From: an uncultured bacterium | Lineage (GTDB): Bacteria; Oederibacteriota; Muellerivitia; Muellerivitales; Muellerivitaceae | Length of the DNA: 64,000 bases | Assembly: GCA_964392085.1 (NCBI GenBank) | Contig: CAYMOV010000004.1 | Location: 16,808 to 80,807 of the forward strand | Direction: 5' to 3' | In this document: one piece after another, positions 1 through 64,000 of the stretch | Layout: each line of letters starts with the position of its first letter | How positions within the stretch are numbered: the stretch's first letter is position 1 | The notes under the pieces: model-generated | What the model saw: the letters and a program-made list of their open reading frames with translations, nothing else | Told to the model about the DNA's origin: nothing | The model's database searches: none | Translations under genes and position numbers: made by a program

Positions 1-470
1 TAAAGCGGTTCATGGGCGCCCGGGATGAAGACCAGTGGGTAGTCGGAGAATTCCAGGGCATTGAGCGGCGCGATGATTTCCATGGCGCTGTCGCCGCGGT
101 AAGGACCGGGGATGAACCCGAAATGGCTGAGCCGCATCCAGGCCCCGAGGGCGAGGACCAGGGCCAAGCCCCCCCATGAGGTGACGGGGCCCCAAGCCCG
201 GCCCGAGGGGGCTTCGGGCAGGGAGCGGCAACCCCAAACCCAAATCCCAAGGGCGGCCAGGAAGAAAGGGAGGGCCCAAGCGGATGAAAGTCCCGGGAGC
301 CCAAAAGCCCAAAATACATAACCGGATCCGGGGAGGAAAAGGAGAAACGCGACGACGGCCCAAGCGGCCTGCAGCGACCGATTCCTTGGTGGGACGGGAA
401 GGACCCGGGCGGCCGCCCCCGAAGTTCGGTGGACGGCATTTCGACGTCGAGGTGTTCCGGCTCGGGCCAT
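1..470 (-). CDS. Membrane glycosyltransferase, GT-C/ArnT(GT39)-like, N-terminal part; runs off the left edge
   Basis: Not in the ORF track. Manual translation is open from ATG 470 (AGGA upstream) to base 1: MARAGTPRRR...hydrophobic helices...WMRLSHFGFIPGPYRGDSAMEII. This resembles the first loop of the GT39-like gene at 39385-41496. Confidence 0.6.
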   Translation of the reverse strand, partial: MARAGTPRRRNAVHRTSGAAARVLPVPPRNRSLQAAWAVVAFLLFLPGSGYVFWAFGLPGLSSAWALPFFLAALGIWVWGCRSLPEAPSGRAWGPVTSWGGLALVLALGAWMRLSHFGFIPGPYRGDSAMEIIAPLNALEFSDYPLVFIPGAHEPL

Positions 471-522
471 TGGCTTTGTCCTATTCGTCCAACCGGTCGT
501 TCAACCCTAAGGCTTGGGACGG

Positions 523-834
523 CTAACAAAACTATTTGAACCGCCATGACCACAAAGTTCACTAACAGGATGCTGAAAAAGAGTTTTTCACCCTGTCAGC
601 AGCCGCGTGGCTCGAGCGAATCGCCGTAAATCCCCTGGTTTTTGAGGGGATGATTCGCGAGTAAGATACGAAAATGTCTCATCAGTTCGACTTTTTCATC
701 ATCCCGCTAAGAGCGCCCAGGGATACCGCCGTTAAATCCTGGACTTTCCTTTGTGACCTCGATGACGCCCTCAGACGAAGCCTGACGGGTGGTGGCCTTT
801 GCGGTGAATAGGTTGGCTTTGCGTGGTTTTGTTA
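523..834. repeat. Composite REP/REPIN-like intergenic repeat, copy A, hosting a MITE
   Basis: The left arm (aactatttgaaccgccatgaccacaaagttcactaa) and right arm (gccctcagacgaagcctgacggg...cctttgcggtgaataggttggctttgcgtggttt) align with 12780-13094. The right end abuts the TAA of the YfhO-like gene. Confidence 0.75.
566..706 (+). mobile_element. MITE copy 1 (141 bp)
   Basis: Terminal inverted repeats CAGGATGCTGAAAAAG / CTTTTTCATCATCCCG, flanked by CTAA direct repeats (562-565, 707-710). No coding capacity. Confidence 0.85.
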
Positions 835-2967
835 AAGGCCCTTAGGCCAGCCCGGCAATTTTCCCAAGCCGGCCATGAGGAACGCCGTCAACGCCGCCAG
901 GCTCACGAAAAGCCCCAATCGGAACGCCGAGGGCTCATAGCGGAATTGGATCCGGTGCAAGCCAATCCCCTTGACCGGCACCGCCATGAATAGGCCGTAG
1001 GCCCGGAAGATCACCTGGGGCCGGCCGTCGACCCAGGCCCGCCATCCAGGCGCGTAGGTCTCGTTGAAAGCCAGCCAACCCTGCTCGTCGAAATTCACCT
1101 CGAACTCCTGGAGGCAGGGGCTGATCCGGTTCGCGGTGACCGTGCTCCCGCCGTTCAGGAACCGGTCGAGCCTCCCAGCCAGTTTCTCCAGGATGCCGTA
1201 CTGGGCCGAGTCCCGGTGGGACAGCTCCCGGACCGGGGCCGGGAGCCTGACGGCCTTTCCGTCGGACTCAGTCTCGCTGTAAATGTTCTCTTCCAGGAAG
1301 GCGTTGGGATCCATCATCGCCAGCAGGACGGAAGCTCGGTCCGGGAAACTTTTCACGTAGGGTGCCCGCCAACCGTTCAGGAGGTTGTCCGCTCCGGCGT
1401 TGCGGGAGAGCTCAGCCCCCGCGAGGGTTCGTTGGATCTGGTATTTTCGGAACGGGGGCGTGTGGGGCAGGAGCAGGGCCCGCACCCCGGCGGCATCCAG
1501 CAACCGCTCGTTGCCGATGCCCCGCGCCAGGTACCTTCGGATGTCCTGGAAGCCGTCCACGCTGCTGGACAAGTAACCGTCCACCGACCGGATGCCCCAC
1601 ACCTCGTTGGTATTGGGCGCTGCCCAGCGGGCTTGGTAGCGGAAGGATTCCTCGAAAGTCCCTTCCCCCTTGGGGTAGAGCGCGTCCCGCTCCCGCATCG
1701 TCACGAACCGACCCGTGCCGGCCGATTGCCGGAGGTCCCCCGCGTCATGGGCCACATCGGCCTGTCGATAGGGGTCGCCGATCAAATGGACGAGCCCGAA
1801 GGGAACGGCCGCGAGGTCGGCCAGCCAGAGGCAGGCCAAAAGGGCGCCACCCATCCCCACAGTCCAACGGCGTTGGGCCGTCCACTTCTCCAGGCTCAAC
1901 AACGCCGCCGTGATTGCCGCGAACACGAAAAGCGGCGAGGCCTTCACGGGCTCCAGGAAGTTCACCAAACCGTGGGGTTGGAGGGCGTCCGGCAGGAATC
2001 GGAAACCCGTGGCCAGGGCCAACATCCCCAGGGCGCTGAAGGCGTAGAAAGGCGCGCGGTAGCGTTTGACGCAGAGCCCGACCAGGAACGCCGCCAGGGG
2101 CAGGAGGCCGAAATAGGGGTTGTAGATATAGTTGCCGTAGACGCCCTGGAATCCCGCCGTGCCCGGCACGCCCAGGATGTCGGGCTTCAGCAACGTCAGG
2201 AACTCGATGGGCGTGAAGCAGAAGGGCGTATGGCCCCAGCTGTCACGGTGGGCGTAGCCCAGGTAGTCGAGGAACGGCAGCCATTGGACCGCCGAGACCG
2301 CCAGGGCTCCGAGGCCCGCGAGGAAAATCGCACCCCATTGGCGGGCGCCGGGTTTCTTGTGGAAAAGGAGCCATAGGGCCATGAAGAGCCCGGTGAACAG
2401 GGTGAAGAAGGCGTAACCGGAAAGGATCTGCATCCCCGCGCAGGCGCTGAAAATAAAGTAGGCGCCGAAGGTCCTACGTTCCAGCGCGCGGTCGCAGGCC
2501 CAAAAGATCCAGGGGATCCACGCCAAGGTCGAGAGGTGGGTGGGGAAACCCCAGAACTGGGTCATGAGTGCGCAACCGCCGAAGCTGACGGCGCCCAACA
2601 GGGCGGGCACCGGCCGGACCTTCAATCGGCGGGTCCAGAGGAAGAACCCCAGGGACGCCCAGGCCGAATGGGCCTGGGCCATCCAGAAGAACCAATCGGT
2701 GAGGCCGGTGAGGTTCCACAGGAGGTGCGGGGGATAAAAGGGCGCGGGCTGGGACTGGGCCAAGTGCGGGGTGCCGCAGGCGATCCAGGGGTTCCAAAGC
2801 GGGATGATCCCGGCCTTGAACTGTTCGACGTTGACCCACTTCTCGGGAAAGGAATACTCGAGGGTATCCATGTAGGCCGGGAAATGGCCGTGGAACCGGA
2901 AGGCCCAATAAAACCAGGTGGCGGCCCAAACCCCCAATAGGGCCCAGAAACCCTTGGAGAACCTCAC
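832..2967 (-). CDS. YfhO-family membrane protein (GT-C fold)
   Basis: WNPWIACGTPHLAQSQPAPFYP motif, many TM helices, C-terminal ETYAPGWRAWVDG...FRYEP. Likely GTG start at 2967 with GGAGG, overlapping the upstream TGA. Confidence 0.8.
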   Translation of the reverse strand: MRFSKGFWALLGVWAATWFYWAFRFHGHFPAYMDTLEYSFPEKWVNVEQFKAGIIPLWNPWIACGTPHLAQSQPAPFYPPHLLWNLTGLTDWFFWMAQAHSAWASLGFFLWTRRLKVRPVPALLGAVSFGGCALMTQFWGFPTHLSTLAWIPWIFWACDRALERRTFGAYFIFSACAGMQILSGYAFFTLFTGLFMALWLLFHKKPGARQWGAIFLAGLGALAVSAVQWLPFLDYLGYAHRDSWGHTPFCFTPIEFLTLLKPDILGVPGTAGFQGVYGNYIYNPYFGLLPLAAFLVGLCVKRYRAPFYAFSALGMLALATGFRFLPDALQPHGLVNFLEPVKASPLFVFAAITAALLSLEKWTAQRRWTVGMGGALLACLWLADLAAVPFGLVHLIGDPYRQADVAHDAGDLRQSAGTGRFVTMRERDALYPKGEGTFEESFRYQARWAAPNTNEVWGIRSVDGYLSSSVDGFQDIRRYLARGIGNERLLDAAGVRALLLPHTPPFRKYQIQRTLAGAELSRNAGADNLLNGWRAPYVKSFPDRASVLLAMMDPNAFLEENIYSETESDGKAVRLPAPVRELSHRDSAQYGILEKLAGRLDRFLNGGSTVTANRISPCLQEFEVNFDEQGWLAFNETYAPGWRAWVDGRPQVIFRAYGLFMAVPVKGIGLHRIQFRYEPSAFRLGLFVSLAALTAFLMAGLGKLPGWPKGL

Positions 2968-5051
2968 GCGCTCTTCCTCCGCCATTCCGTCAAGATCCAG
3001 AGCCATCCGCAGGTGAGGGAAAGCAGGCAAAGGAACAATCCCAACCGGAATGAAGTCGGTTCATAGGACCACCGGACTTCCCGCTCGCCCGGACCCACCA
3101 CCACGCCCCGGAAGGCGTGGTCCACGACGAGGGGTGAGCGCCTCTGCCCGTTCACCCGGACGACCCAACCGGGCGCGGCGGATTCCGAGGATACCACGAG
3201 TCCCCGGCCCTCGCTCGGGGCGTCGAAATACAACCGGTTCAACTCATGGTTGTACAGGTCGACCCTCCGGGAGGTGAAATCTCCCGCGGCGCCCGCCGGG
3301 TCCACAAAGGCCGTTTGGTCCAACCCCAGGCCTTCACGTTCCATCAGGGCCAAGTCGTCTTCCACCCCGTTCGGGGGAAGGGCCCGGGTCACGGAGAACC
3401 AAAGGGGATGGGCCATGAAGTTCCGGGACACGATCGCGCCGTCCCCCAGGTCGGCCTCCACCTGGAGGCCCGGAAGGTCGGTCTTTCCGATCAGGTAGTC
3501 CACCCCCAGGAAGTTCAGGGCCTGGCGGGAGAACTTGGGCGACACCTGGAAAACCGCCCGTTTCCATTCCCTCAGCGACTGGAGCCCGAAGGAATTGTAA
3601 TCCACCACCTCGCCGAAGCCCCAGAGGAGCGGCCAGTTCGGCGTCACCCGGCTTTTCGCCAATTCGTAGGCTTCCTCCCGATTGACGCCCTCCAACCTCG
3701 AGGAGGCCGCCAGGAGGGCGGGCGAATGGAGGACCCGGGGAGTCGTGGAGTTCAATTGGGCGACCCAAGAGGACCGTAAGGTGTAAAAAGACTCGGGTAA
3801 GGTCCACCGGAGGCTCAGGGCCGGCGGCGCCAGGGTCGCCAAAGACAGGATCAGGACCGAGGCTCCGAAGATCCGGGAAGAAGTTCTCCCGGACTGGGGA
3901 TGGCCGGAAACCATCAACCCTTGGAGGACCCCCGCGGCGAAAACCGAAAGGACGAACGCCATGATCGGCAAGAGGAAACCCGAGCGCACCACCAGCCGGT
4001 AACCCGGAACCAGCGCCTTAAGCCAACCGCCCAACCCCGCGGTCTCGCCCAACGCGAGCCAGACGAGGAACACCGAGAAAGCCCATCCCTTGCGGGAAAC
4101 GCCACCCCGGTTGAACAGGGCTTTCACCATACCCCAGGCCGCCAGGACCAGCGCCGGCAGACCTATATAGAAGGAAGTCACCCAATAGGGCGGTCCCGCG
4201 TAGTTCTCGTCCAGGGGATGACCTAGGGCAAAGGGATCCAGGAAGGTCCGGAGGGAGTCCCAACCCAGGGCCTGGGTGTGGGACTGGCCATCTGAGGAAA
4301 TCGACCCCAACCTCAGGACCTCCAAGAACGGCAAGGCCCAGACCAGGTTCACAAAAGCCGCGAGGATCTGGGAGAGGAGAAGCCGCGTCGGCCAACCCCG
4401 GGAAGGACCTGGGGCATCCTCCGCCAAGGCCAGGTGGACCCACAAAAGTAAACCCGTGAGGTAGGGGATCACCGGATAACCGGCCAATCCCTGGAGGGCC
4501 AGGCAGGCGAAAGCCGTGGGGGCGGCCCCACGCTTCCCCGCCTTCACCGCCTCCCCCGACAGGAACACCCAAGGGATCCAGGAGGCCGCCATCAAGGCCA
4601 CCGGGGTCCAGAGGGACGAAACCATCGTCGCGGAAAAGCCGAAGGCCAAGGCCCCCGCCAGGCAGGCCCAGAGGTTCCAACCCTTCCGCCGCAAATAAAC
4701 CCAGGCCCCCAGGAGCGCCCAGAAGTGGTGCGCCGCGATCACCCCGTGGAAGGCCGTCACGGGCGGCTGGAGGAAATAGGCGACACGGAGCGGCGGGTAA
4801 AAACTCGCGGTCTGGGGATCGCAGGCGAAGGGAACCCCGCAGCCCATGTCCGGGTTCCAGAGCGGGATCATCCCGGCGTTCCAGGCCCGGACCGCCCAGG
4901 TCCAAACCGGGAAAAAGAAACGTGAAGCGTCCACCGCGGGAAAGATTCGGCCGCCGAAAAGCACGGGCCAATGGTAAAAGATCACCAGGGACAGGAGGAC
5001 CGCCGGTCCGAGCCCAGGCCGGTCCTCGAGGGGCAGCGTGTTTTTCCTCAA
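2964..5051 (-). CDS. YfhO-family membrane protein, paralog
   Basis: PLWNPDMGCGVPFACDPQTASFYPP and C-terminal SESAAPGWVVRVNG...WSYEP. Start uncertain (TTG 5051 overlapping the upstream stop; ORF track gives 5141). Confidence 0.8.
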   Translation of the reverse strand: MRKNTLPLEDRPGLGPAVLLSLVIFYHWPVLFGGRIFPAVDASRFFFPVWTWAVRAWNAGMIPLWNPDMGCGVPFACDPQTASFYPPLRVAYFLQPPVTAFHGVIAAHHFWALLGAWVYLRRKGWNLWACLAGALAFGFSATMVSSLWTPVALMAASWIPWVFLSGEAVKAGKRGAAPTAFACLALQGLAGYPVIPYLTGLLLWVHLALAEDAPGPSRGWPTRLLLSQILAAFVNLVWALPFLEVLRLGSISSDGQSHTQALGWDSLRTFLDPFALGHPLDENYAGPPYWVTSFYIGLPALVLAAWGMVKALFNRGGVSRKGWAFSVFLVWLALGETAGLGGWLKALVPGYRLVVRSGFLLPIMAFVLSVFAAGVLQGLMVSGHPQSGRTSSRIFGASVLILSLATLAPPALSLRWTLPESFYTLRSSWVAQLNSTTPRVLHSPALLAASSRLEGVNREEAYELAKSRVTPNWPLLWGFGEVVDYNSFGLQSLREWKRAVFQVSPKFSRQALNFLGVDYLIGKTDLPGLQVEADLGDGAIVSRNFMAHPLWFSVTRALPPNGVEDDLALMEREGLGLDQTAFVDPAGAAGDFTSRRVDLYNHELNRLYFDAPSEGRGLVVSSESAAPGWVVRVNGQRRSPLVVDHAFRGVVVGPGEREVRWSYEPTSFRLGLFLCLLSLTCGWLWILTEWRRKSA

Positions 5052-8014
5052 GGGGCGGCCGCCTTTCGGACCCGCGCCAAGACTTCCGGCGGCAGGGTCA
5101 CCATGTCCCGCTCGGCGGGCGCCACCTCTTCGCCCTTCCATTGGTCGAGGATCCCGAGGGCCCGCTGGTAGGCCTGGAGGGCCTCGGGTTTCAGTTTCAG
5201 GTTATCGGCGAGGTCCCCGAGCGCCACCTCCGTAGGGGCGTCGTTCGGTTCGAAGCTCAAGGCGGATCGGTAACAAGCCAGGGCCTCGGGCTTCCGACCG
5301 ACCTTCTGGAGAAAATCCCCCTCCTCCCGCAGGACTTGGGCGGAGAACGGTTGGTCCCCCCGGGCCCGCTGGAAGGATTGGTACCCCTGGGCCGAGACTT
5401 CCTCCAAGGGGAGGTGCCCCAGGCGCGCCGCGTCGCGCCGGGCCCGGACGAGGGACACCGTCCCGTCGGTTTGTTCCAGTTCCTGAACGCGGTCGAAGGC
5501 GTCCTCAGACCTTGTCCTCCAGGCCGGGTCGTCGGTGGCGAGGAACAAACTTTCGAGGTACAGGGCCCGGTCGAGGATCACCCGGTGGTCCCAGGGCGCC
5601 AAACGTTCGGCGGCCTGGTATTCCCGCAGAGCCTCGGGGAATTGCCCCGCGGCTTGGTCCGCCTCGGCGGTCCGCAACATCGAGGGGACGCAGGCCGCGG
5701 ATCCCCAGATCCCCAGGCCGAGGGCCAAGGCCGCCCCGGCGTTCAACCAGGAGGTTTGGGGTTTGGGCCTGGTCGCCGGACCCGCCGAGGCGCCCAAGGC
5801 CTGCCAAGCCAGGACCGGCGTGTGCCAAGTAAAGTCGAAGAAGGCGTTCAGCCCGGTGGCGGCGATAACCGCGCGGGTTTCCACCCGGAGCGGCTTTCGG
5901 GTCACCACCCAAACTGAGCCGCCGAAAAGGACCAAACCCAAAAGGCCGAAGGACGCCAATCCCTCGAGCCATTCGTTGTGGGCGTGCTGAGGATCCATAA
6001 GATAGCGGGAAACCTTGCCCACTTGGGGGACCTGAAATTGGTGGAACATCCCGCCGTAGGAACCGGGGCCGGCCCCGAAGAGCCATTGATCCAGCCAGAT
6101 TTGACCCGCGGCCTTCCACATCTGGACCCGTCCCCAGGGGGTGGATTGGTGGTTCCCCACGAAACGCCAGCCCAGGAAAAACAGGAACGTCGCGCCCATA
6201 CCCATCGCGAGGAACCCATAAAACTTCCGTGATTTCCCGGGCTTGAGGTTTTTCCAAAAAACCCACAGACCCGCCACCAGCCCCGCCAGGGCCCCCGTAG
6301 CCCGAAAGGCCGCCAGGGTCAGGAGTGAGACCGAGATGGAGACCCAATTTTTCGCCGTTTTTTTGGCGGCGTTCAATTCCAAAAGGGCCAGGACCGCCAA
6401 GAAGGATGCCAGGTGCTTGGGTTGAGCGAAAAATCCAAGGCTGTAGAGATTGGGATCCTTCACGAAATGGGCCCACTCGAACAGCATCCAGACCAGTCCG
6501 ACCCGGCTGAAACGCAGGAGGGCGGCTCCCGGGTCCGGTTGGGAGCGGAGGTAGAGGAGGAACACCAAGGCCAGGGCCGCGGCCGTGAGGAACCAGGCCG
6601 ACCCAAGGGAGGAAGGCCCCAGGAGGGAACGACCGATGAGATAGATCCCAGTGAGGGCCACCCAAGCGTGGACCGATTCCACCGACGAGCGCCGGAAGGC
6701 CGTGACCGAAAGGAGGACGCAAGCCCCCAGGGCCAGGTTCCAGGGCCGGAAAGGCGGATTCAGGCCGTAAACCGCCAGCACGCCCAAGAGGATCCACTCC
6801 ATCCGATCCGCGCGAAGGACCGGAAGTTTGATTTTCCATTCCGTCCGTTCGAGGGTGAGCGTTCCGGCCAAAATCGCCGTGGCCGCCAGGATCTCCGGCA
6901 TCACAAAGGGAAGGTCCAAGAGGGAATAGAGGCACACCGAGAGAACCCCCAACCCCGCCGGGGTGGCCCACCCCTTCCCCACCCGGCGGAAGAGGGACTG
7001 CGCGGCCCAAACTGCGAGGACGAGACCGGGCAAGCCCAGTTCAGCAAAGGCCTGGAGCGGAAGGTTGTGGGAGAATCGGGCCCCCCCCTCGATCGGAAAA
7101 CCGGCGGCCCAATAGCCCGCCTCAAAACATCCGGCTCCCACACCCCCCACCCAATGGCGTAGGCCGAGTTGGAGGACCCGGTCCCAGAGGATGACCCGGT
7201 TGTCGAGGGACGCGTGGCTCCAATGGCCCCAACCCCGATAGGCCACCAAGGCCCCCATGAGGGCCAGCGCGAACATCGAACCCCGGATAGCCCAGGCCCG
7301 GAGTGCGGTGTTTTTCGAAACCCCACCCGCCAGGACGAAACCCCCGGCCAAGGCCACCCAAGCGCCCGCGCTTTGGGCCGCCATCAGACCGACGAGAAGC
7401 GATACCCCGGCCGTCCCGTAAATCCACCGGACGGTTCCACGCCCTTCCCGGGCCTTCGCCCAAGCCATCGGAAGGAGAAGCAACATCAGCGCGGCCTGGG
7501 CCCCCGGGGTAATGAGAAACCCGAAGGCCCGTTTGATGCCGGCGGCCCCCCGAAGGGCCTCATAGTCGGCCTGGGGGAAATCCCGAAGGTGCGCTTGGAT
7601 CCGGTCGAAGCCCCAGGTCCACTGGGCGCAACCGTAAAGGGCCGACAGGGTCCCGGCCGCCAACAAGACGTTCACAATCCGGCCGCGGGATCCGGGTTCG
7701 AGGCCCCGGACGACGAGGAAAAGGACCGCCGCGAGAAACAGAAGGGCCGAAGCCTGGAGGGAAATTCCGGGTTGGAGGGACCAAGCCGAGCTGAGGACAA
7801 CAAACCCGAGGAGGGCCAAGACCGCCGGTCCCAGGGTCGCGAGGGCGTCGTCCTGGAGCGGCCGAAGGAACAAAAGGATCAACCCCAGGGAGAGGGCGAG
7901 GGGCAGGAAGCGCGGATCGCCCAGGGCCGGGCGGGCGAGCAGGAGAAGCCATCCGGCACAGACCGTGAATTCCGCCAGGTGGCCCGGAAACAATTGGAAC
8001 CGGGAGGGTTTCAT
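5048..8014 (-). CDS. O-antigen ligase (Wzy_C)-like protein with two ligase modules and C-terminal TPRs
   Basis: Two sets of R..LW...G.G.G / (S/A)HN..L....E.G..G motifs, then TPR-like helices. ATG 8014 with GGAGGT RBS. Confidence 0.75.
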   Translation of the reverse strand: MKPSRFQLFPGHLAEFTVCAGWLLLLARPALGDPRFLPLALSLGLILLFLRPLQDDALATLGPAVLALLGFVVLSSAWSLQPGISLQASALLFLAAVLFLVVRGLEPGSRGRIVNVLLAAGTLSALYGCAQWTWGFDRIQAHLRDFPQADYEALRGAAGIKRAFGFLITPGAQAALMLLLLPMAWAKAREGRGTVRWIYGTAGVSLLVGLMAAQSAGAWVALAGGFVLAGGVSKNTALRAWAIRGSMFALALMGALVAYRGWGHWSHASLDNRVILWDRVLQLGLRHWVGGVGAGCFEAGYWAAGFPIEGGARFSHNLPLQAFAELGLPGLVLAVWAAQSLFRRVGKGWATPAGLGVLSVCLYSLLDLPFVMPEILAATAILAGTLTLERTEWKIKLPVLRADRMEWILLGVLAVYGLNPPFRPWNLALGACVLLSVTAFRRSSVESVHAWVALTGIYLIGRSLLGPSSLGSAWFLTAAALALVFLLYLRSQPDPGAALLRFSRVGLVWMLFEWAHFVKDPNLYSLGFFAQPKHLASFLAVLALLELNAAKKTAKNWVSISVSLLTLAAFRATGALAGLVAGLWVFWKNLKPGKSRKFYGFLAMGMGATFLFFLGWRFVGNHQSTPWGRVQMWKAAGQIWLDQWLFGAGPGSYGGMFHQFQVPQVGKVSRYLMDPQHAHNEWLEGLASFGLLGLVLFGGSVWVVTRKPLRVETRAVIAATGLNAFFDFTWHTPVLAWQALGASAGPATRPKPQTSWLNAGAALALGLGIWGSAACVPSMLRTAEADQAAGQFPEALREYQAAERLAPWDHRVILDRALYLESLFLATDDPAWRTRSEDAFDRVQELEQTDGTVSLVRARRDAARLGHLPLEEVSAQGYQSFQRARGDQPFSAQVLREEGDFLQKVGRKPEALACYRSALSFEPNDAPTEVALGDLADNLKLKPEALQAYQRALGILDQWKGEEVAPAERDMVTLPPEVLARVRKAAAP

Positions 8015-8099
8015 GGGCCTCACCTCCCGCAACCCAGGAAATCGGGGGTCCTTGGATCGGGCAGGAGTCCCCAACGGATAACCGGGAAGGACGCCGAGG

Positions 8100-8540
8100 T
8101 CATTCGGGGAGTTTCAATTCCTTGGCGGCTTCCAGGGCTAGGCCGTAACTGTCCTTCCCGAAACCCATGATGACCCCCACGGCGACGGGTGAGATATGGG
8201 AGGTTTGGCGGAAACCCTCCCGGGCCAGGGTGTTCGACAGGTGGACCTCGATGGCGGGCACCTTCACGGCGGCCAGGGCGTCCCGGATGGCCACGGAAGT
8301 GTGGGTGTAGGCGGCCGGGTTGATCACGATCACGTCGGCCCAATTGCGGCAATTCTGGATCGCGTCCACCAGCTCGCCCTCATGGTTCGACTGGACGATT
8401 TTGAGTTCCAAGCCCAACCGGGCGGCCCGCTCCGCAAGTTCCTGGTTGATTTCCTCCAAGGTGAAGCGCCCGTATATGACCGGTTCCCGCTCCCCCAGAA
8501 GGTTGAGGTTGGGGCCATGGATCACCAGGACTTTACGCAT
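8100..8540 (-). CDS. aroQ: Type II 3-dehydroquinate dehydratase
   Basis: [47 protein letters not shown]. Confidence 0.95.
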
Positions 8541-8684
8541 CGGGCTTCTCCACCGTTGGGATGGGGAGATTATATAAGGATAGGACCCCGACGTTTCACT
8601 TTTTACCGGTACCCCGGGCAACGTGGAATGAATGTCGCCTATTTACTGTTTTTCAATTCCCATTCATCCAGGACCCTTCGGGAC

Positions 8685-9038
8685 CTAGTCGTCCCGGCGG
8701 ACCGTCTCCATCGAGAAGGCCGGAAGGCAAACTGAGAGGTATTCGGCCCCTTGGGGGGTCGAATATCGGATCCACTGTCCCCGGGGAGAGTGGTAGGCCT
8801 GTCCGACCTGGACCTCCTGGACCCCTTGGGAGGTCTCCACCCGGAGAAATCCCTTCAACACCAGGGACCACTCGTCAAAATCGGGGGTTTGACCGGGCTC
8901 CACCCAGCCCGGCGGGCTTTTCATCCGGGCCAGGCTCAGCCGGCCCTCGCCGTCGTTCACCCGACCGACGAATTCCTCGATGATTTTCGGGGGAATCCCC
9001 GCGGCCGGCACTACCGTCGGCTTCTCAATCAAACCCAT
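8685..9038 (-). CDS. Cupin-domain protein (EutQ-like)
   Basis: PGWVEPGQTPDFDEWSLVLKG...RYSTP cupin pattern. ATG 9038 with GGAGG RBS. Confidence 0.75.
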   Translation of the reverse strand: MGLIEKPTVVPAAGIPPKIIEEFVGRVNDGEGRLSLARMKSPPGWVEPGQTPDFDEWSLVLKGFLRVETSQGVQEVQVGQAYHSPRGQWIRYSTPQGAEYLSVCLPAFSMETVRRDD

Positions 9039-9192
9039 GATGTCCTCCCGTTTTCCCACGGAAAACTCAACCCTACAACCCGCCCCCGGGAAATATCCAC
9101 TCCCCCATGAAATTCCCCCAATAAAAAAGGAGGGGCGGAAAGCCGCCCCCCCTTCTCGATCAACCCTTCTTCCCTCCAATTCCGGGAAAGGG

Positions 9193-10767
9193 TTACAGGA
9201 TATTGGGTTTATAAGTGACCTTGTACTTCTTCAGCTTGTACCCCAACTGCCTGGGGGTGATGCCAAGCACCTTGCAAGCCCGGGCCTGGACCCACCCGCA
9301 ACGTTCCATGATCTCGACGACCCGCCGTTTCTCGAGTTCCTCCAAGGTCCCGTCCAACACCCCACCGGAAGGCGCGTTCCCCCCCACGGTTTGGCTTTCA
9401 GCTTGGTAGGACCTCAGGGCGTTCAGGGCCAAGGGCAACGGGACGTCCTCCACCCGCAGCTCATCGCCCTTGGAGAGAACGCACATGCGCTCGATGGTGT
9501 TCTCCAGTTCCCGGACGTTGCCGGGCCAATCGTAATGGGCGAGGCGGTTGAGCGCGTCGGAAGCCAGGCGGTACCGGGTCTCGTTCTCCTGGTTGTACTT
9601 CGCGAGGAAGTGCTGGATCAAGAGCGGGACGTCCTCGCGCCGTTCCCGCAGGGGCGGCAGGAAGATCGGGACCACGTTCAGGCGGTAATAAAGGTCTTCC
9701 CTGAAGTTACCCTGGGCGATGGCCTCCTCCAAGTTCCGGTTCGTGGCGCAGAGGATGCGGACGTCCACGGCGTGGGTCTTGGTCCCCCCCACCCGCTCGA
9801 ATTTCCGTTCTTGGAGCACCCGGAGCAGCTTCACCTGGATGGTGGAGGAGACATCGCCGATCTCGTCAAGGAACAGCGTCCCCCCATCGGCCAACTCGAA
9901 ACGACCCTTCACGGCCTCCGTGGCGCCGGTATAACTGCCTTTCTCGTGGCCGAAAAGCTCGGACTCCAGCAGTGTTTCGGGCAAGGCGGCGCAGGAGATC
10001 TTGATGAAGGCCTGCTCCGCCCGGGGGCTGTTGTAATGGAGGGCCCGGGCGATCAATTCCTTGCCTGTGCCCGATTCCCCCCGGATCATGACCGTGGACC
10101 GGGTAGGGGCCACCCGCTGGACGTACTTGAAGACATCCACCATGGATTTGGATTCGCCCACCACGTTGTCCAACCGGTATTTCCCCTTCAGTTCGCTGGT
10201 CAGCTCCCTCTTCTCTTCAACCAGTTTCTCCTTTTCCTCGGAGATCATCTGGTGGATCTTCAGGTTTTGGCCCAAGAGCGACGCCACTACGGCAAGGACA
10301 CGGACGTCCTCCTCGAGGGCGCCTTGGGCGAAGATCCGATCCGCCGAAACCACCCCGAGGGTCTCCCCCTTTACCTTGATGGGGACGCAAAGGAACGAGA
10401 TGTTCTCCCGCTGCAAATCCCTGGACTTCGTGCGGTTGAGGAAGAGGGGTTCCTTGCCGACGTCGGGGATGATCATGGCCTCACCACGTTCCACGACCTT
10501 GCCCGTGACGCCTTCCCCGATGCGGTACTTGCCCCGCTCGATTTCCTCGCGCTTGAGCCCATGGGCAGCCTCGATGGCCAAGTGTTTGGTCTTGCGGTCG
10601 AGGAGGGTGACGGTTCCCCGGCTCATGTCGAGTTGTTGGGCCAGGATGCCGAGAATCTGGTTCGCGGCGGAACGGAAATCCAGGGTGGCGGCCAGGACAT
10701 GGCTGATTTCATAGAGCGCGGTCAGCTCTTGGATTTTTTGGCGGAGCTTTTTTTCGGATTCCGACAT
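9193..10767 (-). CDS. NifA-like sigma54-dependent activator (GAF-AAA+-HTH)
   Basis: GAF domain, Walker A GESGTGKE, ESELFGHEKGSYTGA, FLDEIG, FREDLYYRL, WPGNVRELEN and a Fis-type HTH. Confidence 0.9.
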   Translation of the reverse strand: MSESEKKLRQKIQELTALYEISHVLAATLDFRSAANQILGILAQQLDMSRGTVTLLDRKTKHLAIEAAHGLKREEIERGKYRIGEGVTGKVVERGEAMIIPDVGKEPLFLNRTKSRDLQRENISFLCVPIKVKGETLGVVSADRIFAQGALEEDVRVLAVVASLLGQNLKIHQMISEEKEKLVEEKRELTSELKGKYRLDNVVGESKSMVDVFKYVQRVAPTRSTVMIRGESGTGKELIARALHYNSPRAEQAFIKISCAALPETLLESELFGHEKGSYTGATEAVKGRFELADGGTLFLDEIGDVSSTIQVKLLRVLQERKFERVGGTKTHAVDVRILCATNRNLEEAIAQGNFREDLYYRLNVVPIFLPPLRERREDVPLLIQHFLAKYNQENETRYRLASDALNRLAHYDWPGNVRELENTIERMCVLSKGDELRVEDVPLPLALNALRSYQAESQTVGGNAPSGGVLDGTLEELEKRRVVEIMERCGWVQARACKVLGITPRQLGYKLKKYKVTYKPNIL

Positions 10768-10792
10768 GGCGGGTCCTTCCAAGATTGTTCCT

Positions 10793-10835
10793 AACTGTCA
10801 GTTACTACAGTTTGGTATGCTACAACATTAATGTT
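10793..10835. promoter_or_regulatory. Two operator-like palindromes in a divergent intergenic region
   Basis: AACTGT-N8-ACAGTT (10793-10812) and perfect AACATTAATGTT (10824-10835). Confidence 0.4.
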
Positions 10836-10946
10836 AATCACGCACCAGGAATTCTCCATCGGGTTCCGGATCCACGCCATGGGTTCCATGGACAATTCAG
10901 GATGCGTCGTTAAAAATGAATCGGTCGTTCCAGTCCCCGAGGTCCC

Positions 10947-12773
10947 ATGCGCACCCATACCCTTTTCTTCAAGCTTTTGGCCCTGGTGCTCCTACCCGTG
11001 CTTTTTTCCATCGGGGGAAGCCTCTGGATCATCCGGCACCAAGAAACGGATACCGCCAACCAATCCCTCAACCACAACCTGATCGGCAGCCGCACTTACT
11101 TAAGGAGCCTCCTGGCCGAGCGGTGGATCCTCTTGGATTCCCAAGCCGCCCGGATGGCGGCCCGACCCGAGTTGACGGATTGGATGGGCCTCAGCGCCTC
11201 GGCCCCCCAATCCGTCCAGGCCGAGGTGGCCCGCATGGCGCCGGCTTGGCAGACCCGACTCGGGGCGCGATTGTTCGTCCTGTCGAATCCGTCAGGCGGC
11301 ATCCTCTACGATTCCTCACGGGTGCCCGAGCCGCCCGCCACGCCCCCGCCGACCCCCACTCCTCCCTATCCGGGACCGCTCCCGCCCCCGCCCGCTCCCC
11401 AACCTACGCTTGTGTCCGCCCCGGACCTGGGGGTCGCCCTCAATGGCAACTCAACCCGCGGCTTGTGGGTTTCCCGTCCCGTAACGGACTCGGATTTCCG
11501 GCCGCAGGCCTTTTTGGCCGTCACCCATCCGCTCACGACCTCCGAACCTGAAAAAACCGTATTGGGGGCCCTGGTCCTGGGTTCGCCCTTGGACCAGGAA
11601 TGGGCCGGTGAACTGAAGCGGACTACCGGAAGCGAAATCGTCCTTGTGGATGGGGGACGGGTCCTGGCCTCTTCCTGGACCCCCCGAGACCAATCCGACT
11701 TGGAGGAAGCCCTGGCCCCCGCCATCGGGGCCGCCGAATCCCAGTCGGCCGCCGAACCCCTTCCCATCGATTTGACCTTCCGGGGAACGCCCTATCGGGC
11801 CCTCTTCGAATCCCTGGTGGACCTCAAGGGACAACCTGCGGCCTCCGTGGTGTTCCTCCGGTCCCGATCCCAGGTCGAGATCCCTTGGGCTTCCCTCCGG
11901 GGGTCGTTTTGGAAAATAGCCGCCGCCGCCCTGGTCCTGGCCCTGGGGATTACGTTCCTCTTCTATCGCAGGCTCCGAAAACCCCTCGAATCCCTCCGGG
12001 CCGCCTTCACGGCCTTAGGCCAAGGCTCGCCCTCGACCACCCTTGAAGAAGCCCAGGGCTCGGACCTTTCGGAATGGACCCAATCCTTCAACGCCATGGT
12101 TCGGTCGCTCCGCCAACAGGGCCGGGTCGCCCAAATCCTCGGCAAGTCCCTCTCCCCCCTCACGGCCCGGAAGATCCTGGCCTCGGGCGAGGAACTCGCC
12201 CTCAAGGGGGAACGACGCGAATGCGCCCTCCTTTCGGCCGGCCTGCGGGGCTTTGGCGTGCAGGCCGGGACCCTTTCACCCGAAAAACTGGTTTCGGACC
12301 TGAATGAGTTTTGTGAGCGCATGACCTCCGTGGTTTTCGATTCGGAGGGAGCCCTGGACCAAATCAACGGGGACGGTATTCTCGCCTATTGGGGGGCGCC
12401 CCTGGACTGCGAGGAAATGGAGGCCCAAGCCTTGGCCTGTGCCTGGAAACTCCAGGCCGACGTTCAAAAGCTCAACCAAAAACGTTCGGAACGGGGCGCC
12501 CCGCCCCTCTCCCTGGGCATCGGGCTCCACCGGGGGACGGTCGTCGCGGGAAACTTCGGGTCGGAGCGCCAGGCCAACTACTCGCTTTGGGGCCCCGAGG
12601 TCCAACGGGCCCTGGCCTTAGGTTCCCAAGCGGCCTCGGGCCAGATTCTCCTGACGGAGGACTTCCTCAAGAAGCTCCCCACCCGGGTCCCCCACCGACC
12701 CTCGACTCCAATGACGGGATCGGGCATTCCGGGATCCCCCAAGATCTACGAAGTCTTGGGCCCCGGCGTTTAA
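10947..12773 (+). CDS. Membrane sensor with Cache-like/HAMP and degenerate class III nucleotide cyclase domain
   Basis: Two TM helices, HAMP and cyclase fold (GIGLHRGTVVAGNFGS). Catalytic motifs are altered (SAGLRGF, DQINGD, GPEVQRALA). Confidence 0.8.
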   Translation: MRTHTLFFKLLALVLLPVLFSIGGSLWIIRHQETDTANQSLNHNLIGSRTYLRSLLAERWILLDSQAARMAARPELTDWMGLSASAPQSVQAEVARMAPAWQTRLGARLFVLSNPSGGILYDSSRVPEPPATPPPTPTPPYPGPLPPPPAPQPTLVSAPDLGVALNGNSTRGLWVSRPVTDSDFRPQAFLAVTHPLTTSEPEKTVLGALVLGSPLDQEWAGELKRTTGSEIVLVDGGRVLASSWTPRDQSDLEEALAPAIGAAESQSAAEPLPIDLTFRGTPYRALFESLVDLKGQPAASVVFLRSRSQVEIPWASLRGSFWKIAAAALVLALGITFLFYRRLRKPLESLRAAFTALGQGSPSTTLEEAQGSDLSEWTQSFNAMVRSLRQQGRVAQILGKSLSPLTARKILASGEELALKGERRECALLSAGLRGFGVQAGTLSPEKLVSDLNEFCERMTSVVFDSEGALDQINGDGILAYWGAPLDCEEMEAQALACAWKLQADVQKLNQKRSERGAPPLSLGIGLHRGTVVAGNFGSERQANYSLWGPEVQRALALGSQAASGQILLTEDFLKKLPTRVPHRPSTPMTGSGIPGSPKIYEVLGPGV

Positions 12774-12779
12774 GAACGG

Positions 12780-13094
12780 CCAACGATAACTTTTGAACCA
12801 CCAAGATCACCAAGTTCACTAACAGGATGATGAAAAAGTCGAACTGAAGAGACTTTTTCGTGTCTTGCTTGCGAATCACCCCCCCAAAAACCGGGGGATT
12901 CACGTCGATGCGCCCGACCCACGTGGCTGTTGGTAGGGTGTAAAAACACTTTTTCAGCACCCTGCTAAGAATGCCTAATGGATAAAGTCATTAAACCTAA
13001 GGTTTTCCTTTATAACCTCGTTTACGCCCTCAGCCGAAGGCTGACGGGCAGTGGCCTTTGTGGTGAATAGGTTCGCTTTGCGTGGTTTAGTTAG
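12780..13094. repeat. Composite REP/REPIN-like intergenic repeat, copy B, hosting an inverted MITE
   Basis: Arms align with 523-834; includes hairpin gccctcagccgaaggctgacgggc. Confidence 0.75.
12823..12964 (-). mobile_element. MITE copy 2 (142 bp), opposite orientation to copy 1
   Basis: TIRs CAGGATGATGAAAAAG / CTTTTTCAGCACCCTG; CTAA duplications at 12819-12822 and 12965-12968. Confidence 0.85.
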
Positions 13095-13163
13095 GTGAGC
13101 TAAGTTCATTTAAACAATCCGGGCGCCTCGATTTCACCGGCCGACCTTGGGATACTGGGGCAC

Positions 13164-14234
13164 ATGTCCAATCCGCGACCCTCCACCGATCAAAACTCCG
13201 CCTGGCCCCGACTTCTCCTGCGCTGGTACGACGCCCATCGCCGGGACCTGCCCTGGCGAAGGACCCGAGATCCCTACGCCATTTTCGTCTCGGAGATGAT
13301 GCTCCAGCAGACCCAAGTCAAAACCGCCCTGCCCTATTATGACCGGTGGATGAAGGCCCTACCGGATTGGAAATCCCTGGCCCAAGCCCCCGAGGACCGG
13401 GTGATGAAGCTGTGGGAAGGGTTGGGTTATTACCGCCGGGCAAGGAACCTCAAAGCCGCCGCCCTGAAGCTGTTGGCGGAGTTCAACGGGCGCCTCCCGG
13501 ACACCTACGATGAAATTCGGAGTCTCCCGGGGGTCGGCCCCTATAGCGCGGGCGCCCTGCTCTCTATCGCATTCCAGAAGCCCCATCCCCTCGTCGACGG
13601 AAACGTCATCCGGGTCTACGCCAGGCTCTTCGCCTTATCCGGCGACCTCAAGACCGGCGACGGGAACAAAAAAGTATGGGCGATCGCGGAAAAACACCTT
13701 CACCGGAAACGACCGGGAGATTTCAACCAAGCCCTGATGGAATTGGGCGCCACGGTTTGCCTGTCGGATAACCCAAACTGCCTCCTCTGCCCACTGCGGA
13801 AGGACTGCCGTGCGGCCAAACTCGGTCGACAGTCTGAGTTCCCCACGCCCGGCATCAAAGTCGAGAACCGGGCCGTGAACATGGCGGCGGCCTGGATTGA
13901 ACGCAGCGGAAAAGTCCTTATCCGGAAAAGAACCGAGGACGCCCGGTGGTTGAAGGGGCTCTGGGAATTCCCCAGCGAGGAAGGCAAAATCCACGCGGTA
14001 GCCCTCAGGAAGTTGGGGGAGGAACTAGGGGTTATGTTCGAAAAGAAATCCGCCGCGAAAGTAAAGCACCAGATCACAAACCATAAGATCGATATTCGGC
14101 TTTACCGCGCCGTTGTCCTGAGAGGCTGGAACCCCCCGGCGGGCGCCCGATGGGTCGGCCCGGGGGGTTGGGGCCGCTACGCCCTCCCCAGCGCGCATAT
14201 TCGTTTGAAGAAGACGATGTTGGGGAAACAATAA
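13164..14234 (+). CDS. mutY: A/G-specific adenine glycosylase
   Basis: RDLPWRRTRDPY, SEMMLQQTQV, LPGVGPYSAGA HhH, FeS motif C-x6-C-x2-C-x5-C, C-terminal NUDIX-like domain. Confidence 0.95.
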   Translation: MSNPRPSTDQNSAWPRLLLRWYDAHRRDLPWRRTRDPYAIFVSEMMLQQTQVKTALPYYDRWMKALPDWKSLAQAPEDRVMKLWEGLGYYRRARNLKAAALKLLAEFNGRLPDTYDEIRSLPGVGPYSAGALLSIAFQKPHPLVDGNVIRVYARLFALSGDLKTGDGNKKVWAIAEKHLHRKRPGDFNQALMELGATVCLSDNPNCLLCPLRKDCRAAKLGRQSEFPTPGIKVENRAVNMAAAWIERSGKVLIRKRTEDARWLKGLWEFPSEEGKIHAVALRKLGEELGVMFEKKSAAKVKHQITNHKIDIRLYRAVVLRGWNPPAGARWVGPGGWGRYALPSAHIRLKKTMLGKQ

Positions 14235-14263
14235 AAAAGCCCCGAGGATTTCACCGGGGCTTT
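14233..14263. terminator. Intrinsic terminator between convergent mutY and crp
   Basis: AAAAAAGCCCCG-loop-CGGGGCTTT. Confidence 0.7.
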
Positions 14264-14379
14264 GGGTGCGATTCTTAATTTTCGATGATCGATTCTTGAA
14301 CCGGGCCGAAGGCCCAGGCGGATCCTTCGGCCCGTTTGGCCTCAGGATGAAACATCCGTTTTGTCATTTACCGGATGTT

Positions 14380-15096
14380 TCAGTCGATTTCGTCCTGGCG
14401 GTCCACCAGTGCCTGGAGTTCCTTGACGGTGATCTTCCCCCGGCTGGTTTCCACCAGGCCGTCCTCCTCCAGCGCCTTGAAGGTGCGGATGCAGGTCTCC
14501 ACGGTGGTACCGGCCATCTCGGCCACTTCCCGGCGGGTCAGGGGGATCTGGTTTCCGAACTCCCCCACTAGGTGCACCAGCACGTGCAGGATGCGCTTCT
14601 CCACGCTCTCCTGGTCGAAGGTGCGCATGTCCTGCATCTGGCGCAGGCGGGTGGAGAGGTGGGCGACCAGTTCCCGGGATATTTCCGGGTGCTTTTTCAT
14701 CAGATCCAGGAAGTCCCCCATGGCGAGGCTCACCACCACGGTATCGGTCTCAGCCAGGGCGTTACAAGGGTACTGTTCGGAGGAAAAACTACAGCAAGTC
14801 CCGAACATGTGGTTGAGGCCCATGGTACAGATGGTCAGGTCGCGGCCCTGCGGCATGTGCTTGACGGCCTTGACCCGCCCTTCCTTCACGAACCAAACGT
14901 GGGTCGCGGCGTCGCCCTCCAGGAAGATGGGTTGGCCTTTGGGATAGCGTTTCTCGACCATCTTCCGCTCGATCGCCGCCATCTGGGACGGCGGGACGCT
15001 CTTGAAGAGGTCGATGCTGGCCACGAAGTTTTTGGACGGCGCGGTTGCCACGGTGGGCCTTGCCTGGATCGTATTGTCTTTACGGGTTTCAATCAT
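14380..15096 (-). CDS. Crp/Fnr-family transcription factor 1 (DNR/HcpR-like)
   Basis: cNMP-like sensor domain plus HTH PLTRREVAEMAGTTVETCIR. No N-terminal FNR Cys cluster. ATG 15096 with GGAGG RBS. Confidence 0.9.
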   Translation of the reverse strand: MIETRKDNTIQARPTVATAPSKNFVASIDLFKSVPPSQMAAIERKMVEKRYPKGQPIFLEGDAATHVWFVKEGRVKAVKHMPQGRDLTICTMGLNHMFGTCCSFSSEQYPCNALAETDTVVVSLAMGDFLDLMKKHPEISRELVAHLSTRLRQMQDMRTFDQESVEKRILHVLVHLVGEFGNQIPLTRREVAEMAGTTVETCIRTFKALEEDGLVETSRGKITVKELQALVDRQDEID

Positions 15097-15167
15097 CTTA
15101 GCCCCTCCCTCTGGGGACTTCCAGGCTCCCGGGGACGCGGTATCCCCGGTTTTGCCCTTACCTTTAC

Positions 15168-16325
15168 TCACTTGGCCCCAACCCGATAACCCTGCTGAAA
15201 GGCCTCTTGGGGAACATAGGCGCAAAAAGGCTCTTCCCCGAGGTAATCCCCGGTGACGCCGAAGGCCCGGGCCCGGCAGCCGCCGCAGGTGGCCTTGTGG
15301 TCGCAAAGGCCGCATTTGCCCCCGAGGAGATCCGGGTCCCGAAGGCTGCGGAAAACCATCGACTGTTCCCAGATCTGGCGGAAGCCGGTTTTCTTCAGGT
15401 CCCCCGCCTCGAGCGGCAGGTAACCGCAGGGGAACATCCGGCCGTCATGGCTGATGAAGCCCACGCCGCTGCCGGCCAGGCAGCCCTTGGTCATGGCGTG
15501 GAGGGCCGCCCCCGAGGGATGGCCTCCCCCGGACTTGGCCTGGTGCTTGTGGAGCATCTGGGCCATGCGCTTACCGCTTTCGGGGTTGCGCTTCTGCTCT
15601 TGGGCGGCGATTCGGAAGAAATGCGGGGCGCAGGTGGCCTTGAGCTCGAGTTCGGTGAACTCCATGGCCCGGTAGAACCACTTGAGGACCCGCTCGTAAT
15701 CGGCGGGGGTGATTTGCTTCTCCTCCTCGATGGTCAAGCCGCAACCCACCGGCACCAGGAGGAAGATGTGGAAGGCGTCCACCCCGAGGCCCTTGGCCAA
15801 TTCCAGGATCTCAGGAAGTCGATCAAGGTTATGGCGGGTCACGGTGGTGTTGATTTGGGTGGAAACACCCTCGGACCGCAGGAACTCCAGCGCGCGGAGG
15901 GTCTTGTCGAAACTGCCGGGCACTTGGCGGAACCCGTCGTGCACCTGGGCGTTCGGCCCGTCCAGGCTGACCGCCACCCGGGCCACGCCGGATTCGCGGA
16001 TGCGCCTGGCGTTGGCCGCGTCGATCAGGGTGCCGTTGGAAGCCAGGGCCATGCGGAAGCCCAGCTTCTTGGAATGGGCCAGGAGATCGAAGAGGTCCTT
16101 GCGGTAAAGGGGCTCCCCCCCGCTGAAGATCATCAGGGGCTTGGCGTACTCGGCGATGGAGTCGAGCACCCCAAGGGCCTGCTCGGTGGTCAATTCCCCC
16201 GGCAGGCGTTCTTCCGACGCTTCCGCCCGGCAATGGACACAACGAAGGTTGCAACGCTTGGTGGTCTCCCAAAACAGGAGACGCGGTGGTTGCACAATGG
16301 AAACGGCATTCGAGGCTTCAGACAT
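15168..16325 (-). CDS. ahbD: Radical SAM/SPASM heme synthase, AhbD-like (coproheme decarboxylase)
   Basis: WETTKRCNLRCVHCRA, LKATCAPHFFR, KGCLAG...FISHDG.MFPCGYL, GKCGLC...CGGCRARA. This pattern fits AhbD better than AhbC/NirJ. Confidence 0.7.
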   Translation of the reverse strand: MSEASNAVSIVQPPRLLFWETTKRCNLRCVHCRAEASEERLPGELTTEQALGVLDSIAEYAKPLMIFSGGEPLYRKDLFDLLAHSKKLGFRMALASNGTLIDAANARRIRESGVARVAVSLDGPNAQVHDGFRQVPGSFDKTLRALEFLRSEGVSTQINTTVTRHNLDRLPEILELAKGLGVDAFHIFLLVPVGCGLTIEEEKQITPADYERVLKWFYRAMEFTELELKATCAPHFFRIAAQEQKRNPESGKRMAQMLHKHQAKSGGGHPSGAALHAMTKGCLAGSGVGFISHDGRMFPCGYLPLEAGDLKKTGFRQIWEQSMVFRSLRDPDLLGGKCGLCDHKATCGGCRARAFGVTGDYLGEEPFCAYVPQEAFQQGYRVGAK

Positions 16326-16371
16326 GGTTCCCTCTCCATGACGGAAGGTGTGAAACTGGGATTGCCAAGAA

Positions 16372-16413
16372 ATGTTATCGCCGTCATATCGGATGTTCTA
16401 TGAGGAGGCTCAT
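16372..16413 (-). promoter_or_regulatory. Class II Crp/Fnr-type promoter for ahbD-crp1
   Basis: Box ATGAGGAGGCTCAT 16400-16413; -10 TAACAT (minus strand 16377-16372), 29.5 bp from box centre. Confidence 0.7.
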
Positions 16414-16505
16414 AGAGACTTCACAAATACCAGTAAAAATGGCTTGTTTTATTAATTTGTCATGACGAACTTCCTGCTATGATTTCTTGGCCAAATGAAG
16501 GGCCA

Positions 16506-16547
16506 ATGGGTTGGGTCATATCAGGGTCCGGGGCGCCCCCCCATAAT
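16506..16547 (+). promoter_or_regulatory. Class II Crp/Fnr-type promoter for the cytochrome c trio
   Basis: Box ATGGGTTGGGTCAT (1 mismatch) 16506-16519; -10 CATAAT 16542-16547, 29.5 bp from centre. Confidence 0.55.
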
Positions 16548-16668
16548 ACCGCAACGGATGCACCCGATTCTTCGTCCAAAAGACACGGGTTCCTCCTGAG
16601 GCCCCCGCAGGACCGGGGATCCTGGCGCTTTTTCGCGCCAAGGCCTTTCAAACATTCCGGAGGGAAAC

Positions 16669-17040
16669 ATGAAGCGTTTAATGAGTGTGGCTTTGGCGGG
16701 CCTTTTCACCGTCGCGGTGGTTCACGCGGCGGATGTGGACGGTAAGAAGGTGTTCGGCGCGAAATGCGCCATGTGTCACGGGCTGGACGGCAAGGGCAAA
16801 CCCGCCATGGCCAAGGTCAAGAAGCTGGATCCTTCAGCCCTCGACATGACCAAGGCCTCCACCACGGGCAAGCCCCTTGAGGAATTGATCAAGAACACCA
16901 GCGACGGCAACGGCAAGATGGGCGCCATGAAGGCCAAAATGACCCCGGCCGAAATCGAAGCCTCGGTCAAGTACATGCTCACGCTGTCGGCCGCCAAGGA
17001 CGGCAGCAAGAAGGACGCCGCGAAGTCGGATAAGAAATAA
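16669..17040 (+). CDS. Periplasmic monoheme class I cytochrome c, copy 1
   Basis: Signal peptide (VVHA-A), CAMCH, distal GKMGAM, Lys-rich. Confidence 0.9.
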   Translation: MKRLMSVALAGLFTVAVVHAADVDGKKVFGAKCAMCHGLDGKGKPAMAKVKKLDPSALDMTKASTTGKPLEELIKNTSDGNGKMGAMKAKMTPAEIEASVKYMLTLSAAKDGSKKDAAKSDKK

Positions 17041-17115
17041 GGTCCCCCCAAGGGCCGGGGCAATCCCCGGCCCGGTCTCGGGTGGGTCCTCAAACCAAAA
17101 AAGCGAGGGAATGCC

Positions 17116-17475
17116 ATGAAGAAGATCTGGATGACCGCGATGGTCGGGTTGTTGGCGGTGTCGATGGCCCAAGCGGCCGACGTGGACGGCAAGAAGGTGT
17201 TCGGGGCCAAATGCGCGATGTGCCACGGCTTGGACGCCAAGGGCAAGCCCGCCATGGCCAAGGCCAAGAAGGTGGATCCTTCGGCCATGGACTTGACCAA
17301 GGCCTCCACCCAGGCCAAGCCGGACGCCGACCTGGTGAAGGCCACGAGCGACGGCACCGGGAAAATGGCCGCCATGAAGGGCAAGATGACCCCGGCGGAG
17401 ATCGACGCCGCCGTGGCCTACCTGAAGACGCTCGGCGCCAAGAAGGACGCCCCGAAGGCCGACGACAAGAAGTAA
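17116..17475 (+). CDS. Periplasmic monoheme class I cytochrome c, copy 2
   Basis: Signal peptide (AQA-A), CAMCH, GKMAAM. Confidence 0.9.
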   Translation: MKKIWMTAMVGLLAVSMAQAADVDGKKVFGAKCAMCHGLDAKGKPAMAKAKKVDPSAMDLTKASTQAKPDADLVKATSDGTGKMAAMKGKMTPAEIDAAVAYLKTLGAKKDAPKADDKK

Positions 17476-17550
17476 ACTGTTCACCTGTTTCCCCGCGCCG
17501 CCGCGGGCGTTCTCGGCGGCGCGGTTTCTTTAATCTCGGAGGGAAAAGAC

Positions 17551-17898
17551 ATGAAGAAGATCTGGATGATGGCAGTGGCGGGTTTGATGGCCGTTTCCGT
17601 GGCCCACGCGGCCGATGTGGACGGCAAGAAGGTGTTCACCACGCGTTGCGCCATGTGCCACGGCCTGGACGCCAAGGGAAAACCCGCCATGGCCAAGGCC
17701 AAGAAGGTCGAACTTTCGGCGATGGACCTGACCAAGGCCGGCGTGGCCTCGAAGGACATCTCGAAGATCGTCACGAACGGAACCGGCAAAATGGCGGCCA
17801 TCAAGGGTTTGACCCCCGCGGAAGTCGACGCGGTGGCGGCTTACTTGAAGACCTTGGCCCCCGCGGCTGACGCCAAGAAAGCCGACGCGAAGAAGTAA
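17551..17898 (+). CDS. Periplasmic monoheme class I cytochrome c, copy 3
   Basis: Signal peptide (AHA-A), CAMCH, GKMAAI. Confidence 0.9.
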   Translation: MKKIWMMAVAGLMAVSVAHAADVDGKKVFTTRCAMCHGLDAKGKPAMAKAKKVELSAMDLTKAGVASKDISKIVTNGTGKMAAIKGLTPAEVDAVAAYLKTLAPAADAKKADAKK

Positions 17899-17924
17899 TA
17901 TAACGACGGCCTAGCCGTAAAACC

Positions 17925-17957
17925 AAAAGCCCCGGCCTTCTGGCCGGGGCTTTTTTT
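17925..17957 (+). terminator. Intrinsic terminator after the cytochrome c trio
   Basis: AAAAGCCCCGGCC-TTCT-GGCCGGGGCTTTTTTT. Confidence 0.85.
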
Positions 17958-18045
17958 ATTGGACGGACCAACCATCAACATCTCTGACCACGGGGTTAAA
18001 ACGACGATTACGATGGGCCGGCAACTCCAAATTCCTCACGCCTAA

Positions 18046-18186
18046 CAGGGTGCTGAAAAAGTGTTTTTCACCTTGCCAACGGCCATGTGGGTCGAGCGAA
18101 TCGCCGTGAATCCCCTGGTTTTTGGGGGGATGATTCGCGAGTAGGCCACGAAAAAGTCTCATCAGTTCGACTTTTTCATCCTCCTG
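18046..18186 (+). mobile_element. MITE copy 3 (141 bp)
   Basis: Same TIRs; CTAA duplications at 18042-18045 and 18187-18190. Confidence 0.85.
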
Positions 18187-18208
18187 CTAATTCCTAACCG
18201 CCGTCTGG

Positions 18209-19768
18209 TTAGGGTTTGGCGGTCAGGAATTTCCCGATGAAGGCCGGTTTCTCGCCGTCATGGCAGGTCACGCAAGTCTTCCGGAAGGTCTTCGCGTCGG
18301 GCTTCCAGGTGTGTTTTTCGTGGCATTGGGTGCAGGTCAGCCCCAGGTCCAAATGGGCCTGGTGTTTCCCCTTGTCCTGGATGCCCACATGGCACTTCAA
18401 GCAGGTGTCCCCTTTCGATTGGGGCGACCCCAGGTGCAGAACGTGGCACTCCCCGCAGGCCACCTTCGCCATGGGAGCGGTGGCCGGATGGTCCGCCTCA
18501 TCGTGGCATTGGAAACAGGCGCTGTTGGGCGGCTGGACGCTTCGGAGGCCCTGTCGGTCGGAGCTGGGGAGGCTGTTGTGGCAGGTGTCGCAGGACAGGG
18601 TCTTGTGGGTCGTCCCCTTGAGCAAGATCGGGTGGTCCATCTCTTGGGGGGCCTTCCCGGTCCCGAAATCGGGCCGGCTGTGGCACAGGTTGCAGTCCTG
18701 GGAGATGGTCTGGCCGTCCTCGCTCACGTGTTTTCCGTCATGGCACCGGAAACAGCCGGGCCCGCCTTGGGTGTGGCCAAGGTGGTTGGGGTTGCTGTTC
18801 CAATTGGTGTTCATCTCAGGGAACTGGGTCTTGTCGAAGATCCCCATGAGTTTGTCCGGAAGGGCGTTGATCTCCTGGGTCCGGGACGCGAAGACCTTAG
18901 GAAGGTTCCGCTTATAGAAATCCGGGAACTGATCCAATTCCTTCAGCGCGTCCTCCCTTGAACCATAGATCTTGTCCAGGAACTTGGAGGCCTGGTGCTT
19001 GAAATAAGGCAGGTCGGTCGGCAGGGTGCCGTTTTCCATCCCCTTATCCAGCCAGGCTTCGGGGGCCAAGTCCACGTGGGCCACCCGGTTGTGGCAATCC
19101 ATGCAATCCATCCGGCGGAGCCGGTCCTTCTCGACCGCCAACTTGTCCGCGTCCTGGAAGCCCTCCAGCCGGAAAATGGTTTCCTTTCCGTCGCGCTTCA
19201 CCTTCACCCAGGGGATCACCAGTCGCTTCTCATCGGCGGCGGCGTAATCCACTTCCTGCTCGATATGCCAATGGATGCCGTGGCCCTCGCGCCCCTCCAC
19301 CTCGGCGCCCCCGGTCTTCATGGTGAGGTTGACCCATTGGCGGGTATTGTCCGGGTCATCGCCGAAGTGGACCTTGGTGATCTTCTTGTCCCCGTAGTAT
19401 TTTTGGGGCCAATGGCATTGCTCGCAGGTGAACCTGGCGGGACGCAAGTGCTTCACGGGACCGACGATGGGCTTCGGATAGCTGTGGGTGAGCATGGAAT
19501 AGGTTTCCCGCGAGGCCTCGATCTTCGATTGGACCAGGTGGATGACCCCCGGGCCGATATGGCAGGTCCCGCAGTCCACCTTGGCGTGGGGGGAAAAATC
19601 GTGTTCCACCCGTTCGGGCTTCATCACGTGGCAGGTGTAGCCGCAGAACTGGGTGGTTTCCACCTCATGGACGCCCTTGAGGAGCGCGAGGAACACCAAG
19701 CCCCCCAGGAGGCCGGCGGCCCCGAGTAGGACAAAAAACCTGAAACCCAGGGGTGCGATCTTTTTCAT
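18209..19768 (-). CDS. Membrane-anchored NapC/NirT-family (ImcH-like) multiheme cytochrome, 12 heme motifs
   Basis: N-terminal TM helix, FCGYTCH (CX3CH) plus 11 CXXCH, RPARFTCEQCHWP, MDCMDCHNR. ATG 19768 with GGAGG. Confidence 0.8.
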   Translation of the reverse strand: MKKIAPLGFRFFVLLGAAGLLGGLVFLALLKGVHEVETTQFCGYTCHVMKPERVEHDFSPHAKVDCGTCHIGPGVIHLVQSKIEASRETYSMLTHSYPKPIVGPVKHLRPARFTCEQCHWPQKYYGDKKITKVHFGDDPDNTRQWVNLTMKTGGAEVEGREGHGIHWHIEQEVDYAAADEKRLVIPWVKVKRDGKETIFRLEGFQDADKLAVEKDRLRRMDCMDCHNRVAHVDLAPEAWLDKGMENGTLPTDLPYFKHQASKFLDKIYGSREDALKELDQFPDFYKRNLPKVFASRTQEINALPDKLMGIFDKTQFPEMNTNWNSNPNHLGHTQGGPGCFRCHDGKHVSEDGQTISQDCNLCHSRPDFGTGKAPQEMDHPILLKGTTHKTLSCDTCHNSLPSSDRQGLRSVQPPNSACFQCHDEADHPATAPMAKVACGECHVLHLGSPQSKGDTCLKCHVGIQDKGKHQAHLDLGLTCTQCHEKHTWKPDAKTFRKTCVTCHDGEKPAFIGKFLTAKP

Positions 19769-19796
19769 GTTTCCCTCCAAACCTGCGCGCCCCGCC

Positions 19797-21437
19797 TCAG
19801 CGGGGCGTTTTTTTATCTGATCGGCGCGGTCTGCCGTGCAACCAGGACCAATTCATGGGATAGACGTCCGGATCGAATAGGACCCAGTAAAAGTGCCAAA
19901 CCGGGATCGCCAGGGACGCCAAGACGGCCTCCCAGAAGTGCACGGACAGGAAGACATCCAAGATCCACTTGGGCATGTTCCCCAGGGACCAGTTCTTGAA
20001 GAAAACAAAGGAGCCCGTCAGGCCCATCACGCCCGTTCCCCAGACCAGGGCCCAATACTCCGCTTTTTCGATATACGTGAAGTGGCGGTGGGGCGGAGGC
20101 GTTTTCCGGCGGCCGAGAACATACATCAAACGTTGTTGCAGGTCACCCAAATCGTGCATCGCGGGAAGGATCGCCTTGAATTGTCGACGGCCCCTGTCGG
20201 TGAAGGCTAGGTAGGCGATGTGGAACAGGCTGGTACCCAGCAAGACCGCGGCGGCCCCCATATGGATGCCGTGGCGCCAGGCCGCGCCGTCGGCGAACCA
20301 GCTGAAAGGGGCGGCCCACCAGGCTTTGGGCCAAGTATGGGCGAAACCCGTGTAAGCCAACGTGACGAATGAACAGGCCAAAAGCGCGTGCTGCATCCTC
20401 TCAACCCGTTCCAACCGGGTCTCCTGGTAGAAGGATTCCGGGTAAAGGCTATGGCCTGGGTGGGTTAGCTTATAGATAAAATCCAACCCGTTGTGGGTCG
20501 CCATGCCCCCGACGGTCAAGAGGATCAGCCAAAAGTACATCCATTTGATGAAGTTGATCGGGGTCTTTTGCTCCGTATCCCGGGGGTTTTCGTGCATCCG
20601 GCCCTGGATCACGCCCGCGCCGGCCCCCGGGTGGCATTTGGAACAGGTCTGGGCCAGGTTGGCCGGGTTGACCGTGGACCTCGGATCCGAGGGCGGCAGG
20701 ATGTTATGCACGCCATGACAGGAGGAACAGTTCGCGGCCTTCAATACACCCGCCTTCAACGCGACGCCGTGGAACCCTCCCTGGTAGGTCTTGGCCACGT
20801 CCGGGTTGATCTTGAATTGTCCCGCGATGGCCACGCTGGCGTGGCATTGGGAACAGGTCTCGGGGATCCGTTGGGCCGAAACCGGCGAGTCGGGGTCGTC
20901 GGGTCCCAGGAACTTATGCTCCCCATGGCACGACGTGCAGACCGGAGCCTCGGCCACCCCGTTGCGCATGGCGGTGCCGTGGACGCTTCCCAGGTAATCC
21001 TTCACCACCTGGGGATGGCACTTGCCGCAGGTTTCCGGCAGTTTGCCCCGGCTGATGGGGGACCGGTCGTCGGAGGGCGGCAAGATCGCGTGGGGCGAAC
21101 CGTGGCACCGGAGGCAGGCCTCGGGCTCCCGAACGTCCTTCCAGAAGCGCCCGTGGTGGCTGGCCCGGAAAGTGTCGGCCATGTCGGCGTGGCAGGTGGC
21201 GCATTGCACCTTCTTCCGGCCGGTCGGGTGGGGGTATTCGGTGATGCCCTCGTGGCAATCGGCGCAGGAGAGCCCCTGGTGGATGGATCGTTGGAACAAT
21301 TTGGGTTGGACGAAAGGCGCGCCCGAGGTCTTGTCCCCATGGCAGGCCAGGCAAGTGTCGTGGTCCGACCCGGCCCGGAGTGGGCTGATCGCGAGGAACA
21401 GCGTGGCGGCCAGGAGGATGCATGCGGTTCGGTTCAT
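19797..21437 (-). CDS. CbcL-like protein: 9-heme periplasmic domain fused to FdnI/HydC-type cytochrome b
   Basis: Signal peptide, 9 CXXCH, then TM helices with RMQHAL, RHGIHMG, SVHFWEA, WHFYW and YTYIEK.EYWALVWG-type motif. ATG 21437 with GGAGG. Confidence 0.8.
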   Translation of the reverse strand: MNRTACILLAATLFLAISPLRAGSDHDTCLACHGDKTSGAPFVQPKLFQRSIHQGLSCADCHEGITEYPHPTGRKKVQCATCHADMADTFRASHHGRFWKDVREPEACLRCHGSPHAILPPSDDRSPISRGKLPETCGKCHPQVVKDYLGSVHGTAMRNGVAEAPVCTSCHGEHKFLGPDDPDSPVSAQRIPETCSQCHASVAIAGQFKINPDVAKTYQGGFHGVALKAGVLKAANCSSCHGVHNILPPSDPRSTVNPANLAQTCSKCHPGAGAGVIQGRMHENPRDTEQKTPINFIKWMYFWLILLTVGGMATHNGLDFIYKLTHPGHSLYPESFYQETRLERVERMQHALLACSFVTLAYTGFAHTWPKAWWAAPFSWFADGAAWRHGIHMGAAAVLLGTSLFHIAYLAFTDRGRRQFKAILPAMHDLGDLQQRLMYVLGRRKTPPPHRHFTYIEKAEYWALVWGTGVMGLTGSFVFFKNWSLGNMPKWILDVFLSVHFWEAVLASLAIPVWHFYWVLFDPDVYPMNWSWLHGRPRRSDKKTPR

Positions 21438-21461
21438 GGGCGGCCTCCCTTTTCCCCCGGG

Positions 21462-21490
21462 ATCTTGACTGGGACCCCATCCCTTGTCAA
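21462..21490 (-). promoter_or_regulatory. Sigma70-type promoter for the cbcL-like/imcH-like pair
   Basis: TTGACA-N17-CAAGAT on the minus strand, just downstream of a terminator. Confidence 0.5.
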
Positions 21491-21510
21491 CGCGTTCATC
21501 GGACCGGCTG

Positions 21511-21554
21511 AAATAAAAGAGGCCGGCCCTGCGCGTGCGGCGCATGACCGGCCC
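21511..21554 (-). terminator. Intrinsic terminator ending mtrAB
   Basis: Minus strand GGCCGG..TGCGC-loop-GCGCA..CCGGCC followed by TCTTTTATTT. Confidence 0.6.
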
Positions 21555-21624
21555 GAGCCCCGAGCGGGGCCTGTGAACCGGGGGAGCCTCCCTGAAAGGA
21601 TCCCCCGGGGTGAGCCTTCCTTTG

Positions 21625-21765
21625 CGGGGTGCGGAAAAAGTGTTTTTGCGCCCCGCCAACAGCCACGTGGTTCGAGCGAATCGCATTAAATCCCCCGGTT
21701 TTGGGGGGATGATCCGCGAGTACGGCATGAAAAAGTCTCTTCAGTCCGACTTTTTCATCATCCTG
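21625..21765 (+). mobile_element. MITE copy 4 (141 bp), inserted at the mtrB stop codon
   Basis: TIRs CGGGGTGCGGAAAAAG / CTTTTTCATCATCCTG; flanks TTTG / TTAG (1 mismatch). Confidence 0.8.
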
Positions 21766-23946
21766 TTAGAACTTCGCCGTCACCTGCGCGCCCGCGATGC
21801 TGGCGATGTAGTTCGAGGGATGGTCGCCGAGGAACACGCCCACCAAGGCGCCGGTGACCGGGTTGGTGATGACCTGGCCCTGGAACTGGTTGGCGAAATC
21901 ATTCACCTTGTAGACTTCCAGGGTGTACGAACCGGCCAACGACCAGGTGTTGTCCAACTTGACGGTCAACTTCGCCGTGTAGTCGTCCTGGAGGGTCGTG
22001 GTGTCGGGCAAGCCGCCCTCGATCACGGTGGCGGTGCTGGCTTGGTCCGTCATGAGCACCCGGCCAAGCGAGGAGGCCCGGGTGTAGCCGAGGTTCGAGG
22101 ACAAGCCCGAGCCCAGGTCGGCGTCCATGCCGATACCGTACACGATGTAATGCTCCTCGGTGCTGGCCTTCCAATAGTGGGCCGTGTCCTGGACACCGGC
22201 GGAATCGGCCTGGAGCGCGTTGTAGAGCTCATGCTCGTACATGGCGTTCAATCCGACCTTTTCGGAAACCTGCCAGTCCCCCGTGACCGAATGCATCACG
22301 TGCTTGTCGTTCAACAGGCCGTACTGCAGGGTGGTGGTCACCGCGCCGCCCACGTCTTGGCCCGTCAAGTCGCCGTTCGGCTGGAAGTCGTCGGTCCCGT
22401 GGGTGAAACGGTAGGAAACGTTCACCGTCTTGATCGGCGACAAACGCAGGTCGCCGCCCAGGTCCTTGCGGATCCGATTGGCCTCGTCGAAGCGGCGGAG
22501 GCCCGGCATGTCACCCGAGGCCAGCCAAGCCGTGGCGTTGTATTGGCTGACTTCCCGCTGGGCTTGGGAACCGGTCAGGGCCACCTTGACCCCTTTCACC
22601 GGGGTGACGTCCACCCCGCCCTTCACCGTGCGTTCGATCGACTTCGCGAACTCGCGGTCGGTGCGGAAGACGTCCTGGTAGATGTAGCCGCCGTTCAACC
22701 CCACGACCTTCAACAGGTCGTAGCGGGCTTCCCCCTCACCGGTGTAGGTCCGGTTCCCGAAGTAAGTGGGATAGGAGTTGCCGCCTGTGGCGCTGCCGCC
22801 CGTGGCGGCCTTGCCGCCGACCGTCACGGCGTTGCTCCGGTTGTCCATCTCATAACCCCGGAAGCGGGCCACCAACTTCAGCTTTTGGATCGGCATCACG
22901 GTAACCTGGTATTGCTGGCTGAAGGTGTCCACCCGCCCGCCGAGGTTGGCGGGATTCGGCACGGCGTTGTAGCCGAAGGTGGCCGCACTGTCGGCCGTAT
23001 AGGGCAAGAACGCCGCGTTTTGGTACCAACGGCCCACGGCCACATTGGCCGTCACCCGGGTCTTGGGGATCTGGTCCAACGACACGAACAATCCGGCTTG
23101 TTGCGCCAGGTTGCTCGGCGGCTGGCTGTAGAGGCCCTGGCTCGGCTTCGAGGAAGTGGGGACGGACCACATCAGGTCGTCGAAATGGATCGAGCTGATG
23201 TTGTCCTCAAAACTTGAGACGTTGCCGTTCAGCCGAACGACGGTCTTCGCGGGCATCCATTCGATGGAAAGCCCCCCGTCCGTCGTGCGTTGGTCGATCG
23301 GCGCGGGCAACTGGTTGATCACGCTGTTTTCGTACACGCTGAGCGGGCGGGTCCCCTGGCGCATCTTGACCTGTCCGTCCACGTTCATCGTCAACTGGGG
23401 CAATACATGGTACGTCACCCGGCCCCCGCCGAGCGTGTCCCGGAACATCACCACCGAGGGCGCCGTAGCGTTCTCGGCGGTCACCAGGTTGTTGAACTGC
23501 TGGGAGGCGTTCCCCACCTGGTTGGCGGCCGCCAAACCCGGAGGCAGGGTCAACACACCCGGCGCGGTCTCGGTATAAAGGGTGTGGGCCTGGTCCCCAT
23601 AGAGGTGCTGGTAGCGCTGGTAGTTGATGTCCACCGACACCTTGTCGGTTTCACCCAACCCCAACCCCACCCCGAGGGACTCGTTGTTCTCGGTCGGGAA
23701 GGCGAAGTCGGCGCGGAGGCGCTTGTCGCCCAGGTCGGCCCCGATCCAGCCGGTGGGGCCCAGCAGGCCCCCCGGCAGGTTGTTGTACTCCTCCAGCTTG
23801 GGGTTGGAGGACGTGGAGTAAACCCCGCCCACGCCCGTGGTGATCTCCCCATCCCAGATGGAGGCCGAAAAGGCTTGGGTCGTCAAGATGAGGGCCGCCG
23901 CGGCCGCCATCAGGCCCATGATCCCGGTTTTCAACGTGGTCTTCAT
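21766..23946 (-). CDS. mtrB: MtrB/PioB/DmsF-family outer-membrane beta-barrel porin
   Basis: Signal peptide, alternating beta-strand pattern, LPAPIDQRT, GLRRFDEANR, C-terminal Phe, directly downstream of a decaheme. ATG 23946 with AAGGAG. Confidence 0.85.
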   Translation of the reverse strand: MKTTLKTGIMGLMAAAAALILTTQAFSASIWDGEITTGVGGVYSTSSNPKLEEYNNLPGGLLGPTGWIGADLGDKRLRADFAFPTENNESLGVGLGLGETDKVSVDINYQRYQHLYGDQAHTLYTETAPGVLTLPPGLAAANQVGNASQQFNNLVTAENATAPSVVMFRDTLGGGRVTYHVLPQLTMNVDGQVKMRQGTRPLSVYENSVINQLPAPIDQRTTDGGLSIEWMPAKTVVRLNGNVSSFEDNISSIHFDDLMWSVPTSSKPSQGLYSQPPSNLAQQAGLFVSLDQIPKTRVTANVAVGRWYQNAAFLPYTADSAATFGYNAVPNPANLGGRVDTFSQQYQVTVMPIQKLKLVARFRGYEMDNRSNAVTVGGKAATGGSATGGNSYPTYFGNRTYTGEGEARYDLLKVVGLNGGYIYQDVFRTDREFAKSIERTVKGGVDVTPVKGVKVALTGSQAQREVSQYNATAWLASGDMPGLRRFDEANRIRKDLGGDLRLSPIKTVNVSYRFTHGTDDFQPNGDLTGQDVGGAVTTTLQYGLLNDKHVMHSVTGDWQVSEKVGLNAMYEHELYNALQADSAGVQDTAHYWKASTEEHYIVYGIGMDADLGSGLSSNLGYTRASSLGRVLMTDQASTATVIEGGLPDTTTLQDDYTAKLTVKLDNTWSLAGSYTLEVYKVNDFANQFQGQVITNPVTGALVGVFLGDHPSNYIASIAGAQVTAKF

Positions 23947-23969
23947 GTAGTTCTCCTTGCTTGTTCCGG

Positions 23970-25007
23970 TCAACGGAAGAAGGTCTGACCGGACGGGTCG
24001 TTGCTGCCGTGGATGTTCGAGTGGCAGTTCGTGCAGCCTTGCACCATCAGCCGGGCCGCGTTCTGCGACAGCTGCGTGTTGCCGATGCCGCCGGACCACT
24101 CCGTGCTCGGGTGGCCGCTGCCGCTGTGGCAGCGCTGGCAGAGCAGGGGTTCCCGCTCGCGCAACAGGTGGTCGTTGTGGCTGCCGTGGGGATCATGGCA
24201 GTTCAGGCAGTTCTCGCGCACCGGGGCGTGCTCCCAGAGGTAGGGGCCGCGCTTGTCCGCGTGGCAGGAGTAGCAGTTCTCATTGACCGAGTCGCCCTTC
24301 AGGTTGTGGTCGATCACCCCGCCGTGCGGGTTGTGGCAGGAGGTGCAGTTGATGTCGCCTTCCCGAACCGGCATGTGGGCGGAACGCTTCATCTGGGCTT
24401 TCTTGTCCGTGTGACAGCCGTAGCAAAGCTCGGGAGGCTCGGCTTTCAGCAGGTGGGCCTTCATGGTCTTCTCGGCCTGGTGGACCTGGTGGCAGTCGAC
24501 GCACTTCACGTCCTTCAGGTCGTGAGGGCTTCCCTTCCAATGGCTCTGCATGCCGCCCCGGTGGCAGGTCAGGCAAGCCGCGTTGGCTTCGGACGCCGGG
24601 AGGTTGGTGAGGTTCTTGATGGTGTGGAACCCGGGGTTGTCCTTGTCGCCGGCGGCGGCGGCATGGAGGCTGCCGGGGCCGTGGCAGGTCTCGCAGGTCC
24701 GTTGGAATTCCACACCCTTGCGGGCGGGCATCAAACGGGCGTGGATGGATTGCTTAAAAATCCCGCCCTGTTCGTCGTGACAACCCAGGCAAGTGTCCGC
24801 CCCGACGTATTCGGCCTTGTCCATCAAGGCCTTGGTTTCTTTCGCGCTCGACGTGTCGGCGGAGGCCGCAACGGGGGTTGGGTCAGCCGTCACCGTCTTT
24901 GTCGCGGTCTCGGCGGCGCTGGCGATCGCCAACCCCCCCAAGAGCGAAATCAAGACGGCTCCGACCGTCCAGCCGAGGCGCTGGATGTCTTTCCGGCTCA
25001 GGGCCAT
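23970..25007 (-). CDS. mtrA: MtrA/DmsE/PioA/MtoA-family decaheme cytochrome c
   Basis: 10 CXXCH, YVGADTCLGCH, KRGPYLWEHAPVRENCLNCHDPHGS, CTNCHSNIHGSNDPSG. Confidence 0.92.
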   Translation of the reverse strand: MALSRKDIQRLGWTVGAVLISLLGGLAIASAAETATKTVTADPTPVAASADTSSAKETKALMDKAEYVGADTCLGCHDEQGGIFKQSIHARLMPARKGVEFQRTCETCHGPGSLHAAAAGDKDNPGFHTIKNLTNLPASEANAACLTCHRGGMQSHWKGSPHDLKDVKCVDCHQVHQAEKTMKAHLLKAEPPELCYGCHTDKKAQMKRSAHMPVREGDINCTSCHNPHGGVIDHNLKGDSVNENCYSCHADKRGPYLWEHAPVRENCLNCHDPHGSHNDHLLREREPLLCQRCHSGSGHPSTEWSGGIGNTQLSQNAARLMVQGCTNCHSNIHGSNDPSGQTFFR

Positions 25008-25041
25008 GGAAAAGCCTCCTCAAGAGTTTCCTGCGATGTGA

Positions 25042-25083
25042 AGGTTATCAATTTCTTTGCAGACGCAAGATGATACGCATCAC
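25042..25083 (-). promoter_or_regulatory. Class II Crp/Fnr-type promoter for mtrAB
   Basis: Box ATGATACGCATCAC 25070-25083; -10 TAACCT (25047-25042) at 29.5 bp. Confidence 0.7.
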
Positions 25084-25720
25084 ACAAGGCATTTTTTTGA
25101 TTCATTTTTCCATTTTATTTATTCTTGTTTAAAATCTTTAAAAATGGCCTTTTTTCGATAATCTGCCCATTATTAACCGCTTCTGCGTCACCCTTAGAAG
25201 GCCGTAAGTGAGTCCCAGATCATAAAAAAACGATATTCCGGAACATCTCGAAAAGCGTTATAAACCGGGCGATTTGGACTGTAAAGATCAAGAGCGTAAA
25301 TTCAACGACGAAATGTCCTCGAAATAAACCGACCGGTCCGTTCAGCCTTCCCAGAACCGGAACCCATGGTTTCGAAACCCAATCCCCTTGAGGCGAGTTC
25401 ATCCTCCCGGGCACCCACTAACCCGATCATCCAGGCCCCTTTCCACTATTGAGAAAAACCGCTTCAGCTTTCGACCTGAATCACCCAAACTTTTATAAGG
25501 CACTCTTGCCCTTTTTGATTTTCCAAGAATGGAGACCCACTGGAATTTAACCGAGGTGTGATTCCGGTGTTTCGCCGCATTGTTGTCTATATCATTATCC
25601 TAAACTATGATAGATAACATATCATTCAGTCCAAGTCGCCTTTATCCTCTGCTGGCTGGCGGATGCCCAAGGGGGCCATTCGCGCCCAGCCGCTGAGCAA
25701 TCACTACATGGAGGAAACGC

Positions 25721-28198
25721 ATGTTTCATTTTGACGGTTTGAAGGCCTGGGGCCTTCGCCTGCGGTCCATCGTCCGCATGGCGGTACCCGCCCTGGCCGC
25801 ATTACTCGTGGCTCCCGCGGCTTTCGCGAGTGATGCCGATTTGATGCTTCCCGACCTGAAGTCGGTGAACTTCCTGGGGACCGTCCCCGGACACGACCTC
25901 CTGTTCTACGGCCTATTCGTCTGCTTGGCGGGCATCGGGTTCGGCCTCTGGATGTATATGAACCTCCAGAACCTCCCGGTCCACAAGTCCATGCGGGAAA
26001 TCTCGGAGTTGATCTACGAGACCTGCAAGACTTACGTGGTCACCCAGCTCAAGTTCATCATGTTCCTCTGGTTGTTCATCGGCACCATCATCTTCATCTA
26101 CTTCCAGTGGTTGAAGCCCGTCGGCTTCGGCAACGTTCTGGTGATCCTGCTCTTCAGCCTGGTCGGCATCGCGGGGTCCGTGTCGGTGGCCTGGTTCGGC
26201 ATCCGGATCAACACCTTCGCCAATTCCCGCTCGGCCTTCGCCGCGCTCAAGGGCAAGCCGTTCCCGACCTACGCCATCCCCCTGAAGTCCGGCATTTCCA
26301 TCGGCATGGTGCTGATTTCGGTGGAATTGCTCATCATGCTCCTGATCATGCTTTACGTCCCCGGTAATTTGGCCGGCATGTGCTTCATCGGTTTCGCCAT
26401 CGGCGAATCGCTCGGCGCGGCGGCACTCCGCATCGCGGGCGGCATCTTCACTAAGATCGCCGATATCGGATCGGACCTGATGAAGATCGTCTTCAAGATC
26501 AAGGAAGACGACGCCCGGAACCCCGGGGTCATCGCGGACTGCACCGGCGACAACGCGGGCGACTCCGTCGGCCCCACCGCCGACGGTTTCGAGACCTACG
26601 GCGTCACCGGCGTGGCCCTGATCACCTTCATCCTGCTCGCGGTGAACGACCCGGTGGTGCAGATCAAGTTGTTGGTCTGGATCTTCGCGATGCGCGTCAT
26701 GATGATCATCACCTCGGGCGTCTCCTACGTGATCAACGAGGCCATCGCCAAGGCGAAATACGCCGATTCTTCCAAGATGGACTTTGAGGCCCCCCTCACC
26801 AGCCTGGTGTGGATCACCTCGGGCATCTCGGTGATCGTCACCTACATCTTCTCGAACCTGCTGATCGCCGACGTCGGCGACGGGTCGATCTGGTGGAAGT
26901 TGGCCACGATCATCACCTGCGGAACCTTGGCGGGCGCCATTATCCCCGAACTGGTGAAGGCCTTCACCTCGGTGAAGTCCCGCCACGTCCTGGAAGTGGT
27001 CCAGGCCTCCCGTGAAGGCGGGCCGTCCCTCAACATCCTGGCCGGTCTCGTGGCCGGCAACTTTTCGGGCTACTGGATGGGCCTGTCGATCATGGGACTC
27101 ATGGGCCTGGGCGCCTATGTGGCGTCCATGGGCGTAGGAGCCCTGATGGTGGCCCCCTCGGTTTTCGCCTTCGGCCTCGTGGCCTTCGGCTTCCTGGGCA
27201 TGGGCCCGGTGACCATCGCCGTAGACTCCTACGGCCCGGTCACGGACAACGCCCAGTCGGTGTATGAGCTCTCGACGATCGAGACGCTCCCGAACATCAA
27301 GAAGGAGATCCAGGCCGATTTCGGGTTCACCCCCGACTTCACCAAGGCCAAGCAATACCTCGAGGAGAACGACGGGGCGGGAAACACCTTTAAGGCCACC
27401 GCCAAGCCGGTCCTGATCGGGACCGCCGTGGTCGGGGCCACCACCCTGATCTTCTCGATCATCGTCCTCCTGGCCAACCAGCTCAACCCGGCCTACGTGC
27501 CCGGCATGAGGATCACTGAGGACGCGCTCAAGAGCGCCTCCTACATGTTCTCGCTTTACAACCCGTTCTTCCTGCTGGGGTTGATCGCGGGCGGCGCGGT
27601 GATCTACTGGTTCACCGGGGCGGCCATCCAGGCCGTGTCCACCGGGGCCTACCGCGCGGTCGAGTTCATCAAGCAGAACATCAAGCTCAACAGCAAGGTG
27701 AAGAAGGCCTCCGTGGAGGACTCCAAGAAGGTCGTGGCGATCTGCACGAAGTACGCGCAAAAGGGGATGGTCAACATCTTCTTCGGCGTGTTCTTCAGCA
27801 CCCTGGCCTTCGCCTGCTTCAACTCGTACTTCTTCATCGGGTACCTGATCTCCATCGCGATCTTCGGGCTCTACCAGGCCATCTTCATGGCCAACGCCGG
27901 CGGGGCCTGGGACAACGCGAAGAAGATCGTGGAAACCGACCTCCGGGAGAAGGGCACTCCCCTGCACTCCGCCTGCGTGGTGGGTGACACGGTGGGCGAC
28001 CCGTTCAAGGACACTTCCTCGGTGGCCTTGAACCCGGTCATCAAGTTCACCACCCTCTTCGGCCTCCTGGCGGTGGAACTGGCCATCAGCCCCATCATGG
28101 CCGGGATCCGGGTCGGCGTGGCCCTGGTGTTCTTCGTCGCCTCCATGTACTTCGTCTACCGGTCGTTCTATGGGATGCGCATCGGCAGCAAAGACTAG
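25721..28198 (+). CDS. hppA: Membrane-bound H+-translocating pyrophosphatase, K+-independent type
   Basis: GGIFTKIADIGSDL, EDDARNPGVIADCTGDN, DSYGPVTDNA, GNTFKA (Lys determinant), GGAWDNAKK, GDPFKDTS. Confidence 0.95.
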   Translation: MFHFDGLKAWGLRLRSIVRMAVPALAALLVAPAAFASDADLMLPDLKSVNFLGTVPGHDLLFYGLFVCLAGIGFGLWMYMNLQNLPVHKSMREISELIYETCKTYVVTQLKFIMFLWLFIGTIIFIYFQWLKPVGFGNVLVILLFSLVGIAGSVSVAWFGIRINTFANSRSAFAALKGKPFPTYAIPLKSGISIGMVLISVELLIMLLIMLYVPGNLAGMCFIGFAIGESLGAAALRIAGGIFTKIADIGSDLMKIVFKIKEDDARNPGVIADCTGDNAGDSVGPTADGFETYGVTGVALITFILLAVNDPVVQIKLLVWIFAMRVMMIITSGVSYVINEAIAKAKYADSSKMDFEAPLTSLVWITSGISVIVTYIFSNLLIADVGDGSIWWKLATIITCGTLAGAIIPELVKAFTSVKSRHVLEVVQASREGGPSLNILAGLVAGNFSGYWMGLSIMGLMGLGAYVASMGVGALMVAPSVFAFGLVAFGFLGMGPVTIAVDSYGPVTDNAQSVYELSTIETLPNIKKEIQADFGFTPDFTKAKQYLEENDGAGNTFKATAKPVLIGTAVVGATTLIFSIIVLLANQLNPAYVPGMRITEDALKSASYMFSLYNPFFLLGLIAGGAVIYWFTGAAIQAVSTGAYRAVEFIKQNIKLNSKVKKASVEDSKKVVAICTKYAQKGMVNIFFGVFFSTLAFACFNSYFFIGYLISIAIFGLYQAIFMANAGGAWDNAKKIVETDLREKGTPLHSACVVGDTVGDPFKDTSSVALNPVIKFTTLFGLLAVELAISPIMAGIRVGVALVFFVASMYFVYRSFYGMRIGSKD

Positions 28199-28206
28199 CC
28201 TGACGG

Positions 28207-28242
28207 AAAAAAGCCCGTGGCCTTTCGGCCACGGGCTTTTTT
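28207..28242. terminator. Bidirectional intrinsic terminator
   Basis: AAAAAAGCCCGTGGCC-TTTC-GGCCACGGGCTTTTTT. Confidence 0.9.
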
Positions 28243-28277
28243 ATTTTGGGGATTATTTCATTTGGAAAACAGCGGGT

Positions 28278-28772
28278 TTAAAGTGCTTTCGCCAGCCGAT
28301 AGTCGTCCATCATGTAACCCCCGCCGATGTCGGTCACCACGGGTTCCAAGATCTTGAATCCCAGCCCTTGATAAGCCCGGAGGGCGACCTCGTTTTGTTT
28401 GTGCGTGGTGAGGGTCATGCGGGAACAGCCGGCGGCCCTGGCCTGGGACTCGATGAAGGCAAGCATTTCGCGGCTCAATCCCTTCCCACGGCAATCCGCC
28501 TTCAAATAGAGTTTACTGATGAAAAGGTCGTCCCCCCTGGGAATGACCGCGAGGTAACCCGCCTCACGGTCGTCTTCCAGTGTGAGGAAATATCGAAGGC
28601 CGTGGTTCTGGACCTGGTCCCCGATCGCCTCGGGGGATTGGATCTTCGCGAGCATGTACTCCACTTGGTCGGGGCTGATGATCGTTGGGTAATATTCCCG
28701 CCAGATTTCCCCCGCCAGGTCGGCCACCCGCAGGATGCCGCCCTCGTCATGGATTTCATGGAATTGAAGCAA
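28278..28772 (-). CDS. GNAT-family N-acetyltransferase
   Basis: FISKLYLKADCRGKGLS, NEVALRAYQGLGF. TTG start. Confidence 0.8.
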   Translation of the reverse strand: MLQFHEIHDEGGILRVADLAGEIWREYYPTIISPDQVEYMLAKIQSPEAIGDQVQNHGLRYFLTLEDDREAGYLAVIPRGDDLFISKLYLKADCRGKGLSREMLAFIESQARAAGCSRMTLTTHKQNEVALRAYQGLGFKILEPVVTDIGGGYMMDDYRLAKAL

Positions 28773-28801
28773 GGGAAAACCTCGAGGCGCCGTCGGCGGT
28801 T

Positions 28802-28917
28802 AGCCGTTTGCCGTTAGCTTAAACTCAAAAGGCAACGACAGACTGATTATCCTCGAGCTCAGATTACCCACCGGGACATTTGGTTTTGTCTGAGCAAGCG
28901 GCTAACGGCAAACGGCT
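28802..28917. repeat. REPIN-like element with perfect 17-bp inverted arms
   Basis: AGCCGTTTGCCGTTAGC (28802-28818) ... GCTAACGGCAAACGGCT (28901-28917). Confidence 0.75.
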
Positions 28918-28925
28918 TTGTTCGG

Positions 28926-30800
28926 TCACTCCACGAACTCCAGTTCGAAGTGATAGGACTCCTTCGTCAACGTACTGATGACCTTGGTGGGGCTTTTGTG
29001 GAAGACCGCCTGCATGGACTTGTTTTCCTTGAGGACCTCCGCGGTGAAGCCCTGGATGCCGTTCCGGCGGGCCAGTTGGATGAGCTGTTTGAGCAGGTAG
29101 GTGCCGATCCCCTTGTTCTGCCACTGGTCCCGAACCGTGAAAGCCACCTCCGCCCGGTTGGTCTTCGGATCCAGGTAATACCGGCCGACGGCGATGATGA
29201 CCTCCCCTTGGGCCTCCGTCAGGGTGCCCACCAAGGCCACCTCGGTCCGGTGGTCGACGTAAGTGAAGTTCTGGGCCTGCTTCTCCGGAAGGGTCTTCAT
29301 GCGCGACAGGAAACGGTAATACACCGTTTCCTGGCTGAGCGCGTAAAAAAGGTCCTTGATGCGGGCCTCGTCGGTCGGGTTGATGTGCCGAAAATTGACC
29401 TGGGTGCCGTCATGAAGGACGTAGGCCGACTTGAAGGCGGGAGGACGCACGTTGATCCGTCCGGCCAATCCCACCAGGTCGGCCCGCAGGTACTTGTATT
29501 CCACCGCGTCCTTGATCAGCTGGGCGCGGTAATCCGGGTGCGCGATGGAGATGAGGGCCATGGCCCGTTCCGCCACGCTCTTGCCGTGCAGGTAGGCCAC
29601 GCCGTGCTCGGTCACCACGTAATGGACGTCACCCCGCGTGGTCACCACCCCTGCGCCCGGGGACAGGCGGCTGACGATCCGGGAGACCTTGCCGCCGAGG
29701 GCCGTCGAGGGCAGGGCGATGATGGCCTTGCCGCCCCGGGACCTGGCCGCGCCCCGGTTGAAGTCGACCTGGCCACCGATGCCCGAGAAGAACTTGCTTC
29801 CCAAGGAGTCGGAACAGACCTGTCCCGTCAAATCGACCTCCAGGGCCACGTTGATGGCCACCATCTGGTTTTGCTGTCCGATGACGGTTGGGTCGTTCAC
29901 GTATTCCGTGGGCCTCAACGAGTACATCGGGTTGTTGTCGATGTGCCGATAGAGTTTTTCCGTGCCCAGGCAGAAGCTGGCCACGATCTTCCCCCGGTCC
30001 AACGTCTTTCGGGCGCCCGTGATGACCCCCGAGTCCACCAGGTCCACGACCTCGTCGGACAACATTTCCGTGTGGATCCCCAGGTCCTTCTTGTTCTTCA
30101 GGAACTGGAGGGTCGCGTGGGGGATCTGGCCGATCCCAATCTCGATGGTCGCCCCATCGACGACCAGGGACGCCACATTCTCGCCGATGGCCCGGGTCAC
30201 CTCGTCGGCTTTGGGAACTTGGGCCTCCAACAGGGGCTCCTCGACCGCGACCAGGGCGTCCAGGTCGCGGACATGGATGGTGTTTTCACCATGGGTCCGG
30301 GGCATCCGCGGGTTCACCTGGGCGATGACCCGGGAGGCGTTCTGGGAAGCCGAGAGCACGATATCCACCGAGATGCCCAAGCTCACGAAACCCCGTTCGT
30401 CGGGGGGCGTCACTTGGATCAGGGCGACATCCAGGGGCAACTGGCCCGAGCGGAAGAGCCGGGGGATATCCGAGAGGAAAATGGGGGTGTAGTCCCCCAA
30501 CCCCTCTTGGATCAAGTCCCGTACGTTTTCACCGATGAAGAAGGAATTGACCCTGAACTTGTGGGCCAACTCCTTATGGGCGTAAGGCGCGTCCCCCGTG
30601 GTGAGAAGGTGGACGATCTCGATATCCTCGAGGTCGTTGGAACGTCCCACGAGGGCCCGGACCAGTTCCTGGGGTTGGGCGCAACCCGTCCCGATGAAAA
30701 CCCTTTGGCCCGGCCGGATCCGGCTCACGGCTTCCTGGGGGGTCGTCAACTGATCCTTGTACTTTTCCTTCCAATTCGGGTCGAAGCTTGGTCCGTTCAT
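28926..30800 (-). CDS. Acetyl-CoA hydrolase/CoA-transferase fused to a C-terminal GNAT domain
   Basis: GIHTEML, INVALEVDLTGQV, SGIGGQVDF, VVTEHGVA, ISIAHPDYR; C-terminal AEVAFTVRDQWQNKGIGT. Confidence 0.88.
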   Translation of the reverse strand: MNGPSFDPNWKEKYKDQLTTPQEAVSRIRPGQRVFIGTGCAQPQELVRALVGRSNDLEDIEIVHLLTTGDAPYAHKELAHKFRVNSFFIGENVRDLIQEGLGDYTPIFLSDIPRLFRSGQLPLDVALIQVTPPDERGFVSLGISVDIVLSASQNASRVIAQVNPRMPRTHGENTIHVRDLDALVAVEEPLLEAQVPKADEVTRAIGENVASLVVDGATIEIGIGQIPHATLQFLKNKKDLGIHTEMLSDEVVDLVDSGVITGARKTLDRGKIVASFCLGTEKLYRHIDNNPMYSLRPTEYVNDPTVIGQQNQMVAINVALEVDLTGQVCSDSLGSKFFSGIGGQVDFNRGAARSRGGKAIIALPSTALGGKVSRIVSRLSPGAGVVTTRGDVHYVVTEHGVAYLHGKSVAERAMALISIAHPDYRAQLIKDAVEYKYLRADLVGLAGRINVRPPAFKSAYVLHDGTQVNFRHINPTDEARIKDLFYALSQETVYYRFLSRMKTLPEKQAQNFTYVDHRTEVALVGTLTEAQGEVIIAVGRYYLDPKTNRAEVAFTVRDQWQNKGIGTYLLKQLIQLARRNGIQGFTAEVLKENKSMQAVFHKSPTKVISTLTKESYHFELEFVE

Positions 30801-30802
30801 GG

Positions 30803-32899
30803 TCAAGCCCCCGCGGAAAGGGTCATGCGGCCGTCGGCGACGACCGGCTGGGTTTCCACCCCCCCGACGATGAGCGGGTTGATGTCCAACTCGACGATTT
30901 GGGGGAAGTCGGTGACCAGCTGGCTGATGCGCTGGAGGGCCTGGGCGATGGCGGGGATGTTGACCCCGGCTTGCCCCCGGGCGCCTTTGAGGAGCGCGTA
31001 AGACCTGGTTCGGGTCAGCATCTGCATCGCCTCATCGGCGGTGATCGGCGCCAAGTGGAAGGTGACGTCCTTCATGACCTCCACGAAGATCCCCCCCAAC
31101 CCGAACATCAGCATGGGGCCGAACTGCGGATCGCGGGTCATGCCCAGGATGACTTCCAGTCCCCGGTTGCCCATCCTCTCCAGGTAGACCCCGTCCAGTT
31201 TCGCCCCGGCGGCGCGCTGGGAGGTGCGAAGCATCATCAGGTCATAGGCGTCGAGCACGGCATCCTTGTTGGACAGGTTGAGCTTGACCCCCCCCACGTC
31301 GGACTTGTGGATGATGTCCGGCGAGGATATCTTCATGACGACGGGATACCCGATCCGTTCGGCGGCCTCGACGGCCTCCTGGGAGGTGGCGCACAGTTGG
31401 CCCTCGGGAACGTTGAATTCGTAGGCGCGCAGGATCTCCTTGGCGTCCACCTCCCCGATCTGCCGACGGCCCTCCTTGAGGTTGCGCTGGAGGACCCGCT
31501 CCACCCTGGTCCGGTTCACGGGAAAACGGGTGACGACCCGCACGGGCCGGTTGCGCCAAGCCGCGTAATCCACCATGGCCTTGAGGGCGCCGACGGCGCG
31601 GTCAGGCGATGGATAGTCGGGGAGGCCGTTTTCGACCAGTTTTTCCCTGCCCGGAAGGACGTCGGTCCCCCCCATGAAGACCGCGAGGACGGGCTTGACC
31701 CCCTTCACGTTCTTCGCGACGGTCATCGCGGTTTCCGCGGGTTGGGTCATGGCCTGGGGGGTGAGGATGACGATGACGGCGTCCACCGAGGGATCATCCT
31801 GGGCCGCCTGGACCGCGAGGGCGTAACGTTCGGGATCCGCGTCGCCGAGCACGTCGATGGGGTTCCCCACGCTGGCGGCGGCCGGCAGCTTGCTCTTGAG
31901 GGCCGCCGCGTTTTCCCGGTTGAGGTTGGCGACGACGAGGCCGCTTTGTTCGAGCGCGTCGGCGGCCATGGCTCCGGGACCGCCGGCGTTGGTGACGATG
32001 GCCACCCGGTTTCCCTTCGGAAGCGGCTGCATGGCGAAGGCCGTGCAGTAATCCGACAGTTCCTCGAAGGTCTGGGCCCGGATCACGCCCGCACGGCTGA
32101 AGGCCGCCCCATAAGCGATGTCGGCTCCCGCCAAGCTTCCCGTGTGGGAACTGGTGGCCTTCTGCCCGGCGGAGGTGACCCCAGCCTTCAGGACCACCAC
32201 GGGCTTGACCGAGGCGGCCTTCTCGGCGGCCTGGATGAACAGTTCCCCGGACGCGATGGATTCCAGGTAGGTCATGACGACCTTCGTCTCGGGATCGTCG
32301 GCAAGGACCTCGAAGAAGTCGTTCTCGGACAGGTCCGCCTTGTTGCCGATGGAGAAGAGTTTGGACATCCCCAATTTGCGTTCGGCCGCCCAGTCAAGGA
32401 TGGCGCACATCAGGGCGCCGGACTGGGAGATGAGGGAGATGTTCCCGCGTTTGGGGATCTGCTTGGCGAATGAGGCGTTCAGGTTGAAATGGGCGTTGAT
32501 GAAACCCAGGCAATTGGGACCCAACATCCGGGCCCCCCGGGAGCGGACCCGGTCGGCGACCTCCTTCTCAAGTTTCGCCCCCTCGGGGCCCACTTCCTTG
32601 AAGCCGGCCGTGATGACGACCAAGGCTTTGGCCCCGGCGTCGAGAAGCGTATCGACCGCCCCCATGACGGAGCTCGTCGGGACCACCACGATCCCCAGGT
32701 CCACCGGGTCCTTCAAATGTTTCAGGTCCGGATAACAAGGCTGGCCCAATAATACCTTGGTGGTGGGATTCACGAATGTCAGGGTACCCTTGAAGCCACC
32801 GTTGAGCAGGCCTTCGGCGATGGCGTAACCGACTTTTCCGGGGGTCTTGGAGGCGCCGATCACGGCGACTGATTTTGGGGTCAAGAGGGATTCGAGCAT
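30803..32899 (-). CDS. ADP-forming acetate/acyl-CoA synthetase (fused alpha-beta)
   Basis: CoA-binding VAVIGAS, LGPNCLG, SQSGAL, His in SSHTGSLAG, ATP-grasp (HKSDVGGV, ELDINPL). No GNAT tail. ATG 32899 with AAGGA. Confidence 0.88.
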   Translation of the reverse strand: MLESLLTPKSVAVIGASKTPGKVGYAIAEGLLNGGFKGTLTFVNPTTKVLLGQPCYPDLKHLKDPVDLGIVVVPTSSVMGAVDTLLDAGAKALVVITAGFKEVGPEGAKLEKEVADRVRSRGARMLGPNCLGFINAHFNLNASFAKQIPKRGNISLISQSGALMCAILDWAAERKLGMSKLFSIGNKADLSENDFFEVLADDPETKVVMTYLESIASGELFIQAAEKAASVKPVVVLKAGVTSAGQKATSSHTGSLAGADIAYGAAFSRAGVIRAQTFEELSDYCTAFAMQPLPKGNRVAIVTNAGGPGAMAADALEQSGLVVANLNRENAAALKSKLPAAASVGNPIDVLGDADPERYALAVQAAQDDPSVDAVIVILTPQAMTQPAETAMTVAKNVKGVKPVLAVFMGGTDVLPGREKLVENGLPDYPSPDRAVGALKAMVDYAAWRNRPVRVVTRFPVNRTRVERVLQRNLKEGRRQIGEVDAKEILRAYEFNVPEGQLCATSQEAVEAAERIGYPVVMKISSPDIIHKSDVGGVKLNLSNKDAVLDAYDLMMLRTSQRAAGAKLDGVYLERMGNRGLEVILGMTRDPQFGPMLMFGLGGIFVEVMKDVTFHLAPITADEAMQMLTRTRSYALLKGARGQAGVNIPAIAQALQRISQLVTDFPQIVELDINPLIVGGVETQPVVADGRMTLSAGA

Positions 32900-32944
32900 G
32901 GGGTTCCTTATGGATTGAAACTTGAGGTGGTTAAAGCCACGGTG

Positions 32945-32986
32945 ATTGTATAAATCAGTTTTGCAAACAAACATGTCCGTTGACAT
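32945..32986 (-). promoter_or_regulatory. Class II-geometry promoter with a variant palindrome
   Basis: ATGTC-N4-GACAT 32973-32986; -10 TACAAT (32950-32945) at 29.5 bp. Confidence 0.55.
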
Positions 32987-33249
32987 AAATTAACGAAAAA
33001 GCCGCATTAAATAATAATTTGTTTCGACAATTATTCTATGCGTTCACCCCCCCTAAATGGAAAAAATACTCGACAATTTATTTCACAAACCAAAGATTTT
33101 TGGCCAGGTTTCAGCTAATTACGTTATGAATAAACTCTCTTCAAATCACAACCAACGCGCGTAAGGCCATTCGTCGAGGGAGAGGCCGGCCCTGGATCGA
33201 CTCCGGGCCCGTGGCCCCCCCTCCCGACCCTCAACTTACGGAGTCCTTC

Positions 33250-35229
33250 ATGAACGATGCGAGCCAATCCATCACATCACTTCAGGGTCAATCGGGGAAA
33301 TATCCACCCCCTGACGTCCTTTCCCAAGGGGCTTGGATTAACGGTTTCGACAGCTACCGGAAAATGTACGACCGCTCGATCCATGATTCCCATAATTTCT
33401 GGATGGAGATGGCCGGGACGCTTCAGTGGTCCAAAAAACCCTCCGTTTCCCTCAAATGGACCTGGGATACGGACCACAAAATCGTCCAACACACATGGTT
33501 CGAGGACGGGGAACTAAACCTTTCGGTCAATTGCCTGGACCGCCACTTGGCCGAGCGGGCCGACAAGGTCGCCATCCTTTGGCAGGGCGAGAAGGACGAG
33601 GAGGTCCGAAGGGTCACCTATCGGGAACTGCACCGGGAGACCTGTAAATTCGCGAATGTCCTCTCTTCCCTCGGGGTGAAAAAAGGGGATCGCGCCTGCC
33701 TTTACCTACCGATGATCCCCGAATCGGCGGCCGTCATGCTGGCCTGCGCGAGGATTGGGGCCATCCACTCCATCGTCTTCGGCGGCTTTTCGGCCGAAGC
33801 GCTCGCGGCCAGGATCCAGGACTCCGGGGCCTCTATCCTGGTGACCAGCGACGTGAGTTACCGCGCCGGCAAGGCCATCGGACTTAAGGCCCTCACGGAC
33901 CAGGCCATGCCTCAGTGCCCCACCCTCAAGAACGTGGTGGTCATCAAGCGCGGCGACGGCGACGCGCCCATGACCGAGGGCCGGGACGCCTGGTACCACG
34001 ACCTGATGGCGAAGGCCTCGGACAAACACGAGGCACCCGCCCACAAGGCCGAGGATCCCCTGTTCATCCTCTATACCTCCGGGTCCACGGGCAAACCCAA
34101 AGGCGTCCTCCACACCACCGCCGGGTACCTCCTTCACGCCTCCCTCTCGCACAAATACGTATTCGACTACCACGACGGGGACCTTTATTGGTGCACCGCG
34201 GACATCGGATGGGTTACCGGCCATTCCTACGTCGTGTACGGCCCTTTGGCCAACGGGGGCACGACCTTGATGTTCGAGGGTGTTCCCACCTGGCCTGATG
34301 CCGGGCGGTTCTGGCAGGTCGTCTCCAAACATAAGGTCAACATCTTTTACACGGCCCCGACCGCCATCCGGTCCCTCATGCGGGAAGGAGAACAATGGCC
34401 CGCCCAATATGACCTGTCCAGCCTGAAGGTCCTGGGAAGCGTGGGCGAGCCCATCAACCCTGAGGCCTGGATGTGGTACTACGACCATATCGGCCATCAG
34501 CGCTGCCCCATTGTGGATACCTGGTGGCAAACCGAAACCGGGGGCATCCTCATCACCCCGCTCCCCGGCGCCCATACCTTGAAACCGGGCTCCGCTTCCC
34601 GTCCCTTCTTCGGGGTGGACCCGATCATCCTCAGGGACGATGGAACGACCTGCGGGGTCAACGAGGGCGGCAAGCTCTGCATCAAACGCCCTTGGCCCGG
34701 CATGATGAGGACCACCTATGGCGATCACGACCGATTCATCGAAACCTATTTTTCGCTGTACAGGAATCTCTACGTTACCGGGGACGGCTGCAGGATCGAC
34801 GAGGACGGCGATTATTGGCTGATGGGCCGCATCGACGACGTGGTGAACGTCTCGGGACACCGCATCGGCACCGCCGAGGTGGAAAGCGCCTTGGTGTCGC
34901 ATCCCTCCGTCAGTGAGGCGGCCGTGGTGGCCATGCCCCATGAAATCAAGGGACAGGGGCTCTACGCATATGTCACCCTCAAGGAGGGGCAGCCGGTTTC
35001 CGATGATATGAAAAAGGCCCTGGTGGACCATGTGCGCAAGGAGATCGGGCCCATCGCCTCGCCGGACGTGATCCAATTCGCGGACGGCCTGCCGAAGACC
35101 CGGTCCGGCAAGATCATGCGGCGCATCCTCCGCAAGATCGCCGAGAACGAGACCTCGAACCTGGGCGACACCTCCACCCTGGCCGACCCCTCAGTGGTCG
35201 AAAAGCTGGTGGCCGGCCACAATGCCTAA
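33250..35229 (+). CDS. acs: AMP-forming acetyl-CoA synthetase
   Basis: [46 protein letters not shown] 33250 with GGAG. Confidence 0.96.
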
Positions 35230-35426
35230 CACGGTGCTGAAAAAGTGCTGTTTGCACACTTCCGTGAGGCGATATAACCGCCGGACGACCCAAACGAAAA
35301 CGGGGTTTCACAGGGCGTGTCAGCAGCCACGGGTTTTGAGCGAATCGTTGTAAATCGCCTGTTTTTGGGGGGATTCGCGAGTAAGACACAAAAAAGTCCC
35401 TTCAGTTCGACTTTTTCATCATCCTG
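35230..35426 (+). mobile_element. MITE copy 5 (197 bp, with an internal insertion of about 55 bp), at the acs stop codon
   Basis: TIRs CACGGTGCTGAAAAAG / CTTTTTCATCATCCTG; CTAA duplications at 35226-35229 (includes acs TAA) and 35427-35430. Confidence 0.8.
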
Positions 35427-35462
35427 CTAATCCGCCGGTAAGCTGCAAACCTCCAAAAAGCG

Positions 35463-35496
35463 AAAAGCCGCGCCGTTTCCCCGGCCCGGCTTTTTT
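35463..35496 (+). terminator. Terminator after acs
   Basis: AAAAGCCG...CGGCTTTTTT. Confidence 0.6.
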
Positions 35497-35529
35497 ATTC
35501 GGGAAGTTTCCCTCTCAAATGCTTCCGAT

Positions 35530-35562
35530 AAAAAAACGCCGCCGGGGTTCCCCGGCGGCGTT
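35530..35562 (-). terminator. Terminator after the cytochrome b gene
   Basis: AAAAAAACGCCGCCGGGG-loop-CCCGGCGGCGTT. Confidence 0.8.
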
Positions 35563-35576
35563 AACTTCGTAAGGTT

Positions 35577-37259
35577 TTACTTTTTCTTAGATGAAACCTT
35601 CACGGGTTTGGCCGCGCCCTTCGGGGCCGCTCCGGCCCTTTGACTGGCCAGGTAGTGCGAAAGGTCCTCGATCTGGGCCGGTGTCAGGTCGCCCTCAAAG
35701 GGTGGCATGGCTGAATCCTTGTTCACCTTGGGCGGATTCGTCACGTAAGTCTGGATCCAAGGCGCGTCCCGGTATTGGCCGATGCTGGAAAGGTCGGGGC
35801 CGATCTCCTCGCCCTTGCCGTGGAGCTTGTGGCAGACCATACAACGCTCCTCGAACAAGGGCGGGGCCTTCGGGGAGTAGGTGCCGCCCCCCAGGGTGCT
35901 CATGTAAGCCACCAGGGACTGGACTTCGTTGTCCAAGAGGTTGAAATTCGGCATCACGGTCCCCTTGGTGACCTGTTGGGGGTTGCGGAAGTGGGCGGTC
36001 AACCATCCCGCGTCCCGCCGGGAACCTACCTCGTCGAGGACCGGGCCGATGTGACCTCCCTTTCCGTCCAAGGTATGGCAATATTGGCACTTCAAGTCGC
36101 CATAGAGCCGTTTTCCCTCCATCACCAGGGGATTCCTCGCCAAAATTGGGTTGGTCAGGGGCGACCGCAGCCCCTGGAACGTCAGGAAACCGATCCCGAG
36201 GATGGCGGCCAGCCCGACCGTCGTCAGGATCGGGCGGTCAAACGGATGGCGACGGAAGCTCCGGTCCAGGAACGGAAGGGCCACCAACGCCGTGACCCCC
36301 AATCCCGGCAGGAGAATCGTGGCGATGGCCTCCAGGGACCCCGGGAAATACTTCAAACCCTGGAAGATGAAAAGGAAGTACCATTCGGGCCGCGGGTTGT
36401 AGGAAGTATCCGTCGGATCAGCCAACCCCTCGAGTTCCGCGCCCTTCCAGAGGGCCAGGCCCGCGATGACCGCCAGAAGAAGGGCGATGGCGAAGGTGTC
36501 CTTGAAAACGACGTAGGGGAAGAAAGACTTGCCCTTCTCCTTCATTTCCAAGTACCGGTGATGGAGCTTTTCCTTCCAGCCGGGCCCCTCAGGATTGAAC
36601 GACTTGATTTTCTCCGGGGGGGCTGAAATGCCGTGCCACACCACCAGGAAAAGGTGGAGTCCCATCAGCCCCAGGATGGTCATCGGCAAAAGGAGCATGT
36701 GGATGGCGTAGAACCGCGTGAGCGTGATGGCTCCCAGTTCGTCGCCGCCCTTGAGGATCTTGCCCACATAGGCCCCGATGATCGGCGTCTGTTCGGAAAT
36801 ATGGGAACCCACCACCGTGGCCCAATAGGCCTTCTGGTCCCACGGCAACAGGTAACCCGTGAACCCCAAACCGATGACCACCAGGAGCAGGCCGACGCCG
36901 GTCAGCCAGGTCGCTTCCCGGGGGTACTTGTAGGCCGCCATGAAATAAACCCGGATCATGTGCAGGACCACCACGACCACCATGGCGCTGGCGCCCCATT
37001 TGTGGAGCCCCCGCAGGAAGGCGCCCATGGGCACCACGTCCATGATGAAGCGGATGGAATCATAGGCGTGGTCCGGCGAGGGCGAGTAATGCATGGCCAA
37101 GAGCATGCCGGTCACGGCCTGCATCAGGAACAGGAAACCCGCCATGCTGCCGAGGGTGTAACGCCAATCCACGCCCTTCGGGATCTTCCGGTCCAGCAGG
37201 GTCTCCTTGACCTTCCGCCAGCCCGTCCGTTCATCCAATTCGTCCAGGAAATTTTTCAT
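35577..37259 (-). CDS. Cytochrome b (b6 + subunit IV type) fused to two c-type heme domains
   Basis: RGLHKWGAS...LHMIR, GYLLPWDQ, RFYAIH-x14-H, PRPEWYF, CQYCH and CMVCH. ATGA overlap with Rieske. Confidence 0.9.
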   Translation of the reverse strand: MKNFLDELDERTGWRKVKETLLDRKIPKGVDWRYTLGSMAGFLFLMQAVTGMLLAMHYSPSPDHAYDSIRFIMDVVPMGAFLRGLHKWGASAMVVVVVLHMIRVYFMAAYKYPREATWLTGVGLLLVVIGLGFTGYLLPWDQKAYWATVVGSHISEQTPIIGAYVGKILKGGDELGAITLTRFYAIHMLLLPMTILGLMGLHLFLVVWHGISAPPEKIKSFNPEGPGWKEKLHHRYLEMKEKGKSFFPYVVFKDTFAIALLLAVIAGLALWKGAELEGLADPTDTSYNPRPEWYFLFIFQGLKYFPGSLEAIATILLPGLGVTALVALPFLDRSFRRHPFDRPILTTVGLAAILGIGFLTFQGLRSPLTNPILARNPLVMEGKRLYGDLKCQYCHTLDGKGGHIGPVLDEVGSRRDAGWLTAHFRNPQQVTKGTVMPNFNLLDNEVQSLVAYMSTLGGGTYSPKAPPLFEERCMVCHKLHGKGEEIGPDLSSIGQYRDAPWIQTYVTNPPKVNKDSAMPPFEGDLTPAQIEDLSHYLASQRAGAAPKGAAKPVKVSSKKK

Positions 37260-37762
37260 GCCTTCTTCCCCTCGGGCAGGATCAGGATGGAGCCATTGGC
37301 GATCTTCGTGGGAAACCGGTCCAAGGGCCGGGGCGGCGGCCCGGACAGGACCTCCCCGGTCTTGCTGAACACCCCGGAATGACAGGGGCACACGAAGGAA
37401 TTCTTCGAGTCGTCCCAACGGTAGGGACAGCCTAAATGGGTGCAATGGGGGTCGAAAGCGGTCAATTGGTCGCCGTCCTTCAGGAGCCAAACTGAGCTCC
37501 GGCCCTCCACCACCATCCAACCGTCGGTCTTGCGCTTCACGTAGTCGCGCTTGGTCGGGACGCCGGAAGGAAGGGACGCCAAGGGGCCGACGTCGATCCA
37601 CCCCTCATCCTTCTTGCGCCAAGCCGGGGACAGGAAATACATCAGCCCACTGCCCCCCAGCACCAACCCCACCAGGGAACCGATCAGGAAGATCCCCCAG
37701 GACAGGAAGCTTCGACGGCTCAACCCCTCACCCTCCGGGTGCTGGTCCTCGTTCATTTTCAT
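37256..37762 (-). CDS. Rieske [2Fe-2S] protein
   Basis: Tat motif SRRSFL, CTHLGC, CPCHSG, GPPPRPL. Confidence 0.92.
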   Translation of the reverse strand: MKMNEDQHPEGEGLSRRSFLSWGIFLIGSLVGLVLGGSGLMYFLSPAWRKKDEGWIDVGPLASLPSGVPTKRDYVKRKTDGWMVVEGRSSVWLLKDGDQLTAFDPHCTHLGCPYRWDDSKNSFVCPCHSGVFSKTGEVLSGPPPRPLDRFPTKIANGSILILPEGKKA

Positions 37763-38541
37763 TGCGCCTTATCCTTTTCCATGGATTTCGCTCGGTTCCG
37801 GACCTCACGGGAATGGACGAACACTTCCTGCGCGAGGCGTTTGACGCGCTTCAGGTCGAAGGTGTGCCATTCGTGTTCGGCCTTATTCAGGCTTTCATGG
37901 CCGGCCGCCAGTTCCTTTTCGAGGTTCCCCACGGGTTTGCCTTGGGCCTTCAGGCTGGCCACGGTCTCGTCGGCGATCTCCAGGAGCTCCTTGGATTGGC
38001 TCATCAACAGCAAGGTATCCTGGGCCCCGGCGGGCTTGTTGTGGCAAAGATTACAGGTCTGGTCCAAATCCTTGGAGGTCAGGATGGTGCCCTTCATCAC
38101 CCCATGACAGGTGGTGCAGGTCGGGCCCTTTCCGGTCCGCTCCAGGCGCTGGTAATGCCTGCTCTGGATAAAAGCGGCTTTTTCGTCGGTGTGGCATTTG
38201 CCGCAGGTTTCCGGCAGGTTTTTGTAATAAACCGGGCTGTCGCTTTTCGTGGACCGCAGGACACCCTGGTGGGCCTTGGAAGGGTCGGTCTCCGTCGGTT
38301 GGCCCCCGTGACAAGCCTCGCAGGTGACGCCTGACTTGCCATGGGGGGATTGCGCCCAATCCGCGAACGAATGGCTCACATATTCGGTTTTCTTGACCTT
38401 ATCGTTCTTGTGGCACTCGACGCACTGGTTCTTCGCCTCATCCGTCTTCGGCTTTTGGGCCTTCGCCGCCGCAAACCGGGGGGCCGGACCGAAGCCGGCC
38501 ATGATCGCCAAAACGAAAATCATCGCAAAACGTTTCAACAC
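37759..38541 (-). CDS. Periplasmic pentaheme cytochrome c with helical C-terminus
   Basis: Signal peptide, CVECH, CEACH, CGKCH, CTTCH, CNLCH. GTG 38541 with AGGAGG 8 nt upstream. Confidence 0.82.
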   Translation of the reverse strand: MLKRFAMIFVLAIMAGFGPAPRFAAAKAQKPKTDEAKNQCVECHKNDKVKKTEYVSHSFADWAQSPHGKSGVTCEACHGGQPTETDPSKAHQGVLRSTKSDSPVYYKNLPETCGKCHTDEKAAFIQSRHYQRLERTGKGPTCTTCHGVMKGTILTSKDLDQTCNLCHNKPAGAQDTLLLMSQSKELLEIADETVASLKAQGKPVGNLEKELAAGHESLNKAEHEWHTFDLKRVKRLAQEVFVHSREVRNRAKSMEKDKAQ

Positions 38542-38687
38542 GTTCCCATCCTCCTGGGCCGGTCCGCCGGAGCCAAAGGCTCCCGGGGCATCCCCACCCC
38601 GTTCGACGGATTCCGCCGCTGATTCCTCCGCCCGTCTTTCCCGGGCGGTCTTGTTCGCCCGCCCGGGTCCGACCGAAAAACAGTTAA

Positions 38688-38830
38688 CAGGGTGCTGAAG
38701 CATTTTTGATTCGCCCTGTCAGCAGCCACGTTGTTCGATCGAATCGTTGTAAATCCCCTGGTTTTCGAGGGGATGACTCGTGAGCAAGATATGAAAAAGT
38801 CTCTTCTAGCTCGACTTTTTCATCATCCTG
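38688..38830 (+). mobile_element. MITE copy 6 (143 bp), at a stop codon
   Basis: TIRs CAGGGTGCTGAAG / CTTTTTCATCATCCTG; TTAA duplications at 38684-38687 and 38831-38834. Confidence 0.8.
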
Positions 38831-39184
38831 TTAAGACTTCTTGGAACTGCCCCTCGGGATCATGAGGGAGAAAATCGCCATGTTGATCATATGGAGCACC
38901 CCCACGAGAAGGCATTGCCAGCCGACGAAACTCGTGAGGAACTTCCTCATGTCATCCGCCGATTCCTGACCCGAGCCCGGGCCATAGGCGATCATGAGGA
39001 AGATGTACCCAAAGTTGATGAGATAAAACCCAATCTGCAGGAGAGCGATGAGGGATTTGGCGCCTTCCGGGTGTTTTGGAAAAAGGTTTTTGAGAAAGTA
39101 ACTCCCATATTTCAACAATAACCACGAAAGAGTGAAGGTAAAAACGACCCCTAAAACGAAATAAAGCAAAGTGAATCCGATCAT
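38831..39184 (-). CDS. Small integral membrane protein of unknown function
   Basis: Three or more TM helices, GFYLINFGY and GVLHMINM motifs, GAGG RBS. Confidence 0.7.
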   Translation of the reverse strand: MIGFTLLYFVLGVVFTFTLSWLLLKYGSYFLKNLFPKHPEGAKSLIALLQIGFYLINFGYIFLMIAYGPGSGQESADDMRKFLTSFVGWQCLLVGVLHMINMAIFSLMIPRGSSKKS

Positions 39185-39203
39185 GCCTTACCCTCCTTGA
39201 AAA

Positions 39204-39217
39204 GTGACTGGCATCAC
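39204..39217. promoter_or_regulatory. Crp/Fnr-type box, possibly a repression site
   Basis: GTGACTGGCATCAC 20 bp upstream of the ATG at 39184; no -10 at class II distance. Confidence 0.4.
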
Positions 39218-39384
39218 CAATCGCAATGTGACAAAAGCCGAATTTAGTGAGTCCGTAGAGATCTTCGTTTATCATCACAATGTTCAATATGATATTCGTC
39301 AGTAAAATTGTTGCCAAAAAACGAGCCAGCCACACCAAGAAACGGCTCCGATCATCAGCCTTTTAAAACATTGGGTTTTTGGAG

Positions 39385-41496
39385 CTATTCGACATGGATA
39401 ATACCATCCCCCGCTCGCTGGAGGATCCCCCATCGGGTGTTGGGAATGGCTTCAAAACGATTTGAATCGGGTTTTTTCCACAACAGATGCATGAAAAAGG
39501 CTCCGTCCCCTGGGACCTTGAGTCTTAAGGTGATGGGATATCGCCCTTGTTTCAAGGCGACCTCACCCCCGGGATCCGTCCCGATCCCCACCCAGTCCTG
39601 CCCATTCGAGGACAAGATGGCATCAGCGTTCGGACCGCATAAGATCCGAAACAGGTAGATGCCTCTCCGGTCCACTTGAAGCGTCCCCGACCAGTTGAAT
39701 TCCTTCAGTCCCTCCTGTTGGGGCAAGTCCCGCCAAGCGAAATCCACCACGGGGTCCCAGGTTCCGTCGGGGACGCCGGTCCCGGTCCTCCAAAGCCCAT
39801 GGGGCGGCGTGGAGGGCGTGGCCTCCATCGGGCCGGATTGATAGATCAGGGCGTAGGCCGGGCCGGGCTGGGTTGAATAGGCCGAAAGGTTGCCCGCGGG
39901 GTACCGCTCCTGGAGATATTCCAAGAGTCCCCCTTGAAGCGGGTCGAGAACGAAGACCGCGGGAGGTTTGGGAAGGTGGGACGCGTCCAAAGGTTCCATG
40001 GATTCACGGGCGGGGTACGCCGCGTATCGAACAACCGAGTGATGGGCGTAGGGCCCGGCCAACCGGATGGGCTCCCCACTGGGAAGCCGCGTGAGGGCTT
40101 GGCCGAGTTCGGTTTGATCCCGGTTAAAGGCGTCCCGCCATCCCTCTTGCCGGACCTGGAGCCCAAAATAAGCGGCGCCGTTCCAAAGGGCCACCGCGCC
40201 TAGGATCCCCCAACCGATGCCGCCCACCCGCCCACTGGGGAATTTTCGGTTTAAAACCCCGAGGGATGCCTCTAGCGCCGTCGCGGCCAGGAAGCAAAGA
40301 AACGGGAGCATTCCCAAGCTCCGCATATCATTCGGACAACCCCGAGAGAGGGCCATCGGAAGGCACATCACCAAGAGTCCCAAGAGTGGCGCAACCCCCT
40401 CCCTCCGACGAAGGCGATGAAGCGCCCAACCCACTCCCCAAGCCGCCAGGATCCCCATCACGGGATCCAATTCAGGCCATCCCCGGAGGTTATGGTCGGC
40501 CATCGGATCGCCGTGGGCATGGAACATTCCCAAGGCCAAGAGGAGGTTGTGTCCCAACGAGGTCCACCCCCCCTGGGCGGTGTTCCCGAAGATCCAAAGT
40601 TCCCCTTCCCGCCGCCCAAACCATCCGGAAACGGGATCCGTCACAATGATTGGCAGGACCGCCAGGGCCCAACCCGCCGACATCCAAACCAAGCGTTCGA
40701 GGGCTTGGGGGCGGCCCACCAGTTCCCGGAGCTCCCAAAGGGCCAGGACGATCAAGAGCGCCCCCAACACCTTGGAGGCCTGATAGGCGTAGAAACCGGA
40801 ACCCGCGACCAAGCCCGCGAGAAAGACCCATCCCCGCGAAGATCGTTCCACGCCGCGGCCCCAGGCCTCCAGGCAGGCGGCCGTGATGAGCATGATCTCG
40901 ACCGAGAAGTTCTGGTGCCCCGTATAGGTCATGCCCCATCGGGAAGCCGCGTAAAAAACCAAGGCGAAGAAGGCCACACGGGTCCCGCCCCATCTCCGGA
41001 AAACCGAATACCAGAGAGGCGCGGAAAGGGCCCAAAGGGCCACATCGAAAAACGCCTGGGCCCGGATGGAGGCGCCGGCGATGGCAAACCAGGCCGCGAG
41101 GGCGTAATAAGTGAGGGGTTCCGGGACCTGAAGGAGACGTAGGCCCCCCCAAGGCCGCCAACCCTCATGGAGGATCCTCAAGGCTGTCCATGCCACTCCG
41201 GCCCGATCGTCTGAGACTCCCTCGAAACAATACAGGACGTCCGCGATTCGAAGCGTCGACCCTAAAAGTAGGACCGCGAGGATCCCCAGGGCTCCCGGCC
41301 CCCCCACCCGGTTTTGAATATCCGTCCCACGACCCACCCAACCACTCCAAACTTTCGCTGAAACGCCCAATCCCAGGACCATGAGAATGATCCCGCTTGG
41401 TCCAGGGACCCAAAACCCCAGGAGGACACCCCCAAGGGCGGGCCACCCAATCATCCCGAGCGGGGAACGGGTGTTCGGCGCGGCGATATCGGGCAT
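39385..41496 (-). CDS. GT39/ArnT-like glycosyltransferase with C-terminal PA14-like domain
   Basis: Multi-TM N-terminus, C-terminal VDFAW...WSGTLQV...GIYLFRI...GRYPITL..LLWKKP. ATG 41496. Confidence 0.7.
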   Translation of the reverse strand: MPDIAAPNTRSPLGMIGWPALGGVLLGFWVPGPSGIILMVLGLGVSAKVWSGWVGRGTDIQNRVGGPGALGILAVLLLGSTLRIADVLYCFEGVSDDRAGVAWTALRILHEGWRPWGGLRLLQVPEPLTYYALAAWFAIAGASIRAQAFFDVALWALSAPLWYSVFRRWGGTRVAFFALVFYAASRWGMTYTGHQNFSVEIMLITAACLEAWGRGVERSSRGWVFLAGLVAGSGFYAYQASKVLGALLIVLALWELRELVGRPQALERLVWMSAGWALAVLPIIVTDPVSGWFGRREGELWIFGNTAQGGWTSLGHNLLLALGMFHAHGDPMADHNLRGWPELDPVMGILAAWGVGWALHRLRRREGVAPLLGLLVMCLPMALSRGCPNDMRSLGMLPFLCFLAATALEASLGVLNRKFPSGRVGGIGWGILGAVALWNGAAYFGLQVRQEGWRDAFNRDQTELGQALTRLPSGEPIRLAGPYAHHSVVRYAAYPARESMEPLDASHLPKPPAVFVLDPLQGGLLEYLQERYPAGNLSAYSTQPGPAYALIYQSGPMEATPSTPPHGLWRTGTGVPDGTWDPVVDFAWRDLPQQEGLKEFNWSGTLQVDRRGIYLFRILCGPNADAILSSNGQDWVGIGTDPGGEVALKQGRYPITLRLKVPGDGAFFMHLLWKKPDSNRFEAIPNTRWGILQRAGDGIIHVE

Positions 41497-41528
41497 GGGA
41501 TCTTTCAGCCTCCAGGGACCAGCATGAC

Positions 41529-41566
41529 AAAAAAAAAGCCGCCTGGGAATTCCCAAGCGGCGTTTT
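41529..41566 (-). terminator. Terminator ending the sensor/Crp operon
   Basis: A9-GCCGCCTGGG-AATT-CCCAAGCGGC. Confidence 0.75.
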
Positions 41567-41596
41567 GAATTGTCCGGACGGGTGGAATAGGGCCTT

Positions 41597-42106
41597 TTAG
41601 ACCTTGGCCTTCACGGCACCGGCTTCCTTGGACTCCCGGGCCAGGGTATCCATCCAAACCTCGGGATCCAGTTCATCCAAATCATCCCCCCCAAGGCCCG
41701 TTTCCCTCCGAAAATGCTCACCGATCTTGCGAAGGACCCACGCCGCCACGGGTTGGTACTTGAGGAAATAGGTCCGGAAATCATCCGACCGGATGGCCAA
41801 GAGCACCGACTTGGTCAGCACCCGGGCGTCGGAGGTATAGCTGCCGTTTTCCTCGGAAGCCTCCGTCCCCACCAAGTCACCCCGGCGGGCGAAATAGACC
41901 TGCCCATCCGCTTCCCGGATCTCCACCTTTCCCCAAGCCACCACATAGGCCTGTTTGGCGGGGGCCCCTAGGGCGAAAAGGCCCTGGCCCTCCTGGCAAA
42001 GGGTCAAGCTCCCGTGCTTGAGGAGCCGTTGGACCACCTGGGGCCGCAGGCCCTCGTTGATCGGCAAGGTCGCCACCAACGCGCCCAAGATTTTCGATTC
42101 AGCCAT
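41597..42106 (-). CDS. Stand-alone cNMP-binding-domain protein
   Basis: cNMP-like beta-barrel (AYVVAWGKVEI, RRGDLVG) with no HTH; acidic tail. Confidence 0.7.
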   Translation of the reverse strand: MAESKILGALVATLPINEGLRPQVVQRLLKHGSLTLCQEGQGLFALGAPAKQAYVVAWGKVEIREADGQVYFARRGDLVGTEASEENGSYTSDARVLTKSVLLAIRSDDFRTYFLKYQPVAAWVLRKIGEHFRRETGLGGDDLDELDPEVWMDTLARESKEAGAVKAKV

Positions 42107-42155
42107 TTTTTCCCTCCACGGTTTTGACGGATCGAAAGCCGCGCGACTCCAGCCG

Positions 42156-42905
42156 TTATTCCCCGGCCACGGCCTTGACGACGCCCCCGGCTAATTTTTG
42201 AAGCCCGTCCCGGTCCAGGATGACCAGATACCTCCGCTTGGGGACCACGAGTTTCGCCTTGGTCCACTTGCGGATGATCCGGATGGCCGTTTCGACGGTG
42301 GTCCCCACCATCTCGGCCACATCCCGTCGGGTGAGCGGCATGTTGATCCGGACGCCGCCTCCCGGTTCATCCTGGGCCATGCCCGGGCGGGACAACATCG
42401 ACACGCAAAGCTGGGCGATCCTCATCTCGACCGGATCCGCCGCGGACATCTTCGAGCGGTAAGCCTGGTAAAGGAAATCCCCCATCTGAAGTAAAGCCCC
42501 GGCCGAAACGCAGGGGAACTTCAGGAACCGGTGGATAAAATCGTCCCAACGGGTCTTCAGGAGGACCGACTCGGTCAGGGTGAAGGCGCTCAGGGCGTAG
42601 GGCGCCCGCTTGAGGGACGAGACTTCGCCCACCAGGTCCCCCTTGCCGAAGACATGGAAGGTCACATCCCGACCATTGGTGTGTTTCTGGGACAGTTTGA
42701 CCTTCCCATCCGCGATGAAGAAAAGGAATTCCGCGGATTCCCCCTGCCGGAAGAGCGCTTGGCCCGGGGGAAGGATTTCCATGACGCAGTACTTCGCCAG
42801 GTCCTCCAATTCGCTGGGAACCAATCCCTTGAAAACGGGGAAGGAGGCGAGGCAGGACGCGATGGTATTGGGGGGAGAGATGGATTCTGTGATCGTGTAG
42901 GCCAT
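42156..42905 (-). CDS. Crp/Fnr-family transcription factor 2
   Basis: LFRQGE..FLFFIADGKVKL, HTH PLTRRDVAEMVGTTVETAIR. Confidence 0.9.
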   Translation of the reverse strand: MAYTITESISPPNTIASCLASFPVFKGLVPSELEDLAKYCVMEILPPGQALFRQGESAEFLFFIADGKVKLSQKHTNGRDVTFHVFGKGDLVGEVSSLKRAPYALSAFTLTESVLLKTRWDDFIHRFLKFPCVSAGALLQMGDFLYQAYRSKMSAADPVEMRIAQLCVSMLSRPGMAQDEPGGGVRINMPLTRRDVAEMVGTTVETAIRIIRKWTKAKLVVPKRRYLVILDRDGLQKLAGGVVKAVAGE

Positions 42906-42918
42906 TTCCGATGGATCC

Positions 42919-44325
42919 TTATGTCCGGCGGAGCTTCCGGTCCCACAAAGGGACTTCGGCGTCTCCGCCTTTCTGAGTTCCCGGCGGCCGGTTGGGCCAC
43001 CAGGTCTCCACTCGGGTTCCCTCTCCCGTTCGACTCGACAACTTGACCTTCCCGCCATGCCAATCGACGATCTGCTTGACGATGGCGAGTCCCAACCCCG
43101 TCCCGGGTTCCCCCTGCGCCTTAGCGTTGGAGGCCCGGACAAACTCCTCGAACAATCCTGCCTGCTCCTCCGCGGGGATGCCGATCCCCGGGTCCGACAC
43201 CGTCACCACGATGAAATCCCCCAGGCTCTCCAGGCCGATCTCGACCCCGCCCCGACCCACCGGGGTGTACTTCACGGCGTTCGCCAGTAGGTTTTCGAGC
43301 ACCCGCTGAAACGCCCGCGGGTCCGCCCAGAGCTCGGCTCCCGCCTTCCCCTGGACCTGGACGGTGAGGCCCTTGGCCTTCGCCCGGGCTTCCACCCCCT
43401 GGACCGCCCGTTGCGCCAGCGCGTAGGGGTCCAGGGTTTCCGGGCGGAAGGGTTGGGTCGCGGTCTTGGCCTGGGAAAGCCAGATCAAGTCGTCGACCAA
43501 CTCCGCCAACCCTCCCAACCGGACCTTTGCCCGGCCCATCATGTCCAGCGCCGCCTGGCTCCGGCCATCCGGTAGCGTGACCTCGGCCGCCTCCAAGCAG
43601 GAACTGGCGGCCGCCAATGGGTTCTTCAGGTCATGGGCCACTTGGCGGAAGAACCTGTTTTTATGCTCATCCAGCCGAAGAAGCCCCTCGTTCGCCTCTT
43701 GCAATTGACGCCCGGTTTTTCGGAGGGCTTCCTCCTTATCCAACAGGTCCCCGGTCAACCGCGTCAGGAACATCCATAATCCGAAGGTCGTCACGCTGAA
43801 AACCAGAAGGAACGCCTGCTGGACCGACGTGCCCAGGTGGGATTCGCCGCCCCAAAGGGGCCGCACCCAACCCAAGTCCTGCATCATCCAAAGCGCCCAA
43901 GGCAGGGCCGTAATGAGAAAGACGTAGGCCCGGCTTTCCCCCTTCGGCAAGGCCATGCTGCCGATGGCCAAGTGGAACAAGTACAAAAGCACCAACGGGT
44001 TCTCGATGCCTCCCGACCAGGTCAACAACAACGTCAAGAGGAACAAGTCCCCCAACATCTGGACATGGATGTGGTTACGGGCCCGTTGGGCCAGGACCGA
44101 GGGGTCCCGCTCCGACGCCCTCACACCGCTCCACACCGTCCGGTACAATCCATTCAAGCCGGCCAAGACCGCCAAGACCGCCACTAACCGGACCGGCGGG
44201 TACTGGACCGGTTCCAACGCCGGGGCCAGGAAAATGATGAACAGCCCGACCCCCACAGCCCACCAACGCAGGTGGATGAACCACTCCAACCGCTCGACCG
44301 GGACCTGTCCCTCAAGGTTCCTCAT
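42919..44325 (-). CDS. Sensor histidine kinase with RegB/PrrB-like membrane domain
   Basis: IHLRWWAV, GGIENPL in the TM region, H-box AHDLKNPL, N/G boxes NAVKYT, DPGIGI, GTGLGL. Confidence 0.85.
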   Translation of the reverse strand: MRNLEGQVPVERLEWFIHLRWWAVGVGLFIIFLAPALEPVQYPPVRLVAVLAVLAGLNGLYRTVWSGVRASERDPSVLAQRARNHIHVQMLGDLFLLTLLLTWSGGIENPLVLLYLFHLAIGSMALPKGESRAYVFLITALPWALWMMQDLGWVRPLWGGESHLGTSVQQAFLLVFSVTTFGLWMFLTRLTGDLLDKEEALRKTGRQLQEANEGLLRLDEHKNRFFRQVAHDLKNPLAAASSCLEAAEVTLPDGRSQAALDMMGRAKVRLGGLAELVDDLIWLSQAKTATQPFRPETLDPYALAQRAVQGVEARAKAKGLTVQVQGKAGAELWADPRAFQRVLENLLANAVKYTPVGRGGVEIGLESLGDFIVVTVSDPGIGIPAEEQAGLFEEFVRASNAKAQGEPGTGLGLAIVKQIVDWHGGKVKLSSRTGEGTRVETWWPNRPPGTQKGGDAEVPLWDRKLRRT

Positions 44326-44339
44326 GGCGACTCCCCTTC

Positions 44340-44735
44340 TCAGGGACCCAGAAGGTCCTTCACCTTTTGGAGCAAGACCTCCCGAGGAACCGGCTTCTCA
44401 AGGAACCCATCCACGGGGACCCATCCACCACCCGCCGCGGGATAATCAGGCACCACGCCGGCTTTCTGTGTCACCGCGGTCATCATGAGGATCGGAAGTT
44501 TGGCCGTTTGGGATTGGTCCCGGAGGACCGACGCCAACCGGAACCCCTCATCCGTGTGTTCCATCATGACGTCGAGGATCACGAGGTTCGGCTTCCATTC
44601 CACGCATTTCTTGAACCCCTCCTTGCCGCCCGAGGCGGTCTCCACGGAGTAGTTCTGGTTCTCTAAAATCAGGCGGAGCGACGCGATCAAGTCCCGGTCG
44701 TCGTCCACCAGTAGGATTTTCTTTTTGGCCGCCAT
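44340..44735 (-). CDS. Single-domain response regulator
   Basis: LLVDDD, ILDVMM, MMTA, LEKP; no output domain. Confidence 0.9.
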   Translation of the reverse strand: MAAKKKILLVDDDRDLIASLRLILENQNYSVETASGGKEGFKKCVEWKPNLVILDVMMEHTDEGFRLASVLRDQSQTAKLPILMMTAVTQKAGVVPDYPAAGGGWVPVDGFLEKPVPREVLLQKVKDLLGP

Positions 44736-45257
44736 TTAAACCTCGCTCTTACGGGACAACCGGACTTTCAGGTCCACGGCCTGGGAGTGGGTGCAACCAT
44801 CGGTGGATCCGCAAAGCTCGTTTTGATAGAGGTGTGGGGCCAAGGATTCGGCCAATTTGGGACCGAGTTTTTCCCAACCGGACCCCAGCTGGGGAACATG
44901 GCGCCTCATGGCCGTCGCCAGGGTCTCGGCGATCTCCGGCAAACCCCGGAGGTCGGCCAAGCTGTACCGCTCGACCGGCGCGTTCACCTTCGCCTTATCA
45001 AACCTGTCGGGAGCCGTGTTTTCCTCCGCCGGGGAGCAGCCCTCATCGCATTCGGCCTGGAGACCGCAAAGGTCGGAAGTCCGGACCATCCCCAAGAGAC
45101 CGTCCCTCAGGGCTTTTTTAAGGAGGATCAAACGAACGCCCAAGGGTTGGGGGGGATTCCAAGAATCGGGTGAAAACAGTTTTTCAATTTCCTGGGCCGC
45201 CTGCTTCAGCCAAAGGTCCAGTTTTAACTCTTCCGAAAACCGTAACTGGTAGATCAT
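44736..45257 (-). CDS. Hypothetical protein with two LCG-x4-C motifs
   Basis: ATG 45257 with GGAGG; stop abuts the response regulator start; no family recognised. Confidence 0.65.
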   Translation of the reverse strand: MIYQLRFSEELKLDLWLKQAAQEIEKLFSPDSWNPPQPLGVRLILLKKALRDGLLGMVRTSDLCGLQAECDEGCSPAEENTAPDRFDKAKVNAPVERYSLADLRGLPEIAETLATAMRRHVPQLGSGWEKLGPKLAESLAPHLYQNELCGSTDGCTHSQAVDLKVRLSRKSEV

Positions 45258-45391
45258 GGTTCCCTCCTGCTGGTTCAACATTCCACACTTGATCGATGGG
45301 ATTCCCCCGGGACAGGTTGCGGAAGCCTGAATCCAAGGACACCATCGATGGGGGTTCAGCCGACTTTCCCAAAGATCAAAAGCCCCAATTA

Positions 45392-45434
45392 AGGTTAGTC
45401 TGGAGGTGGAAGAAGGCCATATGACGCCAGTCAC
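45392..45434 (-). promoter_or_regulatory. Class II Crp/Fnr-type promoter for the hypothetical-RR-HK-crp2-cNMP operon
   Basis: Box ATGACGCCAGTCAC 45421-45434; -10 TAACCT (45397-45392) at 30.5 bp. Confidence 0.7.
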
Positions 45435-45498
45435 AAAGGGCGTCTTGACAGACAAATCCAAGCAATGGTCGAACCTTCAAATAACCGCATTTTTAAAT

Positions 45499-45532
45499 AA
45501 AAAAGGCCCGCGGCGACCGGAAGCCGCGGGCC
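45499..45532 (-). terminator. Intrinsic terminator closing the structured RNA
   Basis: Minus strand GGCCCGCGGC-loop-GCCGCGGGCC-TTTTTT. Confidence 0.8.
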
Positions 45533-45655
45533 CAAGGCTTATTGTGCGGGCCCTGAAAGAGGGCTAAGCCTCATAAAGATGTGTTCCGAAGGCCGGGATC
45601 TTGATCAAGACCCGACCCTAGGCGGCGAGCTGTAGCACATCCGACTGTTGAGCGG

Positions 45656-45736
45656 CTACGCCGACACACTCAACAGCTTGAAGAGCCGGTCCCGTGGATC
45701 GGTGAAATAGGCCCGCACTGAGTTCAAGAAGCCCAT
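45656..45736 (-). CDS. Possible 26-aa leader peptide MGFLNSVRAYFTDPRDRLFKLLSVSA
   Basis: Open from ATG to TAG; the ATG lies in hairpin GCCCAT-GGG-ATGGGC; weak RBS. Confidence 0.25.
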   Translation of the reverse strand: MGFLNSVRAYFTDPRDRLFKLLSVSA

Positions 45737-45795
45737 CCCATGGGCAAATCTGGCCTTGGAAGGTTGACTTAAAGTTGGCCGTTGATTCGTGAGTA

Positions 45796-45837
45796 ACTAT
45801 ATTCCTGAAGGCATTGCGAGTTTATGACCTGCGTCAC
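45796..45837 (-). promoter_or_regulatory. Class II Crp/Fnr-type promoter for the structured RNA
   Basis: Box ATGACCTGCGTCAC 45824-45837; -10 TATAGT (45801-45796) at 29.5 bp. Confidence 0.7.
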
Positions 45838-45943
45838 CCTTTAATCACGCAAATAACCCAGTAATTACGATCACTTCTAAGGCTGCTGGACTTTAAAGGG
45901 CTTTCCTTTCAAACCATACTCTCATTCCAAATGGCTTGAACTT

Positions 45944-45984
45944 ATGAGCGGGCTCATGGCTTACGATCAACAACTACTTAAAAT
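45944..45984 (+). promoter_or_regulatory. Class II Crp/Fnr-type promoter for the cydA-like operon
   Basis: Box ATGAGCGGGCTCAT 45944-45957; -10 TAAAAT 45979-45984 at 28.5 bp. Confidence 0.65.
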
Positions 45985-46002
45985 GCAGTCCGGAGGCTGC
46001 AC

Positions 46003-47319
46003 ATGAATTATCCGGTTTGGGAGATCCCCCAGTTGGGGGGAGGAATGTTGATCGGTATGGTGGCGATTTTTCACGTGTTCATTTCCCATTTCGCCGTGGG
46101 AGGTGGGTTGTTCCTGGTCCTGACCGAACGCAAAGCCTACCGCGAACGGAACGACGTCCTGTTGGCCTACGTCAAATCCCACTCGAAGTTCTTCGCCCTC
46201 CTCACCCTCGTCTTCGGGGCCCTTTCGGGTGTCGGCATCTGGTTCTCCATCGGCCTGGTGTCCCCCCCGGGCACCAGCGCCTTGATCCACCTGTTCGTCT
46301 GGGGATGGGCCGCCGAATGGGTGTTCTTCCTGGTCGAGATCACCGCCGCCCTCCTTTATTACACCACCTGGGACCGGTTGGACCGACGAACCCACGAGGC
46401 GATCGGCTGGATCTACGCCCTCTCGGCCTGGATGTCCCTGGTCATCATCAACGGTATCCTTTCCTTCATGTTGACCCCGGGGGGCTGGCTGGAGGACGGC
46501 TCCATCCTCTCGGCCTTCTTCAACCCGAGTTACCTCCCCTCCCTGATCATCCGCACCCTGGTCTGCCTCGCCCTGGCGGGGCTCTACGCCATGGGCACCG
46601 CCTCCTTGCTCAAACAACAGGACCTCCGGGAAAACCTCATCCGATATTCCGCCCGGTGGCTGATGCCGGCCTTCCTGTTGCTCCCCTTCGCCGGGGCTTG
46701 GTACGTCGCCTCCATCCCTCCATTGGCCCGGCAGATTTCCATGGGAGGGGCGGCCGCCGTCACCCTCTTCGCGGTGGGAAGCGTCGCCTTCTCGATCCTT
46801 TTGTTTGTTTTCGCCTACCTGCTCGCCTACCGGCACCCCCGGGGCTTCTCCCCGGCCTTGGCCGCTCTTTTCCTAGTCTTGGGGCTCATGACCACCGGGG
46901 TCACCGAATGGGTCCGGGAAGCCGTCCGCAAGCCCTACTTGATCTACGGCTATATGTATTCCAACGGCATGCGCGCGAAGGATCTCCAGGCCATGCCGAC
47001 CGGCGAGAGCCTTTTGGCGGCGTCCAAGTGGTCCCACCTGAAAACGGTGCCGTCGGGCCAGGAACCCGCAGCCGGGCATGAGGTCTTCCGCATCCAATGC
47101 GCGGCCTGCCATACGCTGCGGGGGTATAACGGCATCGCGCTCCTGGTGGACGGTTGGGACGAGGACCTGTTGGCGGACCAAATCCAGCACCTCGACATGC
47201 TCAAGGGATTCATGCCTCCCTTTAAGGGTTCCAACCCGGAGCGGTTGGCCCTCGCGAAATATCTTTTCAACCTCGAAAAGCGATCGCCCGTCTCGACCAC
47301 CCTGGAGGTGAAACCATGA
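46003..47319 (+). CDS. Cytochrome bd subunit I-like protein with C-terminal cytochrome c domain
   Basis: FHVFISHFAVGG, WAAEWVFFLVE, FFNPS, EWVREAVRKPY, CAACH...MPPF. Confidence 0.8.
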   Translation: MNYPVWEIPQLGGGMLIGMVAIFHVFISHFAVGGGLFLVLTERKAYRERNDVLLAYVKSHSKFFALLTLVFGALSGVGIWFSIGLVSPPGTSALIHLFVWGWAAEWVFFLVEITAALLYYTTWDRLDRRTHEAIGWIYALSAWMSLVIINGILSFMLTPGGWLEDGSILSAFFNPSYLPSLIIRTLVCLALAGLYAMGTASLLKQQDLRENLIRYSARWLMPAFLLLPFAGAWYVASIPPLARQISMGGAAAVTLFAVGSVAFSILLFVFAYLLAYRHPRGFSPALAALFLVLGLMTTGVTEWVREAVRKPYLIYGYMYSNGMRAKDLQAMPTGESLLAASKWSHLKTVPSGQEPAAGHEVFRIQCAACHTLRGYNGIALLVDGWDEDLLADQIQHLDMLKGFMPPFKGSNPERLALAKYLFNLEKRSPVSTTLEVKP

Positions 47320-48410
47320 CACCCCTTCCCATCCCGTCCGCCGACCCGTTGGGAATCCCAGGCCCGGTTTGGTTGATGCAGGCCCTTTCCTGCCTTACCC
47401 TCTTTCTCCATTTCTTGGCGGCCCATTTGGCCCTGGGAGGCACGCTCTTGGCCGTCCTGGCCCGGGGGCGGGGCGACGGCGCCGGGGACCGGCTTGCGGC
47501 TTGGCATTTCAGGATCCTGCCGGTGTTCATCGCCGCCGCCGTGACCCTGGCGATCCCGCCCCTGTTGTTCCTCCAGGTCCTGTACGGACCCTTCTTTTAC
47601 TCGGCCAGCGTTCTGACCGCGGCGCCCTGGTTCAGCCTGCTGTTCCTCATGGGGGCCGGTTACCTCCTGGCCTACCTGTTGAACTTCCAATGGGACTCCT
47701 GGAAGGCCCGCGCGGGTTGGGTGGGTGGCGCCATCGTCCTCCTTTTCTCCGGGGTGACCCTGATCCTGACCTCCCTCACGCTCCTGTCCCTGCACCCGGA
47801 TCGCTGGAGCGCCCTCTACGGGGATCCCCACCTGGGTTTGAAGTGGGACGGCGGGTTGCCCACCCTCTTGCCGCGATATCTGCATCTGTGGCTAGCCGCT
47901 CCGGCGGTCGCAGGGGCCTTCTTCGCGCTTGTGGGCCAGGGGTGGATCCGAAAGGGGCTCCGGGAAGGGGATTGGGTGGCTCAATACGGGGCCGCCTGGT
48001 TCCTCTCCGTCACCTTGGTCCAATTTGGGGTCGGGACCTGGTTCCTATTGTCCCATCCCAGGGACATCTGGATGGGGGTGATGGGAGGCGACTTGGCCGC
48101 CACAGGGGCCTTCATGACCGCGATGGGGGCGATCTTGGTTTCCATGGTTCTTTACGGGGTCGGGCTCTTCAAACTCCGGGCCTACGGCTGGACCTGGGCC
48201 GGTTGGATCGGCCTTCTGGTGACCCTGGTCTCCATGACCGCGGTTCGGCTGCACCTGAGGGACCTTGATCTGAAGCCTTACTTGGAGGGGATGTGGATCA
48301 CCCACGACCAATGGGGATTCATCACGATCTTCCTGGCGCTTTTGGTCGCCGGGTTCGGGACAGTGGGTTGGATGCTGGTGAAAGTCTTCGGGAAAAAGCC
48401 GACGGCCTAA
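47316..48410 (+). CDS. Second CydA-like/partner membrane subunit
   Basis: LFLHFLAAHLALGG, IPPLLFLQVLYG, PRYLHLW; ATGA overlap with the previous gene. Confidence 0.65.
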   Translation: MTPLPIPSADPLGIPGPVWLMQALSCLTLFLHFLAAHLALGGTLLAVLARGRGDGAGDRLAAWHFRILPVFIAAAVTLAIPPLLFLQVLYGPFFYSASVLTAAPWFSLLFLMGAGYLLAYLLNFQWDSWKARAGWVGGAIVLLFSGVTLILTSLTLLSLHPDRWSALYGDPHLGLKWDGGLPTLLPRYLHLWLAAPAVAGAFFALVGQGWIRKGLREGDWVAQYGAAWFLSVTLVQFGVGTWFLLSHPRDIWMGVMGGDLAATGAFMTAMGAILVSMVLYGVGLFKLRAYGWTWAGWIGLLVTLVSMTAVRLHLRDLDLKPYLEGMWITHDQWGFITIFLALLVAGFGTVGWMLVKVFGKKPTA

Positions 48411-48464
48411 CCACCCAATAGATCCAATCACGGAAAGAGAACGGCTCCAATAGCCCGTACGACT

Positions 48465-48668
48465 TCATTTTTTCTTGATTCGATCAGACCCGGCGGCCTT
48501 TCGGTGCCGTCGGGTTTTCTTTTGGGGAGGCGACCCCAGCGTTGGGCCGTCCGCCTCGGCAAAGACCACCCGACCCGCCAGGACGCAGCCCTTTTGCCCG
48601 GGCAGGCACTCTCGCCGCACCCGCTTGCATTGTTCGTCGATTTGGTAGGGACAAGACCAACCGGACAT
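48465..48668 (-). CDS. Small Cys-rich protein (C-x7-C-x6-C-x6-C)
   Basis: MSGWSCPYQIDEQCKRVRRECLPGQKGCVLAGRVVF; purine-rich RBS; directly follows the ywiC-like gene. Confidence 0.6.
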   Translation of the reverse strand: MSGWSCPYQIDEQCKRVRRECLPGQKGCVLAGRVVFAEADGPTLGSPPQKKTRRHRKAAGSDRIKKK

Positions 48669-48704
48669 CCGATTCCCCCATTCGACCGAATCAGTCCCAT
48701 CAGC

Positions 48705-49499
48705 TTATAAAAAAGCCTTCCAGGTAAACAAGGTCAGGATCATGTAAACCAGTGAATGGGCCATTTCCAGGAGCCCTAATTTCATGATCGGTAGCCCGGG
48801 TCTTCCTTGTGAGACGCCCCCCAGGGCCCTTAAAAAAGCCACGAGGGGCCCGAGGGCCAGCCAACCGCCCCCATGCGGACAAGCCAAAATCCCCAGGACA
48901 AATAAACCGTGGAGCGCAACGGTTCGGCGGCCATCGCGCCAACGCCGAGCCCCACCGATTGCCACGCCATTCCGGGAGGCCGCCAGCCAACCTTGGCGAA
49001 CCTTGACATAGGTCAGGGCCAACAACGATTGACCCGCGAAGAGGGCGTAAAGCCAAAGGGCCTTGTCGTTGGAGCCCTGGGGGCCGCAGAGATAGATCAC
49101 GGGGACCAGCAAGGGCAATCCGAGGAACCCCAATGCCTCGGCCCAAAAGAACCGGAGGGACTTCTTCCAAAGGTAAAATCCCGCCATGGCCGCGCCGAGG
49201 GGGATCACCCCCAAAAGCACCCAACGAATCGCGGTCGGGGGGGAGGCCGCCCAGAACCACCAGCCCGACAGGAGGAAGGCCACGCATTCCAACAGGAAAA
49301 TTCCCAGGGCTTGGGTCGCTTTGGCCGGGTCGGCGACCCGCCATTGCCGCCAAACGTTCAGGGGGGCGCGAAGGATGAACCCTAGGACGAAAAAGCAGGA
49401 AACCGATAGGGCGGCGCCGTTCCAGGACCCCAAGGTGAGCCATCCGGCCACCAGGGAAACCCATAGGACGTTCCAGGCGCCGTGTTCTTTGGGGAACAT
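48705..49499 (-). CDS. YwiC-like membrane protein
   Basis: N-terminal PKEHGAW motif, multiple TM helices, GGAGGT RBS. Confidence 0.75.
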   Translation of the reverse strand: MFPKEHGAWNVLWVSLVAGWLTLGSWNGAALSVSCFFVLGFILRAPLNVWRQWRVADPAKATQALGIFLLECVAFLLSGWWFWAASPPTAIRWVLLGVIPLGAAMAGFYLWKKSLRFFWAEALGFLGLPLLVPVIYLCGPQGSNDKALWLYALFAGQSLLALTYVKVRQGWLAASRNGVAIGGARRWRDGRRTVALHGLFVLGILACPHGGGWLALGPLVAFLRALGGVSQGRPGLPIMKLGLLEMAHSLVYMILTLFTWKAFL

Positions 49500-49517
49500 G
49501 TCCTCACCTCCGGACTG

Positions 49518-49559
49518 ATCTTAGCCGAGGGCCCCGGGGAAGGCCGTGATTTAGGTCTC
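49518..49559 (-). promoter_or_regulatory. Class II Crp/Fnr-type promoter for the ywiC-like operon
   Basis: Box GTGATTTAGGTCTC (1 mismatch) 49546-49559; -10 TAAGAT (49523-49518) at 29.5 bp. Confidence 0.6.
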
Positions 49560-49584
49560 GGAATAATGTTTGTCCTTGGAGTAC

Positions 49585-50667
49585 TCAGCAGATCCTAGGA
49601 AGCTGTTCGCCGGACAAAAGGTCGAGGTATCGCTCACTCCCCAAGGGGGTATGGAGGGTCACTCGGGGTGATTCACCCGGAATGGCGGTTTCCACTTTGC
49701 CGATGCGAACCGCCCCCGAGGAGACCGGAATGCACCGGAGAACCTTCAGGGCGCGGTCGGATTGATCTCCCGGCACGAAAATCGCGAACCGTCCCTCATT
49801 GGCCACGTACAACGGGTCCAGCCCCAGGATCTCGCAGGAGGACCGAACCGGTCCTGAGACGGGTACCAGGGATTCCTCGACGGAGAGCGGAAACCCGGAA
49901 TCCCTTGTGAACTCGTTAAGGGTCGCCGCGAGACCCCCCCGGGTGAGGTCCCGGAGGCCGTGCACCTCCACCCCCGATTCCAGGAGAGCCTTCACCGCGG
50001 GCCATAGACAGGCGCAATCGGAAACCACCTCGGTCTCGAACGCCAGCCCCTGTCGGACCGCCAGGATCGCCACCCCGTGGCGTCCCAGGTCCCCCGAGAC
50101 CAAGATCGCGTCGCCTGGGCGGATCGCTTGGGGACCGATGGGATGGGGGGCCAGGACCTCGCCGATCCCGGCCGTGGTCACGAACATTCCGTCGCCCTTG
50201 CCCTTATCCACGACCTTGGTGTCCCCCGTCACCAGGGCGACCCCGGCCTCGTCGGCGGTACGCCGCATGGAAGACACCACCCGTTCCAAGTCTTGGATCG
50301 GCAGGCCTTCTTCCAGGATAAAGGCGCAGGACAAGGCCATCGGTCGGGCCCCCGCCATGGCGAGGTCGTTGACCGTCCCGAACACCGACAAGGAGCCGAT
50401 GTCGCCCCCGGGAAAAAAGATCGGTTGGACCACGAAACTGTCGGTGGTGAAGGCCAGCCGGCCCGCGGCCTCAAGGATCGCCGAGTCGTGGCGGGACTCC
50501 ACTGATTGGGTTCCGAACCCCTTCCGGAAGACCCGGTCAATGAGGTCGTTCATGACCGTTCCGCCCCCTCCATGGGCCATGACGATCTTGTCCCCAGGCC
50601 CGAAAGGAACGGGGCAATTTAATTGTAAACTGTTCTTGGGCTCGTCTGGCATTTCTAGCGTCTCCAT
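49585..50667 (-). CDS. hypE: Hydrogenase maturation carbamoyl dehydratase
   Basis: MAHGGGG, FTTDSFVVQPIFFPGGDIG, RDLTRGG, C-terminal QLPRIC. Confidence 0.96.
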   Translation of the reverse strand: METLEMPDEPKNSLQLNCPVPFGPGDKIVMAHGGGGTVMNDLIDRVFRKGFGTQSVESRHDSAILEAAGRLAFTTDSFVVQPIFFPGGDIGSLSVFGTVNDLAMAGARPMALSCAFILEEGLPIQDLERVVSSMRRTADEAGVALVTGDTKVVDKGKGDGMFVTTAGIGEVLAPHPIGPQAIRPGDAILVSGDLGRHGVAILAVRQGLAFETEVVSDCACLWPAVKALLESGVEVHGLRDLTRGGLAATLNEFTRDSGFPLSVEESLVPVSGPVRSSCEILGLDPLYVANEGRFAIFVPGDQSDRALKVLRCIPVSSGAVRIGKVETAIPGESPRVTLHTPLGSERYLDLLSGEQLPRIC

Positions 50668-50748
50668 CCTCAGGTCGCCACCATCTAGTCGTGTCTTGAA
50701 TTTATAATTTAAGTATTAAGCCAACAACCCAAAACTGAATATCCAAAG

Positions 50749-51831
50749 CTATCTTCGATAACGGAAGTACGCCGAACAAGCCCCCTCGCTGGAGACCATA
50801 GGGGCCCCGAGGGGATGTTCGGGGGTGCAGGTTTTCCCGAAGGCTTCGCAGGCCTGGGGTCGGATCTTACCCGTGAGGACTTCCCCGCTCCGGCATTCAG
50901 GGGATTCCTCGGCCGAGATGCCCTGGAGAGAGAACTTGGTTTCGGCGTCGTAGGCCGCGTAGGGTTCCGACAAGCCCAGTCCGCTGGCGGAGATCTCGCC
51001 CAAACCGCGCCATTTACGGGTGATCACCCGGAAAACCTCCGAGATCAGGTTTTGCGCCCCGGGATTTCCCCCGTCACGGGCGGTCCGAAGGTAGGGGTTT
51101 TCCACCCCGTAAGAGCCCTTTTCAAGTTGCCGAACGCACAGGAGGATGCCCTGGAGGACGTCGAGGGGCTCGAACCCAGTGACCACGATGGGAACCTTGT
51201 ACTTTTTGGCCAGGGGAACGTATTCGGAGGTGCCCATGACCGTACAAACATGCCCCGCGGCCAGAAACCCTTGGACCTTGTTTCCGGGATCCGAAAGGAT
51301 GGCCTCCATCGCGGGGGGGACCAGCACGTGGGAGACGAGCAGGGAAAAGTTCTTCAGGCCCTCCCGGTGGGCCTGGTACACCGCCATGGCGTTCGCGGGG
51401 GCCGTGGTCTCGAAGCCGACGGCGAAGAATACCACTTCACGGGTTGGGTTGTCCCGGGCGATTTGGACGGCGTCCAAGGGCGAGTAGACGATCCGGACGT
51501 CGCCGCCAGCGGCTTTGACCTTCAACAGGTCCGTCTTGGAACCGGGAACCCGAAGCATGTCACCGAAGGAGGTGAAGAGGACCCCCGGCCGTTGGGCCAC
51601 CGCCATGGCGCGGTCCAACACCTCCACGGAGGTCACGCAAACCGGGCAACCCGGGCCATGCACCAGGGTCAAAGTCGGGGGCAATAGGTCTTCGAGCCCA
51701 TATTTGACGATGGAGTGGGTCTGTCCCCCGCAGATTTCCATGAGGGTCCAGGGGCGGGTCACCGTTCGAGCGATCTCCCGGAGCAGGCCCTTGGCCATCC
51801 CCGGGTCGCGGAATTCATCAAGGTACTTCAT
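50749..51831 (-). CDS. hypD: Hydrogenase maturation protein
   Basis: [39 protein letters not shown]. Confidence 0.96.
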
Positions 51832-51915
51832 GTCGGATCCCCCGCCCAGGAGGGACGGGGAAACGTCAGGCGGATATTCACGGGGTTCCCTCCCACCCTG
51901 AATCCTGCGATCACC

Positions 51916-51958
51916 AGACTACTCCCTTCCGCCGGACGAAAGCCATGATTTGCGTCAC
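51916..51958 (-). promoter_or_regulatory. Class II Crp/Fnr-type promoter for hypDE
   Basis: Box ATGATTTGCGTCAC 51945-51958; -10 TAGTCT (51921-51916) at 30.5 bp. Confidence 0.7.
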
Positions 51959-51980
51959 CGATTAGAAGGGCCGTAAAATC

Positions 51981-52005
51981 AAAAGCCCGGCCAAAAGGCC
52001 GGGCT
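51981..52005 (-). terminator. Terminator after the DHOD-like gene
   Basis: Minus strand AGCCCGGCC-TTTT-GGCCGGGCT-TTT. Confidence 0.75.
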
Positions 52006-52134
52006 CCGTAGGACCGATGGGCGAAAAACATCCCGATCCAGGGGACAGTGGATCGACGAACCGCGGGTTAACGCCCCTTTATCGATTACCCTATTTTCAA
52101 TTGCGCCATTGTTCTTGCCGCCCCTCCGGGGCGG

Positions 52135-53175
52135 CTAGACTTCCCAGAATTCGTCGGCGCGGGTGCCAAAGAAGCTCTTGTCGTCCCTAAAGCTCTTGAG
52201 CGTCCTCATGTATTGCGCCCGCTCGAACGCCGTGGGGTCCGAACACTTCTCCTGGCTCATGGAACCCTTCATCTGTTCGACGGACTTGTACTCGTGATCC
52301 GTCATCCACTTTGCCATGTCGTTTTCGACGGTCCGAATATGGTCCACGCCGTTCTTGAGGAGGGTGGAGCAAAGCATGGTGACGTCGGCGCCCGCCATGA
52401 TCATCTTGAGGGCGTCCTCCCCCTGGTGGATCCCGCTCGTGGCCGCCAGGGAGGACTTCACCTTGCCCCGGAGGATGGCCACCCAACGGAGTGGAACCCG
52501 AAGCGACATAGGGGTCGACAGGAGGGCCTGGGGCCGGACTTCCTGGTTCTCCAAGTCCATATCGGGTTGGTAGAAGCGGTTGAACAGCACCAACCCGTCC
52601 GCGCCGGCGTCCGAAAGTCGCTTCGCCACATTGGCCATGTTGCTGTAGAAGGGCGACAACTTGATCGCCAAGGGGATTTTCACCGTGGATCGGACCGACT
52701 TGAACAGGTCCAGGGTGTTGGACTCCACCGTGGCGCCCGTCAACTCCACGTCCGTGGGGATGGTGTAGACGTTGAGTTCCAGCGCGTCGGCGCCCGCGTC
52801 CTGGATCTTCTTCGCGAAGGAGGTCCAGCCGCCCCGGGTGGCGCCGTTGAGGCTGGCGATCACCGGGATCTTCACGGCCTTCTTAACGGCCGCCACATGC
52901 TTCAAATAACGCTCCGGACCCACCCCGTAGCTCTCCAGTTCCGGGAAGTAGGACAGGGCCTCCGGGAAGCTGTCGGCCCCCTGGTCCAGCGACTTGTTCA
53001 GCTCGTACTCCTCCATCAGGAGTTGTTCCTCGAACAGCGAGTAAAGCACCACGGCGGACGCGCCGGACTGCTCCATCCGCTTGACGTTCTCCACGTCCAT
53101 CGAAAGGATGGAGGCCGAGGGCACCAACGGCGTCCTCAGTTTCATCCCCATGTATTTCGTGCTTAGGTCCGGCAT
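52135..53175 (-). CDS. Dihydroorotate-dehydrogenase-like flavoprotein (PFOR-associated type)
   Basis: PVIASLNG, ALELNVY (no catalytic Cys/Ser), IKLSPF, VLFNRFYQPD, LRWVAIL, AATSGIH. Confidence 0.85.
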   Translation of the reverse strand: MPDLSTKYMGMKLRTPLVPSASILSMDVENVKRMEQSGASAVVLYSLFEEQLLMEEYELNKSLDQGADSFPEALSYFPELESYGVGPERYLKHVAAVKKAVKIPVIASLNGATRGGWTSFAKKIQDAGADALELNVYTIPTDVELTGATVESNTLDLFKSVRSTVKIPLAIKLSPFYSNMANVAKRLSDAGADGLVLFNRFYQPDMDLENQEVRPQALLSTPMSLRVPLRWVAILRGKVKSSLAATSGIHQGEDALKMIMAGADVTMLCSTLLKNGVDHIRTVENDMAKWMTDHEYKSVEQMKGSMSQEKCSDPTAFERAQYMRTLKSFRDDKSFFGTRADEFWEV

Positions 53176-53277
53176 TTTCGTCCTCCTACCCTCTTTAGGG
53201 TGGGCCAACGCCCACCCACTCTTTCGATGGGTTCAAATCAAGACGGTCCCCGATCCGCCCCCGGTCCTGCCCCACCC

Positions 53278-56200
53278 TTAGGTCGTGGCCGGAGCGGGAA
53301 CCGCGGGAGTCTCCAGCACCCCGGCGAGGATCTTGGGGTCCATAGCCGCCAGGGCCCGGTAATACCCCACGCGCGCGTTGGCGTCCACTTGGGCCTCCGC
53401 GAACAACCTCGTGGATTCCTCGGGCTTGGCCATGGCCAGCATCCGGAAGCGGTTCTCGGTCATGAGGTAGTCCTTGACCGGGATCTTGGGCATCCCCGAA
53501 TCGATCTGGAGGGGGTTCTTGCCCTGGGCCAACAACGCCGGGTTGTGCCGGTAAAGTACCCACTGGCCGGATTCCACCGCGGCCTTTTGCTGTTTCAAGC
53601 CGTTGATCATGTCGATGCCGTGGGAGATGCAGTGGCTGTAGGCGATCACCAGGGAAGGCCCGTCGAAAGCCTCGGCCTCCAGGATCGCCTTCAGGGTCTG
53701 CCCGTCGTTGTATCCCATCGCCACCCGGGCCACATAAACGTTCTTGTAGGTCATGGCCATGAGGCCCAGGTCCTTCTTCATGCCCTGTTTCCCCGACGCG
53801 GCGAATTTCGCCACCGCGCCCCGGGGAGTGGACTTGGACATCTGTCCGCCGGTGTTGGAGTACACCTCGGTGTCCAGCACCAGGATATTGACGTTGAGCC
53901 CGCTTCCCAAAACGTGGTCCAAACCGCCGTAACCGATGTCGTAAGCCCATCCGTCACCGCCCATGATCCAAACGCTCTTCTTGACCAAGGCGTCCGCCAG
54001 GCCGAGGAGCTGCTGGGACTCGGGTGCGGCGTTGCCCTTGAGCTTGGCCCGCAATTGGTCCACCCGCCGGCGTTGCTGGGCGATTCCGTCCTCGTTGGAC
54101 TGGTCCGCCCCCTCGATCGCTTGGGCCAAGTCCGCGCCCACCGCGTCCTTCAATCCCGTCAGGAGCCTCAGGGCCTCTGCTCGCTTGAAGTCCCAGCTCA
54201 TTCGGAAGCCCAGCCCGAATTCCGCGTTGTCCTCGAAGAGCGAGTTGCACCAGGCCGGGCCGCGACCGTCGGCGTCCTTGGCCCAGGGGGTCGTCGGGAG
54301 ATTGCCGCCGTAAATGGAGGAGCAACCCGTGGCGTTGGCCACCAGGAGCCGGTCGCCGAAGAGCTGGCTCACCAGCTTCACGTAGGGAGTCTCGCCGCAA
54401 CCCGCGCAGGCGCCCGAGAACTCGAACAGTGGGCGCTGGATCTGCTGGGTCGAGAGGATGTCGTTGCGCATCTTGGCCCGGTCGAACTCAGGCAGGTTGA
54501 GGAAGAAGTCCCAGTTCTTGCGCTCGGCTTCGACCAGGGGCGCCTGGGGCTTCATGTTGATGGCCTTTATCTTGGCCTCGGTCTTGGACTTGACCGGGCA
54601 GGCCTCGACGCAAAGCCCGCAACCCGTGCAATCCTCGGTCGCCACCTGGAGGCTGTACTTCAGCCCCTGCTTCTTGAAGTCGATGAACTTGGCGTCCGCC
54701 GACTTGAAAGCGGCCGGGGCGTTGGACAGCAGGGACGGTTCGTACACCTTCGGGCGGATGACGCCGTGGGGGCAGACGAAGGCGCACTTGTTGCACTGGA
54801 TGCAGAGGTCGGTGTCCCACACCGGCACGTCCAACGCCAGGTTCCGCTTCTCCCAACGCGCCGTATCCGTGGGGTAGGTCCCGCTGACGGGTAGGGCGGA
54901 GACCGGCAGGGAGTCGCCGTCCCCGGCGATGATCTGGCCCAGGACCCTCTGGACGAACTCCGGGGCGTTCTTCGGGATCGGGAGATGGAGGTCCTGGTTG
55001 CCGGTTTTCCGGCCCTCGACCTTCACCTCGTGGAGGTTCTCCAGGGTCTTGTCCACGGCGTTGAGGTTGGCCTGGACGACCTTCTCACCCTTCTTGCTGT
55101 AGGTCTTGACGATGGATTTCTTGATGGACTCGATGGCCTCCTCGCGGGGCAGGACTCCCGAGATGGCGAAGAAGCAGGTCTGCATGATGGTGTTGGTGCG
55201 CCCCCCCATGCCCGTGTCCTTGGCCACCTTCGTGGCGTCGATCACGTAGAGTTTGATCCTCTTCTTTTGCAGGTGTTCCTGCATCGTGCGGGGCAGGTGG
55301 TCCCAAATTTCGTCCTTGGAGTGGGGGGTGTTGAGCAGGAACGTCCCACCCGGCTCCATGCACTTAAGCATGTCGAACTTATAAAGGAACACCGGCACGC
55401 TGCAAGCCATGAAATTGGCCCGGGTGATGAGGTAGCTGGACCTCAGGGGCTTCGGCCCGAACCGCAGGTGGGAGGTCGTCATGGACCCGGACTTCTTGGA
55501 GTCGTAAACGAAATAGCCCTGGGCGTAGTTCGGGGTGTTTTCCCCGATGATCTTGATGGAGTTCTTGTTGGCCCCCACGGTGCCGTCGGCCCCCAAACCA
55601 TAAAACATGGCCCGAACCACTTCCGGCCCCTCGGTGGAAAAATCCGGGTCATAAGTCAGGCTGGTGTGGGTCAAGTCGTCGTTGATGCCGATGGTGAAGT
55701 GGTTCTTCACCTTGGCTTCCTTCAGGTGGTCATAGACCCCCTTGATCATGGCGGGGGTGAATTCCTTCGAGGACAGGCCGTAGCGGCCGCCCACCAGGCG
55801 CGGGATGGTCTTGGTGGCCCCGGACTGGCTGGACTCCATGTAGGCGTCGACCACGTCGAGGTAAAGGGGTTCCCCGGCGCTTCCCGGTTCCTTGGTGCGG
55901 TCCAGGATCGCCACGGTCTTGACGCTGGCCGGCAGGGCCTTGAGCAGGGCGGCCCCGTCGAAGGGGCGGTACAGCCGCACCTTCAAAAGTCCGACCTTCT
56001 CACCTTTCGCCAAAAGAGCGTCCACCGTCTCGTGGGCCACGTCGGCCCCGGATCCCATGAGCACCAAGACCCGCTCCGCCTCGGGATGCCCGACATACTC
56101 ATACGTCTTGTAGGATCGCCCCGTCAACTTGGCGAACTCGTCCATCACGCCCTGGACGATCCCGGGCACCTTTTGGTAGTAGGAATTCGCCGCTTCCCGT

Positions 56201-56886
56201 CCCTGGAAGTTCACGTCGGGGTTTTGGGCGGTGCCTCGCAGCACCGGCTTGTCCGGGGTCAGGCCCTTGGCGTGGAGTTGATCGACCCGGTTCTGGTCGA
56301 AAAGGGCCTTGAGGACCGAATCGTCCAACATGGTGACCTTGGCCACCTCGTGGGAAGTGCGGAACCCGTCGAAGAAGTGGACGAACGGGAGTTCGCTCCT
56401 CAAGGCCGAGGCATGGGCGATGAGGGCCATGTCGTGGGCTTCCTGGACCGAGTTGGAGCAAAGCATGGCCCAGCCCGTGGATCGGCAGGCCATGACGTCG
56501 GAATGGTCGCCGAAGATCGAGAGTCCCTGGTAGGCCAAGGCCCGGGCCGCGACATGGATGACCATGGGGATGAGTTCCCCGGCGATCTTGAACATGTTGG
56601 GGATCATCAGGAGCAGGCCCTGGGACGCCGTGAAGGTGGTGGTCAAGGACCCATTCTGGAGGGCTCCGTGGACAGCGCCGATGGCGCCGCCCTCGGACTG
56701 CATCTCCATGATGGAAGGGACCTGGCCCCAAAGGTTGGTCTTGCCTTGGGAAGCCCATTCCTCGCAGAACTCCGCCATGGGGGAGGATGGCGTGATCGGG
56801 TAGATGGCGACCACTTCGTTGAGTTTAAACGCCACCTTCGCGACGGCTTCGTTGGCATCCAGCGTGTAATGACTGTCCTTCGCCAT
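53278..56886 (-). CDS. nifJ: Pyruvate:ferredoxin/flavodoxin oxidoreductase
   Basis: YPITPSS, EMQSEGGA, GLGADGTVG, two CxxCxxCxxxCP motifs, FSGACAGCGETPY, GGDGWAYDIG, DTEVYSNTGGQ. Confidence 0.96.
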   Translation of the reverse strand: MAKDSHYTLDANEAVAKVAFKLNEVVAIYPITPSSPMAEFCEEWASQGKTNLWGQVPSIMEMQSEGGAIGAVHGALQNGSLTTTFTASQGLLLMIPNMFKIAGELIPMVIHVAARALAYQGLSIFGDHSDVMACRSTGWAMLCSNSVQEAHDMALIAHASALRSELPFVHFFDGFRTSHEVAKVTMLDDSVLKALFDQNRVDQLHAKGLTPDKPVLRGTAQNPDVNFQGREAANSYYQKVPGIVQGVMDEFAKLTGRSYKTYEYVGHPEAERVLVLMGSGADVAHETVDALLAKGEKVGLLKVRLYRPFDGAALLKALPASVKTVAILDRTKEPGSAGEPLYLDVVDAYMESSQSGATKTIPRLVGGRYGLSSKEFTPAMIKGVYDHLKEAKVKNHFTIGINDDLTHTSLTYDPDFSTEGPEVVRAMFYGLGADGTVGANKNSIKIIGENTPNYAQGYFVYDSKKSGSMTTSHLRFGPKPLRSSYLITRANFMACSVPVFLYKFDMLKCMEPGGTFLLNTPHSKDEIWDHLPRTMQEHLQKKRIKLYVIDATKVAKDTGMGGRTNTIMQTCFFAISGVLPREEAIESIKKSIVKTYSKKGEKVVQANLNAVDKTLENLHEVKVEGRKTGNQDLHLPIPKNAPEFVQRVLGQIIAGDGDSLPVSALPVSGTYPTDTARWEKRNLALDVPVWDTDLCIQCNKCAFVCPHGVIRPKVYEPSLLSNAPAAFKSADAKFIDFKKQGLKYSLQVATEDCTGCGLCVEACPVKSKTEAKIKAINMKPQAPLVEAERKNWDFFLNLPEFDRAKMRNDILSTQQIQRPLFEFSGACAGCGETPYVKLVSQLFGDRLLVANATGCSSIYGGNLPTTPWAKDADGRGPAWCNSLFEDNAEFGLGFRMSWDFKRAEALRLLTGLKDAVGADLAQAIEGADQSNEDGIAQQRRRVDQLRAKLKGNAAPESQQLLGLADALVKKSVWIMGGDGWAYDIGYGGLDHVLGSGLNVNILVLDTEVYSNTGGQMSKSTPRGAVAKFAASGKQGMKKDLGLMAMTYKNVYVARVAMGYNDGQTLKAILEAEAFDGPSLVIAYSHCISHGIDMINGLKQQKAAVESGQWVLYRHNPALLAQGKNPLQIDSGMPKIPVKDYLMTENRFRMLAMAKPEESTRLFAEAQVDANARVGYYRALAAMDPKILAGVLETPAVPAPATT

Positions 56887-56954
56887 GTCTCGGCTCCTTT
56901 GGTTCGTTACGGTTTGTTCCACACCCGGAAACTTGGTTCCCGGGTCTTTTGCAT

Positions 56955-57194
56955 TCAGGCCTGGTCCATCGCCGCCAGGACGGCAAAATCCTTCAACGTC
57001 TTTTCTGCCTCTTCCTCATCCAACACGCTCAACGCGAAGCCCACGTGGACCACCACATAATCGCCGGCCTTCGCCTCCTGGACGTAGGCGAGGGAAACCT
57101 CGCGGATCGCGCCCCCAAAATCGACACGACCGGACCGCCTCACGGGGTCGGCTTCAGTCACTTCCAAGATCTTCCCTGGGACCGCTAGGCACAT
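56955..57194 (-). CDS. hypC: Hydrogenase maturation chaperone
   Basis: MCLAVPG, GDYVVVHVGFAL. Confidence 0.95.
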   Translation of the reverse strand: MCLAVPGKILEVTEADPVRRSGRVDFGGAIREVSLAYVQEAKAGDYVVVHVGFALSVLDEEEAEKTLKDFAVLAAMDQA

Positions 57195-59542
57195 TTCGTC
57201 CCTCCTTCCAGCCGGGCCCGAGCGACCACGGCTTGCCCAAGGGCCAATCCCCCATCGTTGGGTGGGATTTCCCTGGGCCAATAGACTTCCAACCCGGCCG
57301 CCCGGAGGCGGTGGACACAGGAGTCCAACAACACCTTGTTCTGGAAACAACCCCCGCCCAAGAGGACCCTATTTTGGCCCAAGGACTCCGCGGCCTTTAT
57401 GACCCCCTCTACCAAAGACCCATGAAATTTTTGGGCCATTTCCTTGGGCGAAACTTTATTTGCCATGTCAATTATCAGCCCTTCCACAAGGGGACCCCAA
57501 TCCAATTGGCCCATCCCCTCTTTTTCGGTCCACAACATGGGGTAACCCTGCACGTTTGACGGCAGGTCACCCGCCAAAAACTCGAGGTCCATGGCGGCCT
57601 GTCCCTCGAAACGGATCTTTTGCCGGAGGCCCAAAAGGGACGCCACCGCGTCGAACAACCGGCCCATGCTGGAGGTCAGGGGACTGTTGAACCCGCTCTC
57701 CAACATGTTCAGGAGGATTTTTCTCTCTTCCGAGGGAAAGGCAGTCACCGGCCAAAGGTCGGGACGGTTCACCGCGTCGACGCCACCCCAGGCGTGAAGC
57801 AGGCCCAAGGCACTGCGACGGGGTTCCTTGACCGCCGATTCCCCCCCCGGCAACCGGAAGGGTCGCAGGCGGCCCCGCCGGGTCCAGGCACCCCGGGCTC
57901 CCGTGAAGAATTCTCCCCCCCAAACCGTACCATCAGCCCCCCAACCCGTTCCGTCCCAGGCCACCCCTAGGGCCTGTCCCATGACCCCGTTCTCTGCGGC
58001 GCAGGCCGCCACGTGGGCCTCATGGTGTTGGACCGGAACCACCGGCCGACCCAACCCCGCCGCGGCCCGGGTGGATACGTAATCGGGATGGGCGTCGCAG
58101 GCCACGACCTCCGGGTTGGCCCCGAAAAGGGTCGGCAGGTCCCGGATCGCGGATTGGAACGCCTCGGAGGCCCGGGGGGATTCCAAGTCCCCTAAATGGG
58201 GACCCAGGACCAAACGGTTTCCCTGGAGGATCGCCACCGCGTTCTTGAGGTGGGCCCCCACCGCCAAGATCGGAATGGAGGAACCGTTCTCCGGCAGGTA
58301 AACGGACCTGGGCGCGTAACCCCTGGCCCGGCGAAGGACCATGGAGCGCCCCCCCATCACCCGAACGACCGAATCGTCCAACGCTCGGGCGATCGGCCGG
58401 TCGTGGACGAGGAAGACATCCGCCAGGCCCCCCAAGCGTTTCACCGCCTCCTCCTCATCGGTCACCATGGGTTCGTCGGACAAGTTGCCGGAGGTCGCCA
58501 CGATGGGAAACCCCAGTTCCTGGAGCAGGAGCGCGTGGAGCGGGGTGGTCGGTAGGAGGACACCCAGGTTCGGGTTCCCGGGGGCCAACCCCCGGGTCAG
58601 GGAGCTGGGTTCCCTTCCCAGTCCGGCCGCCTGGCGGCGCAGGATGACGATGGGACCCGCCGGTGATCGGAGGATGGACTCCTCCAATTCGGAGGTCTCG
58701 CAATCCTTCCGGATGGATTCGATTGAGGGGAACATCACCGCGAAGGGTTTTTCCTCCCGGTGTTTCCGCAATCGCAGTTTGGCGACCACTTCCGGGTCGC
58801 GGGCGTCGCATAGGAGTTGGAACCCCCCCAAACCCTTGAAAGCCACGATCAAACCGGCGCGCAGGGCCCAGGCCGCCTCCAACAGGGCCCGATGACCGCC
58901 GGCCGTGGGGGTTCCCCGCCCGTTCCAAAGGGCCAGTTGGGGTCCGCATTCGGGGCAGGCGATAGGTTGGGCGTGGAACCGACGGTCCCGGGGATCCTCA
59001 TACTCCGCCCGGCAGGCGTCACACATCGGAAAGGCGGCCATCGTGGTGCGGGCGCGGTCGTAGGGCAATCCCTTCAGGATCGAGAACCGGGGGCCGCAGT
59101 GGGTGCAGTTGGTGAAGGGATAGCGGTAACGACGATCCGAGGGGTCGAAGATTTCCCGGAGGCAATCCGGGCAGACCACCGCGTCCGGAAGGGCCTCCGT
59201 GGTGGAGGGACCCTCCAGGCCGCTGTCGAGGATTTGGAATCCCGTTCCGGCCTTCAGGGGGAGGACTCGGCTGTCGAAGGAACGCAGGGAGGCGAGGGGG
59301 GGCAATTCACAGGGCAGGCGTTGGAGGAACAGGGCGAGGGTATCGGAGGGCCCCTCCACCTCCAAGGTCACCCCCTGGGGGCTGTTCCGGACTGTTCCCG
59401 CGAGGCCTAATTCCGAGGCTAAACGGTGGAGAAAAGGACGGAACCCCACTCCCTGGATGGATCCTTGAAAGAGAATCTCCAGCCTTTGCCGCCCGGCCCC
59501 GACGAGGGGAATGGGGGCCCGGATGATGATTTCATTCTCCAT
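57185..59542 (-). CDS. hypF: Carbamoyltransferase
   Basis: GSIQGVGFRPF, Zn fingers (CPDC, CTHCGPR, CDAC, CPECGP), RARGYAP, QHHEAH, NDGGLALGQ. Confidence 0.96.
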   Translation of the reverse strand: MENEIIIRAPIPLVGAGRQRLEILFQGSIQGVGFRPFLHRLASELGLAGTVRNSPQGVTLEVEGPSDTLALFLQRLPCELPPLASLRSFDSRVLPLKAGTGFQILDSGLEGPSTTEALPDAVVCPDCLREIFDPSDRRYRYPFTNCTHCGPRFSILKGLPYDRARTTMAAFPMCDACRAEYEDPRDRRFHAQPIACPECGPQLALWNGRGTPTAGGHRALLEAAWALRAGLIVAFKGLGGFQLLCDARDPEVVAKLRLRKHREEKPFAVMFPSIESIRKDCETSELEESILRSPAGPIVILRRQAAGLGREPSSLTRGLAPGNPNLGVLLPTTPLHALLLQELGFPIVATSGNLSDEPMVTDEEEAVKRLGGLADVFLVHDRPIARALDDSVVRVMGGRSMVLRRARGYAPRSVYLPENGSSIPILAVGAHLKNAVAILQGNRLVLGPHLGDLESPRASEAFQSAIRDLPTLFGANPEVVACDAHPDYVSTRAAAGLGRPVVPVQHHEAHVAACAAENGVMGQALGVAWDGTGWGADGTVWGGEFFTGARGAWTRRGRLRPFRLPGGESAVKEPRRSALGLLHAWGGVDAVNRPDLWPVTAFPSEERKILLNMLESGFNSPLTSSMGRLFDAVASLLGLRQKIRFEGQAAMDLEFLAGDLPSNVQGYPMLWTEKEGMGQLDWGPLVEGLIIDMANKVSPKEMAQKFHGSLVEGVIKAAESLGQNRVLLGGGCFQNKVLLDSCVHRLRAAGLEVYWPREIPPNDGGLALGQAVVARARLEGGTKCA

Positions 59543-59590
59543 GCGGTTCCCCCTTCACGCATGCCCGTAAGAAAACAACGAATCCATGAG

Positions 59591-59705
59591 CCACGGAGAA
59601 AGCGGAGGACAAGGAGTAAGAAGGCCTGACCTGCTAGTCTTTTAAACCCGTGTTTAAACTCCGCGGCCCCCGTGCCCCCCGTGGTGAAATAGTTTTAGCC
59701 GTCGT
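59591..59705. repeat. REP-like element with CACGGAG-type inverted arms
   Basis: CCACGGAGAAAGCGGAG ... CTCCGCGGCCCCCGTGCCCCCCGTGG; flank GACGGCTAAAACTATTT (minus) resembles 518-537. Confidence 0.55.
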
Positions 59706-60052
59706 TAGACTTCCGCTTCGATCGGCTCGATTTCGATCTTGTTTCCGGCCGTGACGACGACCTCGGTGGAGCCGCAAGCCGAACAGTTCGGCAAGTGATG
59801 GTCCGCCACCCCGCCCTCGGCCCCGCAGGCAGAGCACTTGATCGCCATGGGCACTTCGATCAAGTCCAGGGCGACACCCTCGAGGCGCGTCCCCTTCACG
59901 GAAAGTTCGTAATGGAGCAAGACGCTGTCCGGTTGCAGGTGGTACACGTCCCCCACCCGGACCCCCACCCGTTTCAACCGGGCGTTGGGATAGGGTTCCA
60001 ATCCCGTTAGGATGGCCTGGACGATGTCCTCGGTGAATTTCCCCTCATGCAT
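59705..60052 (-). CDS. hypA: Hydrogenase nickel-insertion protein
   Basis: MHE N-terminus and two CxxC motifs. Confidence 0.9.
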   Translation of the reverse strand: MHEGKFTEDIVQAILTGLEPYPNARLKRVGVRVGDVYHLQPDSVLLHYELSVKGTRLEGVALDLIEVPMAIKCSACGAEGGVADHHLPNCSACGSTEVVVTAGNKIEIEPIEAEV

Positions 60053-60527
60053 GGGTGCCCTCCCGGTCGGAAATCGAGCCTTCCAGGACGGGGACCGGAA
60101 CCGGCTTGTCGAGGAGGAAGGACCGGATCCGTTCCACCGCTTCCCCCACGGCCCGTTGGGTATCCTCGGTGAAACCCTCCCCAAACCCGAAATCGCGGGC
60201 GGGCAGGCGGCAAACCCAAAACTCGGGGGATCGGCCATAAAGGGCTTGGCACATGCCCCGAAGCGCGCCTGGGGAAAGGCCATGGGTGGAGGAGGCCCCC
60301 AGGGTCTCGGTGACCTTTTCCAGGACCACCCGGTGGCCCTTGGGGTCGGCGTCCACCACGAGTAATAGCTCGACCTGGGCCAGGTCCTCCAAAAGGGTGG
60401 TGTCCAACTGCTGTTCGCCGCGGCATTCGGTCTGGGGGATGGAAAGGTCGGACAGAAGGCGGACCACTTCCAGGCCCGCCCCGTCGTCCCGGCGCGTGGG
60501 GTTTCCGGTACCGATGATAAGTCGCAT
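60045..60527 (-). CDS. hoxW: Hydrogenase maturation protease (HoxW-like)
   Basis: IIGTGNPTRRDDGAG, VVDA, STHG, FGFGEG. Confidence 0.8.
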   Translation of the reverse strand: MRLIIGTGNPTRRDDGAGLEVVRLLSDLSIPQTECRGEQQLDTTLLEDLAQVELLLVVDADPKGHRVVLEKVTETLGASSTHGLSPGALRGMCQALYGRSPEFWVCRLPARDFGFGEGFTEDTQRAVGEAVERIRSFLLDKPVPVPVLEGSISDREGTHA

Positions 60528-60623
60528 GTTGTTCCCTCCCGCCATTACGACCATCGGCGCCCGGGGACGGCAGGACGTCTTGCGGTCCGTCCCCGGAAGC
60601 CCACGACCGGCCACTTCTATCGT

Positions 60624-62057
60624 TTAATCCCTGGCGATCGTCTTGAGCACCCGCCCCGACTCGTCCTGGATCTCCAGCACCAGGGGCATGGAGCCCAAGG
60701 CATGGGTCGAGCAGGATAGGCAGGGGTCGTAGCAACGGATGGCGGCCTCCACTCGGTTGAGGGCCCCCTCCTTCACGTCGTTCCCCTTCACGAACTGCTT
60801 AGCCACGTCCAGGACCGACTGGTCCATGGACGGGTTGTTCTGCCCGGTGGCGATCAGGAGGTTCACCTTCAACAGGCTCCCCCCCTCGTCCACCGTATAG
60901 TGGTGGAACAAGGTGCCCCGCGGCGCCTCAGTGCAGCCCACTCCTTGGGGATGGTTGCGGCCGGCCGATACCACGATGTCCGTCGAGGTGATTTCCGGGT
61001 CGTCCAAAAGTTCCTTGATCATCTCCACGCAAGCCAGGTTTTCGATGAGCCGGGCGTAGTGGAAATACAGGGCCCCATGGAGGGGCTTGCCCCCGCCCAA
61101 GGCCTTGTAGGCCTCGAATTCCTTCTGGGCCAACGGGGTCGTCATCTTCGTGGCCACGTTCAAGCGGGCCAAGGGACCCACCCGATAGAAGCCTTTCCCC
61201 TCGCCGAAGGGCTTGTAGAAGGGATACTTGAGGTAGGACCAGTCGATGGGTTTCTCAGCGATGAAGGACAGGTAATCGTCGGGGTTCAGCTTGTCCGCGA
61301 CGATCTTGCCTTCCGCGTCCACGAACCGAATCAATCCGTCGTAGACCTCGAACTCGCCGTTCGGGCCCGTCAAGCCCATGTAAAGGGTCTTTGCCGGGGC
61401 GAAACTCTCCATCAGCGGCTTGTTCTCCCCAACCCACTTCTTGAGGATCGAAAGGGCCAATTGGGAAGTCTCCAACACCTCGGGGTACCAGGCCAGGAGC
61501 GCCTTCCGGTTTTCCTCCGTGAGGGGGAATCCCATGCCGCCGGCCATGATGCCCATGACGTGGATCTTCTTGCCCGTGATGCGCTCGGAGATCTCCTGCC
61601 CAAACTTGCGCAGGCGGATCCCCTTCACCGCCACCTCGGGGAACTTGGCCGCCAGACCCAAAACATTCCGGGTCGCGGGATCGGAGTCGAACCCCAACAG
61701 GAAGTCAGGCGCCGAAAGGTGGAAAAAGGACAGGGCGTGGGACGACACGAATTGGCCCAGTTGGATCATGCGGCGGAGCTTCACGGCCGCCGGGGTGATC
61801 TTCACCCCCATGATCTTCTCCCCGGCCTTCGCCGAGGCGATGGCGTGGGAATGCGGGCAGATGCCGCAGATCCGCGGGGTGATGTTGGGCATCTCGGTGT
61901 ACATCCGCCCCTCGCAGAACTTCTCGAAGCCGCGGAATTCGTTGGTGTGGAACCGCGCCTTCTGGACCGCGCCGTTGGCGTCCACATGGATCGTGATCTT
62001 GGCGTGGCCCTCGATGCGGGTGACGGGATTGATCGATATTTTCTTGAGCTCAGCCAT
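60624..62057 (-). CDS. hoxH: Group 3d [NiFe]-hydrogenase large subunit
   Basis: PVTRIEGH, L1 ITPRICGICP, L2 YDPCLSCSTH plus cleavable tail. Confidence 0.93.
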   Translation of the reverse strand: MAELKKISINPVTRIEGHAKITIHVDANGAVQKARFHTNEFRGFEKFCEGRMYTEMPNITPRICGICPHSHAIASAKAGEKIMGVKITPAAVKLRRMIQLGQFVSSHALSFFHLSAPDFLLGFDSDPATRNVLGLAAKFPEVAVKGIRLRKFGQEISERITGKKIHVMGIMAGGMGFPLTEENRKALLAWYPEVLETSQLALSILKKWVGENKPLMESFAPAKTLYMGLTGPNGEFEVYDGLIRFVDAEGKIVADKLNPDDYLSFIAEKPIDWSYLKYPFYKPFGEGKGFYRVGPLARLNVATKMTTPLAQKEFEAYKALGGGKPLHGALYFHYARLIENLACVEMIKELLDDPEITSTDIVVSAGRNHPQGVGCTEAPRGTLFHHYTVDEGGSLLKVNLLIATGQNNPSMDQSVLDVAKQFVKGNDVKEGALNRVEAAIRCYDPCLSCSTHALGSMPLVLEIQDESGRVLKTIARD

Positions 62058-62589
62058 ACTTCACCATCCTTTCCTGGTCCAACACCGGGACGCGGTCCTG
62101 GAGGATTTCGGCCACCACGTAGAAGATCAGGTCCGCCGATGGCGGGCACCCGGGCAGGTAGTAGTCCACTTTCACGTGCTCATGGAGGGGCGCCACCCGG
62201 TCGATGAGGCGCGGCGTGTCCGGGTCCATCGGGACATGTCCCTCGGAGTTGCTCTCGACCTCCACATAGGCCCGGTTCAGGCACTCTTCCTTGGTGAACT
62301 TCATGCGCATGGTGGGCACGTTGGCGGTCACCGCGCAGTCGCCGAAGGCCACCAGGATCTTGGCCTTCTTTCGGATCACCTGGATCTCATGCTCGTGTTC
62401 CTCGTTGCAGACGCAGCCTTCGACGAGCACCACGTCACACTCGGGGAACTCCTTGGCGTCCACCACGGGGCTCTTCACGATGTCCGCGAGTTTCGCCACC
62501 TCGAGGATCCGCTCGTCGATGTCCAGGAGCGACATGTGGCACCCCGAACAGCCGCCGAGCCAGACCGTGGCCAGCTTTTTCTTGCTCAT
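62050..62589 (-). CDS. hoxY: Hox small subunit
   Basis: GCSGCHMS, GDCA, LPGCPP; single-cluster length. Confidence 0.92.
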   Translation of the reverse strand: MSKKKLATVWLGGCSGCHMSLLDIDERILEVAKLADIVKSPVVDAKEFPECDVVLVEGCVCNEEHEHEIQVIRKKAKILVAFGDCAVTANVPTMRMKFTKEECLNRAYVEVESNSEGHVPMDPDTPRLIDRVAPLHEHVKVDYYLPGCPPSADLIFYVVAEILQDRVPVLDQERMVKYG

Positions 62590-63293
62590 GATTTCACCTT
62601 CCGTTTCGCGACCAGATCGCTGACCATGGCCGGTTTTTTCTTGAGGAGCCCCTGGGCGGTGTTCTTGGGCCAAAGCGCGCCCGTCGGGCAGACCTCGACG
62701 CACTTGCCGCAGGAGGTGCAGGTGGTGGACTCTCCCCAGGGCTGGAAGAAGTCGGAGATGACCTTCGACTGGAATCCCCGCCCCATGACGTCCCAGTTAT
62801 GGGCGCCTTCCACCTCGTCGCAGGTCCGGACGCAGCGCGTGCAGAGGATGCAGCGGTTCTGGTCCAGGATGAAGTCCTTGTGGGTGGAGTCCAGGTCGCA
62901 TTCCGGGTACTGGTAGGCGTACCGGACGTGGGTCATCCCGACCTTGTAGCCCAGGTCCTGGAGTTCGCAGTCGCGGTTCGCCACGCACACCGCACAGGTA
63001 TGGTTTCGCTCCGCGAAAAGCAACTCGGTGATCATGAGCCGGTACTTCTTGAGCTTGTCGGTCATGGTCTTGATCCGCATGTTGGGCTGGGGCACCGTGG
63101 TGCAGGCCGGGAACAGCCGGGGGCTCCCCTCCACCTCGACCAGGCAAAGGCGGCAGGCGCCCACGTCCCCCAAACCGTCCAAATGGCACATGGTGGGGAT
63201 CGGAACGTTGTTGCGCTTGCAGATCGAGAGGATGGACTCGCCCTGCTCCGCGGTCACCGGCTTTTCATCGATCGTCAGTTGGATCGTCGGCAT
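62586..63293 (-). CDS. hoxU: Hox diaphorase FeS subunit
   Basis: CH..GACRLC..PAC, HTCAVC...C, CILCTRCVRTC, CTSCGKCVEVCP. Confidence 0.92.
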   Translation of the reverse strand: MPTIQLTIDEKPVTAEQGESILSICKRNNVPIPTMCHLDGLGDVGACRLCLVEVEGSPRLFPACTTVPQPNMRIKTMTDKLKKYRLMITELLFAERNHTCAVCVANRDCELQDLGYKVGMTHVRYAYQYPECDLDSTHKDFILDQNRCILCTRCVRTCDEVEGAHNWDVMGRGFQSKVISDFFQPWGESTTCTSCGKCVEVCPTGALWPKNTAQGLLKKKPAMVSDLVAKRKVKS

Positions 63294-64000
63294 CAGTGCG
63301 CTCCCTTCACGGCGGCTGGTTGATTCATCTTGCAAACCCCCGCCGCGCATTTCTTGTCCTGGATATGCGCCATGTACTCATGGCGGAAGTACCGCAGGGT
63401 GGACAACAGCGGGTTCGGCGCGGTCTGGCCCAAGCCGCAGAGGCTGGCTTCCTTGACCATGACCGCGAGTTCCTCCAAAAGTTCCAGGTCCCGTAGGGAG
63501 GCCCGTCCCTGGCAGATCTTGGTCAGGAGGTCGTACATCTGCTTGGTGCCGGCCCGGCAAGGCACGCATTTGCCGCAGGACTCGTCCATGCAGAATTCCA
63601 TGAAATATCTCGCCACGTCCGGCATGCAACTGGTCTCGTCCATGATGATGAGACCGCCGGACCCCATGATGGTCCCCACGGCCTGGAGCGAGTCGTAATC
63701 CATCTTGGTGTCCAGGTGCTGTTCGGGGATGCAACCGCCCGAGGGACCGCCCGTCTGGGCGGCCTTGAACTTCTTGCCGTCCGGGATCCCACCCCCGATG
63801 TCGAAGATGATCTCACGGAGGCTGATGCCGATCGGCACCTCGATGAGGCCGGTGTTGTTGATCTTTCCCGACAGGGCGAAAACCTTGGTCCCGGTGGCTT
63901 TCGGGGTCCCGATCTCGCTGTACCAGGCCCCGCCCTTCAGGAGGATCGGCGCGATGCTGGCGTAGGTTTCCACGTTGTTGATGAGGGTGGGTTTGCCCCA
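63293..64000 (-). CDS. hoxF: Hox diaphorase NADH/FMN subunit, C-terminal part; runs off the right edge
   Basis: [48 protein letters not shown]. Confidence 0.9.

Follow-up and report, generated by a model that had tools for sequence, protein, structure and literature searches.

Genes, Regulators and Boxes of the Window

The window, i.e., the whole stretch of 64 kb that was analysed, encodes two proteins of the CRP/FNR family on its minus strand, Crp1 (14380..15096) and Crp2 (42156..42905). A first-pass annotation had attributed a shared recognition helix to them, and this holds, with GTTVETCIR in Crp1 and GTTVETAIR in Crp2. Both score above the gathering threshold for PF00027 and PF13545, and the traits of the superfamily are found in them: an N-terminal beta-roll and a C-terminal Crp-type HTH, a recognition helix with Glu and Arg spaced by four residues, and a TGA-N6-TCA dyad as predicted binding site. 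In CRP and FNR, Glu and Arg at these helix positions read the TGA core (PMC1274295). Crp1 has at least 120 homologues (52–98% identity, genomes of 37–63% GC). The V-E-x-x-I-R helix is unchanged in some 110 of 120 of them and the subfamily helix reads GTTVET(C/S)IR; four cysteines (C90, C101, C102 and C111 in Crp1), all in the beta-roll of the sensor domain, are invariant in the family. Crp2 is lineage-restricted, with nine homologues at 73–98% identity, including a fragment of 144 aa, and then proteins at 36% or less.

The same annotation proposed eight boxes of the form RTGA-N6-TCAT. Six are exact (16400, 25070, 45421, 45824, 45944 and 51945), and all six are intergenic; the remaining two, 16506 and 49546, depart from the TGA-N6-TCA core at a single base (TGG for TGA and TCT for TCA, respectively). 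TCAT is, as claimed, the promoter-proximal half in seven of the eight. The ranks given below come from a PWM that was trained on relatives only and for which the window was never used.

The minus-strand box ATGAGCCTCCTCAT (16400..16413, exact, PWM rank 3) is a palindrome, TCTATGAG-N4-CTCATAGA, with the -10 hexamer TAACAT (16377-16372) at 29.5 bp from its centre, and its predicted targets are crp1 and a haem-related, AhbD-like radical SAM gene (16325 down to 14380). On the plus strand lies the weak box ATGGGTTGGGTCAT (16506..16519, PWM rank 12, score 8.3), with CATAAT at 16542-16547 and three cytochrome c genes downstream (16669-17898). In L062, a 98% relative, box 16400 and its whole core promoter are identical, while the stretch that separates the two boxes has diverged. 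For 16506, this is the one relative in which the box is conserved. The exact box GTGATGCGTATCAT, in minus-strand reading (25070..25083, -10 TAACCT at 25047-25042), precedes a string of genes for an MtrA-like decaheme protein, an MtrB/PioB porin and multihaem proteins (25007 down to 18209).

Two boxes, likely regulon sites, have to be added to the earlier list. One is ATGATAGATAACAT (25607..25620, plus strand, PWM rank 2), with TATCCT at 25643-25648, 29.5 bp away, in front of the gene for the H+-pyrophosphatase (25721-28198); the orthologous boxes are GTGATACTCAACAT in L060 and GTGATTCTAAACAT in L059, both with TATTCT at 29.5 bp. The other is ATGTCAACGGACAT on the minus strand (32973..32986, PWM rank 6), with TACAAT at 32950-32945, also at 29.5 bp, upstream of an ADP-forming acyl-CoA synthetase / acetyl-CoA hydrolase-GNAT operon (32899 down to 28926). 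In L154, L155 and L158, the gene for the ADP-forming acyl-CoA synthetase has GTGATAGCCGACAT and TAGGAT, the proximal half GACAT being common with 32973.

The best PWM hit of the window is the exact minus-strand box GTGACTGGCGTCAT (45421..45434, -10 TAACCT at 45397-45392), upstream of the string hyp173, response regulator, histidine kinase, Crp2 and cNMP-domain protein (45257 down to 41597). Both regulators sit under boxes, as had been proposed, in the tightly packed gene strings downstream of 16400 and 45421. The exact box ATGAGCGGGCTCAT (45944..45957, plus strand, -10 TAAAAT at 45979-45984) would leave a leader of about 12 nt before the gene for subunit I of a bd-like oxidase with a fused cytochrome c and the gene after it (46003-48410); the box is absent upstream of the 67% oxidase orthologue in L153 and of oxidases with at most 58% identity. 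The weak box GTGATTTAGGTCTC, which reads GAGACCTAAATCAC on the minus strand (49546..49559, -10 TAAGAT at 49523-49518), lies upstream of a YwiC-like gene (49499-48705) and falls outside the top 30 PWM hits; its core promoter is similar to the one in front of the oxidase gene (TAARAT-CAGTCCGGAGG, in direct reading). Finally, the exact minus-strand box GTGACGCAAATCAT (51945..51958, -10 TAGTCT at 51921-51916) precedes hypD-hypE (51831 down to 49585) and has no conserved counterpart ahead of hypD in L153 or L154.

Three further exact intergenic sites, 25039, 39205 (in the hyp117 leader) and 39290, are without class II geometry and were absent from the earlier list, as was an exact site at 39172 that covers the hyp117 start codon.

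The exact minus-strand box GTGACGCAGGTCAT (45824..45837, -10 TATAGT at 45801-45796) would direct the synthesis of a non-coding RNA of some 296 nt. This candidate small RNA (45494..45789, minus strand) is predicted to run from a start near 45789 to an intrinsic terminator, with a stem at 45533-45504 followed by a T run. Open reading frames on the transcribed strand do not exceed 34 aa, the fold z-score is -3.7 and no Rfam family reaches the threshold. In L153, no such candidate was seen ahead of the oxidase gene.

Enrichment and Promoter Geometry

The box is real, and the promoters that it marks belong to respiration and energy metabolism. Over the whole window, 13 strand matches were counted vs 1.9 expected, a number reached in none of 100 shuffles. 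A comparison with shuffled intergenic DNA came out in favour of the box: in the intergenic 11% of the window, TGA-N6-TCA occurs nine times vs 1.2–1.3 expected (0 of 2000 shuffles reach nine), and it ranks first among 832 palindromic dyads (Bonferroni-corrected P = 0.009). Coding DNA also has an approximately two-fold excess after dinucleotide shuffling (17 found vs 8.1 expected), so that composition contributes something to the counts.

CRP/FNR class II activation sites centre at -41.5. The eight -10-like hexamers and their distances were all found as first described. TANNNT starts 28.5–30.5 bp from the centre in six of nine exact intergenic sites and in none of the 16 coding sites (binomial P ~2e-6, with a background rate of 5.6% in either direction). 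With this spacing, and its 29.5-bp peak in relatives, as a proxy for class II geometry, the box would lie about 41.5 bp upstream of the predicted starts at eight or more promoters. Read by eye, the hexamers that follow the boxes (AGAACA, CTTGCG, ATGGCC, AAACTC, GGCTTA and GGCTTT) match TTGACA poorly, and a weak -35 element is typical for activator-dependent promoters.

The position of the box invites another reading, in which Crp1 and Crp2 do bind but the boxes are mainly repressor operators occluding the -35 region, or the sites are split between the two regulators (one taking, say, ATGAG-N4-CTCAT and the other GTGAY-N4-RTCAT). The overlap with the -35 position suits it, as do a second, degenerate box, ATGACGGCGATAAC (16374-16387), which lies across the -10 hexamer of crp1, the locations of 39205 and 39172 in the leader and over the start codon of hyp117, and the perfect ATGAG palindromes at 16400 and 45944, whose half-sites have another fifth base than those of the remaining four boxes. 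We think it unlikely as the main explanation, since occlusion does not require exact 29.5-bp phasing and class II activation does, the poor TTGACA matches downstream of the boxes are typical of activator-dependent promoters, and the split is unclean, ATGAG being paired with ATGAC upstream of a Crp1-like gene of L063. Even so, the exact boxes without class II spacing (25039, 39205, 39290 and those of L065 and L163) mean that some sites may repress or act from a different position.

Conservation in Relatives

Upstream of the response regulator-histidine kinase-Crp2 operon, box and -10 spacing are kept in L153, L154, L155 and L158, in which Crp2 is 74–85% identical and the spacer around the box cannot be aligned; box 45421 is one of two conserved islands in it. 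For the Crp1 family, exact RTGA-N6-TCAT precedes the regulator gene in L063, L065, L163 and L159 (57–64% identity, GC 37–54%), without class II spacing in the autoregulatory boxes of L065 and L163. Only degenerate boxes were found upstream of crp1 in L059-L061, where Crp1 is 80–85% identical. Autoregulation is likely. The family consensus from the relatives is TATGAC-N4-GTCATA, and the base before TGA is A with 0.81 and T with 0.01 in the PWM. The eight best hits of this PWM in the window are all intergenic. At the 22 sites of the relatives, TANNNT peaks at 29.5 bp (n = 10) and 30.5 bp (n = 3), with about one per other offset.

These independent sites bear directly on whether chance, or the composition of AT-richer intergenic DNA together with a post-hoc choice of the -10 window, could have produced the pattern. 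ATG and CAT occur often around gene starts, the offset window was picked by the first-pass annotation after looking, and a mismatch is needed in two of its eight boxes. Yet that window is the a-priori class II value, the relatives show the same offset peak, the window boxes are recovered in cross-validation by a PWM blind to the window, and the intergenic shuffles never reach the observed count. We find such an origin hardly credible.

Relation to Known Systems

The regulators resemble FNR of E. coli in the two-domain architecture, the Val-Glu...Arg helix, the TGA-N6-TCA core, the respiratory targets and the class II position, at about 41.5 bp from the predicted start. They differ in that Crp1 and Crp2 have Ile in place of the Ser by which FNR reads the first T of TTGAT, and in that the FNR box TTGAT-N4-ATCAA is replaced by (T)ATGAC-N4-GTCAT(A) or GTGA, with no TTGA in any class II site. 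Moreover, the N-terminal Cys cluster of FNR (three plus one central) is absent, and the four invariant Cys of Crp1 are located inside the beta-roll. FNR proper was rejected on Cys positions, helix Ile, box and score (NCBIfam PRK11161, 35.7 and 36.4 bits vs a cut-off of 228). With CRP and its relatives (GlxR, Vfr, Thermus CRP 4ev0), class II geometry is common, and GTGA is the CRP core. However, Arg180 of the CRP helix Arg180-Glu181-Arg185 is Val in both proteins, and CRP proper was also discarded (NCBIfam PRK11753, 62.8 and 51 bits vs 266). The closest solved structure to Crp1 by sequence is 4ev0 (E = 7e-23). In the alignment, Thr and Tyr stand where we take the conserved Glu and Arg of the nucleotide-binding motif to be, which makes cAMP binding unlikely.

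The closest described motif is that of HcpR1 from delta-proteobacteria and cyanobacteria, wyTTGACnnnnGTCAArw, a comparative-genomics prediction (Rodionov et al. 2005, PMC1274295), for a regulator that also is without the FNR-type Cys motif. The inner TGAC-N4-GTCA is common to both. An HcpR1-type assignment fails on the flanking base (T in HcpR1, A/G here), on the targets, which are hcp/frdX in HcpR1 and others here, and on the Cys4 motif, which HcpR lacks. No hcp was found among the scanned window genes, which are all but eight between 53278 and 63973; gene calls in relatives make three of these eight PFOR, HypC and HypF. The cluster cysteines of FNR-like sensors need not be N-terminal, a precedent being Bacillus subtilis Fnr with its C-terminal Fe-S cluster (see the remark in PMC8510549); the cysteines of Crp1 surround the former nucleotide pocket in the sensor beta-roll, and any cluster there is putative. 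Crp1 and Crp2 match no named CRP/FNR subfamily. As for the box itself, it had been called distinct from those of FNR and CRP, and the base before TGA, A or G and never T, agrees; the claim goes too far for the four boxes with a CRP-like GTGA distal half.

That half-site raises the question of whether the operators, real as they are, are bound by a factor encoded outside the window, either a CRP/FNR paralogue or a Rex-like repressor, with Crp1 and Crp2 as bystanders or mere targets. A Rex-like repressor reads a GTGA-N6-TCAC core, and GTGA of this CRP/Rex type is present in the four boxes; only 64 kb of the genome are visible, and the published residue-180 rule predicts TTGA from Val, not ATGA or GTGA. 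The family consensus, on the other hand, ends in ATGA...TCAT and not in TGTGA. Furthermore, of nine independent lineages, the window included, eight have exact boxes next to genes of the Crp1 or Crp2 family, when about 0.02 are expected per 300-bp upstream region from base frequencies, and TATGA-N6-TCATA is about 57-fold denser in regulator loci than in control loci totalling 1.76 Mb (6.5 vs 0.11 per 100 kb). An outside factor is, in our opinion, quite improbable.

Proposed Regulon and Its Meaning

We consider it probable that the boxes are operators for Crp1 and/or Crp2 and serve class II activation of respiratory and energy genes. [quoted passage not shown] Once the sensor domain is active, the bound regulator would recruit RNA polymerase. 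In Crp1, the sensor is likely to be a Cys4 site for a metal or an Fe-S cluster, placed where the nucleotide pocket used to be and responsive to redox state, O2 or NO. The analysis shows that the motif is enriched, keeps a fixed spacing, is conserved and goes with the regulator genes in several lineages; the binding protein, activation as opposed to repression, the start sites and the signal are what we infer.

The earlier reading of one CRP/FNR-type regulon is backed by the conservation, the crp1 boxes, the 29.5-bp peak and the relatives-only PWM. Its core is supported, with six of the eight boxes solid, and the regulon is wider than stated. It would comprise crp1 and the haem-related, AhbD-like radical SAM gene, the outer-membrane electron conduit of MtrA/MtrB type, the operon of response regulator, kinase and crp2, the bd-like oxidase, hypDE and the small RNA, to which the H+-pyrophosphatase and the ADP-forming acyl-CoA synthetase operon are added; the cytochrome c genes are probable members and YwiC is a possible one.

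The switch most likely belongs to a Cys-rich, so far undescribed branch of the CRP/FNR family, the mechanism itself being textbook. More tentatively, and with considerable doubt that every part will stand together, there may be a widespread undescribed Crp1 subfamily in which a Cys4 metal or iron-sulfur centre has taken the place of the cNMP pocket as the sensor, with its own operator, and with Crp2 sharing its boxes. If this is true, the specificity for the TATGAC-N4-GTCATA operator would come from the Ser-to-Ile change in the recognition helix of Crp1, and the lineage-specific Crp2, under a two-component system, would read boxes in common with Crp1. In this lineage, Crp1 would then couple the redox state to the electron conduit, the bd-like oxidase and hydrogenase maturation, and also to a small RNA, to acetate activation and to the H+-pyrophosphatase.

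Operator and promoters in the window

The first-pass annotation had listed eight RTGA-N6-TCAT boxes in this DNA (61.6% GC), named here by their start coordinates. Six of them (16400, 25070, 45421, 45824, 45944 and 51945) are exact and intergenic, whereas in the other two, 16506 (ATGGGTTGGGTCAT) and 49546 (GTGATTTAGGTCTC), the TGA/TCA core is broken once. Over the whole window the pattern gives 13 strand matches against 1.9 expected, at 10 distinct sites. The gene map, formed by ORF scoring combined with Pfam and NCBIfam searches, leaves an intergenic remainder of 7.1 kb (11%). In this fraction TGA-N6-TCA is present nine times when compared to 1.2 expected, a number reached by none of 2000 shuffles. 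Moreover, when each of the 64 trinucleotide palindromic dyads was scored without bias at spacings of 0–12 (832 tested), TGA-N6-TCA came first in intergenic DNA (Bonferroni-corrected P = 0.009), so the motif is not an artefact of the pattern chosen in the annotation. In coding DNA the dyad is about two-fold over-represented (17 sites against 8.1 expected from dinucleotide shuffles, none with the -10 spacing), an excess that is probably an effect of codon usage.

A TANNNT hexamer was sought 28.5–30.5 bp from the centre of each exact site, in both directions. It was found at six of nine intergenic sites and at none of 16 coding ones; a random intergenic position has it at such spacing in 5.6% of cases (P = 2e-6). 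Placing the hexamer at -12 to -7 sets the box centre near -41.5, from which the previously predicted start sites follow arithmetically. The exact boxes 25039, 39205 and 39290 lack this spacing, as do some autoregulatory boxes of relatives. Among one-mismatch intergenic sites, 5 of 23 show correct spacing compared to 1.3 expected; therefore, some degenerate sites are probably real, with individual calls being uncertain. Asymmetric boxes of the window and its relatives carry the half with G distally and CAT proximally in about seven of eight oriented cases, a bias that is suggestive only.

Among the possible readings, class II-type control has the best support; Crp1 and/or Crp2, the two CRP/FNR-family regulators of the window (14380–15096 and 42156–42905, both on the reverse strand), would exert it through the boxes. 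The hexamers directly 3' of the boxes match TTGACA poorly, as judged by eye, which fits activator-dependent promoters and proves nothing; as an alternative, the boxes might repress through occlusion of the -35 region. Box 16400 precedes an AhbD/NirJ-like radical SAM gene (TIGR04545, 439 bits, under the cut-off of 500) and then crp1. Five closely packed genes (gaps of 0–49 bp) follow box 45421: one hypothetical, one for a response regulator, one for a histidine kinase, crp2 and one for a cNMP-domain protein. Both local Crp/Fnr genes are hence under boxes, as had been proposed; alternatively, another factor might bind these sites. Among the other genes that Crp1 and/or Crp2 would control, profile searches place a DmsE/MtrA-family decahaem cytochrome, an MtrB/PioB porin and two multihaem proteins after box 25070. 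Box 45944 is followed by the gene for a fusion of bd-like oxidase subunit I with a cytochrome c, 51945 by hypD-hypE, and 49546 by a YwiC-like gene.

The oxidase and YwiC promoters (45979–46005 and 49497–49523) have a common core, TAARAT-(0–1 nt)-CAGTCCGGAGG, with the ATG 6–7 nt later, so their leaders would be only about 12 nt long and start at the ribosome-binding site. On the reverse strand at 16374–16387, a degenerate second box (ATGACGGCGATAAC) overlaps the -10 element of the promoter that serves the radical SAM gene and crp1; two homologous loci of other genomes, L059 and L060, retain a similar element (TATGATGCAGATAACA) 5' of crp1, and the second box may be an autorepression site. Three exact TGA-N6-TCA sites at 39172–39303 coincide with the leader and the start codon of a gene for 117 aa (38831–39184) that has no assigned function and a strong ribosome-binding site, and none has class II spacing; one of them, 39205 (GTGACTGGCATCAC), is a near-duplicate of box 45421. 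We considered sites 39172, 39205 and 39290 as promoter of the multihaem/Rieske/cytochrome b operon and rejected this assignment because of their position on the small gene and the absent spacing. Upstream of mutY (13164–14234), a one-mismatch box at 12978–12991 (ATGGATAAAGTCAT) has TAACCT at a distance of 28.5 bp and may be due to chance (score of 7.2 with the position weight matrix described below).

Box 45824 had been assigned to a small RNA. The region that it faces contains no ORF longer than 34 aa on the transcribed strand and is closed by a strong intrinsic terminator (stem 45533–45504), and the resulting 296-nt RNA (45494–45789, reverse strand) folds better than 200 of 200 shuffles (z = -3.7). 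No Rfam family matched the RNA; that the box drives an sRNA is plausible but unproven.

Conservation in relatives

The bd-like oxidase failed as a route to phylogenetic footprinting: its relatives reach at most 58% full-length identity in a scan of genome and metagenome contig collections (67% in the protein database), and 28 regions upstream of oxidase homologues contain no box except that of L058 (GTGACCTATGTCAT at -49). Locus L056 (73% identity, limited to the N-terminal part) lacks both synteny and a box. The nearest hits that carry a taxonomic label are MAGs of Methylomirabilis/Methylomirabilales (58–73%). The regulators were more informative. L150–L152 are the same strain as the window (99.9% identical) and hence say nothing about conservation; samples containing the strain of the window are ERZ27245399, ERZ27245408 and JGI 3300028573. 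L153 (Crp2 85%) shares synteny with the window. Its spacer is unalignable except for two conserved islands, one being a 19-nt element and the other the box together with its -10 (GTGACGAATGTCAT, TAGCTT at 30.5 bp). The 19-nt element (GGCTAAGCCTCATAAAGAT, 45562–45580 in the window and 4150–4168 in L153) differs by one base and, in the window, falls within the span of the sRNA candidate but on the other strand. In L154, L155 and L158 (Crp2 74–78%), the response-regulator gene likewise has a box on its 5' side, and TAACCT follows at 29.5–30.5 bp.

For Crp1, the 16326–16668 spacer retains both boxes and core promoters in L062 (Crp1 98%), with diverged DNA in between. Exact boxes also precede Crp1-family genes in four other lineages, L063 (ATGAGTTCGGTCAT), L065 (ATGACTGACGTCAT), L163 (ATGACAGGTGTCAT) and the 37% GC L159 (GTGATCTTTGTCAT, TATAAT at 29.5 bp); all these loci contain more intergenic boxes nearby. 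In the first three, boxes adjoin genes that encode acetyl-CoA synthetase, ADP-forming acyl-CoA synthetase/GNAT, a VIT1 iron transporter, hemerythrin, a cytochrome c and sensor kinases; acetate activation may be the conserved core of the regulon. Among 22 sites of relatives, the TANNNT hexamer is most often offset by 29.5 bp (10 sites), followed by 30.5 bp (3 sites), against about one per other offset, and TATGA-N6-TCATA occurs 6.5 times per 100 kb around these regulators compared to 0.11 in 1.76 Mb of control loci.

A position weight matrix built from 19 sites of relatives only (consensus TATGAC-N4-GTCATA) was applied to the 64-kb window. Its best eight matches are all intergenic and its best ten include all six exact boxes of the annotation, with 16506 ranking 12th and 49546 outside the top 30. 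Two sites were added: 25607 (ATGATAGATAACAT), upstream of the H+-pyrophosphatase gene with TATCCT at 29.5 bp and with orthologues of identical spacing in L059 and L060, and 32973, which has TACAAT at 29.5 bp, precedes the operon of the ADP-forming acyl-CoA synthetase and corresponds to a conserved GTGATAGCCGACAT plus TAGGAT in L154, L155 and L158. The starts predicted from these two sites are near 25656 and 32938, respectively. Alternatively to joint control, Crp1 and Crp2 might divide the sites between them; ATGAG-N4-CTCAT and GTGAY-N4-RTCAT as sub-classes of separate regulators found no support in relatives.

In L059, L060 and L061 (Crp1 80–85%), crp1 and the gene of the H+-pyrophosphatase point away from each other across about 510 bp, and in the window about 10 kb (15168–25007) separates them. 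This segment encodes the AhbD-like radical SAM protein, three cytochromes c, a NapC/NirT-like protein, the MtrB/PioB porin, the MtrA-like decahaem cytochrome and a cytochrome b561-fused multihaem protein, and box-bearing promoters are found at either edge. The segment has the appearance of an electron-transfer island that was gained and put under the same control.

The two regulators

Crp1 and Crp2 are only 29% identical to each other, yet the shared recognition helix reported earlier is confirmed (GTTVETCIR and GTTVETAIR, respectively). Neither reaches the cut-off of the NCBIfam named subfamilies (CRP, FNR, FixK, NtcA, FnrL and others). In the Crp1 family (120 homologues listed, 52–98% identity), V-E-x-(C/S)-I-R is essentially invariant, and C90, C101, C102 and C111 are conserved in all 120 listed members. 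The closest solved structure is Thermus CRP 4ev0 (E = 7e-23). Thr and Tyr occupy the Crp1 positions where, we presume, the conserved Glu and Arg of a cyclic-nucleotide pocket should be, and three of the four cysteines flank these positions in the alignment, all four clustering around the former pocket. We infer from this that Crp1 might sense through a thiol-based metal or Fe-S site instead of nucleotide binding.

Crp2 is lineage-restricted, with nine homologues at 73–98% identity (one a 144-aa fragment) and the next at no more than 36%. Other genes hint at cyclic-nucleotide or O2 input into the same circuit: an adenylate/guanylate cyclase with a dCache-like sensor (10947–12773), the stand-alone cNMP-binding-domain protein that ends the crp2 operon (41597–42106), and a hemerythrin gene directly after the cNMP-binding-domain gene in L154, L155 and L158.

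Discussion

As a prediction, the regulon is real and well supported, and it is mechanistically unsurprising: core, architecture, geometry and kind of targets are all common to FNR/CRP systems. The box had been described as distinct from those of FNR and CRP, but its core is the same; what does differ from FNR is A or G, not T, before TGA, together with Ile in place of the FNR Ser. Also in contrast to FNR and CRP, the Cys4 motif of Crp1 is located in the beta-roll, possibly as a third site at which FNR-like proteins carry a redox cluster, and both regulators stay below all cut-offs of the named subfamily models. The closest described motif is that of HcpR1, TTGAC-N4-GTCAA. A published rule (PMC1274295) links residue 180 to the base before TGA, G going with Arg and, in the HcpR1 branch, T with Ser or Pro; this rule does not predict Val with ATGA. 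A literature search, with most subscription journals outside its coverage, returned the HcpR1 motif and general FNR papers only, and no description of ATGA-N6-TCAT or of the present Cys4 subfamily.

The understanding of class II activation is unchanged by these results, which add a data point to the recognition code, as Ile for the FNR Ser accompanies A/G for T before TGA. They also provide a testable regulatory map, with one consensus operator, two candidate regulators and about ten promoters whose starts are predicted, for an uncultured lineage in whose respiration an MtrAB-like electron conduit and a bd-like oxidase go together with hydrogenase maturation. Moreover, a broad CRP/FNR subfamily defined by helix signature, Cys4 signature and operator would make regulons predictable in many metagenome-assembled genomes.

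What the first reader, a model, noticed from the sequence alone, without database searches (positions are those of the whole stretch)
16669..25083. Complete porin-cytochrome conduit with both CbcL-like and ImcH-like inner-membrane partners and no MtrC
Seen: mtrA (10 hemes), mtrB (barrel), a 9-heme/cytochrome b fusion, a 12-heme NapC/NirT protein and three monoheme cytochromes, contiguous in 8.4 kb, with no extracellular MtrC/OmcA-type lipoprotein. Known: MtrAB homologs without MtrC (PioAB, MtoAB) occur in Fe(II) oxidisers, and Geobacter uses CbcL and ImcH for low- and high-potential acceptors, encoded apart from its porin-cytochrome genes. Inference: a hybrid, possibly bidirectional extracellular electron transfer system wired to two quinone-interface routes. 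This is the best candidate for an undescribed system here. The direction of electron flow cannot be read from sequence.
Basis: partly seen in the sequence, partly recalled or inferred. Interest (0 to 1): 0.82.

Follow-up and report, generated by a model that had tools for sequence, protein, structure and literature searches.

The report
MtrAB electron conduit with CbcL and ImcH
An uncultured peat or soil bacterium carries in one 8.3-kb cluster all the haem proteins needed to pass electrons between its membrane quinone pool and the cell exterior; most of it matches the known mtoABCD operon type, with an ImcH-type cytochrome added, so it is a new variant of a known system.

Summary
Window 16669-25007 encodes MtrA (10 CXXCH), MtrB (PF11854), a CbcL/MtoC-type protein (9 c-haems plus a cytochrome b domain), an ImcH-type protein (CX3CH plus 11 CXXCH) and three class-I monohaem cytochromes. 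No MtrC/OmcA gene occurs in about 74 kb of the 80-kb contig.

- CbcL, MtoC and MtrH are one family. The set mtoA-mtoB-mtoC-mtoD is a published operon in Gallionella ES-2 and Dechloromonas RCB.
- Rhodoferax ferrireducens already combines NapC/NirT-type and CbcL-type quinol enzymes with mtrABC.
- The part not described in the literature I could search is an ImcH-family gene next to mtrAB. A 2018 survey said explicitly that none had been found.
- That arrangement is not unique to this window. Eleven Acidobacteriota MAG loci carry mtrA, mtrB, cbcL and imcH together; five have exactly mtrA-mtrB-monohaem c-cbcL-imcH.
- A cbcL-imcH pair occurs in 29 of 40 metagenome loci with enough flanking sequence.

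The window's ImcH is an unusual form with one transmembrane helix and 12 haems.

The direction of electron flow remains undetermined. I favour quinol-driven export to soluble Fe(III)-organic or humic acceptors, probably reversible.

Verdict: new variant of a known kind, moderate interest.

The parts
16669..17040 (+). Monohaem class-I cytochrome c, paralogue 1 (123 aa, signal peptide, CAMCH, c6/c552-like with a conserved GKM methionine).
   Evidence: cytc2 and cytc3 were compared with PDB sequences: best matches are cytochrome c6, c-552 and CcoP domains. cytc1 is 55-68% identical to them.
17116..17475 (+). Monohaem class-I cytochrome c, paralogue 2 (119 aa).
   Evidence: It is 66-72% identical to its neighbours.
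17551..17898 (+). Monohaem class-I cytochrome c, paralogue 3 (115 aa).
   Evidence: Homologues at 31-48% identity lie directly after mtrB in Elusimicrobia and Terriglobia MAG loci.
17925..17954 (.). Hairpin with a 13-bp stem flanked by A and T runs. It is a likely bidirectional terminator between the convergent cytochrome c genes and the imcH-like gene.
18209..19768 (-). ImcH-family inner-membrane cytochrome (519 aa). It has one transmembrane helix, a CX3CH-VM haem-1 site and 11 CXXCH. That is the 7-haem ImcH core plus 5 extra C-terminal haems.
   Evidence: AF2 model pLDDT 73; residues of about 1-114 superpose on NrfH 2VR0/2J7A with rmsd 3.0 A and TM 0.60.
19797..21437 (-). CbcL/MtoC/MtrH-family protein (546 aa). 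It has a signal peptide, a 9-haem periplasmic domain and a C-terminal cytochrome b (HydC/FdnI-like) membrane domain.
   Evidence: About 5 transmembrane segments and six His residues (315, 350, 392, 406, 500, 515) that are invariant among 8 homologues.
21438..21765 (-). 328-bp intergenic gap between mtrB and the cbcL-like gene. It may hold an internal promoter. No terminator, promoter consensus or Rfam match was found.
21766..23946 (-). MtrB/PioB-family outer-membrane beta-barrel (726 aa, signal peptide).
   Evidence: PF11854 231 bits. phmmer match to 6R2Q_B at E 2e-11 over residues 92-695. The AF2 model is low confidence, but its best PDB fold match by a wide margin is 6R2Q_B, E 7e-18.
23970..25007 (-). 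MtrA/MtoA/DmsE-family decahaem cytochrome (345 aa, 10 CXXCH). It lies 23 bp upstream of mtrB.
   Evidence: It is 37-52% identical to MtrA homologues in 80 genome loci.
15168..16325 (-). AhbD-like radical-SAM/SPASM haem b synthase, divergent from the cytochrome c genes. It may be associated with the cluster as a haem supplier.
   Evidence: TIGR04545 439 bits, below the cut-off of 500. Homologues at 38-39% identity lie near mtrAB in L008 and L078.
14380..15096 (-). Crp/Fnr-family regulator (238 aa) and a candidate regulator of the cluster. Crp/Fnr genes also flank many related loci.
   Evidence: Two weak Crp/Fnr-like boxes lie at 25038-25051 and 25070-25083 upstream of mtrA, but they are not conserved in relatives.

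Best explanation
The cluster encodes a complete, self-contained extracellular electron transfer chain of the Mtr/Mto porin-cytochrome type.

Shown by sequence, family models and fold:
- MtrA is a decahaem wire and MtrB is the barrel that sheathes it in the outer membrane.
- Two different inner-membrane quinol/quinone oxidoreductases are encoded 28 bp apart. One is CbcL/MtoC-type, with a dihaem b membrane domain and 9 c-haems. The other is ImcH-type, with an NrfH-like haem-1 quinol site and 12 c-haems.
- Three soluble c6-like monohaem cytochromes are encoded alongside.

Inferred:
- Menaquinol is oxidised by the ImcH-type enzyme when the external acceptor is at high potential and by the CbcL-type enzyme when it is low, as in Geobacter sulfurreducens.
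- Electrons then cross the periplasm through the long haem domains of these two proteins, possibly with the soluble cytochromes, to MtrA.
- With no MtrC/OmcA-type surface cytochrome on this contig, the outermost haem of MtrA exchanges electrons directly with soluble or colloidal species, such as Fe(III)-organic complexes and humic quinones.
- The chain is probably reversible. The high-potential-type monohaem cytochromes would form the branch that links MtrA to the bc complex or oxidase side.

I favour export (respiration) as the main direction, without strong confidence.
For: - Family and fold assignments.
- The linkage is conserved. The order mtrA-mtrB-monohaem c-cbcL-imcH occurs in five Acidobacteriota MAG loci, and all four main genes occur together in eleven.
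- The cbcL-imcH pair is present in 29 of 40 metagenome loci with at least 2.5 kb on each side, and in 21 of these the two genes are less than 1 kb apart.
- A 53-56% identical cbcL-imcH pair lies next to nuoABC in L088.

Evidence for export:
- ImcH and CbcL are experimentally menaquinol oxidases used above and below about -0.1 V (PMC4251993 and PMC5322298; bioRxiv 10.1101/2023.05.03.539133).
- Desulfuromonas acetexigens expresses ImcH and CbcL homologues with consecutive accession numbers, together with Mtr proteins, on an anode (PMC12133095).
- The closest homologue of the 12-haem ImcH (64%) lies back to back with a true MtrC/OmcA-family decahaem lipoprotein.
- The window also encodes PFOR, NiFe hydrogenase with Hyp maturation proteins, acetate-activating enzymes and an AhbD-like haem synthase, which suggests an anaerobic, acetate- or H2-using lifestyle.
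Against: - Nothing in the sequence fixes the direction of flow.
- The gene set (no MtrC, a nonahaem MtoC-type protein, monohaem cytochromes) is that of mto operons of Fe(II) oxidisers.
- The three monohaem cytochromes resemble high-potential His/Met c6, c552 and CcoP domains. These would be poor donors to a low-potential decahaem.
- Purified Geobacter ImcH did not interact with the high-potential monohaem PccH.
- The cytochrome c genes are on the opposite strand. A 328-bp gap separates mtrAB from cbcL-imcH, so co-regulation is not shown.
- An MtrC could be encoded elsewhere in the genome, as in D. acetexigens.
- The MtrB model is of low confidence (pLDDT 52.6), and MtrA-MtrB docking was not tested.
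Confidence: 0.55

Rival explanations
1. This is an Mto-type electron uptake system. Fe(II), or reduced humic substances, would be oxidised at the surface by MtrA acting as MtoA. Electrons would pass to the three high-potential monohaem cytochromes in the role of MtoD, and on to a terminal oxidase or the bc complex for energy. A share would be pushed uphill into the quinone pool through the MtoC-type, and perhaps the ImcH-type, protein to make reducing power.
For: - The gene content equals mtoABCD of Gallionella ES-2 and Dechloromonas RCB (PMC5566968, PMC6295460).
- No MtrC lies within about 74 kb.
- The monohaem cytochromes are c6/c552/CcoP-like and triplicated.
- A cytochrome b-dihaem c fusion (35577-37601) and a cytochrome bd-like protein fused to cytochrome c (46003-47319) lie in the same window.
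- The samples include a JGI metagenome in which Fe(II)/Fe(III) cycling is plausible; I did not verify the habitat.
Against: - ImcH has so far been found and characterised only as a quinol oxidase in reducers.
- Its haems in Geobacter lie at -358 to -150 mV.
- No carbon-fixation genes and no haem-copper or cbb3 oxidase genes were seen in the window.
- MtoD (PDB 4XXL) is not among the 60 best PDB matches of the monohaem proteins.
- The genomic neighbourhood looks anaerobic and heterotrophic.
Confidence: 0.3
2. These are two or three independent modules that merely sit together: an MtrAB conduit, a cbcL-imcH quinol-oxidase pair that serves other outer-membrane systems, and a cytochrome c trio that serves the bc or oxidase chain. 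There would be no dedicated functional coupling between them.
For: - A 328-bp gap separates mtrB from cbcL, and the cytochrome c genes are convergent behind a terminator.
- Most cbcL-imcH loci in metagenomes have no MtrA nearby; only 5 of 19 loci with at least 8 kb on each side do.
- The closest ImcH homologue sits with different partners: an MtrC/OmcA-like protein, DUF5777 and a Rieske protein.
- The window's MtrA is not in the Terriglobia clade that carries cbcL-imcH.
Against: - The same five gene types recur in the same order in distant Acidobacteriota, there with the monohaem gene inside the operon.
- Monohaem cytochrome c genes also follow mtrB in Elusimicrobia loci.
- Recurrent assembly of the same parts argues for functional linkage.
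Confidence: 0.1
3. This is a DmsEF-like accessory conduit that feeds an extracellular or periplasmic terminal reductase, for example one acting on DMSO or another soluble oxidant, rather than metals or humics.
For: MtrA scores best on the 'DmsE family decahaem' model TIGR03508.
Against: - TIGR03508 is a subfamily model that covers MtrA, MtoA and DmsE alike.
- No molybdopterin or other reductase gene lies beside the cluster or in its relatives.
Confidence: 0.03

Closest known systems
mtoABCD operon of Gallionella capsiferriformans ES-2 and Dechloromonas aromatica RCB (MtoA decahaem, MtoB porin, MtoC nonahaem CbcL-family inner-membrane protein, MtoD periplasmic monohaem cytochrome c)
   Same: It has the same four component types, no MtrC, and a 9-haem MtoC-type protein with a cytochrome b domain.
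   Different: - The window adds an ImcH-family 12-haem protein.
- It has three monohaem genes rather than one, on the opposite strand. They are c6/c552-like and show no detectable similarity to MtoD.
- The host is not a betaproteobacterium, and its phylum is undetermined.
- MtrA is at most 52% and MtrB at most 26% identical to anything retrieved by these searches.
Rhodoferax ferrireducens mtr cluster (two cymA, mtrH and mtrABC)
   Same: It combines a NapC/NirT-superfamily quinol dehydrogenase and a CbcL-family protein with MtrAB in one cluster. That is two quinone-interface routes.
   Different: - Rhodoferax uses tetrahaem CymA, not ImcH.
- It has MtrC.
- It has no class-I monohaem trio.
Geobacter sulfurreducens ImcH (GSU3259) and CbcL (GSU0274)
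   Same: - The ImcH core architecture is shared: CX3CH beside the membrane helix, the same haem spacing and an NrfH-like haem-1 module.
- The CbcL architecture is shared: 9 c-haems plus a cytochrome b domain.
   Different: - In Geobacter the two genes are far apart and not next to porin-cytochrome genes.
- Geobacter ImcH has 3 transmembrane helices and 7 haems, against 1 and 12 here.
- Geobacter uses Pcc/Ext conduits and PpcA-type trihaem carriers, and none of these is encoded here.
Shewanella MtrCAB (structure 6R2Q)
   Same: MtrA is 37-40% identical to Shewanella MtrA. MtrB is homologous to 6R2Q chain B by sequence (E 2e-11) and is the best fold match.
   Different: There is no MtrC or OmcA and no CymA, FccA or STC. 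The inner-membrane partners are of Geobacter and Mto types.
Uncharacterised mtrA-mtrB-cyt c-cbcL-imcH loci in Terriglobia/Acidobacteriaceae MAGs (e.g. L006, L010, L016, L017, L022)
   Same: They have the same five gene types and the same order for mtrA-mtrB...cbcL-imcH.
   Different: - They are only 36-46% identical.
- Their ImcH is the canonical form with 3 transmembrane helices and 7 haems, and their MtrB is about 830 aa.
- They have one monohaem gene, inside the operon.
- Some add an 18-19-haem protein.
- None is described in the literature I could search.

Membership tests
MtrA/MtoA/DmsE decahaem cytochromes (TIGR03508) | Ten CXXCH motifs in a secreted protein of about 300-350 aa that scores above the curated cut-off. 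| tested here: met
   10 CXXCH, 345 aa, N-terminal signal or anchor, 270 bits against a cut-off of 192.
MtrA/MtoA/DmsE decahaem cytochromes (TIGR03508) | Encoded directly beside an MtrB/PioB-family barrel gene. | tested here: met
   mtrB starts 23 bp after mtrA ends.
MtrB/PioB outer-membrane barrel | Matches the family profile above the curated threshold. | tested here: inconclusive
   Pfam PF11854 gives 231 bits against a cut-off of 23, so that test is met. NCBIfam TIGR03509 gives 191 bits against a cut-off of 240, so that test is not met. phmmer to 6R2Q_B gives E 2e-11 over about 600 residues.
MtrB/PioB outer-membrane barrel | Folds as a large (26-strand) beta-barrel like MtrB in 6R2Q. | tested here: inconclusive
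   The AF2 model from a 6-sequence alignment has pLDDT 52.6. It is all-beta with about 28 strands. Its best PDB match is 6R2Q_B at E 7e-18 and TM 0.47-0.51; the next match, LptD, is at E 2e-6. This is consistent, but the model is weak.
MtrB/PioB outer-membrane barrel | Sheathes the decahaem MtrA. | not testable with these tools
   No multimer prediction was available.
CbcL/MtoC/MtrH (as defined in PMC6295460) | N-terminal periplasmic domain with 3-23 CX2CH motifs. | tested here: met
   9 CXXCH after a signal peptide.
CbcL/MtoC/MtrH (as defined in PMC6295460) | C-terminal HydC/FdnI-like cytochrome b domain with 4-6 transmembrane helices and conserved His haem ligands. | tested here: met
   PF01292 gives 35 bits against a cut-off of 30. 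There are about 5 hydrophobic segments and six invariant His residues among 8 homologues.
CbcL/MtoC/MtrH (as defined in PMC6295460) | At least about 29% identity to experimentally studied CbcL or named MtoC/MtrH. | not tested
   No reference sequence of GSU0274, MtoC or MtrH could be obtained with these tools.
ImcH (as defined in PMC6295460) | Atypical CX3CH motif immediately after the membrane domain. | tested here: met
   CGYTCH at residues 42-47, right after the helix at about 10-32, followed by VM as in NrfH CXXCHXM.
ImcH (as defined in PMC6295460) | Three N-terminal transmembrane helices (one in a few homologues). | tested here: not met
   There is only one helix, and no upstream coding room: the cbcL stop lies 28 bp away. 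That helix aligns with TMH3, the one equivalent to the NrfH helix.
ImcH (as defined in PMC6295460) | Five to nine CX2CH motifs (six in Geobacter). | tested here: not met
   11 CX2CH. The first six align with the canonical six, and five more lie in a C-terminal extension shared with 13- and 16-haem homologues.
ImcH (as defined in PMC6295460) | Homology of the core to proteins of canonical ImcH architecture. | tested here: met
   Identity is 40-43% over residues 30-400, gap-free, with haem spacing +24/+49/+107/+117/+20. The comparison proteins are of 497-506 aa with 3 transmembrane helices and CX3CH plus 6 CX2CH. No direct comparison with GSU3259 was possible, because no accession numbers were returned.
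NapC/NirT/NrfH quinol dehydrogenases | NrfH-like fold of the membrane helix plus the first haems, with a conserved Lys near haem 1. | tested here: met
   Foldseek matches 2VR0_F and 2J7A_C with probability 1.00, rmsd 3.0 A and TM 0.60 normalised to the target. phmmer to 2J7A_C gives E 1e-7. K82 is present in at least 90% of the 81 aligned homologues.
mtoABCD operon | mtoA, mtoB, mtoC and a monohaem mtoD clustered, with no mtrC. | tested here: met
   All four component types lie within 8.3 kb, and no MtrC lies within about 74 kb.
mtoABCD operon | The monohaem protein is an MtoD homologue. | tested here: not met
   The best PDB relatives are c6, c-552 and CcoP. MtoD (4XXL) is not among the 60 best of 95 matches at E up to 10. 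The role may still be analogous.
MtrCAB | An MtrC/OmcA-family decahaem lipoprotein gene clustered with mtrAB. | tested here: not met
   No such ORF is present in the window or in 10 kb beyond it.

The most novel reading that the evidence does not exclude
The adjacent cbcL-imcH pair is a conserved 'two-gear' quinol module of many uncultured soil and peat bacteria. Joined to MtrAB and c6-like monohaem cytochromes, as here and in many Terriglobia, it would form a single portable operon that switches route with the potential of the external partner. It could run in both directions, and it would be an undescribed major pathway for iron and humic redox cycling in acidic, organic-rich soils. The 12-haem, single-helix ImcH of this window would be a form long enough to reach MtrA without a soluble multihaem carrier.
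Probability: 0.25. Interest if true: 0.7.

Novelty: new variant of a known kind. Interest (0 to 1): 0.45.

Why it matters
ImcH and CbcL are the two best-studied entry points of Geobacter's extracellular respiration. How they connect to outer-membrane conduits is unresolved, and in Geobacter the genes are scattered.

Here, and in many Acidobacteriota MAGs, both lie in one compact cluster with an MtrAB conduit and candidate periplasmic carriers. This offers three things:
- a natural genetic hypothesis for which parts work together;
- a seven-gene, 8.3-kb cassette that could be moved into a laboratory host to test potential-dependent routing and reversibility;
- a marker set for electron exchange with iron and humic matter in peat and soil, where Acidobacteriota are abundant but their role in metal cycling is poorly known.

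It also updates a published statement that imcH is never adjacent to mtrAB. It widens the ImcH family from the 6-10 haem-binding motifs reported in 2018 to at least 19.

Tried and rejected
- **Taxonomy.** There is no rRNA in the window, and the one tRNA call is doubtful. A PFOR homologue search gave named hits at only 65-67% identity, spread over Verrucomicrobiota, Acidobacteriota and Chloroflexota. The MtrA tree puts the window on a long isolated branch. The phylum is undetermined.
- **Metagenome scan with MtrB.** It found nothing. The word-indexed protein search found only five MtrB homologues, at 23-26% identity. The AF2 alignment was therefore shallow and the model weak.
- **Tying the canonical-architecture ImcH homologues to Geobacter by accession number.** No accession numbers were returned. 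The Protein Science ImcH paper was not held, so I used the preprint instead.
- **Crp/Fnr sites.** Two weak boxes lie upstream of mtrA, but the background rate is high and they are not conserved in 17 relatives. I did not use them as evidence.
- **Rfam.** No hits.
- **Promoter scan.** Nothing above chance in the cluster.
- **MBNT15/Deferrimicrobiota paper.** Checked as a possible source organism; it does not describe this cluster.
- **Pentahaem protein 37759-38703 as a hidden MtrC.** Rejected. It has 5 haems and no lipobox, lies next to cytochrome b, and scores on PF22113 exactly as MtrA itself does.
- **Exact-product look-ups.** Two failed on start-codon choice before a third extended the contig view.


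Full report
**What is there**

On the minus strand, in transcription order:
- mtrA, 23970-25007, 345 aa, ten CXXCH.
- mtrB, 21766-23946, 726 aa, starting 23 bp after mtrA.
- A 328-bp gap.
- A gene for a 546-aa protein, 19797-21437, with a signal peptide, nine CXXCH and a C-terminal cytochrome b domain.
- 28 bp later, a gene for a 519-aa protein, 18209-19768. It has one N-terminal membrane helix, an atypical CX3CH site (CGYTCH) immediately after it, and eleven CXXCH.

Convergent on the plus strand, behind a strong bidirectional hairpin terminator at 17925-17954, are three paralogous monohaem class-I cytochromes c. They lie at 16669-17040, 17116-17475 and 17551-17898 and are 55-72% identical to each other.

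Family models agree:
- MtrA: TIGR03508 'DmsE family decahaem', 270 bits against a cut-off of 192.
- MtrB: PF11854 MtrB_PioB, E 3e-68.
- CbcL-like protein: PF01292 plus multihaem models.
- ImcH-like protein: PF03264 NapC/NirT over the N-terminus.
- Monohaem proteins: PF00034.

The same proteins are called at 100% identity on three contigs from three samples. The cluster is therefore real.

No further multihaem gene of MtrC/OmcA type exists in the window or in 10 kb more of the same 80-kb contig.

**The outer-membrane pair**

MtrB matches the crystallised MtrB of the Shewanella baltica Mtr complex (6R2Q chain B) by sequence, at E 2e-11 over about 600 residues.

It is very divergent. The word-indexed search of 5.8 billion proteins returned only five homologues, at 23-26% identity. 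With so shallow an alignment the AlphaFold model is weak, with mean pLDDT 52.6. It is nevertheless an all-beta meander of about 28 strands. Its best PDB match by eleven orders of magnitude is 6R2Q_B, at E 7e-18 and TM 0.47-0.51; the next matches are LptD barrels.

Threading of MtrA through the barrel could not be tested.

MtrA is 37-52% identical to homologues in 80 species-representative genomes. In a neighbour-joining tree it is a long, isolated branch near Elusimicrobia and assorted Acidobacteria sequences.

**The CbcL-like protein**

It has the architecture that defines the CbcL/MtoC/MtrH family in Zhong and Shi 2018 (PMC6295460):
- a periplasmic multihaem domain, here with nine haems as in Geobacter CbcL and Gallionella MtoC;
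- a HydC/FdnI-like cytochrome b membrane domain.

I find about five hydrophobic segments and six histidines in them that are invariant among eight homologues. I could not compare it directly with a reference CbcL or MtoC sequence.

**The ImcH-like protein**

The 2018 survey defines ImcH by three features: three N-terminal helices (one in a few homologues), an atypical CX3CH next to the membrane domain, and five to nine CX2CH.

The window protein has the CX3CH hallmark. A homologue search returned more than 3,700 relatives. Among them are proteins with exactly the canonical architecture: 497-506 aa, three helices, and CX3CH plus six CX2CH. These align with residues 30-400 of the window protein without gaps, at 40-43% identity and with identical haem spacing.

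The window protein keeps only the helix that corresponds to ImcH TMH3. According to the ImcH characterisation preprint, this is the helix that superposes on the single helix of NrfH at the quinol site.

An AlphaFold model from 81 homologues (pLDDT 73, pTM 0.71) superposes its first ~114 residues on NrfH (2VR0, 2J7A) at 3.0 A rmsd and TM 0.60. The confident middle domain (residues about 125-330, pLDDT up to 98) has no PDB counterpart.

Five extra C-terminal haems are homologous to extensions seen in 13-, 16- and 19-haem relatives. It is thus an ImcH-family member of an unusual form. Its closest relatives are only 64% and 53% identical.

**What is already known**

That is true for Geobacter, but CbcL, MtoC and MtrH are one family.
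- mtoA-mtoB-mtoC-mtoD is a described operon in Gallionella ES-2 and Dechloromonas RCB. Its parts are a decahaem, a porin, a nonahaem inner-membrane protein and a periplasmic monohaem cytochrome (PMC5566968; PMC6295460).
- mtoC and mtoD also accompany mtrCAB in Betaproteobacteria (PMC8805035).
- Rhodoferax ferrireducens has two CymA genes plus MtrH in its mtrABC cluster, so two kinds of quinone interface.

Six of the seven genes here therefore reproduce a known operon type.

The monohaem proteins are not detectable MtoD homologues, however. Their nearest solved relatives are cytochrome c6, c-552 and CcoP domains.

**What is not in the literature I could search**

The 2018 survey states that no mtrAB or mtoAB was found adjacent to imcH. 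The 2022 survey found no inner-membrane quinol oxidoreductase near the Acidobacteriia mtrCAB. Five full-text searches found no paper describing mtrAB with both cbcL and imcH.

The arrangement is nevertheless common in public data.
- Of the 80 genome loci retrieved with MtrA, eleven carry MtrA, MtrB, a CbcL-type and an ImcH-type gene together. All eleven are Acidobacteriota (Terriglobia, Acidobacteriaceae or Terriglobales MAGs).
- Five of these have the exact order mtrA-mtrB-monohaem c-cbcL-imcH. Others add an 18-19-haem protein.
- In 80 metagenome loci retrieved with a CbcL alignment, an ImcH-type gene accompanies cbcL in 29 of the 40 loci with at least 2.5 kb on each side. In 21 of these it lies within 1 kb.
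- MtrA is present in 5 of the 19 loci with at least 8 kb on each side.
- A 53-56% identical cbcL-imcH pair sits next to nuoABC in L088.
- In Desulfuromonas acetexigens the ImcH and CbcL homologues expressed on anodes have consecutive accession numbers.

The conserved core is thus the cbcL-imcH pair, and MtrAB plus a monohaem cytochrome is one recurrent outer partner.

The closest homologue of the window's 12-haem ImcH (64%) has a different partner set. It lies beside a true MtrC/OmcA-family decahaem lipoprotein (975 aa, PF22113 152 bits, lipobox), a DUF5777 membrane barrel, a Rieske protein and a lipoprotein monohaem cytochrome.

**How it most likely works**

Shown: the cluster encodes a decahaem with its barrel, two inner-membrane quinol/quinone oxidoreductases of different types, and three secreted monohaem cytochromes.

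Inferred: the two inner-membrane enzymes take electrons from menaquinol. By analogy with Geobacter, the ImcH type would serve acceptors above about -0.1 V and the CbcL type those below it (PMC4251993, PMC5322298). Electrons would reach MtrA through their long periplasmic haem domains, possibly with the soluble cytochromes. MtrA would then exchange electrons at the cell surface with soluble or colloidal partners, because no surface cytochrome is encoded nearby.

Evidence that leans toward export:
- the neighbourhood encodes PFOR, NiFe hydrogenase with Hyp maturation proteins, acetate-activating enzymes, H+-pyrophosphatase and an AhbD-like haem synthase;
- ImcH is known only as a quinol oxidase;
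- the sister ImcH is associated with an MtrC/OmcA-type protein.

Evidence that leans toward uptake:
- the mto-like gene set;
- the absence of MtrC;
- the c6-like, presumably high-potential monohaem cytochromes;
- a cytochrome b-dihaem c fusion 10 kb away.

I put export, probably reversible, at about 0.55 and dedicated uptake at about 0.30. Mere co-location of independent modules gets about 0.10.

**Verdict**

This is a new variant of the known Mtr/Mto porin-cytochrome cluster. The variant feature is an ImcH-family gene beside a CbcL/MtoC-family gene and MtrAB, here in a 12-haem, single-helix form. It is undescribed in the literature searched but widespread in MAGs. The host lineage could not be placed. 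Interest is moderate.

Noticed in passing
window 15168-16325 (-): AhbD-like radical-SAM/SPASM haem b synthase (TIGR04545, 439 bits, below the cut-off of 500), divergent from the cytochrome c genes. This suggests the siroheme-dependent haem pathway. Homologues at 38-39% identity lie near mtrAB in two Acidobacteria loci, L008 and L078.
   Followed up: partly
window 35577-38703 (-): A cytochrome b fused to two class-I cytochrome c domains (674-aa ORF) is preceded by a pentahaem NrfB-like cytochrome (37759-38703). This is an unusual bc-type complex 10 kb from the cluster. No Rieske gene was recognised beside it.
   Followed up: partly
window 46003-48410 (+): A cytochrome bd subunit-I-like membrane protein carries a C-terminal cytochrome c domain (46003-47319). 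It is followed by a 364-aa protein with no family match. It could be a cytochrome c-dependent bd-like enzyme.
   Followed up: no
window 21438-21765: A 328-bp gap between mtrB and the cbcL-like gene. The long ORF that runs into it (start at 21728) translates to Arg/Pro/Gly-rich sequence and is probably not coding. No terminator, promoter consensus or Rfam match was found.
   Followed up: partly
window 25038-25051 and 25070-25083: Two weak Crp/Fnr-type palindromes lie 44 and 76 bp upstream of mtrA, and a Crp/Fnr regulator gene lies at 14380-15096. They are not conserved upstream of mtrA in 17 related loci, and the background rate of such matches is high.
   Followed up: yes
L084-L087 (about 1650-8600 in L084): The closest homologue (64%) of the 12-haem ImcH-like protein lies back to back with a 975-aa MtrC/OmcA-family decahaem lipoprotein. 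Next to them are a lipoprotein monohaem cytochrome, a DUF5777 membrane beta-barrel and a Rieske protein. This may be a different, undescribed outer-membrane module.
   Followed up: partly
L019, L024, L025, L028, L034 (about 13.9-16 kb in L034): Terriglobia versions of the cluster insert an 18-19-haem, ~670-aa cytochrome after mtrB. In some a 317-aa protein follows it. L006 inserts Rieske-like, cytochrome b and 9-haem genes before imcH.
   Followed up: no
window 21766-23946 (-): MtrB is exceptionally isolated. The word-indexed search of 5.8 billion proteins returned five homologues, the best at 26% identity. MtrA finds relatives at up to 52% identity.
   Followed up: partly
window 58539-58631 (+): ARAGORN calls a 93-nt tRNA-Pro(CGG) inside the hypF coding region on the opposite strand. 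It is probably a false positive.
   Followed up: no
window 53278-63973: This stretch holds PFOR, HypF, a NiFe hydrogenase large subunit and NuoG-like Fe-S subunit genes, with HypD/E and a dihydroorotate dehydrogenase-like gene just upstream (49585-53208). PFOR's nearest named relatives are only 65-67% identical and spread over four phyla, so the host lineage is poorly sampled.
   Followed up: partly

Follow-up and report, generated by a model that had tools for sequence, protein, structure and literature searches.

Genetic setting

The 745-nt spacer at 45258-46002 of the window (the whole 64-kb stretch of DNA from an uncultured bacterium that was analysed) is flanked by a cytochrome bd-like oxidase operon on one side and a sensor-regulator operon on the other, and houses a predicted non-coding RNA of ~295 nt, encoded on the minus strand with its own predicted promoter and terminator. 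The flanking operons comprise the following genes.

46003-47319, plus strand: cytochrome bd-like subunit I fused to a c-type cytochrome domain
47316-48410, plus strand: membrane partner of the bd-like subunit I
45257-44736, minus strand: 173-aa protein without a Pfam domain, first gene of the sensor operon
44735-44340, minus strand: response regulator of the sensor operon
44325-42919, minus strand: histidine kinase of the sensor operon
42905-42156, minus strand: Crp/Fnr-family regulator of the sensor operon, 2.4 kb downstream of the RNA element
42106-41597, minus strand: cNMP-binding protein of the sensor operon

Elsewhere the window encodes hypD, hypE, hypF, pyruvate:ferredoxin oxidoreductase, multihaem cytochromes and an MtrB/PioB-type outer-membrane protein. 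The last of these is found with decahaem-like cytochromes at window positions 18209-24099 (minus strand), and a cytochrome b/c fusion with a multihaem partner at 35577-38703 (minus strand); together, the MtrB/PioB-type protein and the decahaem-like and multihaem cytochromes suggest extracellular electron transfer. Exact look-ups of the proteins of the window returned matches to identical DNA only, in a few JGI, ENA and Logan assemblies. A 93-nt tRNA-Pro(CGG) predicted by ARAGORN at window positions 58539-58631 (plus strand) falls within the hypF reading frame, on the opposite strand, and is probably a false positive.

The 173-aa protein is cysteine-rich, has no match in Pfam or NCBIfam, and belongs to a family of 21 representatives at 50% clustering (P0034-P0053), one of which (P0034) is a fusion to a response-regulator/GGDEF protein. 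A homologue in locus L082 adjoins Crp/Fnr regulators, and genes of this family, inspected at L076, L079, L082 and L083 among other loci, are usually preceded by an FNR-type box; the protein may constitute an uncharacterised signalling domain.

Promoter boxes and the Crp/Fnr-family regulator

Exact copies of GTGAC-N4-GTCAT number only two in the 64-kb window, both on the minus strand and both within this spacer. The predicted promoter elements are listed below.

45837-45824, minus strand: Crp/Fnr-type box 1, GTGACGCAGGTCAT, centred 41.5 nt upstream of the predicted start at ~45789
45801-45796, minus strand: -10 hexamer TATAGT of the RNA promoter, read from the sequence, with a predicted start at ~45789-45790
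45434-45421, minus strand: Crp/Fnr-type box 2, GTGACTGGCGTCAT, between the terminator and the gene for the 173-aa protein
45397-45392, minus strand: -10 hexamer TAACCT of the predicted sensor-operon promoter, 1 nt farther from the box centre than at box 1
51958-51945, minus strand: third Crp/Fnr-type box, GTGACGCAAATCAT, with one mismatch, in the spacer before hypD-hypE at class II distance
51921-51916, minus strand: -10 hexamer TAGTCT before hypD, with the same spacing as TAACCT

The FNR consensus of E. coli is TTGAT-N4-ATCAA, with the site at most activated promoters centred at approximately -41.5 (PMC3688515), and the spacing of box and -10 hexamer at the RNA promoter matches class II activation of the FNR type. 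A class II promoter of this kind had been proposed by a sequence-only reading of the locus, and the proposal is strengthened by recurrence of the same box geometry at two other promoters and by its conservation in a related locus, L071. There, box 1 reads GTGATGCGGGTCAT, both half-sites being kept and one lying nearer the FNR consensus TGAT; the -10 stretch of the RNA promoter is 100% conserved, compared with only 66% for the spacer upstream of box 1; and box 2 through its -10 hexamer (45392-45434) is identical at 43/43 positions. Box 2 and its -10 hexamer, located 3' of the terminator, would thereby give the sensor operon a predicted promoter of its own. The third box suggests that hydrogenase maturation (hypD-hypE) falls in the same regulon as the RNA and the sensor operon. 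Boxes before the distant homologues of the 173-aa gene read ATGACCCAGGTCAT in L076, ATGACATCGATCAT in L083 and ATGAGACCCGTCAT in L082.

The Crp/Fnr-family regulator of the locus carries the recognition-helix motif TVETAIR, retaining the E and R that, in the TVETISR motif of FNR, read the TTGA half-site. It is devoid of the N-terminal cysteine cluster of oxygen-sensing FNR, so the signal may not be oxygen itself.

Two further sites occupy the same spacer. The palindrome ATGAGCGGGCTCAT (45944-45957, plus strand), whose TGAG-type half-site resembles the L082 box, sits inside a 26-nt block 100% conserved in L071, where the surrounding spacer is 66% identical, and its centre is 28.5 nt from a TAAAAT hexamer (45979-45984, plus strand); the two probably serve the bd-like oxidase operon as operator and promoter. 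A sigma-70-like site, TTGGCC-17-TATATT (45775-45803, plus strand), overlaps the -10 hexamer of the RNA promoter in reverse and is conceivably a divergent promoter, subject to occlusion by the box at 45824-45837; this site may contribute to conservation of the RNA leader.

Predicted fold and terminator

The RNA is predicted to fold into a leader, a structured core closed by a long helix, and an intrinsic terminator, with the following parts.

45789-45719, minus strand: 5' leader of ~70 nt, with a GGCC/GGCC hairpin (21-nt loop containing CCUUCC) and a GCCC/GGGC hairpin
45718-45544, minus strand: structured core, from the minimum-free-energy (MFE) and centroid folds and the two-sequence consensus fold with L071
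45718-45709 with 45553-45544, minus strand: P1, 10 bp, GUGCGGGCCU / GGGCCCGCAC, closing 175 nt
45702-45686, minus strand: hairpin P2, MFE fold
45677-45644, minus strand: hairpin P3, MFE fold
45643-45623, minus strand: hairpin P4, MFE fold
45622-45586, minus strand: hairpin P5, MFE fold
45572-45559, minus strand: hairpin P6, MFE fold
45533-45495, minus strand: intrinsic terminator GGGCCCGCGGC-UUCCGGUC-GCCGCGGGCC(U), then UUUUUAUUU (hairpin 45533-45504 plus U-run), from the terminator scan
45533-45523, minus strand: 5' arm of the terminator, a near direct repeat of the P1 3' strand, able to form 9 pairs with the P1 5' strand

Every sequence feature listed in the sequence-only reading was found at its minus-strand coordinates. 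Three of its hairpins, CCGAUCC/GGACCGG (with one A.C mismatch), CUGUUGAGUG/CGCUCAACAG and GGUCGGGUCUU/AAGAUCCCGGCC, are present in the MFE fold; the fourth, GAUGUG/CACAUC, is complementary as described, yet is unused in the minus-strand MFE fold and has one pair broken in L071. The terminator combines a stem of 11 bp, 10 of them G-C pairs, with a loop of 8 nt and UUUUUUAUUU, and was returned by the terminator scan in the minus-strand orientation only. Its stem is 100% conserved in L071, the sole change being an A>G substitution in the tail at 45498. With no minus-strand gene upstream, the terminator must serve a transcript starting within the spacer.

Folding of 45730-45495 yields an MFE of -103.7 kcal/mol, against -81.0 +/- 4.7 for 200 dinucleotide shuffles (z -4.8), none of which equals it. 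Across 424 windows of 236 nt covering both strands of the 64 kb (20 shuffles each; background mean z -0.64, sd 1.41), that containing the RNA is the most extreme (z ~-7), and a control flank, the 251 nt just downstream, folds no better than its shuffles (z +0.5). These values, with the terminator scan, uphold the stable branched fold and terminator initially described.

Other structured stretches were also detected. The AT-rich 390-nt spacer before mutY (12774-13163, plus strand) forms a chain of long hairpins (411 nt folded, -153.5 kcal/mol, z -6.0) with no Rfam match, and may represent either a group of palindromic elements or a further structured RNA. Where the pyruvate:ferredoxin oxidoreductase gene adjoins the dihydroorotate-dehydrogenase-like gene (52995-53230), both strands are unusually structured (z ~-5), and covariance model R1 gives a weak hairpin match at 53194-53221. 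In L076, a 317-nt stretch upstream of the FNR-type box of the 173-aa homologue (3584-3900, plus strand; z -5.1) holds several C4-5/G4-5 hairpins and has no similarity to the RNA under study.

Comparison with known RNA families

No Rfam 15 family reached its gathering score anywhere in the window, and at E <= 10 the 6S, FnrS and riboswitch models were all absent from 45350-46000 (651 nt). The best sub-threshold match, to mmgR/suhB (RF00519; 22.5 bits against a gathering score of 41, E = 0.029, 45490-45571), comprises the GCCCU...AGGGC hairpin, the linker and the terminator, which is a generic 3' part that includes none of the core; the remaining matches scored lower still, all at the level of chance. 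The description of the element as unrecognised consequently holds with respect to Rfam, but its attribution to anaerobiosis is not supported, given a regulator without the cysteine cluster of FNR.

A 6S-like size combined with a branched fold had been pointed out, and the Rfam comparison agrees in giving no match to 6S or another family. 6S RNA belongs to a similar size class, but is a rod with a central bubble, in contrast to the branched fold here, and its usual genomic context is absent; with no covariance match to RF00013 or related models, and with MFE, centroid and consensus folds that are all multi-branched, it was rejected as an identification.

FnrS of Enterobacteria (RF01796) provides a closer likeness in arrangement: both are stand-alone RNA genes in spacers, ended by an intrinsic terminator, among respiratory or redox genes, and both have a Crp/Fnr-family site at class II distance, centred at -42.5 at fnrS (PMC3688515) and near -41.5 of the predicted start here. 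The two RNAs nevertheless have no sequence or covariance-model similarity, and their boxes differ (TTGAT-N4-ATCAA for FnrS, TGAC-N4-GTCA here), as does the regulator, which at this locus is without the cysteine cluster of FNR. FnrS, of ~120 nt, consists of simple hairpins, in contrast to the ~295 nt and six-helix junction predicted here. AniS of Neisseria and PcrZ of Rhodobacter sphaeroides, sRNAs in the FNR and FnrL regulons respectively, share the same wiring of a Crp/Fnr-family factor to a terminator-ended RNA, but are unrelated in sequence, much shorter, and act by a short seed. The RNA would thus be a functional analogue of FnrS, AniS and PcrZ, unrelated to them and much larger.

Conservation in a related lineage

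Locus L071 was reached through the 90% cluster of the response regulator, the second member of which lies on a contig carrying the whole locus, 84% identical to the window over 7.1 kb. The homologue collection proposed at the outset has thus yielded one related lineage, and the RNA is known from two closely related lineages in a few environmental samples. Identity with L071 varies across the locus as follows.

Third codon positions of six genes: 67-83%
Spacer from box 1 to the bd-like gene (165 nt): 66%
Box 1 to the start site: 85%
RNA leader, 45789-45719: 65/71 (91.5%)
P1 through terminator: 210/215 (97.7%)
Terminator to box 2: 88%
5' UTR of the sensor operon: 86%

The stretch from P1 to the terminator is the best-conserved 215 nt in the 7.1-kb alignment, and five or fewer differences over this length would have a probability of ~4e-17 at the third-position rate. 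The disparity between 97.7% in the core and 67-83% at third positions or 66% in the adjoining spacer indicates strong purifying selection on the element. Over the 296-nt RNA, 12 columns are changed, of which 11 are unpaired in the consensus fold and the twelfth is a G.U to A-U change in P5, although this fold was fitted to both sequences, which tilts the count towards structure. The two sequences, with five differences in the core, contain no compensatory double changes, and the stems and loops of the core are almost equally conserved.

Beyond L071, none of 58 GTDB-genome loci examined for synteny of the bd-like oxidase carries the RNA (nhmmer) or the sensor operon; the gene upstream differs in the closest bd-like relative, from a Ca. 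Methylomirabilis MAG (73% over a 128-aa fragment). Metagenome scanning with the 173-aa protein returned no match, and with the kinase six loci, of which the sole close one (L065) ends inside the kinase gene. The distant homologues of the 173-aa protein (28-38% identity, 21 representatives) have, at the loci inspected, the box and short spacers, and no match to the RNA was found near them by nhmmer or covariance model. A second copy of the RNA was absent from the 64-kb window (blastn, model R1), and comparison with plasmids gave no match, occurrence as a single copy in the window and the lack of plasmid matches leading to rejection of a mobile palindromic repeat of the REP/MITE type. From its distribution, the RNA has the appearance of a lineage-specific addition that carries a box copy of its own.

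A possible cis-acting leader of the sensor operon

The RNA is directly upstream of the sensor operon and co-oriented with it, and may, as a tentative alternative of lower probability, be a riboswitch or protein-dependent attenuator for which the P1-closed junction is the sensor domain. Ligand or protein binding would then select between P1 plus terminator and an antiterminator, setting read-through into the genes for the 173-aa protein, response regulator, kinase and Crp/Fnr regulator. An arrangement of four elements, A, A', B and B', speaks for such a switch, A' being a direct repeat of B: the 3' strand of P1 (GGGCCCGCAC) and the 5' arm of the terminator (GGGCCCGCGGC) form a local direct repeat, and GGGCCCGC, under-represented in the window (6 occurrences against 13.8 expected), nonetheless occurs here in two copies 20 nt apart. 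The two folds are mutually exclusive and of comparable stability at the decision point of 268 nt, as the 5' arm of the terminator emerges and the transcript reaches 45523, where the antiterminator fold (-100.4 kcal/mol) is the MFE and the P1 form stands at -99.9 kcal/mol. The antiterminator conformer nests the GCCCU-CUUUC-AGGGC hairpin, with GAGGCUUA/UAAGCCUU forming around GCCCU/AGGGC. The sequence-only reading had anticipated both this pairing of the 5' strand with the terminator arm and a competing hairpin, and the predicted folds bear it out. At full length, the terminator form (-120.1) is favoured over this antiterminator (-108.9) and over a GGGCCC:GGGCCC antiterminator (-110.0), such that in these models a terminator/antiterminator switch is physically plausible, with termination as the default.

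Resemblance to large riboswitches of the lysine and cobalamin type extends to a P1 closing a multi-helix junction of ~175 nt, aptamer-like near-invariance of the core including loops and junctions, and a downstream terminator with a 5' arm that can pair with a P1 strand. Differences from these riboswitches are, however, substantial: no riboswitch in Rfam gives a covariance match, the genomic context suggests no ligand, and P1, at 10 bp, is unusually long, G+C-rich and stable without ligand, the full-length terminator form being ahead by ~11 kcal/mol. The terminator is, moreover, ~240 nt upstream of the open reading frame, its T-run ending 237 nt before the start codon of the 173-aa protein, and the predicted promoter at 45392-45434, with its fully conserved box and -10 hexamer, intervenes, so the operon would not need read-through. 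The distantly related 173-aa genes likewise have the box and are without the leader, and the element would not be the sole route of transcription into this gene. A new class of riboswitch with the P1-closed six-helix core as its sensor domain, or a new protein-binding regulatory RNA, gating the signalling operon is doubtful; if true, the core would read a redox or second-messenger signal and would form, with the two-component system and Crp/Fnr regulators, an RNA-plus-transcription-factor feed-forward loop.

Strand and coding potential

Conservation does not by itself tell the strand or the molecule, and the element could instead act on the plus strand, as a structured segment within a long 5' UTR belonging to the bd-like operon, or as protein-binding DNA between the divergent operons, an explanation considered improbable. 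The plus strand folds equally well (-105.7, z -6.0; -76.6 kcal/mol for both strands in the strand comparison), and a T>C change at 45579 keeps GAUGUG/CACAUC only on the plus strand, as U.G. G.U pairs had been expected to give no clear verdict on strand, which their count of nine on the minus and seven on the plus strand, at equal energy, confirms. The two informative substitutions do not separate the strands either. The G+C-rich hairpin on the plus strand, however, lacks a U-run and lies at the far 5' end with no promoter-like site upstream of it, and the conserved palindrome at 45944-45957 with its TAAAAT hexamer would supply a proximal bd-like promoter downstream of the element. Four considerations favour the minus strand: how the terminator and promoter are oriented, its larger number of G.U pairs, the predicted promoter belonging to the bd-like operon, and the poor conservation (66%) of the 165 nt separating box 1 from the bd-like gene.

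Translation of a small protein from the 26-codon or another short open reading frame, or attenuation by a leader peptide in which the ribosome position on the 5' strand of P1 would control termination, is very improbable: the 26-codon open reading frame (45736-45656) exists, covers this strand and has its ATG inside a hairpin, as noted previously, and elements 1-4 are like those of a classical attenuator, but the ATG has no Shine-Dalgarno sequence and is TAG in L071 (an AU>UA change at 45736-45735), a 1-nt deletion at 45657 there removes the stop codon and shifts the frame of an overlapping 32-codon open reading frame, and elements 1 and 2 are separated by 155 nt of hairpins. A frame-breaking indel in the most conserved segment speaks against a constraint on protein, and leader-peptide attenuation was rejected.

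A proposed separate RNA gene under Crp/Fnr-type control

The preferred reading, assigned a probability of roughly 0.5, is that the element is a separate, lineage-restricted gene for a non-coding RNA of ~295 nt, activated by a Crp/Fnr-type regulator and acting in trans. It is favoured over a cis-acting leader because the conserved box 2 and its -10 hexamer give the sensor operon a predicted promoter of its own after the terminator, because the stretch from the terminator to box 2 is less conserved, and because the distant 173-aa homologues have the box and no RNA. The near-equal energy of the antiterminator at the decision point, as modelled, suits a cis-acting switch equally and counts against a separate gene. 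A previously undescribed RNA gene under Crp/Fnr-type control is nonetheless credible.

In this separate-gene model, which predicts the transcript with both ends as well as its activator, the signal and an action in trans, a Crp/Fnr-family activator, probably that of the neighbouring operon, would bind the GTGAC-N4-GTCAT box at -41.5 and recruit RNA polymerase to the TATAGT hexamer by class II activation. Transcription would start near 45789 and stop at the strong intrinsic terminator at 45533-45495, and the RNA would fold into a 70-nt leader and a core in which the 10-bp G+C-rich helix closes a junction of five hairpins. The RNA would then act in trans within the regulon of the sensor operon and probably of hypDE, the favoured mode being base pairing with mRNAs through exposed pyrimidine-rich, anti-Shine-Dalgarno-like sequences, CCUUCC in the leader loop and CCCUCUUUC near the 3' end. 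Neither the duplex energies nor the longest complementary words at the window's 41 translation-initiation regions surpassed those of shuffled RNA, and a size of ~300 nt with uniform conservation of stems and loops is atypical for base-pairing sRNAs and counts against pairing in trans. Binding of a protein or small ligand by the RNA is a serious alternative to this mode, since stems and loops are almost equally conserved.

Significance

The practical value of the finding is modest, the element having been seen in two closely related lineages so far. Its size, branched fold and near-invariance set the RNA apart from ordinary base-pairing sRNAs and make it a candidate ligand- or protein-binding RNA. 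If transcribed as predicted, it would represent a new RNA family without relatives in Rfam 15, situated in the Crp/Fnr-type regulon of an uncultured bacterium, a group of organisms for which regulatory RNAs are essentially unknown.
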